Sequence record: DRR723986_9138
Length of the DNA stretch: 43,760 nt
Strand: one strand, 5' to 3'
The translations under genes were made by a program, and so were the position numbers. This document shows positions 1 to 43,760 of this stretch, piece by piece. Position 1 is the stretch's first letter; the number at the start of each line of letters is the position of its first letter. Below the pieces are notes generated by a model that did no database searches, was not told the origin of the DNA, and saw nothing but the letters and a program-made list of their open reading frames with translations.

Positions 1-2
1 CG

Positions 3-3000
3 CCGGATCCCGTTCCCGCTGCAGAGCCTGTTCCCACGCCGGAAGCAATTTCCGCAGATGAAGCGACACCGGAGCCAGAGCTAAACCCGACGCCAATTGA
101 GGAAGCAACTCCCAGGTCTAAGCCGCCCGTTCCAGCAGAGCCTGAGCCAACCCCAGCAGTAGAGCGCAAGAGTAGTGCACCCGCAACTGTACCGGAGACT
201 GAAGCAATTCCGGAGTCAAGGCAAGTGGAGTCCCCAGACACGCCCAAAACGGGCAATGCGCAATTGGACAGCCTCCGCAGCGACCTGATCAGGCAGAGAA
301 CTTCAAACCGCCTCCTGCAGCAGGAGATGAACGAACTACGCCGCCGAGTGACGCTGCAGCCAAAACTGCAGGACTCGGTGACAGCCCTGCGCCGCAATAA
401 TGATAGCCTTGCCGCTGAGAACAAGATTCTGGATGCCATGAACTGGGAATCGGCCGAAAAAGTGCGCGCCCTGATGGTAAGTGAAGGTGAGACGGACAAG
501 ATCCGGCGTATCAATGACTCCCTGTTCTTCAGAGTGCAGGAGTTGGAAAAACGCTCCGCGAATACCGTCAATATTGATTCACTCAACGCTGAAATCATTG
601 GACTGCGTGAGTCAAATGACAGGCTGCAGCGGCGCACCTATATTATTGGCAGGCTGCAGAACGAGCGCGACTCGCTTGCGGGCCTGACGGAAGATTTACA
701 GGTAACTCTGCGCAGGCGTACATCCACACTTGCGCGCACAACGGAAAAGGATGAAATCACGCGTGACACTCTACGCGCACAGCTAAAACAAGCACGTGTA
801 CGCGAAGGCACTTTGCGTGACAGTATCGAGTATTATCAAGGTGTAATCACCTCCCAGAATGGACAGCTTAACGAACTGCGCCGCGCGCAGGCCGCTGCTT
901 TGGCAGATGGGACGTCTGATTCTGATGCCGCTGCCGGGCCGGATAACTCCGCTGCAGCGGCACGCGACTCTCTGCAGCTTGTAGCCGACAGCACGGCGAA
1001 GCTCAGCCGCAAACTAACGAATCAACTGCTGGCGCGTGAGGCGCGTTTGCAGCTCTCAGAGCAAAACAACAAAACGCTGCGAGACAGCGTTGCGCTGCTG
1101 CGCGATACTCTACAGGCTCGCCTGGCGCGTCTTGAAGCGGAGGCTGCCAAACCTGCTGTGGTCGCAGAGACGCCGGCGGCGGACAGGAACAGCTCAATGA
1201 CGGCAGACCTACGCCAAAAGCTGCAGGCCTCGGAGAGTCAGGTCAGAGAACTTGAGCTCAATGTAAGAGAGCTTAATACGCGAATTGAACTGGCCGACAA
1301 AAATCTGCAAGCAGAGCGTGCAAGTCTTGCGGCAGACAAGCAAGAATTAAAGGCCTCCCAGGAGCGTACGGCTGAACTTGAATCGATTGTTTTAGCTCTG
1401 GATGCCAAACTGGCGTCTATCGAAAATGCGCAAGCCCTGGAGAAAGCCCGCCGGGCAGAGGCAGCGCTGGACAATGCCAAAAACTCGCAGACGGCCGACT
1501 CGCTGGCCCGCAGTGTTCAGGCACGTGAGCTGGAAAGTCGCATAGAAAAATTGCGGCTGGAGCTGGAGACGGCGGAGAGCAGCGCCAAGCGTGCTGACGC
1601 CAAGGCCAAAGAGCTGGAGCAGGATCTCAGCCAAGCCCAAAGCGAAAATAGTCAGTTAACAGAACGGATTGCCGGTTTAACACAAAACAGCGGGCAGCTC
1701 GAATCCCTACAGTCAAAAGCCGATTCGCTGACAGATGTTAATGCGGCGCTCTCCGGCCGCAATCAGGTGCTGGAGGAGTCGATGCGCAGCGCCCGGCGCC
1801 GTAGTGACTCGCTTCTGGCATTAAACAGACAGCCGCAGGGTAGCTCAACTACTTCTGACTCACTGTTCCAGATTGTCGAGACTTTAAGCCGCAGCAACAG
1901 TCGTTTGCGGTCCGAAGTTGAGCAGGGAGCCGCTCAGAAAAAAGAATTGACGAACCGCAACCTGGCACTGCGTGATACCATGGAGTTGCTGCGCCGCGAG
2001 AGCATCGCTGCTGCCGCGCGTTTAAGTGGGCGCCTGGATAGTCTCGCGGATGCCAAGGACTCGCAGCAGTCGCTTGTTAAACAACTGCAAGATTCACTAT
2101 CGGCAGTCAAAGCCGAACAGCTTGGTATGCAGACAGCGCAGACGCAGCTTTCGCGCGATAAGCTACAACTGGAGGATCAGCTGCGTGCCGCGCAGACTGA
2201 ACTCGCGTCTTTAAAGACTGCCAAATCTACATCCGATGAGGCTCTAAGTGCGAATGCGGCTGACGGCTCAGAGCTAGACAGTCTGTCGGCTGATCTGCGC
2301 CGTCACAAATCACGGGCCGCCACGCTGGAGAGAATTGTGACGGACTCCAAGGCCGAAATTGATCAACTTAACAATGAAAAGACCGAAGTCAGCCAGGCTC
2401 TTGAGCGCCAGGTGGCGTTAACAAGTGCGCAGGCACGCCGCAGTGATTCGCTCGCAACTTTGCTGGCCGGGCGTCCCGCATTAAACAACTCTACGGCAGT
2501 GCCGGATAACTCCAGCGACGCCAACGCCGTCACCAACGCTATGCAGGCAGCCAAACAGCGCAGTGATTCGCTTGCAGGCGAACTGGCGGATTCGCAGCAG
2601 ATGCGTGCTCAGGCCGAGGCGCGTGCGCAGGATTTGTTTAAGAAGTTGCAAACACTTCAGAATCGCAAAGTTGGTCCGGCTGTGGCTTATGACTCTTTGC
2701 GGACGGTGATGTCTGACTCTCTTACAGGTGTCATCGCCGAGCGTGACAGACTCAAGACTTCACTCGCAGACATGCGCGGTCAGGTTGAGTTTCTTAACGC
2801 TGCGTCAAAGTCCGATGCCAGTTTAACTGACCGGCTTGCGTATGTGGCTGTTGGCACTGAGCGCGAATTGCGTGAACGCGGTGTAATTATTGGGCGTGGC
2901 GCGAACATGCGCCTGGTGGAACCGCTCGACCCGGGCGATTTCCGGATTGCGCGGCGTAACGCCAAATTTGTGGAACTCTCCGGCCGACCGCTGGCAGCTG

Positions 3001-3146
3001 ATAAAATGAAGCTGTTAACACATCCCAATGCGCGTTATCGCGTAAGTTATCACCCGACGGGTGAAGCAACTGCTACACTGTTAACTCTGGCGAATCCAGA
3101 GCAATTCTGGCAGTCGTCTGAGTTTCTGGTGGTTTTACTGCGCTGA
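3..3146 (+). CDS. Long coiled-coil surface protein with Pro/Glu-rich linker and Cbp1-like (Bacteroides collagen-binding adhesin family) C-terminal domain; 5'-truncated by window
   Basis: The frame of the 225..3146 ORF is open back to base 3 (PDPVPAAEPVPTPEAIS...), so the true start lies upstream of the window. About 850 aa are heptad-like and A/L/Q/R/E-rich. The C-terminus YVAVGTERELRERGVI...KLLTHP...NPEQFWQSSEFLVV resembles, from memory, the conserved tail of Bacteroidota Cbp1-type coiled-coil proteins. Confidence 0.7.
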   Translation, partial: PDPVPAAEPVPTPEAISADEATPEPELNPTPIEEATPRSKPPVPAEPEPTPAVERKSSAPATVPETEAIPESRQVESPDTPKTGNAQLDSLRSDLIRQRTSNRLLQQEMNELRRRVTLQPKLQDSVTALRRNNDSLAAENKILDAMNWESAEKVRALMVSEGETDKIRRINDSLFFRVQELEKRSANTVNIDSLNAEIIGLRESNDRLQRRTYIIGRLQNERDSLAGLTEDLQVTLRRRTSTLARTTEKDEITRDTLRAQLKQARVREGTLRDSIEYYQGVITSQNGQLNELRRAQAAALADGTSDSDAAAGPDNSAAAARDSLQLVADSTAKLSRKLTNQLLAREARLQLSEQNNKTLRDSVALLRDTLQARLARLEAEAAKPAVVAETPAADRNSSMTADLRQKLQASESQVRELELNVRELNTRIELADKNLQAERASLAADKQELKASQERTAELESIVLALDAKLASIENAQALEKARRAEAALDNAKNSQTADSLARSVQARELESRIEKLRLELETAESSAKRADAKAKELEQDLSQAQSENSQLTERIAGLTQNSGQLESLQSKADSLTDVNAALSGRNQVLEESMRSARRRSDSLLALNRQPQGSSTTSDSLFQIVETLSRSNSRLRSEVEQGAAQKKELTNRNLALRDTMELLRRESIAAAARLSGRLDSLADAKDSQQSLVKQLQDSLSAVKAEQLGMQTAQTQLSRDKLQLEDQLRAAQTELASLKTAKSTSDEALSANAADGSELDSLSADLRRHKSRAATLERIVTDSKAEIDQLNNEKTEVSQALERQVALTSAQARRSDSLATLLAGRPALNNSTAVPDNSSDANAVTNAMQAAKQRSDSLAGELADSQQMRAQAEARAQDLFKKLQTLQNRKVGPAVAYDSLRTVMSDSLTGVIAERDRLKTSLADMRGQVEFLNAASKSDASLTDRLAYVAVGTERELRERGVIIGRGANMRLVEPLDPGDFRIARRNAKFVELSGRPLAADKMKLLTHPNARYRVSYHPTGEATATLLTLANPEQFWQSSEFLVVLLR

Positions 3147-3189
3147 TAACTTGTGTGCTTGTGATAGAATGTGTGTAGCCGTCAAGCGT

Positions 3190-4869
3190 TTAAGCACGGA
3201 ACTGCTGCGACTTCCACTCGGCAAACAAATGCCGTACTTTGGTGCGCTGATATTTTCCGGTTGATGTGACGGGCAATTCATCGCTAAACAAAATCACTTT
3301 GGGCTGTTTGCTGAATGGCAGGCGTTCGGCGCAAAAGGCGAGGACGTCTGCTTGCGTGACCGAGTCATTTTCTTTGATTACCAGCGCGCCGACTTCTTCG
3401 CCATAGAAGTCGTTGTCAAACCCCACGCAGATTCCGGCTTTCACGCCTGGGGCGGCACTCAACACTTCGTCGATTTCCAATGGGGCCAGGTTAACGCCGC
3501 CGCGGATAATTAACTCTTTGAGCCTTCCGGTTATGAAGTAAAATGCCTTGCCGCCGCTGTCGAGCTTGAAAAAACCTTCGTCGCCGCTGCGGAACCATTC
3601 GTGTTTAAACGTTTCGGTGTTGGCCTGCGGGTTGTTGTAGTATTCTTTCATGACATTACTTCCGCGAACAACAATTTCGCCGCGTTCCATTTCAGGCAGA
3701 GGGTTGCCTTCACCATCGTGAATCGCCATTTCATTGTTGGGCAGTGCCTGACCGATACTTGGGAAGCCGAAGTCATCGCGATAGCTGTTAAACTCTTGGT
3801 CCGTCAGGTTGACCGGCATGAAAGAAGAGTAACACGTTGTTTCGGAGAGTCCATACCCGTGAATGATGCGGATGTTAAACGTCGATTCAAACTTGCGTGC
3901 CAACTCACATGTTAAAGGGCCGGCTCCGCAGATAATATGGCGCAGGCCCGCCTCTTTGACTCCGCCGGCATCAGCACCTTTTTCGAGCAGGAATGCGAGC
4001 AGCGTCGGCACAACTGAGACGATGTTAACCTGCTCATCTCGAATGCTTGTGAAAAAGCCGGAACTGCTAAACTTGCGGTTGAGCACCACGGATGCACCGG
4101 CAAAGAAGGGCGTGAAATGTGTAACGATTGTGCCGTTTACATGGTGGATAGGAAGGACGCACATCATCCGTGTAGCAGAATCAATTCCATGCCATTCGGC
4201 AATGGCTTTTGCATCGGAAAAAAGATTGCGTTGCACCAGGACTACGCCTTTAGGGCTCCCAGTTGTGCCGCTGGTATAAACAATAAGTGCTTCCTGATCC
4301 AGTTGGCCGCCCAAAGGGAGTTCGATAGGAGCTGTGTTTTCTATGTTGACATGGAAGCCATTTTCAGTGTCCGTTTGATTGTAGACGGGCACAACTTGTA
4401 CCGCACTTGCCTGAGGCATGAGTGCGCTGATTCGGTCAAGGTATTCTTCGCGGCAAAAAATTACTTTGGCCTGAGAGTTTTCCAGGATATATGTTAAGCG
4501 CGCATCATCCTCACCCACGTTGAGTGGAACTACGCATAACCCCAATGACCAGGCGGCAAAGTATTGGACAATTGTGTCCGCGTGGTTGTGTGCCGCCGTG
4601 GCAATTCGGTCACCACTGTTTAAGCCCAGTGTGCGCATATATGCGGCAGTGTGGGCACACAAACGTTGAAACTCTGAATAGCTTAACTCAATTCGCAGGC
4701 CGTTTTCACCCTTGTAAATCAGGAATAGATCCTCCGATTGTGCGCGGCTGCGAGCATTGATTAATTCTGCAATTGACTGGAATGGAAATGTTACGTCGTG
4801 TGCTTCTACACCATAAGCACGTTGCGCTGCCGTAATACTGTCGCGGTAGTTATGCATCGTTGTCGTCAC
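3190..4869 (-). CDS. Acyl-CoA synthetase / AMP-binding enzyme (class I adenylate-forming)
   Basis: P-loop YTSGTTGSPKG, GYGLSET, WFRSGDEG, GRLKELIIRGG and LPVTSTGK motifs. Start is GTG 4869 or ATG 4857. Confidence 0.93.
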   Translation of the reverse strand: MTTTMHNYRDSITAAQRAYGVEAHDVTFPFQSIAELINARSRAQSEDLFLIYKGENGLRIELSYSEFQRLCAHTAAYMRTLGLNSGDRIATAAHNHADTIVQYFAAWSLGLCVVPLNVGEDDARLTYILENSQAKVIFCREEYLDRISALMPQASAVQVVPVYNQTDTENGFHVNIENTAPIELPLGGQLDQEALIVYTSGTTGSPKGVVLVQRNLFSDAKAIAEWHGIDSATRMMCVLPIHHVNGTIVTHFTPFFAGASVVLNRKFSSSGFFTSIRDEQVNIVSVVPTLLAFLLEKGADAGGVKEAGLRHIICGAGPLTCELARKFESTFNIRIIHGYGLSETTCYSSFMPVNLTDQEFNSYRDDFGFPSIGQALPNNEMAIHDGEGNPLPEMERGEIVVRGSNVMKEYYNNPQANTETFKHEWFRSGDEGFFKLDSGGKAFYFITGRLKELIIRGGVNLAPLEIDEVLSAAPGVKAGICVGFDNDFYGEEVGALVIKENDSVTQADVLAFCAERLPFSKQPKVILFSDELPVTSTGKYQRTKVRHLFAEWKSQQFRA

Positions 4870-4920
4870 TTAACGTTTTGTTGGAGACCCTACACGCGGC
4901 GAGCCCTTGCGCCACGACGA

Positions 4921-4928
4921 GCAAATTA
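4921..4928 (-). promoter_or_regulatory. Putative -7 promoter element (TAATTTGC) for the acyl-CoA synthetase
   Basis: Reverse complement of gcaaatta, about 50 nt upstream of the start. Similar octamers precede ltaE and the thioesterase. Confidence 0.4.
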
Positions 4929-4985
4929 GCCATTTTATAGCAAAAAGGAGTGAGATCCTGCGTGGGCCGCATGTAATTTCCAATC

Positions 4986-5016
4986 TTGCCAGTACCTGAC
5001 GATTGTGCTAGTTTGC
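4986..5016 (+). promoter_or_regulatory. Putative Bacteroidota-type housekeeping promoter for ltaE
   Basis: TTG (4986-4988), 20-nt spacer, TAGTTTGC (5009-5016), ending 28 nt before the ATG. Confidence 0.45.
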
Positions 5017-5044
5017 GGCTCCAATTTGAGACCAAAGGAAAACT

Positions 5045-6088
5045 ATGATTGATTTGCGCAGTGACACTCTAACTGTTCCTACACCTGAGATGCGCGCCTG
5101 CATGGCTGAAGCGCCTGTAGGCGATGACGTTTGGGGCGAAGACCCGACGGTGATAGAACTCCAGGACTACGGCGCTGAGCTTTTTGGCAAAGAGGCCGGA
5201 TTGTACGTGCCATCCGGTGTCATGGGGAATCAGTTGGCCTTGCGGGTTTTGTGTCGCGATGGTGACGAAGTTCTGATCGACTCGCAGGCGCACATTTTTT
5301 ACTACGAAGCCGCTGCTCCTGCAGTGATTTCGAGGGTGCAGCTGCGGCCGCTTGAGAGTGAGGGCGGCGTACTTGGGAATGAAGTGCTTGAGGCTGCGCG
5401 GCGTCCCGAGGATGTTCACTTTCCGCACACGCGGCTTTTGTGTCTGGAGAATACGCACAATCGCTATGGTGGCGTCGCAATTGGGCTTGAAGAGATTCAG
5501 CGCATGTCCAACTGGGCGAGGGAACGCGGAGTTAAAGTCCACTGTGACGGAGCGCGCATCTGGAATGCCTGTGTTGCCACGCAAGCGTCTCCGGCCGCAA
5601 TGGCAGCGCCGTTTGATACCTTGTCGGTGTGTTTATCAAAGGGCTTAGGAGCGCCGGTGGGGTCTTTGTTGCTCGGCTCACGAGCGGACATAGATGCGGC
5701 CGTAAAGTGGCGTAAAATACTTGGTGGTGGAATGCGCCAGGCTGGAATTATCGCCGCCGGTGGATTGTACGCGATGAAACAACACTTTGCCTTGTTAGGC
5801 GCCGATCACAAGCGCGCCCGGTTATTCGCAGATTCCGTCCAGGCAGCCACTGATGAAGGAGTGACCGTGAACTATTTGAGCGGCAAAGCACAGGCCTCAA
5901 CGAATATTGTGCTACTAAAACATGACGGCCGTAAATCGAGCCAGGAAATCCTGCAGTACTGTAGCGAACGCGAAGTTTTGCTTTCGGACATGGGCGGCAA
6001 TACCTTGCGCGCAGTTTTTCATTTTCAAGTCAGTGACTCGGGCGGTCAAACGGCCGCCGAGGTGATTACGGCCGCGTTCAGCGGCTAG
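5045..6088 (+). CDS. ltaE: Low-specificity L-threonine aldolase (PLP-dependent)
   Basis: [48 protein letters not shown] (PLP lysine), GGGMRQAG. Confidence 0.95.
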
Positions 6089-6176
6089 AGGACTGGTAGT
6101 GGCCGGAAAAACAGGAGCCGCCAAAACTGGGAGCTTGTGCACTGGGGTAAACTGTGGGTTTTTGAGCAGTTTTGCG

Positions 6177-6184
6177 TAATTTGC
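6177..6184 (+). promoter_or_regulatory. Putative -7 promoter element (TAATTTGC) for thioesterase-nagZ
   Basis: Octamer ends 43 nt upstream of ATG 6228 and is identical to the minus-strand element at 4921-4928. Confidence 0.4.
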
Positions 6185-6227
6185 GCGGGAATGAAGTAAG
6201 AACCACGGGCCGAAAATTGACGTCTAT

Positions 6228-6758
6228 ATGAATCAAAAGCCAGACCAGGGATTGCCGGATACAGCGTCCAAACAGACCGAGCCCCAGCCGACACCTGCCA
6301 ACACTGAAATGTTTCGCCATCAGTTTGGATCACGCGTCCGCAACTCGGACTGTGATAGGCAGGATATAGTTCATAATGCAGTGTATCTGTATTGGCTCGA
6401 AGCCGCTCGTGTTGAGTACTTTCGTGAGATAGGGCTGCCGATTGATCGGCGGACTTTTATCACAAAACATCATTTTGTTGTCGCTCATCTGGAAATCAAT
6501 TATCGTTGGGCAGCTCAGTTTGATGATGAGTACATCGTGCACACTCGGACCAGCTTCGTAAAGAACACGTCATTTGGCGTGGAGCAGGTCATCTGCCTTC
6601 CGGACAACAAAACCCTTCTCACAGCACAGGCTGTGCTGGTCAATCTGAATCCTGCAGACCAGCGTCCTCAACGCATTCCGGATTCATACCGCAAACTTGT
6701 AAAAGATTTTGAGGGTGCAACTGTAGAGATTAGCCAATGGGACAAGTACAACGCGTAG
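6228..6758 (+). CDS. Acyl-CoA thioesterase, hotdog fold (4HBT/YbgC-like)
   Basis: VRNSDCDRQDIVHNAVYLYWLEAARVEYF fits the D-x-D...V-x-N-x-x-Y...E-x-AR signature. Confidence 0.88.
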   Translation: MNQKPDQGLPDTASKQTEPQPTPANTEMFRHQFGSRVRNSDCDRQDIVHNAVYLYWLEAARVEYFREIGLPIDRRTFITKHHFVVAHLEINYRWAAQFDDEYIVHTRTSFVKNTSFGVEQVICLPDNKTLLTAQAVLVNLNPADQRPQRIPDSYRKLVKDFEGATVEISQWDKYNA

Positions 6759-8320
6759 GACGTATTCCACGTTCGTTAGCTATCAGGCGTATGGCCGCAC
6801 AATGTGTGATGGCCCGACTGAACGAAGCCGACTACTATCACAAGCCTGAAGTCCGTGAACGGATAACGTCTCTCGTAGAGAAAGATGGCTTAGGCGGTAT
6901 CTGTGTATTTGCAGGAAGCCTGACCGGGACAGCGAATATCATCGCCGACCTGCAACGCAAAGCCAAGATCCCCTTGATTGTGGCCGGCGACTTTGAGCAC
7001 GGCTTGCGTATGCGCCTTGACGAAGGAACGGCATTCCCACATGCATTGGCTCTTGGAAAGTCCGACCAACCTGAGTTGACCCAGAGTGTAGCGGAAGCGA
7101 TCGCTCGCGAAATGAATGTGGTTGGAATTCACTGGAATTTTGCGCCGGTGGTAGACATCTTCTCCAATCCGCTCAACCCTGTTATCAATATCCGTTCTTT
7201 TGGGGACACTGCTGAGTTGGTATCACGCCACGCACAAGTCTTTATTCGCGGCCTCCAGAATGAACGCGTGTTGGCTTGCGCCAAACATTTTCCTGGACAT
7301 GGAGATACGAGCGTGGACTCACACCTGGACCTGCCGGTTTTGACGCAGTCCAGTGATGAGTTGCGAAGCAGAGAATATGAGCCCTTCCGCCAGGCGATTG
7401 CTGCGGATGTGCGTTCGATTATGATTGGGCATCTGGCGGCTCCCGCGCTTGATCCATCGAATATTCCAGCGTCTCTGTCTCCGGTTATTGTGCAGCAAGA
7501 ACTGCGCGAAGGTCTGGGGTACAATGGGCTTATCGTGACGGATGCCCTCGATATGAAAGCAATCACAAAGTCGTATAACTCGGCTGAAGCAACCCTGGCT
7601 GCGATAAAGGCCGGCTCTGATATTGCTCTGTTGCCCGAAGACCCATTGGCTGCGATTGACGCACTGGAAGAAGCAATCCGTTCTGGTGAGATTCCAAGGC
7701 CCCGTGTGCAGGAGTCTGTAGATCGCATTTTAGAAGCCAAAAAATGGACCGGTGCAATCCGGCAGAGCGCAACAATCGGTGCGGATGATTTGCCGCAGCT
7801 CTCATTGGACAAGCATCGCGACATAGCACTGGAAGCATCAGCCGGAGCGCTGGAGTGGTATGGCCGCGACGAGAAGGTGGCGCCGCTGGATCAGTACGAT
7901 GTCATTGCTGGATTTGCCTTGGTTGAGGACAGTGATATACCGACTGCTACTAAATTCTTCCGTTACCTTTCGCAATGTTTTGAAAAAGATTGTCACTTCG
8001 CCTTTATCGATCATCGAATCCGAGAGGACGAAGTCGATTCGCTGCTTGCGGATTCGGCCGATGCTCGGGTCGTAATACTTCCGGTGTTTGTAAAAGCTGA
8101 AATAAAACAGAATGAAGTTCAGATTTCTGGCAGACTAAAGACTGTTGCCCGCAAGTTGGCGGGCCGCCGACCGACGGTGGCCGTGTTGTTTGGCAATCCG
8201 CACGTCCGGCATACAATCCCTGCAACAGCACATTTGTGTGCCTTTTCTGATGGTGAAGGAAGCCTGGCTGCTGCTGCCAGAGAGTTGACTACACGGAATC
8301 AAACACCAGCTCCAGAGTAG
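6737..8320 (+). CDS. nagZ: GH3 beta-N-acetylglucosaminidase (two-domain NagZ type)
   Basis: NFAPVVDI, NPVINIRSFG, KHFPGHGDTSVDSH (NagZ catalytic D-x-H loop), TDALDM nucleophile. No obvious signal peptide. Overlaps the thioesterase by 22 nt (alternative ATG 6791). Confidence 0.88.
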   Translation: MGQVQRVGRIPRSLAIRRMAAQCVMARLNEADYYHKPEVRERITSLVEKDGLGGICVFAGSLTGTANIIADLQRKAKIPLIVAGDFEHGLRMRLDEGTAFPHALALGKSDQPELTQSVAEAIAREMNVVGIHWNFAPVVDIFSNPLNPVINIRSFGDTAELVSRHAQVFIRGLQNERVLACAKHFPGHGDTSVDSHLDLPVLTQSSDELRSREYEPFRQAIAADVRSIMIGHLAAPALDPSNIPASLSPVIVQQELREGLGYNGLIVTDALDMKAITKSYNSAEATLAAIKAGSDIALLPEDPLAAIDALEEAIRSGEIPRPRVQESVDRILEAKKWTGAIRQSATIGADDLPQLSLDKHRDIALEASAGALEWYGRDEKVAPLDQYDVIAGFALVEDSDIPTATKFFRYLSQCFEKDCHFAFIDHRIREDEVDSLLADSADARVVILPVFVKAEIKQNEVQISGRLKTVARKLAGRRPTVAVLFGNPHVRHTIPATAHLCAFSDGEGSLAAAARELTTRNQTPAPE

Positions 8321-8481
8321 TAGCTTGAAACTCACAGCAATGATCCGGCATTAATTGTAATCAATGGCAGCGGGGCATGCGCACTTGCTCCGTTTGGAAT
8401 GTGTATGGGCTCTCTTGTAAGTGTTTGTTAGGTAAGGGGTTACAGCGACACCACCGCTTTTGGAAAATCTGAAAAGTCAAG

Positions 8482-8530
8482 ATTACGTATTTCTACGGAT
8501 TGATAAAACCACCGTTTAGAGAGATTTTTG
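8482..8530 (+). promoter_or_regulatory. Operator box 1 (ATTACGTATTTCTACGGATTGA) plus downstream -7-like GATTTTTG
   Basis: The 22-mer at 8482-8503 is 20/22 identical to 25707-25728 and is an imperfect inverted repeat. Its TTG lies about 20 nt before an nAnnTTTG element (8523-8530). Confidence 0.7.
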
Positions 8531-8680
8531 TATGCGGAAAATACGTCAATGCCCTGGTTCCATTGTTGAACAGAGTTTTGATGTTCTTTTTGCGGCAATG
8601 TGATCTGAGCAACAAAAGTTGTTAGGCAAGTTCGACCGGCGCAGACAATGCAATGGCCAACAATCATCTGGAATTTGAGC

Positions 8681-10393
8681 ATGCATGAAGGTACTACAGT
8701 AAAGCTTCGACTCTGGCTACGGCTATCGCTCGTATTGTTGGTTGGGGTTGCGCTGGCATTCTTACCCATTCAGGCACAAAATGCGGGTCTGGGAACTAGC
8801 TCTCCTGACGCATCGGCTCTGTTTGAACTTTCCGCAACCGACCGAGGTTTTCTTGTACCGCGGATGACGACCGGGCAACGGGACTTGATTACCCTTCCGG
8901 CTCCAGCATTGTTGATCTTTAATGTAACCGACTCCGAATTTCAGTTCAACTTCGGCACTGCAGCTTCACCCGATTGGCAGACGCTTATCACAGCGGACGC
9001 AGTGACCAATGGTTTTTGGGCAATAGATGGAAATGCTTCTACGAACCCCGCCAATGATTATGTCGGGACTTCCGATGCCCAACCTCTCGTTTTACGCACG
9101 AATGACGTAGAAAGAGTTCGCATACTGGCGAATGGCAATCTTGGAGTTGGTACGAACAACCCGCTTTCATTGCTGAGTGTTGGTTCGACTTCACAATTTC
9201 AGGTGAGCAGTACCGGAGCAATTGTTAGTGCTGCGGGCATCACTTCAGCAGGTAATATTGATTTTACGGCTTTAAATGCCGGTGGTCTGGTGTCGGCAGC
9301 TGCCGGTACAGGCCGATTGACGCTGGCAGTAGCCGGAACGGACTATGAATCGCCTCTTGTATTTAGTAATGGCATGCAGCGACTAGGGAACGATATTGGG
9401 CTGGGCGGTTCATTGACGAGCAACACGGTAATTGCCAACGCGGGTTTTAACCTCGTGTTAAGCGGAGCCGGGCGTTTGGGAGTCGGTGTCACCAGCCCGG
9501 TGGTTAAAGTAGATGTTGATGGAGCAATTCGCATTGGTGATGCGGCCACAGCGACCAGTGGAGTTATACGTTGGTCCGGAACGGACTTTGAGGGTCATGA
9601 CGGTACTCAATGGCAATCGCTTACGAGCGGAGGAGGCGTAGGCGGCAGCGGATGGGATCTGGACGGCAATACCGCGACCAATGCGTCCTTCCTTGGAACC
9701 TTGAATAGTCAGGACTTGCGTATTCGTGTAAACAACGTGCAACGTGCGGTTGTTACGACTGGCGGAAGCGTCGGTATCGGCCTCACAGCGCCGCAGCAGC
9801 AGCTGGATATTGCCGGCGCTCTGCGCCTTGGTAATACGGCCGTTTCTACTTCCGGTAGTTTGCGTTGGACAGGAACAGACTTTGAAGGTCATGACGGAAC
9901 CGGATGGGTTTCTCTGACGCGTTCAAATACTGGCTGGACTGTTACAGGTAACACCATTAGCCCTGGAGATTATCTGGGAACCATCAATGCACAGGATCTT
10001 CCAATTCGGACGAATGGGGTTGAGCGTCTGCGCGTCAGTTCCTCCGGTAATATTGGAATTGCGACTACCAGTCCAACCGTCGAACTGGATGTCAACGGAT
10101 CAGTTCGCTTTGGTACGCGTGGCACAACAGTTGCCAATGTGATCAAAATGACTGTTAACGCCGATTTTGGTAACCTCGGATCAGATGGCTCCAGAATTGA
10201 AACGATAACCGTGCCTGGTGCACGAGTTGGTTCATCGGTTCATGTATCCCCAGCCGGACATTTGCCGGTTGGATTTATTATCGGTTATGCATTCGTATCA
10301 GCTGATGATACGGTCGAGATCAAACTGGTCAACGTTGGATTGGCTTCAGGAAATCCGGCGGCACAGGATTATTACGTTACGGTAATCGAGTGA
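8681..10393 (+). CDS. Secreted fibre-like beta-repeat protein (Bacteroidota G-I/V-G-T-x-x-P repeat type)
   Basis: Signal peptide ending IQA-Q. N-terminal GLGTSSPDASALFELSATDRGFLVPRMT. Repeated W..GN...LGT.N.QDL.IR.N.V.R, G(N/S)(V/I/L)G(I/V) and W.GTDFEGHDG..W.SLT motifs. No T9SS CTD or S74 chaperone domain seen. The ORF track starts at 8648; ATG 8681 is more plausible. Confidence 0.75.
   Translation: MHEGTTVKLRLWLRLSLVLLVGVALAFLPIQAQNAGLGTSSPDASALFELSATDRGFLVPRMTTGQRDLITLPAPALLIFNVTDSEFQFNFGTAASPDWQTLITADAVTNGFWAIDGNASTNPANDYVGTSDAQPLVLRTNDVERVRILANGNLGVGTNNPLSLLSVGSTSQFQVSSTGAIVSAAGITSAGNIDFTALNAGGLVSAAAGTGRLTLAVAGTDYESPLVFSNGMQRLGNDIGLGGSLTSNTVIANAGFNLVLSGAGRLGVGVTSPVVKVDVDGAIRIGDAATATSGVIRWSGTDFEGHDGTQWQSLTSGGGVGGSGWDLDGNTATNASFLGTLNSQDLRIRVNNVQRAVVTTGGSVGIGLTAPQQQLDIAGALRLGNTAVSTSGSLRWTGTDFEGHDGTGWVSLTRSNTGWTVTGNTISPGDYLGTINAQDLPIRTNGVERLRVSSSGNIGIATTSPTVELDVNGSVRFGTRGTTVANVIKMTVNADFGNLGSDGSRIETITVPGARVGSSVHVSPAGHLPVGFIIGYAFVSADDTVEIKLVNVGLASGNPAAQDYYVTVIE
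9569..9907 (+). repeat. Intragenic tandem duplication, period 294 nt (98 aa)
   Basis: cgttggtccggaacggactttgagggtcatgacgg at 9569 versus cgttggacaggaacagactttgaaggtcatgacgg at 9863. Confidence 0.8.
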
Positions 10394-13300
10394 TTCAGTC
10401 GAAGTTCACTCAGATATTCTCATCCAACCAATGTATCGTAACGAAAAGGCCTAACTTGAATAGCATGCAGCAAAGATTGAATGACCATACCGAAACATCT
10501 TCAATTTCATTTGCATCGCTGCGGCAAAGTGTGCTTCTGGCATTATGTGCTTTCTGTTTGCTCTTTGCCTCGTCTGAAGGCCAGGCCCAGGTGCCATTTG
10601 CACTGACCAACGGTGCTGAGCTGACACTTACCGACGGTTCACTTTTTACAGTTAATGGCGCCATTGAAATTGACGCTACTTCAACTCTAACTCAGCAAGG
10701 TACGGGCAGAATTCGTGTTGCCGGAGATTGGGACAACGATGGCACCTTTACAGCTGGAACCGGAACTGTAGAACTTCGTGGCGCAGCTACTCAGGCCATT
10801 GAAGGAGCTGCGGCGACGACGTTTAACGAAATCATCATTGCCAAGGACGCTGTCGGCAACATTGTTAACATCGACGCAGATGTTAACATACTGAACAATT
10901 TTCCGGTCTCAACAGGGACGCTTCAATTTGCAAACAATTCCGCCCGCGCAGTTACTGTGCAGGGTGGTTTAGATATTTCGGGCACTGCTGTATTCACAGT
11001 TGATGCTGCCGGTGCTGCCTTAACACACTCTATCAGTGTTGAAGGTAGTGTCACCAATGCGAATGTACTCGACTTCAATCCAGGTGGTGTAGCCGCTGCG
11101 AATCTGACGATGAACGGTTCAGGCAGTGTCGAGATTACCGGTCCCGGAGCGACCACTCGGCTTAACGGTTTAATTGCTGCTAAGTCTGGCTTGGCGGACA
11201 TCATCGAAGTTAATGCTGACAATTTTGATGCAGCCAACGGTTTCCTGGCAATTACAGGCGGTCTGGTTCACTTTGCGGGCACCTACACTCTGGCGCGCGA
11301 GTTTTTTGCCACACCCGGCTGGAATATTCCATCGGCGGGTGGTTTGTGGCTTGATAACGCCGATGTGACAATTCAGGGGCAGAATGGCAACGGAACAATT
11401 GCCGGTTTACTGCGCATCACTCAAGGCATTTTTAATGTTGGCGATGGGGCCAGCGAGAATAGCCTGTTTTATGACGACGGTGCTCAATTTGAAATCTTCG
11501 GCGGTGAGTTAAACGTTACTGCCAGACTATCCGGAACGGCTGCCGGTGATGAGATTGACTACAATCAAACTGACGGTTTTGTACGCGTTGGTAATGGTGC
11601 GCGTTCTACGAACGGCGCCTTTGGCATGTTTGACATCAGTTCAGGTTCATCGACGTTTGACTGGAGCGGTGGTGAGATTGTTCTGCAACGTGTAGTTGAC
11701 GGCAGTAACGGCCGCGAAGAATATGTTAACTTTGCTGCCAACGGGACGGTATCCGGGGGGATTCTGCGGATTGATAATCTGGATGCAGATAACTCCCGCT
11801 TTGATATTGAATCGGTTGCCGATCTTCCAGAAATATTCATGGAGTCAGCCAACCGTGCGCGCCTGCGCATGGATCGTGACATGACGGTACTTGGTGATCT
11901 CACCATTGCGGGAACTGGCGGCAACCGTTTTATTTTTGCTAATAGAACGCTAACGATTGGTGGTGACTTCATCAATAATGGCAACAATGTTAATACGATT
12001 AATGAAGGAACCACTGCCGAGATAATATTCAATGGCTCTGGGGAGCAACGAATAACTGGGAGTAATAATAACCCGACAGAATTGCCAGAATTGCAAGTCA
12101 ACAAAACAGGTGTCGGTAATCTGATACTAGAAGTTCCTGTGGAGCTGTTTGGAGACTTACGTCTCGTTTCTGATCACTTGATCGACATCGATACATATGA
12201 TCTTACGGTTGATGCTGGCGACGAAATCTTCAGTAATACCGGCTCCGCACAAGTGTTTAATTCTAGCAAACACATATTCTCAGATGCAGGCACAAATGCC
12301 GGCACTCTGATTCGCGGAGTAAGCGCAGGTGCGGCCACGCCATTTGACTTAACGTTCCCAATTGGAACGCCTAATGCATATACGCCTGGTCTTGTTCAAT
12401 TCTTGAGTGGTGGAGCCACGTTTGCAGCTGGTGCGTTCGTACAGATGCGTGCAGTTACACAGGAGCACCCGGCCGTTGAATTGACAAACGTTTCCCTTCA
12501 AAAATATTGGACTATTACAACAAATGGAATTACTCTAAATCCTCGCGGTGCTACTGTACAGTTTGAATATGTGCAGGATGAAGTGCAGGGGAATGAGGGT
12601 AGTTACGTTGTTCTTTACTTCTCACCAGCATGGCCCCAGGTTGGTGGATTCTGGCAAATCGATCCAGGTCTTTCCGATGATATCGTTCAGTTTAACTTTA
12701 AACTGTTTTACTCTCAGGAAGTAAATTCCCTGGATGGGGATTGGACTGCTGGTGAAGATGATGCTGGTATCGCTCAGTATTTCAGCCGTCAGGATGGTCC
12801 ATACGAAGACCCTGACTCCTGGTCACGTACAACTTTTGGTGGTCCTGCTTCTGCAACAACACCGAATAAACTTTCTGACCGGGTCTTTATCCGCAACCAT
12901 AGTATCAGCGTTAATGCGGACCCCGCGCCGGCACATTTGCTTGAGATCCAAGCCGGTTCTGTGATTACTGTTAACGGTGACTTTGCATTTACAGGTGATA
13001 CCTTACGTCTGGAAGATGACACTGAATTGGCGATTGCACATTCAGATGGAATCTCTGAAGTAGCAGCTTCTGGAGCCATTCAGTCCAGTATTCGCGATCT
13101 GAGTGCGAATGCAGTTTATCGCTTCATTGGAACGGCATCCCCGCAGTCAACGGGTGATGGTATCCCAAGCCCTGTCCAGTCTGTAATTATCGACAAGGCG
13201 GCTGGAAATAGTGTTGGGCTTGCTAAGTCAATCGCCATCTCCGATTCACTTGTAATTAACGATGGGACTCTAGACCTGGCCGCATTTACGATCAATGGCA

Positions 13301-16300
13301 ATAGCTCTGGGCGTAGCCTGATCATGCGTGGAGGTGAGTTACTTGTTCGCAATACGTTTCCGACAAATTATTCACCACCGACATTTACGAGTGGTGAGAT
13401 CAATTTTGCGGGTACCGGGAATCAAACCATACCCAGCTCTCTATCGAATCCAGCCGTACTGCAGTACAACGATTTGACAGTCAGTGGAGTACGTGGTCCA
13501 ACGGCTGCTATGACGCTTCGGCCGCAGGGAGAGATCCGGATTGGCAATGTCCTGGACCTGTCTGAACTGTCTTTTCAGGGGGCCGCGTTCCAGCGCTTTT
13601 TGACGGATGGTTCTACGGTCGTGTTTAATGCCTCCGGGGCACAGTCAATTCCGACTCATCCTTTAGCGCCGGCAGATTCCATCGTTAACCTCAACTACTA
13701 CAACCTGGTCACAGCAGGAAGTGGTGTCAAATCATTGACCAGTACTACGGCCAGCACATTTGTTATCCTGAACGACTTAAACATCCAGACCAATACCACT
13801 CTAGCGTCTTCCGGATTCGACATTGAAGTTCGCGGTGATTGGAATAATACGGGTGGTGTGTTTAACTCCGGAACGAACGCTGTCGTATTTCGCTCGGAGT
13901 CGCTGGGGCAGAGTAATACGGTTACGTCTCGCAGCACTACAGACAACCCGTTTTACACCGTCCTGTTCGATGGGCTCGGTGAGATTATCGTGGCTGACGA
14001 TATTCAGGTCAATGACGACTTGTTTATCGGCACGTCTGCCAGCCTGACATTGACCACATCAACTTTGTCGTTGGCAGGTGATTGGTCCAATACTGGCGGG
14101 ACTTTTTCTGCAGGGACTTCGATCGTTGAATTTAGCGGTGCTGCACAACAAAAAATCCGTTCGGCAAATCAGGGGCAAACTTTTTACGATCTTAACATTG
14201 CCAACGGTGGTTTGGGAGTAGACGCACGTCAGGTTGGCGGTGCGTCAGACGGCATTACCATTGCTAACAGTCTGGATTTGAGTGGTGGTAACTTAAACGT
14301 ACGTGGACGTCACGTTTGGACGCAGGGTGCAATTGTGCGTGCGGGTGGTACCCCAGGGCACATTGAAGGTGAACTGCGTAAAACTGTCGGCACCGATGCA
14401 CAAACCGTAGACTACGAAGTCGGATTTGGAGAATCTTATACTCCAATCACAATGGTGTTTGCCGGTACAGGTGGGACTGAAGGTTTGCTTGGCATTGATT
14501 CTGACAGCGTTACGACAAGCTCTTCTCCAATCAGCACGGGCGTTACGCCGGCTGCCAATTCATTGAACGATAGCCGTCATGTGCGCCGCCAGTGGGGAAT
14601 ATCAGTTCCCAGCGGTAGTGCTTTCGCCATTGGAGTTGACCGCACGTACGATGTTACTGCCAACTTCCTGGCGGATGATGCGCGCAACGGCGCCAATCCT
14701 TTGTTGTATGAATCACGCATCTGGACCGGCGCTAGCTGGTTGCTGCCTGATCGATTTGGTTCTCCTGTGCAGGGCCTCCGTTCCGCCACCTCAATAATCT
14801 TTGAAGAGTTAACTGAGTTCGGTACTCTGACGATTGGAGAACCTGACTTTTACAACTTCTATAGTTTGCTGGATGATGGTGATTGGACAGATGCCGCCAC
14901 TTGGTCTACCCAAGGTTATGGTGGCGCGGCTGCACCAATTTCACCGACGGCAAATTCACGCGTGTTTATCGGGGACAGTAAAACAATCATTCTCGATGCG
15001 GGCGTTACGATTGATGGTGAGTTAACACTGGACTCAACGGGTGTGTTTGATGCCGATGTATTCGTTGTTTCCGGAGCGGGAACATTCAGCATGTCGGCCG
15101 CATCAACACTTAAGACCGGGAATGCAGGTGGACTTCGCTCTGCTGCTGCATCTGGTACGATTCAGACAAGCACGCGTGACTACAACCCTGGCTCACATAA
15201 CCGCGGAACCTTTGTCTATAAAGGAGCCGTTGGATCGCAAATTACAGGTGATGGTCTTCCGGGTACTGTTGCGCGCCTCATCATTGAAAAATCTGCTGCT
15301 GATGTAACTCTGAATAATGCGGTTAACGTCAGTGACACCTGTAGCCTGGAGAGTGGCGAACTAGTCTTAGGCGCCGACCTCAATTTGCAGGGTGATTTGT
15401 TGGCGACAACAAATGCAAGTATCACTCCCCAGACTTCAACAGTAACTTTTGATGGTTCGACGGGGCAAAGCTTGGTGGCGTCGGGTACGACCTTGTCATT
15501 CTTTAACTTTACCGTGGACAAACCGATCAACACAGGTTTGTTAACGTTCGGCACGAACTCAGCCGTTTCGGTTGCTGGTACTCTGCGATTTGAAACCGGA
15601 AACGAAGCATATATCGATGCACGGACATTTACAGACTGTAACGTTATAGTTCCTGGGAGCATTGCCCGAGTAGGGTCAGGACATATCGACGGTACTCTAC
15701 AACTTAACGTACCGGCAGGCACCGCGACATCGCTATATCACGTAGGGGAAGGCGAAAACTATGTGCCTTTTACTCTTGAGTTAACAGGAGCAGGTGGAAC
15801 AGCAGGCCTGGTATCGATACGAAATGAACCCGGCCGCTATGACGGCTTAAACGACGCCAACACACCGATTGACCCAAGTCGCTATATTCCACGTTATTGG
15901 CGAATGTTGGAGCCTAGTGGCTCGACGTTTGCGCGTGGTACCAGAGCCATGACAGTAACGCTGCAAGTTCTTGATCCAGCGGACGTTGGTCTGGTGGACG
16001 CCCTGGCATGTAGTGAGATGGGGTTCTACCGTGGAGCTACGGAAGGTTGGCAGTCACTCCGTCCCAACACGACAGGTTCGAATTATCCCGCTGGTTTCGG
16101 CTGCGGTGATACGCGCTTTACCTTGGGCTCTATCGACTATGATGGTAGCGCAAATACTATAATTGCTAATGATATTCCTTCGGACTCCACTTTAGGGTCC
16201 ACAGAGTCAATCGCTGATGGTTCGACGATTCTTGGTGACTTCGTCATTGGAAACCAAAACTCGATTGTCATTACCTCCTTCTACAGTCGCACTGATGGCA

Positions 16301-19300
16301 ACTGGTGTGATGTTAACACCTGGTCCACTACTTCGCACTCCGGAGCTGCAGCCACACGACATCCTAACACGCAGTATGATGTAGTGTTTATTGCTGAGAA
16401 CCATAGAGTCGATATGGACTGTAACATCGGTACTTCGTGGTTGTACGGAGGTGGTGTTGGGGAGAACGCATTCTACGGTCCGAACGTAACGGTTAAAAAA
16501 ACAGGCTCGTTGTACCTTGGACCATTTGAGCTTCGCGGAGCAGCCCTGACGGTTGAAAAAGGTGGGACGCTCGGCGTTGGATCGCAGGATGGCATCCGCA
16601 ATGGGTTTACTGGAAATGGCAACGTGTTAACATTTACACGTGCCTTCCTTGACAGTATGAATATTGTCTACACAGCCGAAGGTTATACTGCTTCGGTTGG
16701 TAGTGACTTCAGTTACTGTCGGCCCGGTTGGAGTTCGGGTACTCACTGGATCGAGCGCGTACGCGTTCGCGACAATTCGACAGCAACAATATTTGACAAC
16801 TCTACCGACAACTTTGGTCGTGGATTGTTCTACTATGCTGACAGCGTCATTACTATGACTGCCGGCCAGCAATATGATATGATCCTTAATCCAAACTCAG
16901 GCGGCAATAAGCGCTGGCGTGTTTGGATCGATTATGATCGTGACGGATCGTTTGATGATCCAGCTGAGCGTATGTTCGACTTCACGGGACCAAATCAACA
17001 AACTTCTCCAGACTTTACAGTTCCTGCCGGGACATTACCAGGTGTAGCGCGTATGCGCGTGCAGATGCGCGATGGCACAGGGACATCCGGGCCATGCAAC
17101 GGTAGTACAGGTGAAGTAGAAGATTACACCGTTCTGATTATTAACGATACTCCGCAGATTACGCAGCAAACCGGCAATGGTTTACCAGACATTCTTTGGG
17201 CCTTCGAAGTCGACGCTCAGCGTAATACACCCGGAATTGTGCAGCTCGGCAAAGCTATTGATGTGTCCGATTCTCTTGTGCTTTCGCGTGGAACGCTACA
17301 AATCGGATCAAATGACATTGACCTTGCCGGCGACTGGATCAACAATAATACGACGGTTGATTTGAACACCGGTACGGGAGAAGTGTTCTGCATCGGCAAA
17401 AAGAATCAGGAAATTCGCGGTACGGCAGAGACGAGCTTCAACGATTTCAGTATTAACAAAACCGATGGATTACTGAGCATTGCTACGAATGCTACCATCA
17501 GTAGTTCGATGACTTTTGACGCTGATAATCTGGTGTTCGTTGATCCGGATGTCACCCTGACGTTTGACCCATCTGCCACGTTGAGTGCTGGGGCAGGTGC
17601 CTTTAGCAAAAACAGAATGTTCCAGACGGAGGGTTCTACAACTGCCGGCCTAATTGTTAAACAATTTAGCAATGCAGCGGGAGCCAAGTCATTCTTGTTC
17701 CCTGTTGGAATTGACACAGTCTACAATCCTGCAGACCTTAGTCTTACCGCAACGTATGGAGCATTGCCTTCTGTTGGTGTGCGCCTGCGCGACGGTCTTC
17801 ATCCGGAGCGTTTACAGGATGACATGCTCAAGAAGTTCTGGACTGTGACTACAAGTGATATCTCTGCCATTTCTGCCAACACATTACAGTTTGGTTATGA
17901 AGATGTAGATATTACTGGTGATGTTTCGGCGTACATTCCAGCGTTTTACCGCAGCACTGGTGAGTGGGAGATTAATGTTGGTACAAATCCAAAAGCATCG
18001 CCTTCGCCTGTTGTTGCAACTGATGCTCCCTTTGTAGATGGAGACTGGAGTGCGGGTGGAAAACTCGTCTTTTTTGAAGGTCGAATTTTCTATAGTCGGC
18101 AAACTGGAGACTGGAGTAACCCTGACAATTGGTCCAACATTGGCCACAGTGATATCGCTGCATCTTATTACCCCTTTGAGCTATACGATAGTGACACAGT
18201 GATGGTTGATGGACATATCATCACTATGGATCTTGATTCGGTTCAGGTCGATTCATTGAGAATCGGTGGTTCATTTAATGGTACCGAGCCTCAGGGCCGT
18301 GGAATTGTGCGCTTTGGTCAAACTCCGGCCCAGAAAAACCTGATAATTAGTCGCAACCTGGACGTTGAATTTGATGGTGTCATTGAAGGCGATGCAGTCG
18401 GTGTGCGGAATGACACGCTGACCTTGCTGGGAGATATGCGCAACGTTGCTCAGGTGGGGGCAAATGCAGGGGTGTTTCTTGATAATAGCGCTACGAACAA
18501 TACTGCCATAAAATTTAGTGGTGATGGAAATAACCTGTTAACCGGGGATGGAGTCTGGGGGGATTTACCGCGAGTTCTGTTAGAGAAGACTAATGGTCTT
18601 GCGGATACTCTTATCAATCAATCAAGCTCATTCTCTAGCGCCAGTGGACGTGTATCACATTATCGGTTTAGTCCCAATGCAGGCGTCTTGCGGCAAGCTA
18701 CAAGTGGTACCCTGGGGCTCTCGTTTGGGACAGCCAGTGTCCAGATGTCACCTAATACTGCATTTGATATTCAGGATGGTGCCGTCAAAAGTTCCGGTAG
18801 CCTGATTTCTAATGCGGCGACCAGAATCCGACTGCGCGGTGGTGACTTGCTCGTAGGCGATGCTCAAAATGAAAACTTCCAATACCGGGCCGGTACAATT
18901 GTAAAAGTTGAAGATGGCCTCTTTGACGTGGCTGGAACATTTAGCCGTTATATCGCTGGTTCCACGTTGCAATATGAGCAAGCCACGAACGGAACTACGC
19001 GCGTAATGAAATATGGGAACACCGATATAGCCAAAATCGGGTTCGACATGGTTAACTCCGGATCCAGTTTTGATATGACTGGTGGCCGCATCATTATCGC
19101 GAATGGAACAAATGGAGCCTCAGCCGATTATCGCGTAGATGCCGGTAATGGTGCCGGTATGCTCGGTGGAGAGCTTCAGGCAGGTGACTCCACATTTACG
19201 GTGACCTCTGAGATCAAAGTTGCCGGAACTATGTCAATTGCTTCCTTGCACTCCGTTGCTTCCGGCGTAAAAACACAGATAACTGAAGAGACATTCATCG

Positions 19301-22300
19301 TACGAGAGAATGTTGAGATTGACAATGGACATCGCTTCCTGCTATTTGGAAATACCCTGGAAGTTGGTGGAGATATTACGAACTACGGGCTTTTTGATGC
19401 TGTCAGTGGTTCAGATCCTTCGGATGCCAGACTGTTAGTTGTTAATGGTAGTTCAGATCAAACGTTCTACAATGATGACACAGGTGGATTGGCGACATAT
19501 AATTTCCGCTTGGAGAAATCAGGTGGCAACCTGATTCTGGGTGCCGGTGGAAATTCAGAGTTGCTCATACAAAACACTTTTGAATTTGCAGGTAGCAATC
19601 AGGCCTTAATTGATGCGCGTACAAATGCACACTTCGTGCAACACTCTCCAACGACGAGTAGCACGTTGCAGTTAATACGCAACGGGCAGGGACACGTTGA
19701 CGGACGCATGTTCCGTTGGGTTGAGTCTGGTGCGAACCTTGTTCCATTTGCGGTTGGAACTTCAGCCTCATTGGATGCTTATACTCCGGCAGTGTTTGAA
19801 TCCCAGGGAAGCGGTGGAACAGCCGGCTTGGTTGGTGTGATGGCTGTTGGAACCAATCATCCACAAGTTTCGACGGCGAATCTTAAGTTAAACAACAATA
19901 TTCAACGCTATTGGAATGTTACCACAGCGGGTGGATTTGACCTTGGTGGCTCACGTACATTCCGGTTAACACTTCAGTTTATTGACCCTGATGATCTTCG
20001 TGACACACCCGAACTTCTGTTCTTTGCACAACATCGCTATACACCAGCCTGTCCTGATTTGCCCGCGCTCTGCCCGCCGGGCGGAACGTGGACTACCCTG
20101 ACGACACCCACAATTACCGACACGACAATGCGCTCGACTGGTAATTCTGAATTTGGTGATTTTGCTCTCGGTGAGTTAAACAACACTACTTTCTATAGTC
20201 GGGCAACAGGAAGTTGGACAGACCCTACAACCTGGTCTATTACAGGATATAGTGGAGGAGCTGCTTCACGATTCCCGGATCAGGCTACCGATATTGTGCG
20301 CATCGGGAACGGCAAACGAGTGAATCTGCCGGGACAAATTATTACACCAACAGTGCGTTCTGTGCTGGTTGAAGTATTTGATGATTTACCGGGTGAACTC
20401 TACATACAAGGTGACCTTGGAACAATCCGTGGTCTCTCATTTGAGTTGCAAGATTCTTGCACACTCGGCTTGCACCACCTTCAAGGTATTGCTCCGACCG
20501 GTGATCGTGGAGCCATCCAGATGGATACGCGACTCTTTGGAGTCGGTCGCTATGTGTTTAACAGTACAGCTGGAAGTCAAAACACTGGTGATGCAATTCC
20601 AGATAGTGTTGCGGCAATAATCGTTGACAACAATTCAACGCCGTTTAACACTGTGTTCATGTCTTTTCCATCCGGTGCCAACCCAGTAAGTATCCGGGAT
20701 ACGGTGCGCATCAATTTTGGAACGCTCAATAGTGGGCGCCGGGCTCTTAACGTATACGGCGACATGATTCTGCGGAATAATGGAGTGTTTGAACCACTGG
20801 ATGCATCGGTTGCATTTCGTGGTACAATTGATCGTGACTTGCGGCTCGACAATCTGACTGGCGTCGATTTCTATGATGTAAGTATCGACGGGGAAGACCT
20901 TATTGTTAAAACTGACTTCGTTGGCTCTTCTACCGCCCACGTTCACGTTATTAACACTTTAACATTTAGTTCGAGTGGGAACTTACGTGTCCGTGATGCG
21001 GACCGTTATGTTGAAGTTCAGATTCCGGGAAATGTTTCGCGTGTTGCAGGCTTTGTAGACGGCAAGATGCGTAAACCGGTTGGTAGTGGTGCTGAGAATG
21101 TATTCTATGAAGTTGGTAATCTCGATGACTACACACCGATTGAATTAACACTGGCGGCGGGTGCCGGTGGCGCAGCGGGTTCCGTTGATGCCATCAGTTA
21201 CAGCCCGATTCCAGCGGAGGAATTCGTCGGCAACCGATTGGACCTGAACGCGAAAATAGACCGATACTGGAGTGTCACCGGAGCAACCACGTTTGTGCTT
21301 GGAAGTCGCACAGCCAATGTCTCTCTCGGATTTCCAGGCAGCGAAGTTAGCTCCATAGTCACAAGTAATACAATCATTCGCAGGCGCAGTGTTCCAACGG
21401 AAGTGCCCGAATGGTCTGACCGTCGCAACTTGGTCTGGGAAGCAACCACAGCTAATGTTAGTCTGGCTCTTGGCGAATCGCCCTGGACAGGATTGGGTGA
21501 TTTCTTCCTTGGTGAGCGTGCTCAGCGAATTTTCTATAGCCGCCAAAATGGCGATTGGGATGAATCAAACTCGTGGTCATTTACAGGTTTCACGGGTGCC
21601 GCTGTACCAGCAGGAGTTTATCCCAATGACGATTGGCAACTCGGACCTGGGCAAGAATATGAAGTGCGTGACAGTGTAATCATTGGTGGCGGCAATTCAA
21701 TACTATTGAATACTCGGCCAGAGATTTCCTACCTGGAAGTCGCCAGCACCGGTACCCTCCGAATTGGAGAAGGCTTTTTCTTGACGGAAAGTCCGTATGG
21801 AACCAGTGCTTCGCTGGTGGCAGATGATGGAACACTCGATTTGGAGTCTGCCGATGGCATCGAAAGTGGTGTTGCTGACGGAGTCTGGCGTTTCAGTGAT
21901 GCTGTGCGAACCTTTGAACCTTTAGCTGACTATGTGTTTTCAGGTAGCCTTGACCAAGAGTTTGGTGGGGCATTCCCGCTTGCGGTCAACGACATTTTGG
22001 TTGACACCGACAACAATTCACGCACCGTACTGTGGAATCGCAGTGGGGTAGTGATGAGCGGCAACTTAACGGTCCAAACTGGTCAACTGACAATCGACAA
22101 CAACAACTTCCTGGGGGCCCCGGCTGATCAGGCAATTACAGTCGGTGGTAACTTACAGATTGATGCAGGCGCTGGGTTTGTAGTCGAAAATTCAGGTACC
22201 GCACCTCGTTCGCATTCGGTAACCCTATTTGGAAATGCAAGTGTTGATGGTGACTGGCTCATGCGTCCGGTTGCAAATAGCTCAGACTTCAAAGCCGAGA

Positions 22301-24924
22301 CAAGTTTCAGTTCAACCGCGACGCAGGTCCTCAGTGGATCTGGTACCGTGCGCTTGCACGGTGTGACGCTTGATAAATCAACATCCAGTTCGGCGGTTCA
22401 GAGCTCGATAGCTCTGGGAATCAGCCGTGTCAGTACTGGTGATGCCATCAATTTCTTGAATGGGCGTTGGGAACAGGCTGCCGGAGTTTTGACAATCGAT
22501 GACGGCGTTGGCCAGGCCCTGGTTCAAACGGTGCCATCCACCGGATCCCTGCACATTACAGGAAGCGGTTCCTATACGATGGGGCAGGGCGGCTCAGGGG
22601 CGTCACAAGAGATCGACGGCGGAGATATTCTGCTCAATAGCAGCGGTGCAGTTTTGATTGGATCTAGCGCCGGCAACTCCCTGCGATACACTAACACTCC
22701 TGGAAACCGCCTGACAATTATCGACGGGACCTTGACAGTTGCCGGACGCATTAGTCCCGAAGATGCACTGAACACACATACCCTGAGTTACACGCAAAAC
22801 GGTGGACAGGTAATTGTATCTGCAGTGAGTCACAACAACGCGAATTTAGGAACTTTTGATTTGCGTGCACCAGGCTCTTCCTTTGAAATGGGCGGCGGTA
22901 CAATTCTGCTACGTAACGCAAATCTTAGTGCGGATGGGACACGCCCAGCCGACGTTAACATTCTGGCCTCAACAGTCAATGTCACCGGAGGAACCATCCA
23001 ATTTGGTGATGGAAGTTCGGCGGCCTCACAAGAGTTTGATGTTGAAGTCACGAATGGGCCGGTTTGGAATGTAGCGGTTGGAAATACGAGTGCTACACTG
23101 AACCCATTTGCTGTAGCCAGTAATCTGCGAGTCCAGGGCAACCTTACCAATGATGGAACTGTTGACTTTACGGAAATCCGCACTGGCGCCGCAGCCGCTA
23201 ACTCGGTCATGACTTTCCAGGGTTCAGGAGGAACAAATCAACAAGTCACTGGCGCCGGTGTAACTGGATTGCAGAACATGACAATGAACCGTGGAGCCGG
23301 AACCGGCGTTCTGGTTCTTGGTCACGATGTTAGCGTCGCTGAAGTCCTAGACCTGCAGGAAGGCGCAAACTCCAATCCACAAGTCATTGAACTGGGTACA
23401 TCCGTAGACCTGATCATTAACAATACTGCCAGCGCGGCAATTGTCGATGCCGGAACAAACTCAGCTCCTTATCGCTACGTTCGTACCAGCCTGACAAGCG
23501 GGCGCCTCCAGCGTGATGTCACGTCTTCAGGCGGTACATATCTCTTCCCGGTTGGATCTTTTGATGGCGGAGTTGACAAATTTACCCCAGCAGAATTTAA
23601 CGCTGCGGCGGGTGGTACCGATGGTGGAATTGGTGTGCGTGTCTCACCAGGTCAATTGGTTGATGGTGGACACGCTCGCCTGAGTAACAGTGCTAGTGAT
23701 TACGTCCGTCGCTATTGGGCTGTCGGTGATGTAACAACCACGGTTCCAGGGCAATGGACCTTTAACTATCTGGACGGTCCGGCGGACTTAACTGGAAATG
23801 AAAATAACCTTGCAACCATTGCACGCTGGAATCCAGTAGATGAGGCGACGGGTGGAAGCTGGCGCCTTGTTTCTGCAGCCACTCTTAACACGGGTACGAA
23901 TCAATTCTCCTCGCCGGCCAATTATGCTGCCAGCGAGTTTACGGGTGACTGGACGGTTGGTGATGTTTCCGCCTTCCGCCGGATTTTCTACAGTCTGACT
24001 TCTGGACAATGGAGCGTAAGCTCAACCTGGACTTTTGATCCTGCGCATAGTGGCGCTCCAGTTGGTGTAGGCTTGTATCCTGACAATGCTCAGGATAGTG
24101 TTGTAATTGGTGGTGGAGCAGCCGGCACTAACGATCACGTCGTTGCACTTGATTCGGATCCTGTCATTGGTGGAATGACGGTCGGGACCTCCCTTGCAAA
24201 TACTGGAACGCTTGACCTGGGCGATTTCTATGTGAATGGATCGTGGTTCCGAACGACAACAGGCTCTACGCTACGCATTGGTTCCGCACTGGGAATCGTT
24301 AGTTCACCAACTAGCAGTGGAAATGTTCGGACGACGTTTAGAGAGTTTTCCACTCAAGCCAACTACGTATACTCCGGAACCACAAATCAGGTTCTCGGTA
24401 ACGGTTTGCCATCGACAATGCAGAGTTTCAGTGTTGCAAACACGGGTGCAACCGGCAATAACATTGTCAGTCTGGACCGTGCGCTGGAAGTCGGAGATGC
24501 TATGCAATTAGAGTCGGGTGGACTGGACATGCTCAATTTTGCAATTAGTAACAACCCTTCGAGTACCGGAGTTGTAGAATTGGCTGCGAACACGCTCCTC
24601 CGAATTGGTGGCACTGCAAGCTTTGCAACAGCACTGCCAAGTTATTCGGCTTATTCAATTGCTACCAGCAATACCGTCGAATACTATGGTTCTGTCCAAA
24701 GCGTAACGGTACCACAAAACGGTGCCGATGGATATGGAAACCTTACCGTAACCCAGACCGGAGTGAAGACAATTGCTCTGCCGGTGCGTGTACGTGGTGA
24801 TTTACGTGTGCAAAACGACGCAACTTTGCATATCTTACCGGGAGGCAATTCGGTCGAAGTCTTTGGGACAGTGCAAAACGATGCAACGCTAATCAATGAA
24901 GGGCGCCTGAAAATTGGCTCCTGA
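10390..24924 (+). CDS. Giant secreted repeat adhesin-like protein (beta-solenoid/G8-like modules x7, one GEVED domain)
   Basis: 4844-aa ORF with signal peptide ending GQA-Q. GTG 10390 overlaps the upstream stop; ATG 10465 is an alternative start. Seven (F/Y)(Y/F)S...G.W.....W(S/T) modules; RVWIDYDRDGSF...MRVQM...GEVEDY domain. No T9SS CTD, autotransporter barrel or RTX tail at the C-terminus. Confidence 0.85.
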   Translation: MIQSKFTQIFSSNQCIVTKRPNLNSMQQRLNDHTETSSISFASLRQSVLLALCAFCLLFASSEGQAQVPFALTNGAELTLTDGSLFTVNGAIEIDATSTLTQQGTGRIRVAGDWDNDGTFTAGTGTVELRGAATQAIEGAAATTFNEIIIAKDAVGNIVNIDADVNILNNFPVSTGTLQFANNSARAVTVQGGLDISGTAVFTVDAAGAALTHSISVEGSVTNANVLDFNPGGVAAANLTMNGSGSVEITGPGATTRLNGLIAAKSGLADIIEVNADNFDAANGFLAITGGLVHFAGTYTLAREFFATPGWNIPSAGGLWLDNADVTIQGQNGNGTIAGLLRITQGIFNVGDGASENSLFYDDGAQFEIFGGELNVTARLSGTAAGDEIDYNQTDGFVRVGNGARSTNGAFGMFDISSGSSTFDWSGGEIVLQRVVDGSNGREEYVNFAANGTVSGGILRIDNLDADNSRFDIESVADLPEIFMESANRARLRMDRDMTVLGDLTIAGTGGNRFIFANRTLTIGGDFINNGNNVNTINEGTTAEIIFNGSGEQRITGSNNNPTELPELQVNKTGVGNLILEVPVELFGDLRLVSDHLIDIDTYDLTVDAGDEIFSNTGSAQVFNSSKHIFSDAGTNAGTLIRGVSAGAATPFDLTFPIGTPNAYTPGLVQFLSGGATFAAGAFVQMRAVTQEHPAVELTNVSLQKYWTITTNGITLNPRGATVQFEYVQDEVQGNEGSYVVLYFSPAWPQVGGFWQIDPGLSDDIVQFNFKLFYSQEVNSLDGDWTAGEDDAGIAQYFSRQDGPYEDPDSWSRTTFGGPASATTPNKLSDRVFIRNHSISVNADPAPAHLLEIQAGSVITVNGDFAFTGDTLRLEDDTELAIAHSDGISEVAASGAIQSSIRDLSANAVYRFIGTASPQSTGDGIPSPVQSVIIDKAAGNSVGLAKSIAISDSLVINDGTLDLAAFTINGNSSGRSLIMRGGELLVRNTFPTNYSPPTFTSGEINFAGTGNQTIPSSLSNPAVLQYNDLTVSGVRGPTAAMTLRPQGEIRIGNVLDLSELSFQGAAFQRFLTDGSTVVFNASGAQSIPTHPLAPADSIVNLNYYNLVTAGSGVKSLTSTTASTFVILNDLNIQTNTTLASSGFDIEVRGDWNNTGGVFNSGTNAVVFRSESLGQSNTVTSRSTTDNPFYTVLFDGLGEIIVADDIQVNDDLFIGTSASLTLTTSTLSLAGDWSNTGGTFSAGTSIVEFSGAAQQKIRSANQGQTFYDLNIANGGLGVDARQVGGASDGITIANSLDLSGGNLNVRGRHVWTQGAIVRAGGTPGHIEGELRKTVGTDAQTVDYEVGFGESYTPITMVFAGTGGTEGLLGIDSDSVTTSSSPISTGVTPAANSLNDSRHVRRQWGISVPSGSAFAIGVDRTYDVTANFLADDARNGANPLLYESRIWTGASWLLPDRFGSPVQGLRSATSIIFEELTEFGTLTIGEPDFYNFYSLLDDGDWTDAATWSTQGYGGAAAPISPTANSRVFIGDSKTIILDAGVTIDGELTLDSTGVFDADVFVVSGAGTFSMSAASTLKTGNAGGLRSAAASGTIQTSTRDYNPGSHNRGTFVYKGAVGSQITGDGLPGTVARLIIEKSAADVTLNNAVNVSDTCSLESGELVLGADLNLQGDLLATTNASITPQTSTVTFDGSTGQSLVASGTTLSFFNFTVDKPINTGLLTFGTNSAVSVAGTLRFETGNEAYIDARTFTDCNVIVPGSIARVGSGHIDGTLQLNVPAGTATSLYHVGEGENYVPFTLELTGAGGTAGLVSIRNEPGRYDGLNDANTPIDPSRYIPRYWRMLEPSGSTFARGTRAMTVTLQVLDPADVGLVDALACSEMGFYRGATEGWQSLRPNTTGSNYPAGFGCGDTRFTLGSIDYDGSANTIIANDIPSDSTLGSTESIADGSTILGDFVIGNQNSIVITSFYSRTDGNWCDVNTWSTTSHSGAAATRHPNTQYDVVFIAENHRVDMDCNIGTSWLYGGGVGENAFYGPNVTVKKTGSLYLGPFELRGAALTVEKGGTLGVGSQDGIRNGFTGNGNVLTFTRAFLDSMNIVYTAEGYTASVGSDFSYCRPGWSSGTHWIERVRVRDNSTATIFDNSTDNFGRGLFYYADSVITMTAGQQYDMILNPNSGGNKRWRVWIDYDRDGSFDDPAERMFDFTGPNQQTSPDFTVPAGTLPGVARMRVQMRDGTGTSGPCNGSTGEVEDYTVLIINDTPQITQQTGNGLPDILWAFEVDAQRNTPGIVQLGKAIDVSDSLVLSRGTLQIGSNDIDLAGDWINNNTTVDLNTGTGEVFCIGKKNQEIRGTAETSFNDFSINKTDGLLSIATNATISSSMTFDADNLVFVDPDVTLTFDPSATLSAGAGAFSKNRMFQTEGSTTAGLIVKQFSNAAGAKSFLFPVGIDTVYNPADLSLTATYGALPSVGVRLRDGLHPERLQDDMLKKFWTVTTSDISAISANTLQFGYEDVDITGDVSAYIPAFYRSTGEWEINVGTNPKASPSPVVATDAPFVDGDWSAGGKLVFFEGRIFYSRQTGDWSNPDNWSNIGHSDIAASYYPFELYDSDTVMVDGHIITMDLDSVQVDSLRIGGSFNGTEPQGRGIVRFGQTPAQKNLIISRNLDVEFDGVIEGDAVGVRNDTLTLLGDMRNVAQVGANAGVFLDNSATNNTAIKFSGDGNNLLTGDGVWGDLPRVLLEKTNGLADTLINQSSSFSSASGRVSHYRFSPNAGVLRQATSGTLGLSFGTASVQMSPNTAFDIQDGAVKSSGSLISNAATRIRLRGGDLLVGDAQNENFQYRAGTIVKVEDGLFDVAGTFSRYIAGSTLQYEQATNGTTRVMKYGNTDIAKIGFDMVNSGSSFDMTGGRIIIANGTNGASADYRVDAGNGAGMLGGELQAGDSTFTVTSEIKVAGTMSIASLHSVASGVKTQITEETFIVRENVEIDNGHRFLLFGNTLEVGGDITNYGLFDAVSGSDPSDARLLVVNGSSDQTFYNDDTGGLATYNFRLEKSGGNLILGAGGNSELLIQNTFEFAGSNQALIDARTNAHFVQHSPTTSSTLQLIRNGQGHVDGRMFRWVESGANLVPFAVGTSASLDAYTPAVFESQGSGGTAGLVGVMAVGTNHPQVSTANLKLNNNIQRYWNVTTAGGFDLGGSRTFRLTLQFIDPDDLRDTPELLFFAQHRYTPACPDLPALCPPGGTWTTLTTPTITDTTMRSTGNSEFGDFALGELNNTTFYSRATGSWTDPTTWSITGYSGGAASRFPDQATDIVRIGNGKRVNLPGQIITPTVRSVLVEVFDDLPGELYIQGDLGTIRGLSFELQDSCTLGLHHLQGIAPTGDRGAIQMDTRLFGVGRYVFNSTAGSQNTGDAIPDSVAAIIVDNNSTPFNTVFMSFPSGANPVSIRDTVRINFGTLNSGRRALNVYGDMILRNNGVFEPLDASVAFRGTIDRDLRLDNLTGVDFYDVSIDGEDLIVKTDFVGSSTAHVHVINTLTFSSSGNLRVRDADRYVEVQIPGNVSRVAGFVDGKMRKPVGSGAENVFYEVGNLDDYTPIELTLAAGAGGAAGSVDAISYSPIPAEEFVGNRLDLNAKIDRYWSVTGATTFVLGSRTANVSLGFPGSEVSSIVTSNTIIRRRSVPTEVPEWSDRRNLVWEATTANVSLALGESPWTGLGDFFLGERAQRIFYSRQNGDWDESNSWSFTGFTGAAVPAGVYPNDDWQLGPGQEYEVRDSVIIGGGNSILLNTRPEISYLEVASTGTLRIGEGFFLTESPYGTSASLVADDGTLDLESADGIESGVADGVWRFSDAVRTFEPLADYVFSGSLDQEFGGAFPLAVNDILVDTDNNSRTVLWNRSGVVMSGNLTVQTGQLTIDNNNFLGAPADQAITVGGNLQIDAGAGFVVENSGTAPRSHSVTLFGNASVDGDWLMRPVANSSDFKAETSFSSTATQVLSGSGTVRLHGVTLDKSTSSSAVQSSIALGISRVSTGDAINFLNGRWEQAAGVLTIDDGVGQALVQTVPSTGSLHITGSGSYTMGQGGSGASQEIDGGDILLNSSGAVLIGSSAGNSLRYTNTPGNRLTIIDGTLTVAGRISPEDALNTHTLSYTQNGGQVIVSAVSHNNANLGTFDLRAPGSSFEMGGGTILLRNANLSADGTRPADVNILASTVNVTGGTIQFGDGSSAASQEFDVEVTNGPVWNVAVGNTSATLNPFAVASNLRVQGNLTNDGTVDFTEIRTGAAAANSVMTFQGSGGTNQQVTGAGVTGLQNMTMNRGAGTGVLVLGHDVSVAEVLDLQEGANSNPQVIELGTSVDLIINNTASAAIVDAGTNSAPYRYVRTSLTSGRLQRDVTSSGGTYLFPVGSFDGGVDKFTPAEFNAAAGGTDGGIGVRVSPGQLVDGGHARLSNSASDYVRRYWAVGDVTTTVPGQWTFNYLDGPADLTGNENNLATIARWNPVDEATGGSWRLVSAATLNTGTNQFSSPANYAASEFTGDWTVGDVSAFRRIFYSLTSGQWSVSSTWTFDPAHSGAPVGVGLYPDNAQDSVVIGGGAAGTNDHVVALDSDPVIGGMTVGTSLANTGTLDLGDFYVNGSWFRTTTGSTLRIGSALGIVSSPTSSGNVRTTFREFSTQANYVYSGTTNQVLGNGLPSTMQSFSVANTGATGNNIVSLDRALEVGDAMQLESGGLDMLNFAISNNPSSTGVVELAANTLLRIGGTASFATALPSYSAYSIATSNTVEYYGSVQSVTVPQNGADGYGNLTVTQTGVKTIALPVRVRGDLRVQNDATLHILPGGNSVEVFGTVQNDATLINEGRLKIGS

Positions 24925-24993
24925 TTGTCTAGTTCTTGCGTTATCCAGACCGATTAATCATGTCTTCCACGCTACTCCATTTGGTACCCGACA

Positions 24994-25635
24994 ATGCGTA
25001 TAGTAATCGCAGATGATCACGAAGTGTTTCGCCTTGGTTTGAGAACATTGCTCAAATCCGAAGAAGAAATTGAGATTGTCGGAGAAGCCTCAGACGGAAA
25101 CAGCGCTGTAGAACTGGTGCGTGAGTTACTGCCGGATGCTGCCTTGATTGACATTCTGATGCCTGAGAAGACCGGCATTGAAGCGGTAAAGGAGTTAAAA
25201 GAGACGGACAAAGACGTTAGAATCATCATGTTGACGTCTCTGGAGGATAAGTTTCATTTATCAAAAGCAATGTCAGCAGGGGCTAATGGTTATCTGTCCA
25301 AGGAAGTTGGACGGCAAGAGTTGATTGATGCACTCCATGCCGTAGTGCGCGGAGAGCGTGTTTTTAGCTCTTCAATTTTGAAGATCATGGCAAACCCCAA
25401 TGAAGTGCCTTACTTTAGCGATGAGTTTAGCATTTCAAATGTCAACATTTATTTGTCAGACCGCGAGCAGGAAATACTCAAGCTGATTTCCAAAGGCATG
25501 ACCAGCAAAGAGATTGGTGAAGCCCTCTTTATAAGCCCTCGGACCGTTGAAACACACCGCACAAATCTGATGCATAAACTCCAGATCAAGAACACTGCGG
25601 GTCTTATTCGTTTTGCATTGCTGAATCTGCCATAA
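24994..25635 (+). CDS. NarL/FixJ-family response regulator (REC + LuxR HTH)
   Basis: IADDHEVFR, DILMP phospho-Asp, GANGYLSK, LSDREQEILKLI..G.TSKEIG..LFISPRTVETHR. Confidence 0.95.
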   Translation: MRIVIADDHEVFRLGLRTLLKSEEEIEIVGEASDGNSAVELVRELLPDAALIDILMPEKTGIEAVKELKETDKDVRIIMLTSLEDKFHLSKAMSAGANGYLSKEVGRQELIDALHAVVRGERVFSSSILKIMANPNEVPYFSDEFSISNVNIYLSDREQEILKLISKGMTSKEIGEALFISPRTVETHRTNLMHKLQIKNTAGLIRFALLNLP

Positions 25636-25706
25636 CTGTTACGAATCGAAACATTAAAACCGCCTATTTTCCCGCGAAACCACCAATTTCGTGTACTGAT
25701 CCTGAA

Positions 25707-25756
25707 ATTACGTAGTTATACGGATTGAATTGAGCAGGCCTTTCGAGCTAAGTTTG
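25707..25756 (+). promoter_or_regulatory. Operator box 2 (ATTACGTAGTTATACGGATTGA) plus Bacteroidota -7 element TAAGTTTG
   Basis: Box at 25707-25728; TTG at 25725-25727, 21-nt spacer, perfect TAnnTTTG at 25749-25756. Confidence 0.75.
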
Positions 25757-25884
25757 TACTAAGCTTGGAACAGAGATTTCTTTTAAGTGGTTATCCATTC
25801 CAACGCCGTGAATAACTCAATCGCGATATCTAGCAATTAAATATATACATGCTGTCTTCCATTAATTTTCAAGGACTATTCATT

Positions 25885-28167
25885 ATGCGAATGAAGCACC
25901 AATTGAAACGACTGGCACTTGCGACCACATGCGGTCTCGCATTTGGCGCAGTCGGCGCAATGGCGCAAAATTTGAATAACAACGGCGGTACCATTAACAA
26001 CGTCGGTGATATCGTTTTCTGTACAGCAAACGGTGAGTTTCAGAGTGGTAACCCCGGCGCAGCCCTGAATGGCGATGGTCGCGTTCTCTTTGAAGAAGTA
26101 GGCAACCAATTCACCGAGCCAGGTGGTGGCGTAGGTGGACCAGGTGCTGTTGATACCGATCGTATCCCGTACGAAGTAGTTTGGACTGCGGACGCTGGTA
26201 CTCAAGTTGTTCAGGATCGTTTTTACACGAACCTGACGGTTGAAGACGATGCTGCCAAAACCATTAACGATGGCGTCTTTGTTAGCGAAGTTTACACCGC
26301 TGCCGGTGGCGACCGTACTTACAATGGCACGTTCACTTATGATGGTTCGCTCGCACAAAACATCTTCGCTGAAGTTGGTATTGGCGTTGGTACAAACCGC
26401 TACAACAACCTGCAGCTTACAGAAGCAGGTGCGAAAACTTTGCAGGCCGGCGACGCAACAACGGTTGACGGCGACCTCTTGATGGCAGCTTCCAATACAG
26501 GCGGTCTGTCTGTTGAGGGTGGTTTGACGATTGGTGATGCAGTAACGCAAGACGCTGCTGCTCCTCTGGTAATCGACGGAACGGGTGCCGCTGCTACTGA
26601 CGGTCAGTTTAACACTGGCGCTGGAGTAGGTGATTTCTCTGGTGCGGTTGCAATCAACAACGGTGGTCTTCTTGATGTTGTCGGTGCAGGTACCAACGAT
26701 TTCTCCGGCACCGTTGATGTAAATGATGGTGACTTCTTTGTTCGCACCGGCTCTGGCGATGCAACAATCTCGGGTGCCATGACTCTGGCCAACCTGGCAA
26801 CAGCTACACTGAATCTTGAAACTGGAACTGCACTCACAGTATCCGGTAGCTTGACTAACAGCCACGCCGCTGGTGTTAACGCAAACTTTGATGACGCTTC
26901 AACTGTTGCTTATACAGGTGCCGCCGGTCAATCTGTTATGCAAACTGTCGCTTCCAATCCTTACGGTAATCTCAGCACAGACAACGCTGGCAAAACTGCT
27001 GCCGGCGATGTTTACATGAGCAACAACCTTGATGTGGGTGTAACTGATGGTGCTGGTGGTGACCTTGATATGGATGGCAACACGCTGTTCATGACAGACG
27101 CCAATGCAACTGTTGACTATGATGCTACAAACTACACAGAAGTTGTTGGTGCTATGCGCCGTACGACGGATGCCGGTTTCGCTGGACCATATGTCTTCAA
27201 CAATGCTGAAACTCAGGTTTCCTTTACTGGTGGAACTGAGTACACTGGTTACTATGAAATGAATGTTCAGCCTGGAGTTGCTCCAAACAACTTTGACGCT
27301 GAGACTGATGTTGAGCGTAAAATTACTGTTGACTACGACAACACTGCATGGACAGCTACAGTTCGCGCCGGTTGGAAAGATGGTGAGCAGGGAACAGACT
27401 GGAACGTTCCAGCAGTACCTACGACTGTAGATCAACTGCGCTTCTTTGAGAACGATGGTGCTGAAGAGCAGAAAGTTGCTACAGGCCAGGCTCCTAGTCG
27501 CGACAATGCAAATACACTTCGTTATGTCGAGCTTGCCGGTATCGACGCTACAAACGTAGCATTGCCTGGTAACGCGATTAGCGAATTCTACGGAACGAAC
27601 GACCTTGTACTTCGTGGTGGACCAACAATTTTCTACGCCATTCTGGATGGTCGCTGGTCAAACCCTGGTACATGGGATGAAGGTATCGAGCCACGTGAGT
27701 ATGACAACGTAGTTGTTCAAAACGGTGTTACTGTTCACGTTGGTTATCGTCGTAATGGTGTTGATGGTACCAATCCAGCTGGTCAAAACGAAGAGGGTTT
27801 CAATCCTCTGACAGCTGACACTGAGCGTGATGGCGGTCTTGCTGCAAACGTTACGATTGAAGATGGTGGTGGCCTCCTGATCGGTTACAATGATAACTCC
27901 GATGTTGGTAATCCATTTACAGTTGATCAGAGCAACGGTTCAGTTGCTTGGGCACTTAGCTCAGGCGCTCTCCTCTCGAATGCTTCCGGTGCTGGTGCAA
28001 CAACTGCTCCAACCCCAGCTGTACTGACTTCAACGATGACTGGCAACACTGACTTCCCTGGCTTTATCAACTTCGGTAACAGTGCCGCTCTTGGTAGCTT
28101 CCAGGTTAGTTCAATCGATAACACCGGTTACCTCGCCAATGGTGGTACGCTGCGTGTTTGTGACTAA
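25885..28167 (+). CDS. Secreted beta-solenoid protein equal to one repeat unit of the giant; candidate major filament subunit
   Basis: AAGGA precedes ATG 25885 (ORF track start 25849). Signal peptide ends AMA-Q. TV.Y.G...Q.....Y.NL and FYAILDGRWSNPGTW motifs are shared with the giant. Codons look strongly biased by eye. No T9SS CTD. The CDS is secure; the subunit role is inferred. Confidence 0.75.
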   Translation: MRMKHQLKRLALATTCGLAFGAVGAMAQNLNNNGGTINNVGDIVFCTANGEFQSGNPGAALNGDGRVLFEEVGNQFTEPGGGVGGPGAVDTDRIPYEVVWTADAGTQVVQDRFYTNLTVEDDAAKTINDGVFVSEVYTAAGGDRTYNGTFTYDGSLAQNIFAEVGIGVGTNRYNNLQLTEAGAKTLQAGDATTVDGDLLMAASNTGGLSVEGGLTIGDAVTQDAAAPLVIDGTGAAATDGQFNTGAGVGDFSGAVAINNGGLLDVVGAGTNDFSGTVDVNDGDFFVRTGSGDATISGAMTLANLATATLNLETGTALTVSGSLTNSHAAGVNANFDDASTVAYTGAAGQSVMQTVASNPYGNLSTDNAGKTAAGDVYMSNNLDVGVTDGAGGDLDMDGNTLFMTDANATVDYDATNYTEVVGAMRRTTDAGFAGPYVFNNAETQVSFTGGTEYTGYYEMNVQPGVAPNNFDAETDVERKITVDYDNTAWTATVRAGWKDGEQGTDWNVPAVPTTVDQLRFFENDGAEEQKVATGQAPSRDNANTLRYVELAGIDATNVALPGNAISEFYGTNDLVLRGGPTIFYAILDGRWSNPGTWDEGIEPREYDNVVVQNGVTVHVGYRRNGVDGTNPAGQNEEGFNPLTADTERDGGLAANVTIEDGGGLLIGYNDNSDVGNPFTVDQSNGSVAWALSSGALLSNASGAGATTAPTPAVLTSTMTGNTDFPGFINFGNSAALGSFQVSSIDNTGYLANGGTLRVCD

Positions 28168-28222
28168 GAGTTCAGTTCCATTCGTGAATGGTGCTGAAAG
28201 AGGAATGACGGCATGATTCGGA

Positions 28223-28249
28223 GCCGGCTGGTCTATGCGACCAGCCGGC
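28223..28249 (+). terminator. GC-rich stem-loop after the candidate major subunit (attenuator or mRNA stabiliser)
   Basis: gccggctggtc-tatgc-gaccagccggc: perfect 11-bp stem, no clean U-tract on the + strand. Confidence 0.6.
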
Positions 28250-28379
28250 ACTTCCGGAAAAAACAGGCCCTAATTCCCGAGCCGGTTTAAGCTGCCCAAG
28301 TTTGAAAACAACGCAATGTCAAATCGCTTTTTGCCCAGTCTCAACTTCAACTCTTGATCTCCAGGTAAACCCAACAAAG

Positions 28380-30473
28380 ATGACCCAACGAATTCTCATA
28401 TTATCGCTTCTTGCTTTAGTGACGGTGCCTATGTCGGTTACCAGTCGCACGGGCGGTGCTGTGGTGAATTCCGGTCAGATTTACAATGCTGGAAGGATTG
28501 AAACTGCAACGGCACAAAGCAGTGGCGGGGACATTACGAATGAAGGTAGCCTCTTCATTAGTGGAATTGCCACGTTCCGTCAGGATACAATCGACGGCCA
28601 CGTAATCTACGATGGTGATGATCAGACTCAAGCGCAATTTATCCCGCAAATTGTCTATCAAAATCTGGAGTTCAGTGGGCGCGGTTTAAAACGGCTGACT
28701 GAACTGGATACAATCGTCACTCGTGATACGTTTCTTACCGCTTCAGGTGATGTTGAACTTGTGATACGTGAAGGGACAGAAGTTGTTACTCGTGGGCGGG
28801 TTACACATAACGGGTTTATCAACCGTGACTTTGTACATGGTAGAATCGTAATGCAAGGTGAAGAAGCGCAGAGTATCGATGGTACCGGCAGGTACGTAGT
28901 TCTTGCGCTTGACAATGAAGCTGGTAGTGATGTAGTTAATGGCGGTGGTTTTACAGTTAATCGCAGACTTGAGTTGCTGCGCGGAGCTTTCCGCAACGAC
29001 AGTGAAAACAACTTCTCTCTTGGCGATTCCGCACTAATTGTACGTAATGTTGGATCCGGAGTCTCAGATGCGCCTCTATTCGGCGAAAATGTTTCCGTCA
29101 CGTATATCGGTGATGGGAGGATTTTCTCTGGGGCAGAGCTGCCTAACAACCCGGGAACACTTAACAACCTGCGCGTTGAAACAACGGAAGGTTTGGATCT
29201 TGCTCAGTCTACAACCGTTAACGATACCTTGTATATCGGTAGCAATGTTGATACTGAGCCGGGCGATCAACAGAATGTGTTAACTCATACGAGTGTTGAA
29301 AATCCAATCTTCGGGGATGATGACGCCGAAGTGCGTGGTTCTGTAAAACGTACGCGACTGGCCGCAGGTGGAGTTCAAAATGTGTTTAACAACACACATA
29401 CATACGCTGGTTTCTCGGACGTAGAGAGCCTGGGCGGAATGTCTGCAATGACAGTTCGTATCCTACCGGATTCGCTACCACTACCTTTGACTACAAACAC
29501 TGGTGACAAGGTTCGTCGTTCCATAACGGTAACGGCCGAAGACGAGCAAGGTGAAGTTATTCAGGGCGGATTTAATGCTGAGTTTGGGTATGCCTATAAG
29601 CTTGACCAAAATGATGAATTAAATGGACTGGACACCTTAGGTGTACAACTTCAGTTAAACACTGAAGAAGGTTGGGCCAACGTAGCAGAGCCGGCTGAAA
29701 CTGTAGAAATTGCTGGGAATTGGGTGCGCGGTAGTGTGCCAAATTTACAGCGCTCCGGTTTTTACGCAATTGGCATTGGCGAGTTGATTCCAAATGCTCT
29801 GGTTGACATTCGCGTTCTCTTGGAAGGTCCGTATCGCAATGGCCGTATGGCTGCTGACCTTGCCGAAGGTGGGTTTCTGCCAGACGCTCCACCGGCTATT
29901 TACCCTTACAGCCTGGATCCGAATCGCAACTTCGTAAGCATGGGGGATTTGGGTGAGCGTCGTGATCAAATTGTTGACTGGGTCGTTGTGGAATTCCGCA
30001 CCCTACTCAGCGGTGGTGAATCGCGCTACCGGACAGGCTTGATTACCTGGGATGGAAACATTGTTGATTACCGTGACGGTCAGACTCAAATAAAGATCGA
30101 CTCCGGAACATATTATATAGTCGTGCATCACCGTAACCACCTGGCCGTTGTTACACGCGATGAGCAAGTTCTGACGCCTGAAACACATAGCTTTGACTTC
30201 ACTCGTGCGGGGCTGCTTCTTGGTGGAAGTAACGCCGTCAACCTGGTTGATGAAAACGAGACAGGGCGACAGTTCTTTGCTATGATTGGTGGAGACACCA
30301 ACGGTGATGGTGTTATTGATGAACAAGATTATGATGACTCTGCTACCGCTGCCTGGTTAAATCATGACAGCGAAGGATATATAAACCCAGATACAGATTT
30401 GAATGGTATCGTCACTACACGCGACGCAAACGTATCCTGGAACAACCGCGACAAGGAAACCCTTGCGCGATAA
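28380..30473 (+). CDS. Secreted paralog of the 772-aa protein with C-terminal LEGPY...HRNHL module and dockerin-like tandem Ca-binding loops
   Basis: Likely start ATG 28380 with signal peptide. EVRGSVKRT..VFNNTHT..VRRSITV parallels EVVGAMRRT..VFNNAET..VERKITV. C-terminal GDTNGDGVIDEQD and PDTDLNGIVTTRD loops. Confidence 0.75.
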   Translation: MTQRILILSLLALVTVPMSVTSRTGGAVVNSGQIYNAGRIETATAQSSGGDITNEGSLFISGIATFRQDTIDGHVIYDGDDQTQAQFIPQIVYQNLEFSGRGLKRLTELDTIVTRDTFLTASGDVELVIREGTEVVTRGRVTHNGFINRDFVHGRIVMQGEEAQSIDGTGRYVVLALDNEAGSDVVNGGGFTVNRRLELLRGAFRNDSENNFSLGDSALIVRNVGSGVSDAPLFGENVSVTYIGDGRIFSGAELPNNPGTLNNLRVETTEGLDLAQSTTVNDTLYIGSNVDTEPGDQQNVLTHTSVENPIFGDDDAEVRGSVKRTRLAAGGVQNVFNNTHTYAGFSDVESLGGMSAMTVRILPDSLPLPLTTNTGDKVRRSITVTAEDEQGEVIQGGFNAEFGYAYKLDQNDELNGLDTLGVQLQLNTEEGWANVAEPAETVEIAGNWVRGSVPNLQRSGFYAIGIGELIPNALVDIRVLLEGPYRNGRMAADLAEGGFLPDAPPAIYPYSLDPNRNFVSMGDLGERRDQIVDWVVVEFRTLLSGGESRYRTGLITWDGNIVDYRDGQTQIKIDSGTYYIVVHHRNHLAVVTRDEQVLTPETHSFDFTRAGLLLGGSNAVNLVDENETGRQFFAMIGGDTNGDGVIDEQDYDDSATAAWLNHDSEGYINPDTDLNGIVTTRDANVSWNNRDKETLAR

Positions 30474-30495
30474 CCAGCTGCAAACCAGGCGTAGT

Positions 30496-31800
30496 ATGAT
30501 GACGCATCGACCACATAAGCTTTCACAGGGAGACGCATCTGTCGCCAGGCGTAGCGCCTTTGCGTTTATTTGTGGCCTGCTCTTGTGTTCATTGATGAGT
30601 GTTAATGAATTGCACGCGCAGTCCGACAAAGATACGATTGCAAATGTCTCGGCAATTTTGGTAGCGCAACCACAGCCTAACCAAATAGAGCTTGATATCT
30701 GGGTAAAGAATATATCAAATAGCGAATGGCTAATGTGGGCGAATGGGACCTTTCAATTGGAGTTTCCCGGGGTCGCTATGGAGGAGTGCACAATTGAACA
30801 GCTTCCGGGCTTTTCTGCACTTCCTGCGGCCGAATACCAGATCATTCAGAATACTTTTCCAGGTAGATTGAGTATTGGGGTTCTTGGCCCCAAGAACTTT
30901 GGCGATTGTGTCGCTGTTGCGGTCGAAGATAGCGTGCGCGTCGGGCGCTTTCGAGTCTCAATACCTGAGCCAAATACTCTGCCGCTGAACATGAATTGGG
31001 TAACCCCCTTACCTAAATATCAGGCCACGGCTTTTAAAATCTTTGATGATCGCACTCCATTTTTCTATTCCGACGACAACATTGCGATGTTGGTCGGCGA
31101 GTTCGCGACATCATACGATATAAGGGATGTTGATATTCCCGACTTTCAGTTGGTTAATTTCTACGGCGAATACTTGGGTGACCGTAGAGTGCGGCTGTTC
31201 TGGCGCACCGAAACAGAAGTCTCAAACCGTGGATTTGTTATTGTTCGCGGCATTCGCCCTCTCGGGCAGGTAGATGAAGAACTAGACTTTGTTGACACGG
31301 TCGCGTGTTACGATTCTTACGAGACGCCTGATTTTGACTGTCGCCGCGTTGACCTTAATAGCCCAGGACTCAGCCTCGACCCGCTGGATTATTCTACTCC
31401 TGACACCGTTGATTTCCGCGAAGAAGAATACGTCTATCAATTGTACTATCATCACTTTGATGGTCAATTGGTATTCTTAGCTGAGACGCGCGTATTTGTA
31501 CCGAGTTCGGTTATCAGTTTTGCACAGGCGAATCCGAACCCATTCAGAAGTCGCACTATTATTGAGTATGTGGTTGACGACCGTGTGGTGTTGACGGCAA
31601 AAGTCTATGATGTTAATGGCCGCGAGGTTGAAACATTGATAGATCGGCAAATTACACCGATTGGAAGATATGAAATAGAATTTGTAGCTGCGCGGCTTAG
31701 CTCGCAAGGCCTCTATCATGTAAGGTTTACTGCATTCCCGGTTGATGATCCGTCTGTTGTAATTTCTACAGCCGATGTTAAACTACAACTAATCCGGTAA
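30496..31800 (+). CDS. T9SS type-A sorting domain protein with N-terminal cohesin-like beta-sandwich
   Basis: Start ATG 30496 follows the upstream stop; signal peptide ends LHA-Q. LVNF...LFWRTETEVSNRGF Ig/Fn3-like domain. CTD: NPNPFRSRTIIEY...VYDVNGREV...GLYHVR...KLQLIR. The cohesin-like call is my inference from the strand pattern. Confidence 0.75.
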   Translation: MMTHRPHKLSQGDASVARRSAFAFICGLLLCSLMSVNELHAQSDKDTIANVSAILVAQPQPNQIELDIWVKNISNSEWLMWANGTFQLEFPGVAMEECTIEQLPGFSALPAAEYQIIQNTFPGRLSIGVLGPKNFGDCVAVAVEDSVRVGRFRVSIPEPNTLPLNMNWVTPLPKYQATAFKIFDDRTPFFYSDDNIAMLVGEFATSYDIRDVDIPDFQLVNFYGEYLGDRRVRLFWRTETEVSNRGFVIVRGIRPLGQVDEELDFVDTVACYDSYETPDFDCRRVDLNSPGLSLDPLDYSTPDTVDFREEEYVYQLYYHHFDGQLVFLAETRVFVPSSVISFAQANPNPFRSRTIIEYVVDDRVVLTAKVYDVNGREVETLIDRQITPIGRYEIEFVAARLSSQGLYHVRFTAFPVDDPSVVISTADVKLQLIR

Positions 31801-31830
31801 TAGCTTTAACACCATATGGTTATCTAAACC

Positions 31831-33309
31831 ATGCACATAGCAAGATCATCAATACTTATATTGTGCAGCCTCGCTGGATTTATTCTGCCGGGGCCTTTGC
31901 TATTGTGTGATACCGATACGACCAGAACTCTTGCAGACGTCGATGTTGCGACAGTTGAAAACCCGTCTTCACCTATCGAGATTCCTGTCCAAAATGAATT
32001 GATCGGTGCGGCTACGCGCATATCAATCTTGCCTAATAAAGATACAGTTCTGACTACTTCTGGTTATGGCAACCTGTGGTTTGGAATATATGGGGGACCA
32101 AATTTTGGAACCTACCTCGGTGAGTTAAATCTGGCCTTAAATCGCTCTTCCCAGGTGCGCAACTTAGGCAGAGGATTCGGATCCGGTAGCTCGATTGGAT
32201 ATTTCATCGGCGCTATGGCAGAGTGGAAAAAACAAGATTGGCAATGGGGCTTCGGACTCAATGTCTCCTTTCTTGATGTGCGCGATGGGGCCTTCGAGTC
32301 TCTGGAAAACCAGTCGGTCATCGCTGAGTATGAAGGTGAGACACAATTTCGATATTTCACAATCTCGCCGACGGCCAGGTTGGATGTCATTGGCGGGTTG
32401 TATGCTTTCGGGGGGCTCGACTTTGAGTTGAATGTTGGGTCGGAAGCACTAATCATCCCGACTATTGATACTTCTGCCGTTATCCGCGAAGAGCGCAATG
32501 TTGATCTTGAAGCAAATGGCTTCCGCATGGGACTGCACGTAGGCGCGGCATATGAGTTCTTAGCTCTGGAAATAGCCGATAAAGCGCGTGTGCGACTCAG
32601 TCCATTCGTAAGTTTCCACTACGGATCAGAAGTTTCGAACAATCTGAATTCAGACTTGAACCTTGGGTTCATGCGTTTAGGGCTGACTCTAAAAGTTGGG
32701 GCAAACAGCGAACAACGCACCGTTAGGCGCTATGATCCGGACTTCATTGACCCACCAATCTATTTAGCATCGTTGCCGCAGCGGTTTGATTATGAAATTC
32801 CGGCCTTGCGACCAGATGAACGCATCGAAGCAATTCAGTTGGCCGTGATTGAACGACCCGTTATACAGACTCCTGCGCCGGATACAGTTGTTACTGAGCC
32901 ACCAGTGATAGCCAGTGCCGAAGTGCGGACTCCGCAACCTCAACGACAGCCGATTGAGATTGCCGGATTGAATGAAGAATTTGTCCTTGGAATACAAGGC
33001 GGTGCTTTGAGCACAGATTTAACGCAAACGTCTTATGCATATCTGGATGCAGTGGCCAATTTTTTGAAGCAAAATCCATCTGTTGAAGCACAGATTGCAG
33101 GTTATACGGATAACTTTGGTACTCCCGAAGAAACCCAAAGAGTTTCTGAGTTGCGTGCCAGCCACGTCGTAAATTATCTGGAATCAAAAGGCATCAGTCG
33201 TAGCCGCTTGTTTCCATCAGGTCTTGGTGCTCGTTCCGCTATCGCTAATAACATTACAGAAGAAGGCCGGCGACGCAACAGGCGTGTAGGTGTCACGCTG
33301 ATAGAGTGA
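31831..33309 (+). CDS. OmpA-family protein: beta-barrel + Pro-rich linker + peptidoglycan-binding OmpA_C domain
   Basis: GYTDNFGT...SELRASHVVNYL..KGI...GLG....ANNITEEGRRRNRRV. The central region has alternating amphipathic strands (WFGIYGG, WGFGLNVSF, LYAFGGLDF, RLGLTLKVG). Confidence 0.88.
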   Translation: MHIARSSILILCSLAGFILPGPLLLCDTDTTRTLADVDVATVENPSSPIEIPVQNELIGAATRISILPNKDTVLTTSGYGNLWFGIYGGPNFGTYLGELNLALNRSSQVRNLGRGFGSGSSIGYFIGAMAEWKKQDWQWGFGLNVSFLDVRDGAFESLENQSVIAEYEGETQFRYFTISPTARLDVIGGLYAFGGLDFELNVGSEALIIPTIDTSAVIREERNVDLEANGFRMGLHVGAAYEFLALEIADKARVRLSPFVSFHYGSEVSNNLNSDLNLGFMRLGLTLKVGANSEQRTVRRYDPDFIDPPIYLASLPQRFDYEIPALRPDERIEAIQLAVIERPVIQTPAPDTVVTEPPVIASAEVRTPQPQRQPIEIAGLNEEFVLGIQGGALSTDLTQTSYAYLDAVANFLKQNPSVEAQIAGYTDNFGTPEETQRVSELRASHVVNYLESKGISRSRLFPSGLGARSAIANNITEEGRRRNRRVGVTLIE

Positions 33310-33512
33310 TTTTTCTGTTTTTCGTCGTGAGATGACGCAGAATGTCCTCGCTGAGTCGTAAAAGTTTGAGTTATTAGCCCCTGAATCTTCTGGCAATTCA
33401 TTCCTGTGCCCTGGTCACTAAAATGTAATTGATTGAAGAATGTTTGTGCGAACTATCGCACTTATATTATTTTTGTGGGAATGGGTAGCCAACTGGAATC
33501 TGGTGTACACCA

Positions 33513-33530
33513 TGTGAATAAGCATCTACA
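33513..33530. promoter_or_regulatory. Possible GacA/UvrY-type box upstream of second regulator
   Basis: TGTGAA-N6-TCTACA, 18 bp, a degenerate match to TGTAAG-N6-CTTACA. Confidence 0.35.
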
Positions 33531-33718
33531 CATTATATATGCACCGCGTGTGTAATGGGATGAGCATATTCAAGTCGATAATTCCGTCTGGCATTTGGAT
33601 GGCTTCCCGGCGTATCGACAGCCCAGAGTGATCCCAGTGTTGTCCCAGCGTGGGCCGTTGTGCTCTGCGAACTGCACAGACAAACTTTTTTACATCTTCA
33701 CTAAATCTTGGCAAACAA

Positions 33719-34363
33719 ATGTACAAAGCGCTTGTAGCAGATGACCATCAGATTCTTCGTAGCGGATTAAAACTCTTTCTTTCATACAGCATGGATATGG
33801 AAGTAAGTGAAGCTCAGAATGGTGAAGAAGCACTTGCGCAGATCGATAAAACCGATTTCGACATTGTACTTTTAGACCTTTCGATGCCGGGCAAAGCTGG
33901 TTTGGATCTGTTGAAGACTCTTCGAAGTGCCAATTCAGGTTTGCCGATCCTGATTTTAAGTGGACAACCGGAAGAAAACTATGCTGCTCGTGCTCTTAAA
34001 GCGGGTGCAAGCGGTTATGTCAACAAAGCAGCCGATACTATTGAACTGATGACTGCCATCCGTAAGTGCCTGGCGGGTGGGCGATATGTTAGTCCATCGC
34101 TGGCCGAGAAGCTGATTGAAGATGCTACGCGTGAATCTGAAGACCTTGCGCCACATGAAACGCTTTCAGACCGTGAGTTCCAAATTTTGTGTCAGATCGG
34201 CTCAGGTAAGTCGGTAGGTGGGATTGCCCAGGAACTGCATTTATCAGTTAAAACTATTAGTACTTACCGCAAGCGGATCCTGGAGAAGATGAAACTTGCG
34301 ACTAATTCAGAGTTGATGCAGTATGCCCTAAAGCATCGATTGCTTGAGAAAGTTGCCGACTAA
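33719..34363 (+). CDS. NarL-family response regulator, UvrY/GacA-like
   Basis: MYKALVADDHQILR (ATG 33719), DLSMP, ALKAGASGYVNK, PHETLSDREFQI, LSVKTISTYRKRILEKM. Confidence 0.95.
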   Translation: MYKALVADDHQILRSGLKLFLSYSMDMEVSEAQNGEEALAQIDKTDFDIVLLDLSMPGKAGLDLLKTLRSANSGLPILILSGQPEENYAARALKAGASGYVNKAADTIELMTAIRKCLAGGRYVSPSLAEKLIEDATRESEDLAPHETLSDREFQILCQIGSGKSVGGIAQELHLSVKTISTYRKRILEKMKLATNSELMQYALKHRLLEKVAD

Positions 34364-34435
34364 ACCTCGATTTTACTCAGTTTGGCAGCCTATTTCTTGC
34401 GGAAGAGTGTAGTTCCACCATGCGTAACACAAAAG

Positions 34436-34453
34436 TGTGGAAAAAATCTTACA
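34436..34453. promoter_or_regulatory. Possible GacA/UvrY-type box upstream of the 1510-aa gene
   Basis: TGTGGA-N6-CTTACA (right half perfect), with dyad extending as AGTGT...ACACT. Confidence 0.45.
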
Positions 34454-34736
34454 CTCTAAATTTGATTTTGATCTTACTCCTGCCTAACTTCCAAGCTTCA
34501 TATATGCCGATTCACGCCAAGAATCGGACACTTCAATAAATCCGTAAGTAACTGGTAAGATTGGGGAAAACTTTTTGTAACCCGCCCGAAAACTGTGTGT
34601 TCTCTGGCGGAGTTTGGCGATAAATCGATTGATTTCAACGGATTGAGTCCGTTTGAGCCAGGTAAATCGAAGCGAAAATACTTGTAAATCATAGTAATAA
34701 ACTTACTTCCTTTCTTTGCACCTTATGGAGCATTCT

Positions 34737-37700
34737 ATGAAACGTGCATTTCTAGCTGTCTTAGCCTTATCTGTCCTCGGAAGCCTGCCTTTGGTAGCCG
34801 GTGGAAAAGATTCGGGAGACGACTTGTTGAGGAGAAGCGGCGGCGCCTCTTATCCTCAGCCCTTTGCCACCGACGCAGACTGGCCGCGCGACGAGCCAGC
34901 CATTTCGACGGGGTATTACATCGTCGATAGTGAAGATGGTGCTGGACCTCCGTTCACACCAAGACCATCCGACTTATTTGTGGACACTACTACCGAGCGC
35001 GGTACGTGGCGTCGCATTATCTCAGGTCCAAACCAGTTCCCAGCAGAATACTGGGATACGTTTGACGAAGGTCACATGTACTTTCGCAATCCTGGTGACG
35101 CGACTGACTCGACGGACAACGCATTTGCGGGTCCAATGTCGATCGGATTCCCATTCTACTTCAATGGGATCCGCTATGACAGTTTCTATGTATCGACTAA
35201 CGGTCTGATTGCACTTAGCAATCGTCGTTACTTCTACGATTCAGAAACTGGCGAACGCACAATTCCTGAAGGTCAGCCGACCGCTTGGGATCCTGTCAGT
35301 GATGACACCCGCGCTCGTTTTGATCCGAATGATGAAAACGGTCTCGACGATGATGTTGCCGATGACTGGGGTTATCGTTGGGTTGCTTGCGGTGGAAACC
35401 CAAACAACCGTAATGGTGGTATCCGTTGGGGTACAAACTCCAATCTTACCGATAACGGTCCTGGACCTGGCATTGCTTCCACACAGGTAATCGACGATGC
35501 ACCAATCATTGCCCCATTCTGGGACGATTGGCAGTTGTCACAGTTCAACGAAGAACTGAATCTGAAGGAAGACTACGGTCAGGTATGGTACAAGCGTTCA
35601 GTTAGCCGTGATCGTCTGACGATCTACTATCTGCAGCTCTCACCAATTGGTATCAAAACCAATCCTAATGGTGGTATCATCAACTTTGCGGAAAACAACC
35701 GCATCGGTGGTGGTGGTCCAGCATTTTATGTGAATGCTCAGGTTACGCTGAATCGTTCAGATTCAACGGTCAACTTCCTGTATCGCTTCAAAAACCCACC
35801 TCTGTTTGTTGTTAACAACCGTCCAGTTGATCCATATGCGGTTATCCGCTTCAACTCGACTGTTGGTGTTCGTGGTAAAGCACGTTACATCGATGACAAC
35901 TTCCAGGAGCAACGTTACTCACAGCATTCCACATACCTGTGGAATCGTAACGTATTTGTTGTTGGACCAGCTAACTCAGCTAACTCAACTCCGGCAAATG
36001 ACCTGGCTATCAAATTCAAGCAGTACAAGAATGTTCTGCGGGTTGTGCGGATCAACTACCTGATCCCTGATCCAACAGATGGCAAGTTCACGATTCCGGT
36101 CGATAACTCGAACAACTACGAGCTTCTCGTTGGTGATCAATTGCTCGGTGCTATCCAGCCTGTTGCAATTTTCCAAAACTTGACAAATGACATCCAGGGC
36201 CCTCAAGGCGTCAACTTCCAGAAACAAGGACTGCGCTTCCGTACGCGTTTCAAAATTCAGAATGACATTCTGAATGACACTAGCGTATATAGCCGCCAGG
36301 TTTGTGTTGATAGTTTGGCTCTTCGTTTCCCGAATGTCTCTGGTGTTCGTCTTGTGAACTTTGCTGGTGAATCAGTACCGTTCACAGGTAATGGCGTTCC
36401 ACCATATGGCTTTGTTGAAGTTAAATTCCCAGCCTACAAAACAAACCAGTTCCTGCCTAACCAGATTGGTCGTTTGACTTCTCTCGTTATCGGTGAGCCG
36501 GCTCAATGTTCCGGTGCTCGCGCCGGTTATGGCGATGAATGGGCATTTGATGATACTACTCGTATTCGTCTCTTCGGTATTCGGATTCTGAATAGCTTCT
36601 CTGACAATGTTACTGACTTTAGTTTCTCCCGTCGTGAAGGTACACTTCCTTCGGTGAACAAGTGGGTATCGTTGGGTGCTGAAGCTGTAGATGGTGATGC
36701 TAACACATATGCTCCTCCTCCACCAAGAGGCGAGTTTGCTTCGGCAAACAACGAGTTTGTTACGCTGAACTCACCAGTTATCCGCATGAACCGTTTTGAC
36801 CTTGCAGATAATGACCTGGCTCCAAATGGTGATGAACTCCGTTCGTTCCCAGTTGACCTGCGTGGTCGTTCATCCGCTATCCTTTCGTTCTCGTATCAGC
36901 GTACCGGTGTTCCACCGAACAACACATTCAATCGTGGTTGGTCAGATGCTACTCTGATTGGTCCTGAGATTCGTGTTGTACAAGATGGTAACTGGGAAAC
37001 AACTGCACCTGTGCAGCGTCCTGACCTGCTTGAGCTTGACTTTGCTAACCCAAGCCCGAACGCTTACGACAACATTACGAACATTGAACCACGCGGTTGG
37101 GGTACTCACCCGAACCTCGCAGATCCAGACAGACCGATCTCTAACAACCCATCCTACACCGTATTCGGTGGTGGTGGTGAGCGTCGCGGTTGGTCCGAAA
37201 TGAATTCGGATTCAGCTCTGTCCTCACAGCAGGGTCTGCGCTTCAACCAATTCGATGATGGTAAAGATCAGGAATTCAACAAAGTATTTGTTGAAGTACC
37301 TAGCTACATCATGGATGCTCCAAACGACGGTGCTCGTTACTTCCGTTTCAAACTGAGTGTTCGCGCTGCACGTAACAGTGTTCCGCCAAACCCACAGGAT
37401 GACCGGGATAACTTCTACGTTGACAACACTGCAATTCTCTTCCCGACAGAAACTCCTGATCTGGAAGTCAGCCTTGTTCGCGTTAACTGGCCATACACAA
37501 TGGTTCCTGCCAGCCAGGCTGCCAATGTGCCTGTTGAAGTGAAACTGTCTAACAACAGTATCATTCCTTCACGTGCCTTCGCTGTTCAGGTTCTGATCAA
37601 AGAGCGTGGTGCTGCTGATGAGTTCCGCGTATACTGTCGTGCTCAAACGCTTCCATTCTTGCGTGCTCAGACTGAGTCAATCAAGCAGTTCCCAGTTTGG

Positions 37701-39248
37701 AATGCTCGTCAAACACGCCCTGGCCGTTACATCCTGGCTGCGCGTATGCGCATTCCTGGTGGTGACCCAGAACCAGAAAACGATACGACTTATGGTGAAT
37801 TCCAGCTCGTATTCGGTGATGCGTTTGCGTATGATCCACCGAGCAACACAGGTACAAACGATGTACCTCAGTTCTCACAGGCTGTTGGTAAAGGTCTTAA
37901 CCTTTCCGGTGTAAACAGTGGTGGCTTTAACGGCAACACTGCTTTCGGTTCCGATGCTGGTAACCGCTCCGGTCAAATTGCCATGAAGTTCGAACTCTCC
38001 TCGCAAGATACCCTCTTCGGTTATCAGGCACACTTCGGAAGTCTTAACTCTGATGTGTTGAACACGACTTACTCGATCTACAGAGATGGTGGCGGTACGC
38101 CATCAGCTACACGCATCAACGGTACGCGTATGCTCCGTCAGCGTGGTCTTTATGATGTAGATGCTAACGGTCGCCGTGCTACACCTCAGTCCGATCCTAT
38201 CTTCAACGAATACGCCACATACCTCCTGCCGAGCGAAGTAGTTCTCTCGCCAGGTGTATACTGGATGGCCGTTGCTCAAATGGGTACGGAAGGTTTTGAA
38301 CTTGGTGCTACTGGTTCACGTATGGGTATGCAGACTACTAACTACACGACCATTCCGGTTCTTGGTGTTAGTGGTACCAGCCTTATCATCGACAAAACAC
38401 TGCGTGAGCGTAACCGCTCTGGTCAGCTGATCAATGGTAGCTGGTTTGCATATGAGAACACATATCAAAGTGGTGCATGGTCCCAGTTCTCACCGACAAT
38501 CGGTAACCCTGGATATGCACACTTGCAGCACACTGGTCAAGTTGTCTTCTACCGTACGTTCACACGTGGTAGCTGGATTCCACTGATTCGTCCGTTCTTC
38601 GGCGATCGTGCCTTCAGCGATCCTCCACAGTATGTAGACTTCGAAGAGTGCGAGAAATTCACTCCAGTTGAGCTGACTGACTTTAACGGTGAGTCCCTGC
38701 CACCTGCAGGTATCGAACTGTTCTGGGAAACAGCTTCTGAGTCCAACAACGCCGGCTTCTACGTTGAGCGTCGTATGGCTAACTCCGATAGCGAGTTCCT
38801 CTCACTTGGATTCGTCCAAGGTGCTGGTTCCTCAACTGCTCCAGTGAAGTACGACTTCCTTGATGCTGATGTATTCCGTGGCGAAACCTACGAATATCGT
38901 CTGCGTCAGGTTGACTTCGACGGCTCGGTTTCCTTCTCCCGTGCAATCACGCTGAACTACGACTACGCAGATCAGCTGCAACTGGCGAACAAGCCGAATC
39001 CGTTTACTGAAACGACCGACATTAGCTTCAGCGTACCGAGTGCATCCAACGTTCGTCTTGAAATCATCGACGTTCTTGGTAACTCCGTTCGCGTTCTCCA
39101 TGACGGAGACATGCGTCCAGCCGCTGAGAAAACGATCGCTTGGGATACTCGTGACAACACGGGTGCTGAAGTTGCTGCAGGTGCTTACATCTGCCGCCTG
39201 ACTATCGGCGAAAACACGATCGTTCGCACGTTGAATGTTGTGAAGTAA
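34737..39248 (+). CDS. Large T9SS type-A secreted protein with N-terminal NIDO-like region; S-layer/major surface protein candidate
   Basis: GGAG-N6-ATG 34737 and a signal peptide. IGFPFYFNG..Y...YVSTNGLI...IAPFWDD; PVEL.DF...LFWETASE.NNAGF.VER domain; CTD KPNPFTETTDISF...IIDVLG...AGAYICRL...TLNVVK. Confidence 0.85.
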   Translation: MKRAFLAVLALSVLGSLPLVAGGKDSGDDLLRRSGGASYPQPFATDADWPRDEPAISTGYYIVDSEDGAGPPFTPRPSDLFVDTTTERGTWRRIISGPNQFPAEYWDTFDEGHMYFRNPGDATDSTDNAFAGPMSIGFPFYFNGIRYDSFYVSTNGLIALSNRRYFYDSETGERTIPEGQPTAWDPVSDDTRARFDPNDENGLDDDVADDWGYRWVACGGNPNNRNGGIRWGTNSNLTDNGPGPGIASTQVIDDAPIIAPFWDDWQLSQFNEELNLKEDYGQVWYKRSVSRDRLTIYYLQLSPIGIKTNPNGGIINFAENNRIGGGGPAFYVNAQVTLNRSDSTVNFLYRFKNPPLFVVNNRPVDPYAVIRFNSTVGVRGKARYIDDNFQEQRYSQHSTYLWNRNVFVVGPANSANSTPANDLAIKFKQYKNVLRVVRINYLIPDPTDGKFTIPVDNSNNYELLVGDQLLGAIQPVAIFQNLTNDIQGPQGVNFQKQGLRFRTRFKIQNDILNDTSVYSRQVCVDSLALRFPNVSGVRLVNFAGESVPFTGNGVPPYGFVEVKFPAYKTNQFLPNQIGRLTSLVIGEPAQCSGARAGYGDEWAFDDTTRIRLFGIRILNSFSDNVTDFSFSRREGTLPSVNKWVSLGAEAVDGDANTYAPPPPRGEFASANNEFVTLNSPVIRMNRFDLADNDLAPNGDELRSFPVDLRGRSSAILSFSYQRTGVPPNNTFNRGWSDATLIGPEIRVVQDGNWETTAPVQRPDLLELDFANPSPNAYDNITNIEPRGWGTHPNLADPDRPISNNPSYTVFGGGGERRGWSEMNSDSALSSQQGLRFNQFDDGKDQEFNKVFVEVPSYIMDAPNDGARYFRFKLSVRAARNSVPPNPQDDRDNFYVDNTAILFPTETPDLEVSLVRVNWPYTMVPASQAANVPVEVKLSNNSIIPSRAFAVQVLIKERGAADEFRVYCRAQTLPFLRAQTESIKQFPVWNARQTRPGRYILAARMRIPGGDPEPENDTTYGEFQLVFGDAFAYDPPSNTGTNDVPQFSQAVGKGLNLSGVNSGGFNGNTAFGSDAGNRSGQIAMKFELSSQDTLFGYQAHFGSLNSDVLNTTYSIYRDGGGTPSATRINGTRMLRQRGLYDVDANGRRATPQSDPIFNEYATYLLPSEVVLSPGVYWMAVAQMGTEGFELGATGSRMGMQTTNYTTIPVLGVSGTSLIIDKTLRERNRSGQLINGSWFAYENTYQSGAWSQFSPTIGNPGYAHLQHTGQVVFYRTFTRGSWIPLIRPFFGDRAFSDPPQYVDFEECEKFTPVELTDFNGESLPPAGIELFWETASESNNAGFYVERRMANSDSEFLSLGFVQGAGSSTAPVKYDFLDADVFRGETYEYRLRQVDFDGSVSFSRAITLNYDYADQLQLANKPNPFTETTDISFSVPSASNVRLEIIDVLGNSVRVLHDGDMRPAAEKTIAWDTRDNTGAEVAAGAYICRLTIGENTIVRTLNVVK

Positions 39249-39277
39249 TTCACGACTGAAAACGTAGCTTGATATAT

Positions 39278-39320
39278 AGAAAAGCCCTTGGACTATTGTG
39301 TCCAGGGGCTTTTCTCATTT
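39278..39320 (+). terminator. Rho-independent terminator
   Basis: agaaaagcccttggac-tattgt-gtccaggggcttttct stem (one G-U pair) with a T-rich tail, 30 nt after the stop. Confidence 0.9.
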
Positions 39321-39695
39321 TAAAGAACCTCTGCAATCGCAAATTGTTTAACGCTTCGACCATTCACACCAGCTATTCACTGCTGCAGTTCACGGTATTG
39401 AAGTACCAGGCCGGGGAGCCCTTGTAACCTTGGCCTTAATGCTGTGTTCCGTTTGCATCCTATACCATTCTTGTTCGCCCCTTTTTCAACTTATTCATTC
39501 TCAGACCCTGGAACTCCGAAACTTGAGCCACAAGAACCGGACAAGTCTGTGAATCAATGAGTTTTGACCCGTTCAGTCATTGCCTTCCAAATTCGGTCCA
39601 ATTGGAAGGATAGGCTGCCTACTTGACTCAGAAAGATCTGAGCAAACACAATCCTACTATTCACGGAATCAAGTACTCGTGCCGCCGGAGACTCT

Positions 39696-42600
39696 ATGCA
39701 AAAAGCTCTACAGTTTGCATTCTTTGTTCTGTTGTTGGGAATCTTAAACTGCAATTCCATTCTTGCCGGGCAAGACGATCTTTTGCGCTACAGCGCCGGC
39801 CAGTCCAATCCCGCTCCCTTCGATGGAACAACAGATTGGAATCAAAATCAGGCCGCTATCTCAACCGGATACTATTTTGTAGATAGTGATGACGGCGCAG
39901 GTGATAAATGGCGGCCAAGCCCCGAGTTGATCTGGAAGGACCTCCTAATAAATACCACATCCTGGACCCGCATAGTCTCAGGTCCCAATCAATTTCCGCC
40001 GGAACACTGGGAACAAAACCCAGCCGGGCATACCTATTTCCGGAATCCTGGAGATCTCAAGGATTCAACGGATAATGCCTTTGCCGGGCCAATCCACCTC
40101 GGATTTCCGTTCCACTATAATGGCGTGCGCTACGATAGTTTTTACGTTTCAAGCAATGGGCTGATAGCGCTTAGCAACCGCCGCTATTTCTATGATAACA
40201 ACGGCAATCGCATCATCCCCAACGGTCAGACTACAGCCTGGGATCCACAAGGCGATGACACCCGCCCCAAAGTCGATGAGCAAAATACCAATGGTATTAA
40301 CGATCAGACCCCAGATGACTGGGGCTATCAGTTTGTAGCCTGCGGCGGCAATCCCGAATTGCCAAGCGCCGGTATCCGCCAGCCGTTTAACACAAACCTT
40401 ACAGACGATCAAATCGCTGCTGCCGGTATTAACAAAGATGCACCAGTCATAGCACCGTTTTGGGACGACTGGCAGCTCTCGCAGAATCATCCACAGACGG
40501 GCGCTAAGCGCGATTTCGGCCAGGTCTGGTTCAAAAACTTTGGTTCCGAACTTGTTATCAAATTTGTGCAATTGATGCCCATTGGCAGAAAAAATCATCC
40601 CCAAACAGGACGACCTGACCTGCAGTTTTCAAAAGATCAGTTGACAGGTGAGACCGGAGCGTTTGCAATCAACGTTCAGGTAACCCTAAGTCGCAGAGAT
40701 AGTAGTGTCTCGGTCCTCTACGAATCAGTCAGCCCCAAACAATTGATTGTTAATAATCGCGAACTCAGCCCCTGGGATATTATCCGCCAAAATTCAACAG
40801 TCGGTCTGCGTGGTAAAGCGCGCTACATCGATGAGAACGACGAACAGCAGCGCTACACACAATACACCGAATTTATCCACAATGGTGATGTGTTTTCAGC
40901 ATCGAATATCCTGGCAAAAGCAAATGTACCACAGGACTTCTACGCCGTCAAATTTAAACAACACAGGAATCTACTGCGCATTGTAGATGTAGACTATCTG
41001 GTACCGGATCCAGCTGATGGCAGATATACAATCAGAATTGAAGACATCGAAGACTATGAGACATTGACCAATGATACTCGTCTGCGGTCATTTCTGCCAG
41101 TCGTTACGTTTCAGAACATGTCGAATAGTATTCAGGGAGCTTCCGGTGTTAACTACCGTGCCGAGGAGTTAAGCTTTGTTGGCAGAGTACAAATCAGAAA
41201 TGCAGCCCTTGGAGAGCTACTGTACTCTCGCCAGGTTTGTGTCGACAGTATCGCCCTGGCAAATCCCGAATCTTCTCGTGTGCGGCTGGTAAATGCGGCT
41301 GGTGACGAGTTAGCATTCACCGGCAAAGGAGTGCCGGTCTATGGTTTTGTTGAAATTCAGTTCCCGGCGGCCCTGGCGCCAGGACAGTTTCGCCCAAGTT
41401 TCCTTGGACAGCATATATTAACAGCCTTTGCTGACAGTTTAAGTTGTGAGAAGGGGCCACTGGGAGAAGAGTGGCCCTTTGACAACAGTCTATCACATCG
41501 AGTGCATGCATTAGGCATCTTGGAAGACTTCTATGATAATGGCAATGAATTCCATTATATTCAAAACGAAGGTCTGCTTCCATCTGTTAACAAGTGGGTG
41601 AGTATCGGCGCCGAAGCCGCAGATGGTGACGCCAACACATTTAATCCACCGCCACCCCGCGGAATGGTGGATGCTGCAAACAACCTATTTGTGTCGCTCA
41701 ACTCCCCGGTTATCAGATTAAATCGTCTTGCGCGTGATGGACAGGATCAGGCTCCCAATGGAGATGAACTGCGCTCCTGGCCGATCGACTTGCGCGAACA
41801 CGCATCCGCGGCACTTTCCTTTACATATCAACGCACGGGAATTCCGCCCTCGGGTAGCTATGACCGCGGTTGGGCCGATCAGGTTCTGGTAGGGCCGGAG
41901 GCACGTGTTGTCCAGAATGGTGACTGGAGCACAACTGTGCCAATCCGCAAGCCTGATGTTCTGGAGTTGCACTTTGCAAATCCATCCCCAAACAGATTCG
42001 ACAACATTGTTAACATTCCGGAAGATGGCTGGAGTAAACATCCGATACTTAACAGGTCGGGAGAATTCATAAGCGACAACCCTGCCTTTACAGTTTTTGG
42101 TGGTGGTGGCTATCGTCGTGGTTTTGCAGATGAAAACCCGGATTCGGCCTTAACCAGGCAGCAAGGTCTGAATCATAACCAGTATGATACTGGCCGCGAA
42201 CCGCGTTTTAGCAAAGTTGTCATGGAGATACCGCAGTATATTTTGGATGCGGACAATGACGGTGCGCGTTATTTCCGCTTTAAACTCGCCGTCAAAGCTC
42301 AGCGAAACGAAAGTGGATTGGGGCCGGTTGACGATGCTGATGACTTCTATATCGACAATGTTGCAATTACCACTCCATCCGAAACACCAGACTTGGAAGC
42401 ACTGGCCGTGCGGGTGGTTCCAAATGCGCATACGGGAATGCCGGCCAGTCAGGCAGAAAACCTCCAGATTACAACAACTCTGTGCAATAATAGTGATATA
42501 CCAAGTCGCGCTTTTGCTGTCCAGGTGTTAATTGCGGAACGTTATGATCCAGTAATGCCATTGCTCTACTCGCGCGCTCAAACCCTGCCGTTTCTGCGTG

Positions 42601-43760
42601 CTAAACAAACATCGGAGAAAGCATTTCCAACCTGGAATTCACGCCGAACCCGTCCTGGTGATTATATCCTTTGTGCGCGCATGCGCATCCCCGGCGGTGA
42701 TCCAAACCCACTTAACGATAGCACACATGGGTACTATGAGTTGGACTTTACTGACGCTATTACAGTGGACCGCCCATCGCGCATTGGTGTTAACAGTGTT
42801 CCAAATTTTGCCGCACGCGCAGGCAAGGGGATCAACCTAAGTGCTGCCAGCAGCGGTGCTTTCCAGAGTGGCAGCCCGTATGGCGCTGACGGCGGCAGCC
42901 TGCCGGGACAGATTGCGTTGCGATTTGACTTAAACACAGCCGATACAATTCGCGGGTACACAGCCTTCTTTGGTGGACTTAACAATGAGGCCGACGAGGT
43001 GCGGCTTGCGCTGCACCTGAACGTGGACGGTCAACCCGATACAGATCCACTACCCGGATCTGAGGTCATTCGCGAGCGTGGAAAGTTCGATTTGGATGCA
43101 TTTGGTGAGCCGGTGTCCCCAAATGCTGAGCGCAAGTTTAACACCTACGGAACCTATCAACTCAGTAATGAACTGCTAATTGATCCAGGCGTCTATTGGT
43201 TGGTTGTCACCCAACTTGAGTCGCGTGGTTTTGAGCTGGGCGGCTCGGATTATCGCATGGGCATGGCAACTCTTAACTATGCAACAACGCCGGTTCTGGG
43301 TGCTGCGGGCAACAGTATTCTGAATGGTTATGGCCTCCGCGAAAGTGAACTTGTTAACCCAGGTCGTGCCAATCGCCTTAATATTCTGTACAACAATAGC
43401 ACCAGTGGTGACGATTGGATTGCGTTTACACCAAATGTAGGCAACCCCGCATATGCGCATTTAACACACTCCGGGCAGGTGGGCTCTTACCGCACGTATT
43501 CGCGTGGATCTTTTGTGCCGATGCTTCGTCTTTACTTTGGATTTCGCGACTTTAACGATCCGCCGATTTACGTGGATGGTGTTAAACCCGTCGAACTCTC
43601 ACGTTTTGATGGCCTGGCTTTGCCGCCGCGCGGAATCGAACTCTTTTGGGAAACGGCCAGTGAGATCGATAATGCCGGGTTTTACGTTGAACGCCGTATC
43701 GCTGAGAGTAACTCAGAGTTTAAGCCGATTGGTTTTGTTAACGGTGCCGGAAGCAGTACC
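39696..43760 (+). CDS. Tandem paralog of the 1510-aa T9SS protein; 3'-truncated, missing from the ORF track
   Basis: GGAG-N5-ATG 39696 gives MQKALQFAFFVLLLGILNCNSILAGQDDLLR...AISTGYYFVDSDDGAG...SGPNQFP...YFRNPGD..DSTDNAFAGP. The same frame at the window end reads GFVNGAGSST, matching GFVQGAGSST of the upstream gene. The track lists no terminated ORF in this frame, so it is open throughout. Confidence 0.92.
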   Translation, partial: MQKALQFAFFVLLLGILNCNSILAGQDDLLRYSAGQSNPAPFDGTTDWNQNQAAISTGYYFVDSDDGAGDKWRPSPELIWKDLLINTTSWTRIVSGPNQFPPEHWEQNPAGHTYFRNPGDLKDSTDNAFAGPIHLGFPFHYNGVRYDSFYVSSNGLIALSNRRYFYDNNGNRIIPNGQTTAWDPQGDDTRPKVDEQNTNGINDQTPDDWGYQFVACGGNPELPSAGIRQPFNTNLTDDQIAAAGINKDAPVIAPFWDDWQLSQNHPQTGAKRDFGQVWFKNFGSELVIKFVQLMPIGRKNHPQTGRPDLQFSKDQLTGETGAFAINVQVTLSRRDSSVSVLYESVSPKQLIVNNRELSPWDIIRQNSTVGLRGKARYIDENDEQQRYTQYTEFIHNGDVFSASNILAKANVPQDFYAVKFKQHRNLLRIVDVDYLVPDPADGRYTIRIEDIEDYETLTNDTRLRSFLPVVTFQNMSNSIQGASGVNYRAEELSFVGRVQIRNAALGELLYSRQVCVDSIALANPESSRVRLVNAAGDELAFTGKGVPVYGFVEIQFPAALAPGQFRPSFLGQHILTAFADSLSCEKGPLGEEWPFDNSLSHRVHALGILEDFYDNGNEFHYIQNEGLLPSVNKWVSIGAEAADGDANTFNPPPPRGMVDAANNLFVSLNSPVIRLNRLARDGQDQAPNGDELRSWPIDLREHASAALSFTYQRTGIPPSGSYDRGWADQVLVGPEARVVQNGDWSTTVPIRKPDVLELHFANPSPNRFDNIVNIPEDGWSKHPILNRSGEFISDNPAFTVFGGGGYRRGFADENPDSALTRQQGLNHNQYDTGREPRFSKVVMEIPQYILDADNDGARYFRFKLAVKAQRNESGLGPVDDADDFYIDNVAITTPSETPDLEALAVRVVPNAHTGMPASQAENLQITTTLCNNSDIPSRAFAVQVLIAERYDPVMPLLYSRAQTLPFLRAKQTSEKAFPTWNSRRTRPGDYILCARMRIPGGDPNPLNDSTHGYYELDFTDAITVDRPSRIGVNSVPNFAARAGKGINLSAASSGAFQSGSPYGADGGSLPGQIALRFDLNTADTIRGYTAFFGGLNNEADEVRLALHLNVDGQPDTDPLPGSEVIRERGKFDLDAFGEPVSPNAERKFNTYGTYQLSNELLIDPGVYWLVVTQLESRGFELGGSDYRMGMATLNYATTPVLGAAGNSILNGYGLRESELVNPGRANRLNILYNNSTSGDDWIAFTPNVGNPAYAHLTHSGQVGSYRTYSRGSFVPMLRLYFGFRDFNDPPIYVDGVKPVELSRFDGLALPPRGIELFWETASEIDNAGFYVERRIAESNSEFKPIGFVNGAGSST

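Follow-up and report, generated by a model that had tools for sequence, protein, structure and literature searches.

What kind of structure is encoded where a giant secreted protein is followed by two smaller secreted relatives, each with a chain that appears to begin or end in the middle of a beta-helix, is the question raised by this locus. It lies within a window of 43,760 nt (record DRR723986_9138), the whole stretch of DNA analyzed, and its features are listed in Table 1. Proteins are referred to by their length in residues, the 4844-aa product as the giant. Signal-peptide-like N-termini were read by eye on the 581-, 4844-, 772-, 723-, and 465-aa proteins, and the stop of the 581-aa gene overlaps the longest-ORF start of the giant by 4 nt.

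Table 1. Features of the locus, in window coordinates
Feature	Position	Strand	Remark
Operator-like 22-mer, copy 1	8482..8503	+	upstream of 581-aa gene
581-aa secreted tail-fibre-like protein	8648..10393	+	
4844-aa giant	10390..24924	+	
RR1, NarL/LuxR-type response regulator	24994..25635	+	Response_reg + GerE
Operator-like 22-mer, copy 2	25707..25728	+	upstream of 772-aa gene
772-aa proposed connector subunit	25849..28167	+	
723-aa proposed base subunit	28302..30473	+	
465-aa anchor candidate	30403..31800	+	
492-aa OmpA-like protein	31831..33309	+	

Composition-corrected BLAST among the giant, 772, and 723 returned nothing at E<=1e-3, and BLAST without the correction gave 1e-5 to 1e-8. The 772-family HMM matched 723 at 3e-20 and the 723-family HMM matched 772 at 1e-12, while hhalign of the C-terminal 800 aa of the giant family gave a probability of 95.9 (E 5.8e-9, 297 columns) with the 772 family and 93.5 (E 2.3e-7) with the 723 family. 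These profile comparisons, which confirm the kinship that an earlier sequence-only reading had drawn from common motifs, show the three to be homologous, with a predicted beta-helix plus sandwich module in common. With an HMM built on the sandwich and the FYS-G-W-W motif, seven modules were located in the giant (aa 633-812, 1323-1507, 1760-1987, 2414-2582, 3101-3284, 3556-3732, and 4361-4559); its other parts include a signal peptide, a GEVED domain (aa 2176-2248), and a terminal helix. The motif itself was counted seven times in the giant and a single time in 772 but was absent from 723, just as that reading had distributed it. In 772 (mature start Q40; Cys58 and Cys771) the signal peptide is followed by an N-terminal rung, helix, sandwich, FYAILDGRW motif, 178-aa helix stub, and C-terminal rung; its family numbers 317 representatives at E<=1e-30, and each of five genomes has one copy. 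In 723 the signal peptide, N-terminal rung, helix, and sandwich lead into a C-terminal domain of ~230 aa that closes with two dockerin-like Ca-loop repeats. The beta-helix fold and the uncapped ends of all three proteins are read from the amino acid sequence.

The giant ends in ...NDATLINEGRLKIGS and 772 in ...NTGYLANGGTLRVCD, and across relatives both families finish with N-x-G-x-I-E-I-G plus 0-3 residues. Among 52 aligned C-termini from the two families, N36, N42, G44, and G49 hardly vary, and the last G is followed by only 0-3 residues. A profile of this C-tag found exactly two matches per genome, the giant and 772, in all five related genomes. The mature N-termini of 772 and 723 read N-x-G-x-I-x-N-x-G-x-I, a rung of the same kind; in searches of a small database, the giant C-tag profile matched the mature 723 N-terminus at iE 4.6e-4, and the 772 C-tag profile matched the N-termini of 723 and 772 at 0.011 and 0.022, respectively. 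Since a 7651-aa relative contains 22 internal matches, the C-tag is an ordinary internal rung. Tag alignments and profiles thus bear out the rung reported earlier at both the end of the giant and the start of 723, and 772 does appear, as far as its sequence can tell, to start and stop mid-solenoid.

Natural fusions point to how such ends might meet. Among the best 150 representatives of the 772 family, six are 772::723 fusions of 1451-1581 aa. In five of them the 772 profile is complete, to positions 732-733 of 735, the 723 profile begins at the mature N-terminus (positions 22-29) with the signal peptide absent, and the two matches overlap by 1-2 residues or leave a gap of up to 3 residues; in the sixth, P0163, the 772 match breaks off at profile position 650, ~130 residues ahead of the 723 match. 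An uninterrupted fusion ORF of 1471 aa, followed by a 465 orthologue, was found on two metagenome contigs. The fusions link the last rung of 772 seamlessly to the first rung of mature 723.

Cysteine patterns are consistent with the same geometry. Members of the 772 family that have a Cys among their final 55 residues tend also to have a single, otherwise unpaired one in the N-terminal part of the chain: this N-side Cys is present in 18 of 22 sequences with the C-side Cys versus 3 of 52 without it (Fisher 1e-10); the remaining 4 of the 22 have no N-side partner. Nine contrasts were phylogenetically independent, 8.2 of them in the same direction (median sign-test p 0.008), and the tree shows at least 11 changes in the C-end Cys state, accompanied by the N-side Cys. 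Across 25 N/C pairs, the N-side position drops as the C-side Cys recedes from the C-terminus (r = -0.87), and seven position classes have sums of 20.5-24 (Spearman -0.96, p 0.00045). A constant sum is what would be expected of consecutive rungs if the mature start of an acceptor continued the end of a donor, and it corresponds to a virtual spacing of ~21 residues, close to the length of one rung. Two classes depart from this rule, one with the N-side Cys at profile position 102-104 and the C-side Cys at -2 (sum ~58, or ~43 with the N-side Cys of 723), the other pairing position 40 with -47 to -55 (sum ~60). The giant has a C-terminal Cys at eight loci in four lineages, and at all eight the 772 Cys stands at an equal offset, within 1 residue; in two full-length giants of this type the first Cys occurs only at residues 468 and 344. 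Only two lineages have a lone N-terminal Cys in 723, and its position is homologous to that of the N-side Cys in the 772 of the same lineage. Together, the seamless fusions and the covarying cysteine ladder support the earlier idea that C-terminal rungs are complemented by N-terminal ones.

The gene order giant-772-723-465-OmpA is kept in 80 related loci from Kapaibacteria, Ignavibacteria, and Chloroherpeton, so that the gene linkage proposed as a check of the sequence-only reading proved to be conserved. Where there was room to judge, 723 came next after 772 in 70/70 loci and 465 next after 723 in 65/65. The OmpA-like gene was no more than 2.6 kb from 465 in 56/62 loci. Of 60 loci with room, 43 have a giant immediately upstream and seven have in its place a mini-giant of ~105-110 aa whose two ends match those of the giant; neither a giant nor a detected mini-giant was directly upstream in the other 10. 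The giant belongs to the gene set as had been claimed, but its size is dispensable. The 581-aa protein matches PHROG tail fibre families (phrog_9942, E 4e-15; phrog_18345, 1e-10), in line with its earlier description as a fibre, and G001, G003, L008, and L068 each have a relative ahead of the giant or mini-giant, whereas the 496-aa gene at this position in G002 gave no phmmer match. Its position suggests that it may serve as a tip fibre.

At the other end of the gene order, 465 is the candidate anchor. Residues 30-237 of its AlphaFold2 model (pLDDT 92.4) matched 11 solved cohesin entries at Z 9.2-10.4 (VIA-align), with an rmsd of 3.1-4.4 over 125-145 aligned residues and most of each cohesin covered, and cohesins made up nearly all rows aligning to the N-terminal domain alone. 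As modelled, this domain has the nine-stranded jelly-roll fold of cohesins; Pfam Cohesin (PF00963) matched 0/48 members of the 465 family at E<=0.01. Model residues 322-419 superpose on the C-terminal domains (CTDs) of PorU (Z 10.4), PorZ (9.8), and mirolase (9.0), with a weak TIGR04183 match (E 0.0035, under the cut-off) in 465 itself and PF18962 matches in 12/48 family members. After its signal peptide, 465 is thus modelled as cohesin-like, FnIII-like, and type IX secretion system (T9SS) type A CTD domains, and both fold and CTD lend support to its earlier assignment as cohesin-like T9SS cargo. The T9SS translocon protein SprA (TIGR04189) was above cut-off in 5/5 related genomes. Pfam and NCBIfam scans found no T9SS CTD of type A or type B in 581, the giant, 772, or 723, nor in 32 C-terminal 800-aa pieces of the giant family, 16 members of the 772 family, or 52 of the 723 family; these scans and the model agree with the earlier statement that 465 alone among the five proteins bears one. 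No other recognizable outer-membrane export signal was found in the giant, 772, or 723. We infer a surface location for the fibre that these three would form, and the assembly may instead be periplasmic.

The tail of 723 is best described as dockerin-like, a label that had been given from the window alone and is now supported by relatives. Dockerin_1 (PF00404) matches 5/52 members of the 723 family (best E 1.8e-5) as well as the homologue P0016, 47% identical to 723, and occurs in 15-19% of members of the nearest Atlas clusters. The 723 of the window has no Dockerin_1 match, only EF-hand_5 at E 0.5, and the family profile matches dockerin chain 5lxv_B weakly (E 0.31). Of 301 sampled genomes, the same 12 have both 723 and 465 at full length, next to each other, and a 13th, G082, has a full-length 465 beside a partial 723 match. 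The dockerin-like tail of 723 is proposed to contact the cohesin-like domain of 465. The 492-aa protein contains a peptidoglycan-binding OmpA_C domain (PF00691, E 7e-18), has PDB profile matches down to 1.5e-27, and is suspected of forming a beta-barrel with its N-terminal part.

Both transcription units appear to be under common control. The sequence ATTACGTAnTTnTACGGATTGA marks the only two sites of this operator-like 22-mer in the window, each consisting of two TACG(T/G)A half-sites 11 bp apart; two sites arose in 0/100 shuffles, for a pattern derived from these very sites. The regions upstream of the 581 and 772 genes have further blocks in common, copy 2 lies ~25 nt ahead of a TAnnTTTG-like box, and the operator is conserved upstream of 772 orthologues in L001-L005, which upholds the operator previously noted for the two operons. 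RR1 is a NarL/FixJ response regulator (PF00072, 5.6e-28; PF00196, 1.1e-20) with orthologues at this position or upstream of the fibre gene in relatives, and it probably binds the common operator of both units.

We therefore favor, at a probability of roughly 0.6, the reading that the locus encodes a segmented beta-helical fibre made of separate Sec-exported proteins that join non-covalently, end to end. Donors (the giant or 772) would present an uncapped rung at the C-end, and acceptors (772 or 723) an uncapped rung of the same type exposed right after signal-peptide cleavage. The last rung of the donor would stack in register onto the first rung of the acceptor, and the helix would therefore run on across the protein boundary; this proposed physical docking would be locked by a disulfide in some lineages. 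The order would run from a giant or mini-giant cap through 772 to 723, with serial extra copies of 772 possible where it is unfused. The dockerin-like tail of 723 would then bind the cohesin-like domain of the neighboring 465, itself a T9SS cargo that would be attached to the cell surface, and the OmpA-like protein may tie the fibre base to the wall.

Whether 772 goes further and acts as a polymerizing major subunit, with many head-to-tail copies between a 723 base and a giant tip forming a pilus-like filament of variable length, we regard as doubtful. In 6/6 lineages with a rule-obeying N/C pair in 772 (window/L001/L002, L010/11, L014/18/19, L034, L035, and L051), mature 723 lacks an N-terminal Cys, and hence the N-end of 772 is the only available partner of its C-end Cys; the giant of the window lineage has no terminal Cys either, and 772 has its own operator-bearing promoter region. 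However, the six fused representatives leave 772 without a free donor end, so its polymerization cannot be essential, the family is single copy, and the two cysteines might conceivably bond within one molecule. The (772)n segment of the sequence-only reading may accordingly hold in lineages whose Cys pairs have no partner in 723 and is impossible in those with fusions; judging from these unpartnered cysteines, homopolymerization is likely in some lineages and not universal.

It is improbable, in our view, that the giant, 772, and 723 are independent paralogous adhesins shaped by gene fission and fusion, with ends that are relics, a Cys pair that is self-closing or irrelevant, and no docking. 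Genes for multi-module adhesins commonly break up, fuse, and change size, here from ~105 aa to 7651 aa, the three proteins have low pairwise similarity, and fission products of one gene would keep matching ends for a while even without reassembly. Yet in families that share only 27-40% identity with the 772 of the window, the chain still ends 0-3 residues from the last rung and still begins no more than a few residues from the signal-peptide site. The repeated changes of the C-end Cys together with an N-side Cys at one-rung spacing also argue against relics, and the terminal Cys of the giant tracks that of 772 even though the two full-length giants with a C-terminal Cys lack one close to their own start; a rod made up of ~390 aa of helix and a sandwich domain would, for geometrical reasons, be unlikely to close on itself. 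Less probable still is that the C-terminal rung serves as a tag by which an outer-membrane component, e.g., the OmpA-like 492-aa protein or the T9SS, recognizes proteins for sorting or secretion, and not as a docking surface. Its strictly C-terminal, conserved position, the lack of a known outer-membrane export signal on the subunits, and the conserved outer-membrane-type gene in the cluster would suit such a tag, but it is carried by only two proteins per genome, becomes internal in natural fusions whose gene is retained, is an ordinary internal rung in larger relatives, and has a Cys that covaries with the N-terminal rung of 772.

If the segmented fibre is real, donor swapping (~105 aa to >7000 aa) and the number of inserted 772 copies would both tune its length and adhesive content. 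We suggest only tentatively, as somewhat less than an even chance, that this "split-solenoid" fibre represents an unrecognized class of appendage, comprising a cap or giant, n connectors, a base, optional disulfides, and a T9SS cohesin-like anchor reached via a dockerin-like tail. End-to-end continuation of a beta-helix plus a cohesin-dockerin-type tether appears not to have been described as a principle for bacterial surface appendages.

Several known systems offer partial parallels. In curli, beta-solenoid units also stack end to end, with the major subunit CsgA templated first by CsgB, a homologous surface-bound nucleator; the subunits are small, remain intrinsically disordered until they assemble, and have CsgG as their exporter. 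The proposed fibre resembles curli in principle, with stacked solenoid units, a cell-bound template, and growth that would be distal. Its units, however, would be large helix plus sandwich modules, folded before assembly and arranged in a fixed order of different proteins on a cohesin-dockerin-type anchor, and the locus has neither a csg gene nor sequence relation to curli. In the long tail fibre of phage T4, gp34-gp35-gp36-gp37 are successive segments encoded in fibre order, each a trimer joined via specialized junction domains and chaperones. The locus shares the serial gene products and, as proposed, the collinear order, and 581 matches tail-fibre PHROGs; unlike T4, one beta-helix would be continued in a cellular, Sec-dependent system that its genes suggest is surface-anchored. 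The cohesin-like fold of the 465 model and the two Ca-loop repeats in the 723 tail recall the cellulosome, but the repeats end a larger conserved ~230-aa domain and the scaffold would be a T9SS cargo protein of a diderm rather than a scaffoldin anchored through an S-layer or by sortase. Type V pili (FimA/Mfa) of Bacteroidota, the same phylum-level group, likewise have anchor, stalk, and tip subunits, in which C-terminal elements complete the next subunit by strand exchange. There the strand enters an Ig-like groove, whereas here rungs would stack, with no lipoprotein signal, match to the FimA/Mfa fold family, or protease-processing site. Pfam and NCBIfam scans of 12 window proteins found no usher or chaperone, pilin with prepilin peptidase, FimA/Mfa, or csgBAC/DEFG, in keeping with the earlier remark that hallmarks of type IV, type V, and chaperone-usher pili are missing. 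The same databases gave no TPS domain, TpsB, autotransporter barrel, or T1SS signal, the sole AIDA match having an E of 0.2. TpsA/FHA proteins, autotransporter passengers, and T1SS giant adhesins are likewise long, secreted, and beta-helix-rich, and the giant alone would be annotated as one of them; each of those, however, is a single chain, whereas here the helix is split over genes.

The locus follows three housekeeping genes (encoding a beta-eliminating lyase, a thioesterase, and GH3) on the plus strand and consists of seven genes, most of whose products are named here by their length in residues. Judged by eye, the N-termini of the five structural proteins and of the 492-aa protein all look like signal peptides, while Pfam and NCBIfam named little beyond the three domains listed in the table. 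The 581-aa protein matched two phage tail-fibre PHROGs (4e-15 and 1e-10). PADLOC placed the fibre proteins in no defense family, Tandem Repeats Finder detected no DNA repeats, and scans for Rfam families and tRNAs returned no matches. The closest relatives of the window were MAGs labelled Candidatus Kapaibacterium, Ignavibacteria, and Chloroherpeton; Kapaibacterium is classed under Bacteroidota. No account of the cluster was found in the non-subscription literature on the T9SS, gliding, and adhesins of these relatives, beta-helix capping, polymerisation, and filaments, or cohesin-dockerin pairs, nor in passages of PMC3362086.

Genes of the locus and its flanks (positions in nt of the window)
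Feature	Position	Strand	Annotation
5'-open ORF, >1047 aa	3-3146	+	coiled-coil (SMC-like) matches
581 aa	8648-10393	+	tail-fibre PHROG matches
Giant, 4844 aa	10390-24924	+	GEVED domain
RR1, 213 aa	24994-25635	+	NarL/LuxR-type response regulator
772 aa	25849-28167	+	
723 aa	28302-30473	+	
465 aa	30403-31800	+	sub-threshold T9SS sorting domain
492 aa, OmpA-like	31831-33309	+	OmpA_C
RR2	33650-34363	+	NarL/LuxR-type response regulator
Paralogue, 1510 aa	34716-39248	+	T9SS CTD-like end
Paralogue, >1355 aa	39696-43760	+	passes window end

In the flanks, the first ORF, whose N-terminus is cut by the window edge, is Pro/Glu/Ala-rich in the first part seen, and its C-terminus weakly resembles Cbp1-family adhesins (E 6e-8, below the cut-off). 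The two large paralogues downstream are 52% identical across ~1380 residues and have a pre-CTD FnIII-like segment in common with the 465-aa protein (E 8e-10); their orthologues also come after the cluster in three related loci (L001, L002, and L005).

The giant, 772, and 723 had been read as sharing motifs. Their likeness was marginal by BLAST, with nothing at 1e-3 when composition correction was on, and the relation was settled by family profiles, which bore out the shared motifs. Alignments drawn from related loci and database matches comprised 74 sequences for the 772 family (A2), 52 for the 723 family (A4), and 32 for the last 800 residues of the giant (A5). The 772-family HMM matched the 723 protein at 3e-20 and the 723-family HMM matched the 772 protein at 1e-12, while hhalign aligned the giant tail with both the 772 family (probability 95.9, E 5.8e-9) and the 723 family (probability 93.5, E 2.3e-7). 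Both alignments spanned the end of a helix and the sandwich domain, and that with 772 also covered the motif F-Y-x-I/S-x-x-G-x-W-x-x-P-x-T-W. A profile of the sandwich plus this motif located seven modules in the giant (iE 1e-9 to 1e-76). The whole giant gave no hmmsearch match to the 772 and 723 profiles, and when it was cut into windows these profiles returned weak helix matches and nothing more. Profile searches of the PDB yielded nothing for the 772 family and rows at E 0.3 only for the 723 and 465 families. From the family-profile homology and the seven modules, the giant is predicted to be seven (helix + sandwich) units followed by a terminal helix, 772 one such unit plus a 178-aa helix stub, and 723 one such unit plus a ~230-aa C-terminal domain. 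On two MAG contigs (L004 and L079), the frame of the giant orthologue lies in two pieces (506 + 639 aa and 489 + 2793 aa); the gene may truly be split there, or a frameshift or misassembly may account for the break.

The proposal that the giant and 772 end in a like rung, with which 723 begins, held across relatives. In these, the giant and 772 chains stop 0 to 3 residues past ...N-x-G-x-I-E-I-G, and mature 772 (after A-Q) and mature 723 open with N-x-G-x-I-x-N-x-G-x-I-type rungs; we term the former ends donors and the latter acceptors. A profile of the 50-residue C-terminal tag had exactly two matches per genome, the giant and 772, in 5/5 related genomes, and being so confined the tag is no general sorting signal. 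In a 7651-aa relative the same profile matched 22 internal sites. The tag is an ordinary rung of the helix, and the chain simply stops there.

Natural fusions join these two kinds of end. An exhaustive 772-family profile search recovered 2479 proteins at E<=1e-3, of which 317 reached E<=1e-30, and six among the best 150 matches were 772::723 fusions of 1451 to 1581 aa. In five of the six, the 772 profile is complete to its end and the 723 profile then begins from its mature N-terminus (positions 22 to 29); the two matches overlap by 1-2 residues or leave a gap of up to 3 residues, and no signal peptide intervenes. In the sixth (P0163), the 772 match reaches profile position 650, and ~130 residues separate it from the start of the 723 match. 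The junction resembles two tandem 18-residue rungs, ...SLQNASLVSNGGRIEVSQ then SLVSTGLIRNNGTVSSRA... One fusion gene reads through in one frame on each of two metagenome contigs, with a 465 orthologue next.

Gene order was strict when counted over 80 related loci, with loci that had room as denominators. The gene set foreseen from the window was kept: 723 comes after 772 in 70/70 loci and 465 after 723 in 65/65. An OmpA-like gene lies within 2.6 kb in 56/62 loci, preceded in 30 of those 56 by an extra gene of ~1.9 kb that is absent from the window and from L001 and L002; at L064 (15543-17435), the only locus examined for it, this gene encodes a WD40 beta-propeller. By eye, the C-terminus of this WD40 protein, which sits between the 465 and OmpA-like orthologues, resembles a T9SS sorting domain. 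In the three genomes with upstream DNA (G001 to G003), the giant is preceded by a gene in the 581 position and LuxR-type regulator(s); at the 581 position, G001 and G003 have a 581-like gene and G002 has a 496-aa gene that found no match. The 772 gene is single copy in five genomes. Among 301 genomes sampled from the phylum, the same 12 carried full-length 723 and 465, side by side, and in a 13th (G082) full-length 465 adjoins a partial 723 match.

Cysteines bear on whether the ends meet. Mature 772-family proteins are Cys-poor, and most of their Cys fall in evident local pairs (profile positions 43/138, 328/371, and 387/466). Outside these pairs, a Cys in the last 55 residues is accompanied by a single Cys in the N-terminal region that otherwise lacks a partner (18/22 vs 3/52, Fisher 1e-10). 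On a family tree built from middle columns only, the C-end Cys changed state at least 11 times, and in nine independent contrasts the N-side state agreed in direction in 8.2 (mean; median sign-test p 0.008). The two positions are also coupled: N-side Cys at mature positions 21, 16, 14, 7.5, 6, 3, and 4 go with C-side Cys followed by 1, 5, 7, 13, 15, 18, and 20 residues, respectively (Spearman over the position classes -0.96, p 0.00045), and N-side position and C-side distance always sum to 20.5 to 24 (25 pairs, r = -0.87). Within the rung motif the two Cys of a pair hold the same position, as in ...NNGCIEVGE-COOH with QxFxNxxSGCFKF... Such spacing would be expected of consecutive solenoid rungs, with the mature start of the acceptor directly behind the donor end, as in the fusions. 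Against end-to-end pairing stand two classes that depart from the one-rung sum (N-side Cys at profile position 102-104 with C-side Cys at -2, and position 40 with -47 to -55) and a lone C-side Cys in four sequences.

The giant carries a C-terminal Cys in eight loci from four lineages, at the same offset as in the 772 of its own genome (giant/772: -8/-8, -2/-2, -2/-3, and -2/-2), and two full-length giants of this kind have their first Cys at residues 468 and 344, with none near the N-terminus. On mature 723, a Cys at the N-terminus is seen in two lineages only, at a site homologous to the N-side Cys of its own 772. Separately, in 20/52 sequences of the 723 family the C-terminal domain carries one conserved Cys for which the mature chain offers no partner; it falls in the column of window residue ~579 (A4 reference 553), where the window protein lacks Cys.

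The same residues bear on whether 772 serves as one connector or many. In six locus lineages 772 has a rule-obeying N/C Cys pair and mature 723 lacks an N-terminal Cys in all six (the giant of the window lineage also lacks a terminal Cys), so the C-end Cys of 772 would find a partner only on another 772. The two Cys might instead bond within one molecule, which we consider unlikely since a rod-like helix would sterically hinder bringing its ends together. The Cys distribution thus favours at least some stacking of 772 on 772. A fused 772, however, has no free donor end, and polymerisation is therefore no general requirement; a 772 polymer is plausible in some lineages. The sequence-only filament reading survives in part: end-to-end continuation is supported by the fusions, the Cys covariation, and synteny, whereas the fusions speak against a general 772 polymer.

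The donor itself appears to be exchangeable. Of 60 loci with room, 43 have a giant directly upstream of 772 and the other 17 have none there. In seven of these 17 (L007, L008, L024, L027, L029, L045, and L068), the directly upstream ORF encodes 105 to 110 mature residues. After its signal peptide it opens like the giant (Q-x-L-x-N-x-G-A...V-x-V-N-G), and it closes with the C-terminal tag. Four full-size giants weakly matched a profile built from these mini-giants (1e-4 to 1e-6), both in the N-terminal region and at the C-terminal end, and tag-bearing frames of 1073 and 1285 aa occur elsewhere in two other genomes. Donor length accordingly runs from ~105 to 7651 aa, with the two ends as the conserved parts.

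Both transcription units had been proposed to share an operator, and the 22-mer ATTACGTAnTTnTACGGATTGA indeed occurs in the window at 8482 and 25707 only, with further blocks in common in the regions upstream of both copies. Its core, TTACGTAnnnnTACGGATTG, is kept upstream of 772 orthologues with only 41 to 72% protein identity. The operator-like element lies ~25 nt before a TAnnTTTG-like box, which resembles the Bacteroidota -7 element consensus, and within it a TACG(T/G)A half-site is repeated directly at a distance of 11 bp, a layout that would fit a NarL-type dimer, for example of RR1, encoded between the giant and 772. A sigma-70/terminator scan returned fewer promoter-like sites than in shuffles and about as many terminator-like sites. 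RR2, between the OmpA-like and 1510-aa genes, is 28% identical to RR1; in many relatives its position is taken by a CheY-like single-domain regulator, followed at L064 (the only locus examined) by a CHASE-PAS histidine kinase.

The cohesin-like T9SS anchor proposed for the base gained support for 465 at the level of predicted fold. The AlphaFold2 model of the 465 family has three beta domains (pLDDT 92.4, pTM 0.78), and was compared with 48,161 representative chains using VIA-align. Residues ~30-237 matched 11 cohesin entries, which made up nearly all rows aligning to that domain alone (among them 4uyp_A, Z 10.4, rmsd 3.2, 135 aligned; 2vn5_A, 10.3; 5nrk_A, 10.3), residues ~200-322 matched FnIII domains, and residues 322-419 matched the CTDs of PorU (Z 10.4, 20% identity), PorZ (9.8), and mirolase (9.0). 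Foldseek with the whole model returned generic FnIII arrays at low TM and nothing else, and Pfam Cohesin matched 0/48 family members. The 723 tail is probably dockerin-like: it carries two D-x-N/D-x-D/N-G-x-I-x-x-x-D loops, Dockerin_1 matches 5/52 family members, a short 47%-identical homologue bears PF00404, and 15 to 19% of members of the nearest Atlas clusters have Dockerin_1. The window 723 itself had no significant dockerin match. Fold, motif, adjacency, and co-occurrence together suggest that 723 may contact 465. Longer proteins with the 465 N-terminal domain, possible 723::465 fusions, were not found, which is weak evidence. The fibre's putative place at the cell surface is deduced from three features, namely the T9SS anchor, the GEVED domain, and the likeness of one protein to tail fibres. 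SprA is present in 5/5 related genomes.

Beyond this locus, the whole ~230-aa tail domain was always C-terminal in the eight unrelated proteins examined from other Bacteroidota, and the five of these scanned against Pfam had no CTD match (0/5); the domain could be a general surface-tethering module. Domains of this type, with the pattern LEGPY...dockerin-like, end CAP-domain, M6 peptidase, FG-GAP/LamG/Ig, and DUF1349/fn3 proteins (G298, G102, G172, and G234; L084-L087). Several adjoin small CTD-bearing proteins, with adjacency statistics that were not convincing. Such adjacency, in 3/4 other-Bacteroidota loci, was considered as an argument and dropped because the part of the 465 profile matched there (positions ~204-410) is the common pre-CTD + CTD region, present in 194/301 genomes in many copies each.

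The observation on the locus is real. The idea at its centre is that a single solenoid runs on through subunits encoded by separate genes, held by a cohesin-dockerin-type tether on T9SS cargo. This idea rests on three independent lines of comparative sequence evidence, namely the fusions, Cys covariation at one-rung spacing, and the strict synteny, to which the modelled anchor adds fold-level support. If true, it would explain a conserved ~25 kb cluster of Kapaibacteria, Ignavibacteria, and Chloroherpeton-like bacteria that now bears 'hypothetical protein' labels only. Cohesin-dockerin-type tethering on T9SS cargo would bear on how CTD-less proteins reach or stay on the Bacteroidota surface. 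For protein design, the joints would provide natural, sequence-defined rules for orthogonal solenoid-solenoid contacts, with residue pairs across the proposed joint already marked out by the Cys ladder.

In keeping with the absence of type IV, type V, and chaperone-usher hallmarks remarked on from the sequence, the system fits no known pilus or adhesin secretion class. Extracellular fibres are known to be built by donor-strand exchange, sortase ligation, type IV assembly, or amyloid nucleation. If the docking is real, it would constitute a new route, in which folded beta-helices would be deliberately left uncapped and the end of one protein would template the start of the next.

Follow-up and report, generated by a model that had tools for sequence, protein, structure and literature searches.

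Why would a long secreted beta-helix protein carry the only two cysteines of its mature chain at matching positions in its first and last rungs? Do these cysteines meet within one chain or between chains, and what would the answer imply for the two proteins encoded on either side? The locus lies in a 43,760-nucleotide stretch of DNA (sequence record DRR723986_9138), which is hereafter called the window. The relevant features are these:

10390..24924, + strand: giant, a 4844-aa beta-helix protein with the tail ...VFGTVQNDATLINEGRLKIGS (24859..24921), a donor-rung motif that here lacks Cys
25849..28167, + strand: p772, a secreted beta-helix protein; the longest ORF gives 772 aa, and the likely true start is the ATG at 25885
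25885..25965, + strand: p772 signal peptide, M13 to A39, with Cys28 inside it; cleavage between AMA and Q; A39 and Q40 are invariant, and P0001 starts at its first residue
25966..26022, + strand: first (acceptor) rung of p772, QNLNNNGGTINNVGDIVFC; Cys58 codon at 26020-26022; strands E2-5, E9-12 and E15-18 in the AF2 model
27649..27684, + strand: W-motif of p772, GRWSNPGTWDEG, which opens the C-terminal helix segment; it holds residues invariant in the alignment
28108..28164, + strand: last (donor) rung of p772, SSIDNTGYLANGGTLRVCD; Cys771 codon at 28159-28161
28380..30473, + strand: p723, likely start M27; acceptor rungs at about 28449..28706, homologous to the p772 N-terminus; the C-terminal domain ends ...WNNR
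30403..33309, + strand: p465 (weak T9SS-CTD-like match) and p492 (OmpA-family C-terminal domain), conserved downstream partners

The two cysteines of mature p772

In the 772-aa translation of the ORF at 25849..28167, cysteine occurs at residues 28, 58 (codon 26020) and 771 (codon 28159). Because Cys28 is located within the signal peptide (...LALATTCGLAFGAVGAMA, cleaved ahead of QNL...), the mature chain contains exactly two cysteines, namely mature Cys19 and the penultimate residue. The A39-Q40 pair is invariant in 16 of 16 sequences of the p772 alignment, and the nearest homolog, P0001, begins at the position of M13 (25885), which gives a precursor of 760 aa and a mature protein of 733 aa. 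Thus, the preliminary description, which spoke of a mature 772-aa protein whose only two cysteines lie in register in the first and last rungs, was correct with regard to the cysteines, whereas 772 aa is the length of the longest-ORF precursor, cleavage of which leaves some 733 aa. Both cysteines complete the motif N-x-G-x-h-x-h-C (N-V-G-D-I-V-F-C at the N-terminus and N-G-G-T-L-R-V-C at the C-terminus), and each is immediately preceded by a short strand in the AF2 model (E15-18 and E728-731). By a simple count, the chance that two lone, randomly placed cysteines in 733 residues would fall in register within the first and last 21 residues is p ~8e-5.

Fold and family of p772

Searches with p772 detected 0 families in Pfam / NCBIfam (E ≤ 0.1 and 0.01) and no Foldseek match in the PDB at E ≤ 0.001. 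The AF2 monomer model, built from an alignment of 101 sequences, is confident (pLDDT 92.8, pTM 0.89; 89-96 and 87-94 at the termini), and its residues 1-401 superpose on the passenger beta-helix of Vag8 (7akv_G: Z 16.8, rmsd 4.8, 345 aligned; VIA). Nearly all of the 114 chains that match the model at Z ≥ 8 are beta-helices, among them 2iou_H with Z 14.2 (VIA). On the strength of this model, p772 is predicted to adopt a right-handed parallel beta-helix fold that is pectate-lyase-like or passenger-like.

Assignment to a known secretion class was also considered. The C-terminal end of p772 is the donor rung ...GGTLRVCD and there are 0 Pfam/NCBIfam families in the protein, so that it does not qualify as a type Va autotransporter; nor does it qualify as T9SS cargo, since no Por_Secre_tail sorting domain was detected in it with Pfam or NCBIfam. 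As regards two-partner secretion exoproteins (TpsA), which have an N-terminal TPS domain and a TpsB partner, the similarities to the secretion domains of HMW1 and EtpA (Z 11.2 and 9.7, respectively) are generic beta-helix matches only, with no Pfam match, and no TpsB-like gene was found by Pfam/NCBIfam among the scanned neighbours of p772.

The protein consists of an N-terminal acceptor helix, a beta-sandwich insert, the W-motif (with G601, R602, W603, P606, T608, W609 and D610 invariant in the alignment) and a short C-terminal donor helix, the C-terminal 190 residues forming short helix rungs in the AF2 model. The consensus of the last rung across the family is NxGxIxNxGxIExGx, and the p772 of the window has its Cys where most members have Gly. 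One clade (P0059, P0048) contains a cysteine at position 621, just past the W-motif, which pairs with a Cys at about 204-232; this pairing points to a C-terminal segment placed alongside the central portion of the chain's own helix, and thus to a subunit that is no simple rod.

The family, which comprises 195 representatives at E ≤ 1e-3 from metagenome-assembled Kapabacteria/Ignavibacteria genomes, is uncharacterised: none of the 3 clusters checked carries a protein name, and no paper on it was found at the level of titles and abstracts.

Joint gain and loss of the terminal cysteines

If the two cysteines act as a pair, they should occur and disappear together, as the preliminary description anticipated, and among the homologs this is clearly the case. 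From 159 aligned sequences, 15 partial ones and 6 fusions longer than 1100 aa were removed, leaving 138; an unpaired Cys was scored as an odd number of cysteines at positions 40-165, numbered as in the protein of the window, for the N-terminus and in the last 70 aa for the C-terminus. By this measure, 36 of the 138 full-length homologs have both cysteines and 93 have neither; the 9 exceptions to the pairing are 6 with the N-terminal Cys only and 3 with the C-terminal Cys only (Fisher p = 2e-23, a value that ignores relatedness). The pairs are spread over about 20 separate clades, with 23 counted on a FastTree tree that carries no support analysis. P0002 has both cysteines and P0016 has neither at 84% identity, and mature cysteines are absent altogether from 43/138 members.

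Among 35 pair-bearing proteins, the N-terminal helix ranges from 254 to 449 aa, a span of 195 aa. By comparison, there is little variation in the middle part (218-277) or in the C-terminal part (132-185), and neither follows the helix in length (r = 0.10); both cysteines nevertheless remain at the chain ends. In P0013, P0071 and P0134, which have extra N-terminal rungs, the Cys is found in the new outermost rung.

The pairs also keep a register. Five pair types, (41,755), (43,759), (50/51,765), (54,767) and (58/59,771), have a common offset of 712-716, which is the spacing that in-register stacking of the last rung on the first would produce. When the C-terminus of p772 is written straight into the mature N-terminus, the two cysteines come to be 20 residues, or about one helical turn, apart, and the fusion protein P0078 has two cysteines 21 residues apart, one on either side of its seam. 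Other pair types deviate: (43-49 with 708-717), (95,757), (116 with a C-terminal GICQ) and (148/158 with 738-744). Simple stacking of the last rung on the first does not explain these, which would require either loops extending to the joint or an interface of greater complexity.

The giant, p723 and natural fusions

The claim that the equivalent rungs of the giant and of the 723-aa protein lack Cys holds true in this organism. The tail of the giant reads ...NDATLINEGRLKIGS, with no Cys; the 723-aa ORF has cysteines at positions 6 and 11 only, both of them upstream of the likely start M27, so that mature p723 has none. The giant contains a sole Pfam domain, GEVED at 2176-2248, and six motifs that resemble the W-motif of p772. 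BLASTP of p772 and p723 against the giant gives no match at E ≤ 0.01, and the similarity of the tails is at the motif/profile level only: giant tails and p772 tails align through the last residue of both (hhalign, Prob 81%, E 1.2e-5).

How does the giant behave in other genomes? A single Cys is present in the terminal rung of 6 of the 28 visible giant tails (27 loci and the window), and all 6 of these giants adjoin a p772 homolog that has an unpaired N-terminal Cys together with a tail Cys whose offset equals or almost equals that in the giant (giant/p772: -2/-2 in L008, L013 and L021, -2/-3 in L057, -8/-8 in L012 and L014); among giants without a terminal-rung Cys, only 3/22 adjoin such a Cys-bearing p772 (Fisher p = 2e-4, relatedness ignored). 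In the genomes of L007, L010 and L015, where giant tails were located using the C-terminus of the window giant as the query (the p772 tail as the query retrieved p772 itself and nothing else), the giant has a lone Cys at -11, within GQLCNDG, which corresponds to the acceptor motif GHVCNN of the p772 in the same genome. A giant tail Cys at or near the p772 tail offset is found in 4 clades in all. In the L008 and L021 genomes, mature cysteines are absent from the N-terminus of the giant.

At the other side, the N-termini of p723 proteins are homologous to those of p772 proteins (hhalign, Prob 97%, E 5e-11), BLASTP giving only a weak 68-residue match between p772 and p723 in the sandwich region (E 0.01). 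The p723 homologs of L007, L010 and L015 contain exactly one Cys per frame; it lies in the first rung (GVICNQ) and coincides in position with the acceptor Cys of p772, so that no intramolecular disulfide can form there. The p723 homolog of L012 carries a single mature Cys, which is residue 555 of the ORF.

Six representatives of 1451-1581 aa fuse a p772-like protein to a p723-like protein without a linker; the fusion P0060 matches p723 by BLASTP at 2e-66. A 540-aa AF2 model of the P0060 seam, for which the alignment was assembled from sub-ranges of loci, has pLDDT 85.1 and pTM 0.84, with 93-98 around the seam, which is crossed by the strand E222-231. Straight beta-helices superpose on this model across the seam: 5nxk_A (Z 11.7, rmsd 3.6, 209 aligned, range 114..382, with at least 54 aligned residues before the seam) and 8cpk_A (Z 9.4, rmsd 4.4, 240 aligned, range 47..387). 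The natural fusions are thus modelled as one continuous helix.

The gene order at the p772 locus is identical in 10/10 loci inspected in detail. Two of its neighbours, p465 (E 0.0035) and p1510 (E 3e-4), give weak, sub-threshold matches to T9SS sorting domains.

A proposed segmented fibre

A scenario that brings these observations together is that p772 is the middle segment of a beta-helical fibre (giant, at least one p772, p723) built by stacking of terminal rungs, with joints that can be locked by disulfides; on balance, we consider this scenario probable, if by no means assured. A segment would have a short donor rung (NxGxIxNxGxIExGx) at its C-terminus, acceptor rungs (QNxxNxxGxIxNxGxIxF...) at its N-terminus, or both. 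At each joint, the last rung of one chain would stack in register on the rung that opens the following chain, and the helix would therefore run on past the protein boundary. The order of the chains would follow that of the genes, from the giant, with a donor end only, through p772, with both an acceptor and a donor, to p723, where there is just an acceptor end and then a separate C-terminal domain. Lineages would repeatedly have gained one Cys on each side of a joint, which an inter-chain disulfide would then lock. In the window, p772 alone carries such cysteines (58 and 771), so that a lock is possible only between two copies of p772, and p772 would accordingly have to repeat head to tail (n ≥ 2). 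The idea of rung stacking with an inter-subunit disulfide, put forward in the preliminary description, has partial, sequence-level support from the neighbours, the fusions and the length argument; its picture appears too narrow, because the giant ends in the same donor rung and p723 starts with the same acceptor rungs, which makes p772 look like the middle segment of a multi-protein assembly and less like a homopolymer on its own. The stacking geometry in trans, the disulfide and the self-association of p772 are what we infer from these data, and a fibre formed in this manner may be either periplasmic or exposed at the cell surface.

Could the pair instead be a staple within the monomer, with the C-terminal rung folding back on the first rung of its own chain? 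The presence of both cysteines in one protein would be explained directly, the monomer is modelled with confidence overall, termini included, and the pairs that involve Cys 621 put the C-terminal segment not far from the N-terminal helix of its own chain. Contact in trans is argued from the adjacent proteins, from the fusions and from the variation in length; covariation within the protein fits a staple in cis equally well. However, a staple leaves unexplained both the tail Cys of the giants in 4 clades and the single first-rung Cys of a p723 homolog; the fusions run a donor rung straight into the acceptor rung of another protein, as a continuous helix in the model; and cis closure would have to span the whole of a helix that varies by 195 aa, with bridging parts of constant length and cysteines at the extreme ends. 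Several independent results at the level of sequence thus favour contact between chains, last rung on first, over the staple, which we consider unlikely.

Given joints in trans, p772 might still not polymerise. In a 1:1:1 chain of the giant, p772 and p723, such as the gene order suggests with its one copy per protein, the p772 cysteines in the window would be free, a remnant, or paired with donors or acceptors encoded elsewhere in the genome. The L007 clade fits such a chain exactly, its cysteines matching two hetero-joints (giant -11 with the p772 N-terminus, and p772 -51 with the p723 N-terminus), so that all four can be paired without a p772-p772 joint; the single mature Cys of the L012 p723 homolog is another point on this side. 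Nevertheless, p772 keeps both cysteines in the window, L001 and L002, where the giant tail and p723 have none, and keeps its tail Cys in L008, L013, L021 and L057, where p723 has none; the tight pairing of the p772 cysteines over about 20 clades would be difficult to account for if they had no contact with each other. We hold the 1:1:1 chain to be quite improbable. That there is no disulfide at all, the cysteines being chance substitutions or serving as a metal site or free thiols, appears most improbable. Gly is the commonest residue at the C-terminal position and many members have no mature Cys, so that the cysteines are dispensable for the fold, but the strength of the co-occurrence, the joint gain or loss between close homologs and the in-register offsets all speak against this explanation, as do the signal peptides, by virtue of which these proteins leave the reducing cytoplasm.

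Returning to the stacked segments, a broader conjecture, which we advance tentatively and with slightly less than even confidence, is that Kapabacteria, Ignavibacteria and their relatives build an undescribed filament, a helix of tens of thousands of residues made in pieces by terminal-rung complementation, with junction disulfides that arose repeatedly and independently at numerous positions. The pieces would be the giant, a repeatable shaft segment of about 730 aa and a terminator.

Implications and comparison with known systems

If the proposal is correct, open-ended beta-helix segments joined rung on rung would represent a new way of making a bacterial fibre, one that unites the stacking seen in curli and bactofilins, the pilus logic of an ordered tip, shaft and anchor, and an optional covalent lock. 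The matched donor and acceptor ends would explain why natural uncapped beta-helices avoid random aggregation, and would offer protein engineers ready orthogonal, disulfide-lockable connectors. A family with at least 195 representatives, for which Pfam and NCBIfam have no entry, would receive a role, and the many independent Cys pairs, which already supply contact restraints open to experiment, would amount to a natural map of the inter-subunit interface.

The subunits of curli (CsgA) and bactofilins are small, contain a single repeat type and are held together non-covalently. As in the proposed fibre, they are beta-solenoids stacked head to tail with sheets continuous over the boundaries (PMC10192328, PMC4372379). 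The p772 system differs in its 700-4800 aa subunits with beta-sandwich inserts, distinct donor and acceptor ends and three proteins, as well as in the disulfide locks predicted from sequence for some lineages; no sequence relation of p772 to curli or bactofilins was found (Pfam, 0 families). In the endospore appendages (Ena) of Bacillus, each subunit is a small jellyroll protein bearing a connector peptide at its N-terminus, and the fibres are found on Gram-positive spores. The likeness is that of a fibre with inter-subunit disulfides formed via terminal segments (10.1101/2020.08.21.260141). By contrast, p772 is a predicted right-handed beta-helix, its cysteines are proposed to sit in stacked terminal rungs, and the disulfide is optional in the family.

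In chaperone-usher pili and the type V pili of Bacteroidota, the fold of a subunit is completed by a terminal element that its neighbour donates, and such donor-strand exchange pili have order-specific tip, shaft and anchor subunits encoded side by side. There, one strand is donated into an Ig-like fold, whereas in the p772 system a whole helical rung would be stacked on an open helix end. With Pfam and NCBIfam, the p772 locus yielded no families of pilins, ushers or chaperones. Finally, the best structural matches to residues 1-401 of p772 are passengers of autotransporters and two-partner secretion systems (Vag8, pertactin, TibA, EtpA). Compared with these passengers, p772 has no C-terminal beta-barrel or TPS domain (0 Pfam/NCBIfam families), and where those passengers are single chains, p772 and its neighbours are proposed to be segments joined end to end.

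Terminal cysteines and fold of the 772-aa protein

The genes considered here are the following:

8648-10393, 581-aa ORF with a signal peptide
10390-24924, giant beta-helix protein of 4844 aa
24994-25635, LuxR-type response regulator (receiver and GerE domains)
25849-28167, + strand, secreted beta-helix protein of 772 aa (p772), Cys at residues 28, 58 and 771
28380-30473, 723-aa protein (p723)
30403-31800, p465, weak T9SS-CTD-like match (E 0.0035)
31831-33309, p492, OmpA C-terminal domain
33650-34363, LuxR-type response regulator (receiver and GerE domains)

The preliminary description assigned two Cys to a mature p772 of 772 aa; the two Cys stand, but 772 aa is the length of the longest ORF. 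Cys28 lies inside the signal peptide, which is cleaved at AMA/Q (A39 and Q40 are invariant in the first alignment, of 16 sequences). The nearest homolog begins where M13 aligns, and the mature chain of ~733 aa has just two Cys, at position 19 and immediately before the C-terminal residue. The shared N-x-G-x-h-x-h-C pattern around them holds (NVGDIVFC and NGGTLRVC), each Cys being preceded by a four-residue strand in the AF2 model, as does the absence of Cys from the tail of the window giant (...NEGRLKIGS) and from mature p723. Signal peptides are present on the giant, p772 and p723 alike.

No Pfam or NCBIfam family matches p772. An exhaustive HMMER search yielded 195 family representatives at E<=1e-3; a genome scan locates the family in genomes assembled from metagenomes under the labels Kapaibacterium/Kapabacteria, Ignavibacteria, Chlorobiota and Bacteroidota. 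The cluster members checked are all without a name, and a literature search at the level of titles and abstract openings found no description of the family. The AF2 model (101 sequences; pLDDT 92.8, pTM 0.89) consists of three parts: a right-handed beta-helix (residues 1 to ~360), best matched by the Vag8 passenger (Z 16.8, rmsd 4.8 Å, 345 aligned); a sandwich-like insert of long strands (~367-530); and a C-terminal part (~545-733) that opens with the invariant GRWSNPGTWDEG motif and continues with ~four rungs bearing long loops. The closest structures are passengers of autotransporters and two-partner-secretion (TPS) systems; Pfam and NCBIfam detected no autotransporter barrel, TPS domain or T9SS sorting domain in p772.

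Co-occurrence of the terminal cysteines

Each Cys in 159 aligned family sequences was mapped to the window numbering, and 138 sequences were counted after 15 partial sequences and 6 fusions >1100 aa had been dropped; the N-terminal zone was window positions 40-165, the C-terminal zone the last 70 residues, and local pairs were set aside. An unpaired N-zone Cys accompanies a C-zone Cys in 36 proteins, occurs without one in 6 and is missing beside one in 3, and neither zone has such a Cys in 93, such that the terminal Cys co-occur and are co-lost (Fisher p 2e-23, relatedness ignored), as the inter-subunit disulfide of the preliminary description implied. Mature Cys are entirely missing from 43 of the 138. 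Pair-bearing proteins form about 20 separate clades (23 by count on a FastTree tree without support values), and at 84% identity P0002 has both Cys whereas P0016 has neither.

The positions of the pair vary between clades. In five pair types, (41,755), (43,759), (50/51,765), (54,767) and (58/59,771), the offset between the two Cys stays at 712-716, so that the last (donor) and first (acceptor) rungs correspond residue for residue; others fall outside such simple rung-on-rung register (43-49/708-717; 95/757; 116/C-terminal GICQ; 148/158 with 738-744). Two local pairs unrelated to the terminal one are also common, 349 with 391 and 51 with 148, the latter formed in about 45 sequences between the NATC Cys of window 51 and an inserted segment at 148, which places the 148 loop near the first rung.

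Neighbouring proteins, fusions and helix length

Covariation inside one protein does not discriminate between contact within a chain (cis) and between chains (trans). Five results favour inter-chain contact: shared ends, Cys in the giant, Cys in p723, fusions and a variable body. The order giant, p772, p723, p465-like, OmpA-like is kept; in hhalign, the match of giant tails to p772 tails extends through their final residue (Prob 81%, E 1.2e-5), and p723 N-termini align with p772 N-termini (Prob 97%, E 5e-11). A single terminal-rung Cys is found in 6 of 28 visible giant tails, and all six giants adjoin a p772 that carries a tail Cys as well as an unpaired Cys near its N-terminus, compared with 3 of the 22 giants lacking it (Fisher p 2e-4); the giant/p772 tail-Cys offsets are the same or nearly so (-2/-2, -2/-3, -8/-8). 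In the L007, L010 and L015 genomes a single giant Cys sits at -11, in GQLCNDG, which repeats the motif of the p772 acceptor GHVCNN; the only Cys anywhere in the p723 homolog lies in its first rung, at the p772 acceptor-Cys position, so an intramolecular partner is impossible. At its own N-terminus the giant lacks Cys in the genomes of L008 and L021 and has one in that of L057.

The clade of L031, L045, L066 and L077 has a junction layout of another kind: a lone p772 tail Cys at -12 (NDGCLNIGG) without N-terminal partner, a giant Cys at -60 and, in L031 and L045, whose two p723 homologs were checked in full, a lone p723 Cys at ORF position 622 or 607.

Six representatives of 1451-1581 aa (P0060, P0069, P0078, P0084, P0088, P0113) join p772-like and p723-like parts without a linker, which shows that both window genes belong to one assembly; in P0078 two Cys straddle the seam, 21 residues apart. 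In a model of the P0060 seam (540 residues, 72 sequences; pLDDT 85.1, pTM 0.84; pLDDT 93-98 near the seam) strand 222-231 crosses the seam, and straight beta-helices superpose over it: 5nxk_A (Z 11.7, rmsd 3.6 Å, 209 aligned, range 114..382) and 8cpk_A (Z 9.4, rmsd 4.4 Å, 240 aligned, range 47..387), whose ranges and aligned counts put at least 54 and at least 80 aligned residues, respectively, before the seam. The majority of the remaining matches begin at or after it.

Among 35 pair-bearing p772 proteins the N-terminal helix spans 254-449 aa, and the other two parts, middle (218-277) and C-terminal (132-185), are nearly constant, with no compensation for helix length (r = 0.10); homologs with added N-terminal rungs carry the Cys in the new outermost rung. 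A rigid helix of whatever length cannot join its own two ends in cis. A staple inside one p772 chain, on which covariation is silent, is therefore hard to square with a length-variable helix that keeps its Cys at the extreme ends, and we regard it as unlikely.

In the 911-aa P0076, a donor-like rung, NHGLLDNKGIVEIGN, closes an N-terminal extension, and eight residues separate it from QNFHND..., where the acceptor begins. The acceptor may here be capped by its own chain, much as pilins can be self-complemented.

A proposed segmented fibre

The interpretation toward which we lean, if only somewhat, is a segmented fibre of giant, p772 and p723 with a junction disulfide, in the window between p772 and p772. 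The three proteins would be segments joined by a donor rung stacked on an acceptor rung, and lineages would have added the disulfide repeatedly. Junction Cys occur in the window only in p772, one per end, so the sole trans partner of Cys771 would be Cys58 of another p772, and this pairing requires two or more consecutive p772 copies. Such joints are argued for by clades in which p723 lacks Cys and p772 keeps the tail Cys (the window, L001, L002, L008, L013, L021, L057). These same clades count against a strict 1:1:1 chain, in which the two window p772 Cys would never meet; the four Cys of the L007 clade do fit two hetero-joints. We hold the strict 1:1:1 chain still less probable than the cis staple. 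For the segmented fibre, the L007 fit means that homopolymerisation is not required everywhere. That no disulfide forms at all seems very improbable.

Other features of the locus

The giant contains six FYSRxxGxWxxxxxW motifs (residues 1497, 1970, 2573, 3274, 3721, 4539), similar in their G-x-W...W to GRWSNPGTWDEG of p772, and a sole Pfam domain, GEVED (2176-2248); it looks like about six tandem modules, p772 holding the module in circularly shifted order. The 581-aa ORF, which matches no Pfam or NCBIfam family, overlaps the GTG start of the giant by 4 nt, suggesting one operon.

At the p723 C-terminus (window 30250-30470) two Asp/Asn-rich loops, GDTNGDGVIDEQD and DTDLNGIVTTRD, without a Pfam match, presumably resemble dockerin or EF-hand calcium sites; the ...WNNR end that follows is conserved in all p723 homologs and fusions. 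With its start as listed, p465 shares its first 71 nt with the end of p723. The N-terminal region of p492 looks like an outer-membrane barrel (...GYGNLWFGIYGGPNFGTY...), and other genomes likewise keep both p465 and p492 downstream of p723. The two LuxR-type regulators flank the p772-p492 block; no histidine-kinase family was matched in Pfam or NCBIfam among the ORFs >=150 aa run.

Relation to known systems

The fold of p772 is an ordinary right-handed beta-helix; what we propose here, on computational grounds, is a segmented, rung-complemented beta-helix fibre in which junction disulfides are optional. Each element has a counterpart: curli and bactofilins are beta-solenoids stacked head-to-tail, as the p772 fibre would be; Bacillus Ena are fibres linked by disulfides, as the proposed junctions would be; and pili are ordered multi-subunit fibres made by fold complementation, the principle that would also order the giant, p772 and p723.
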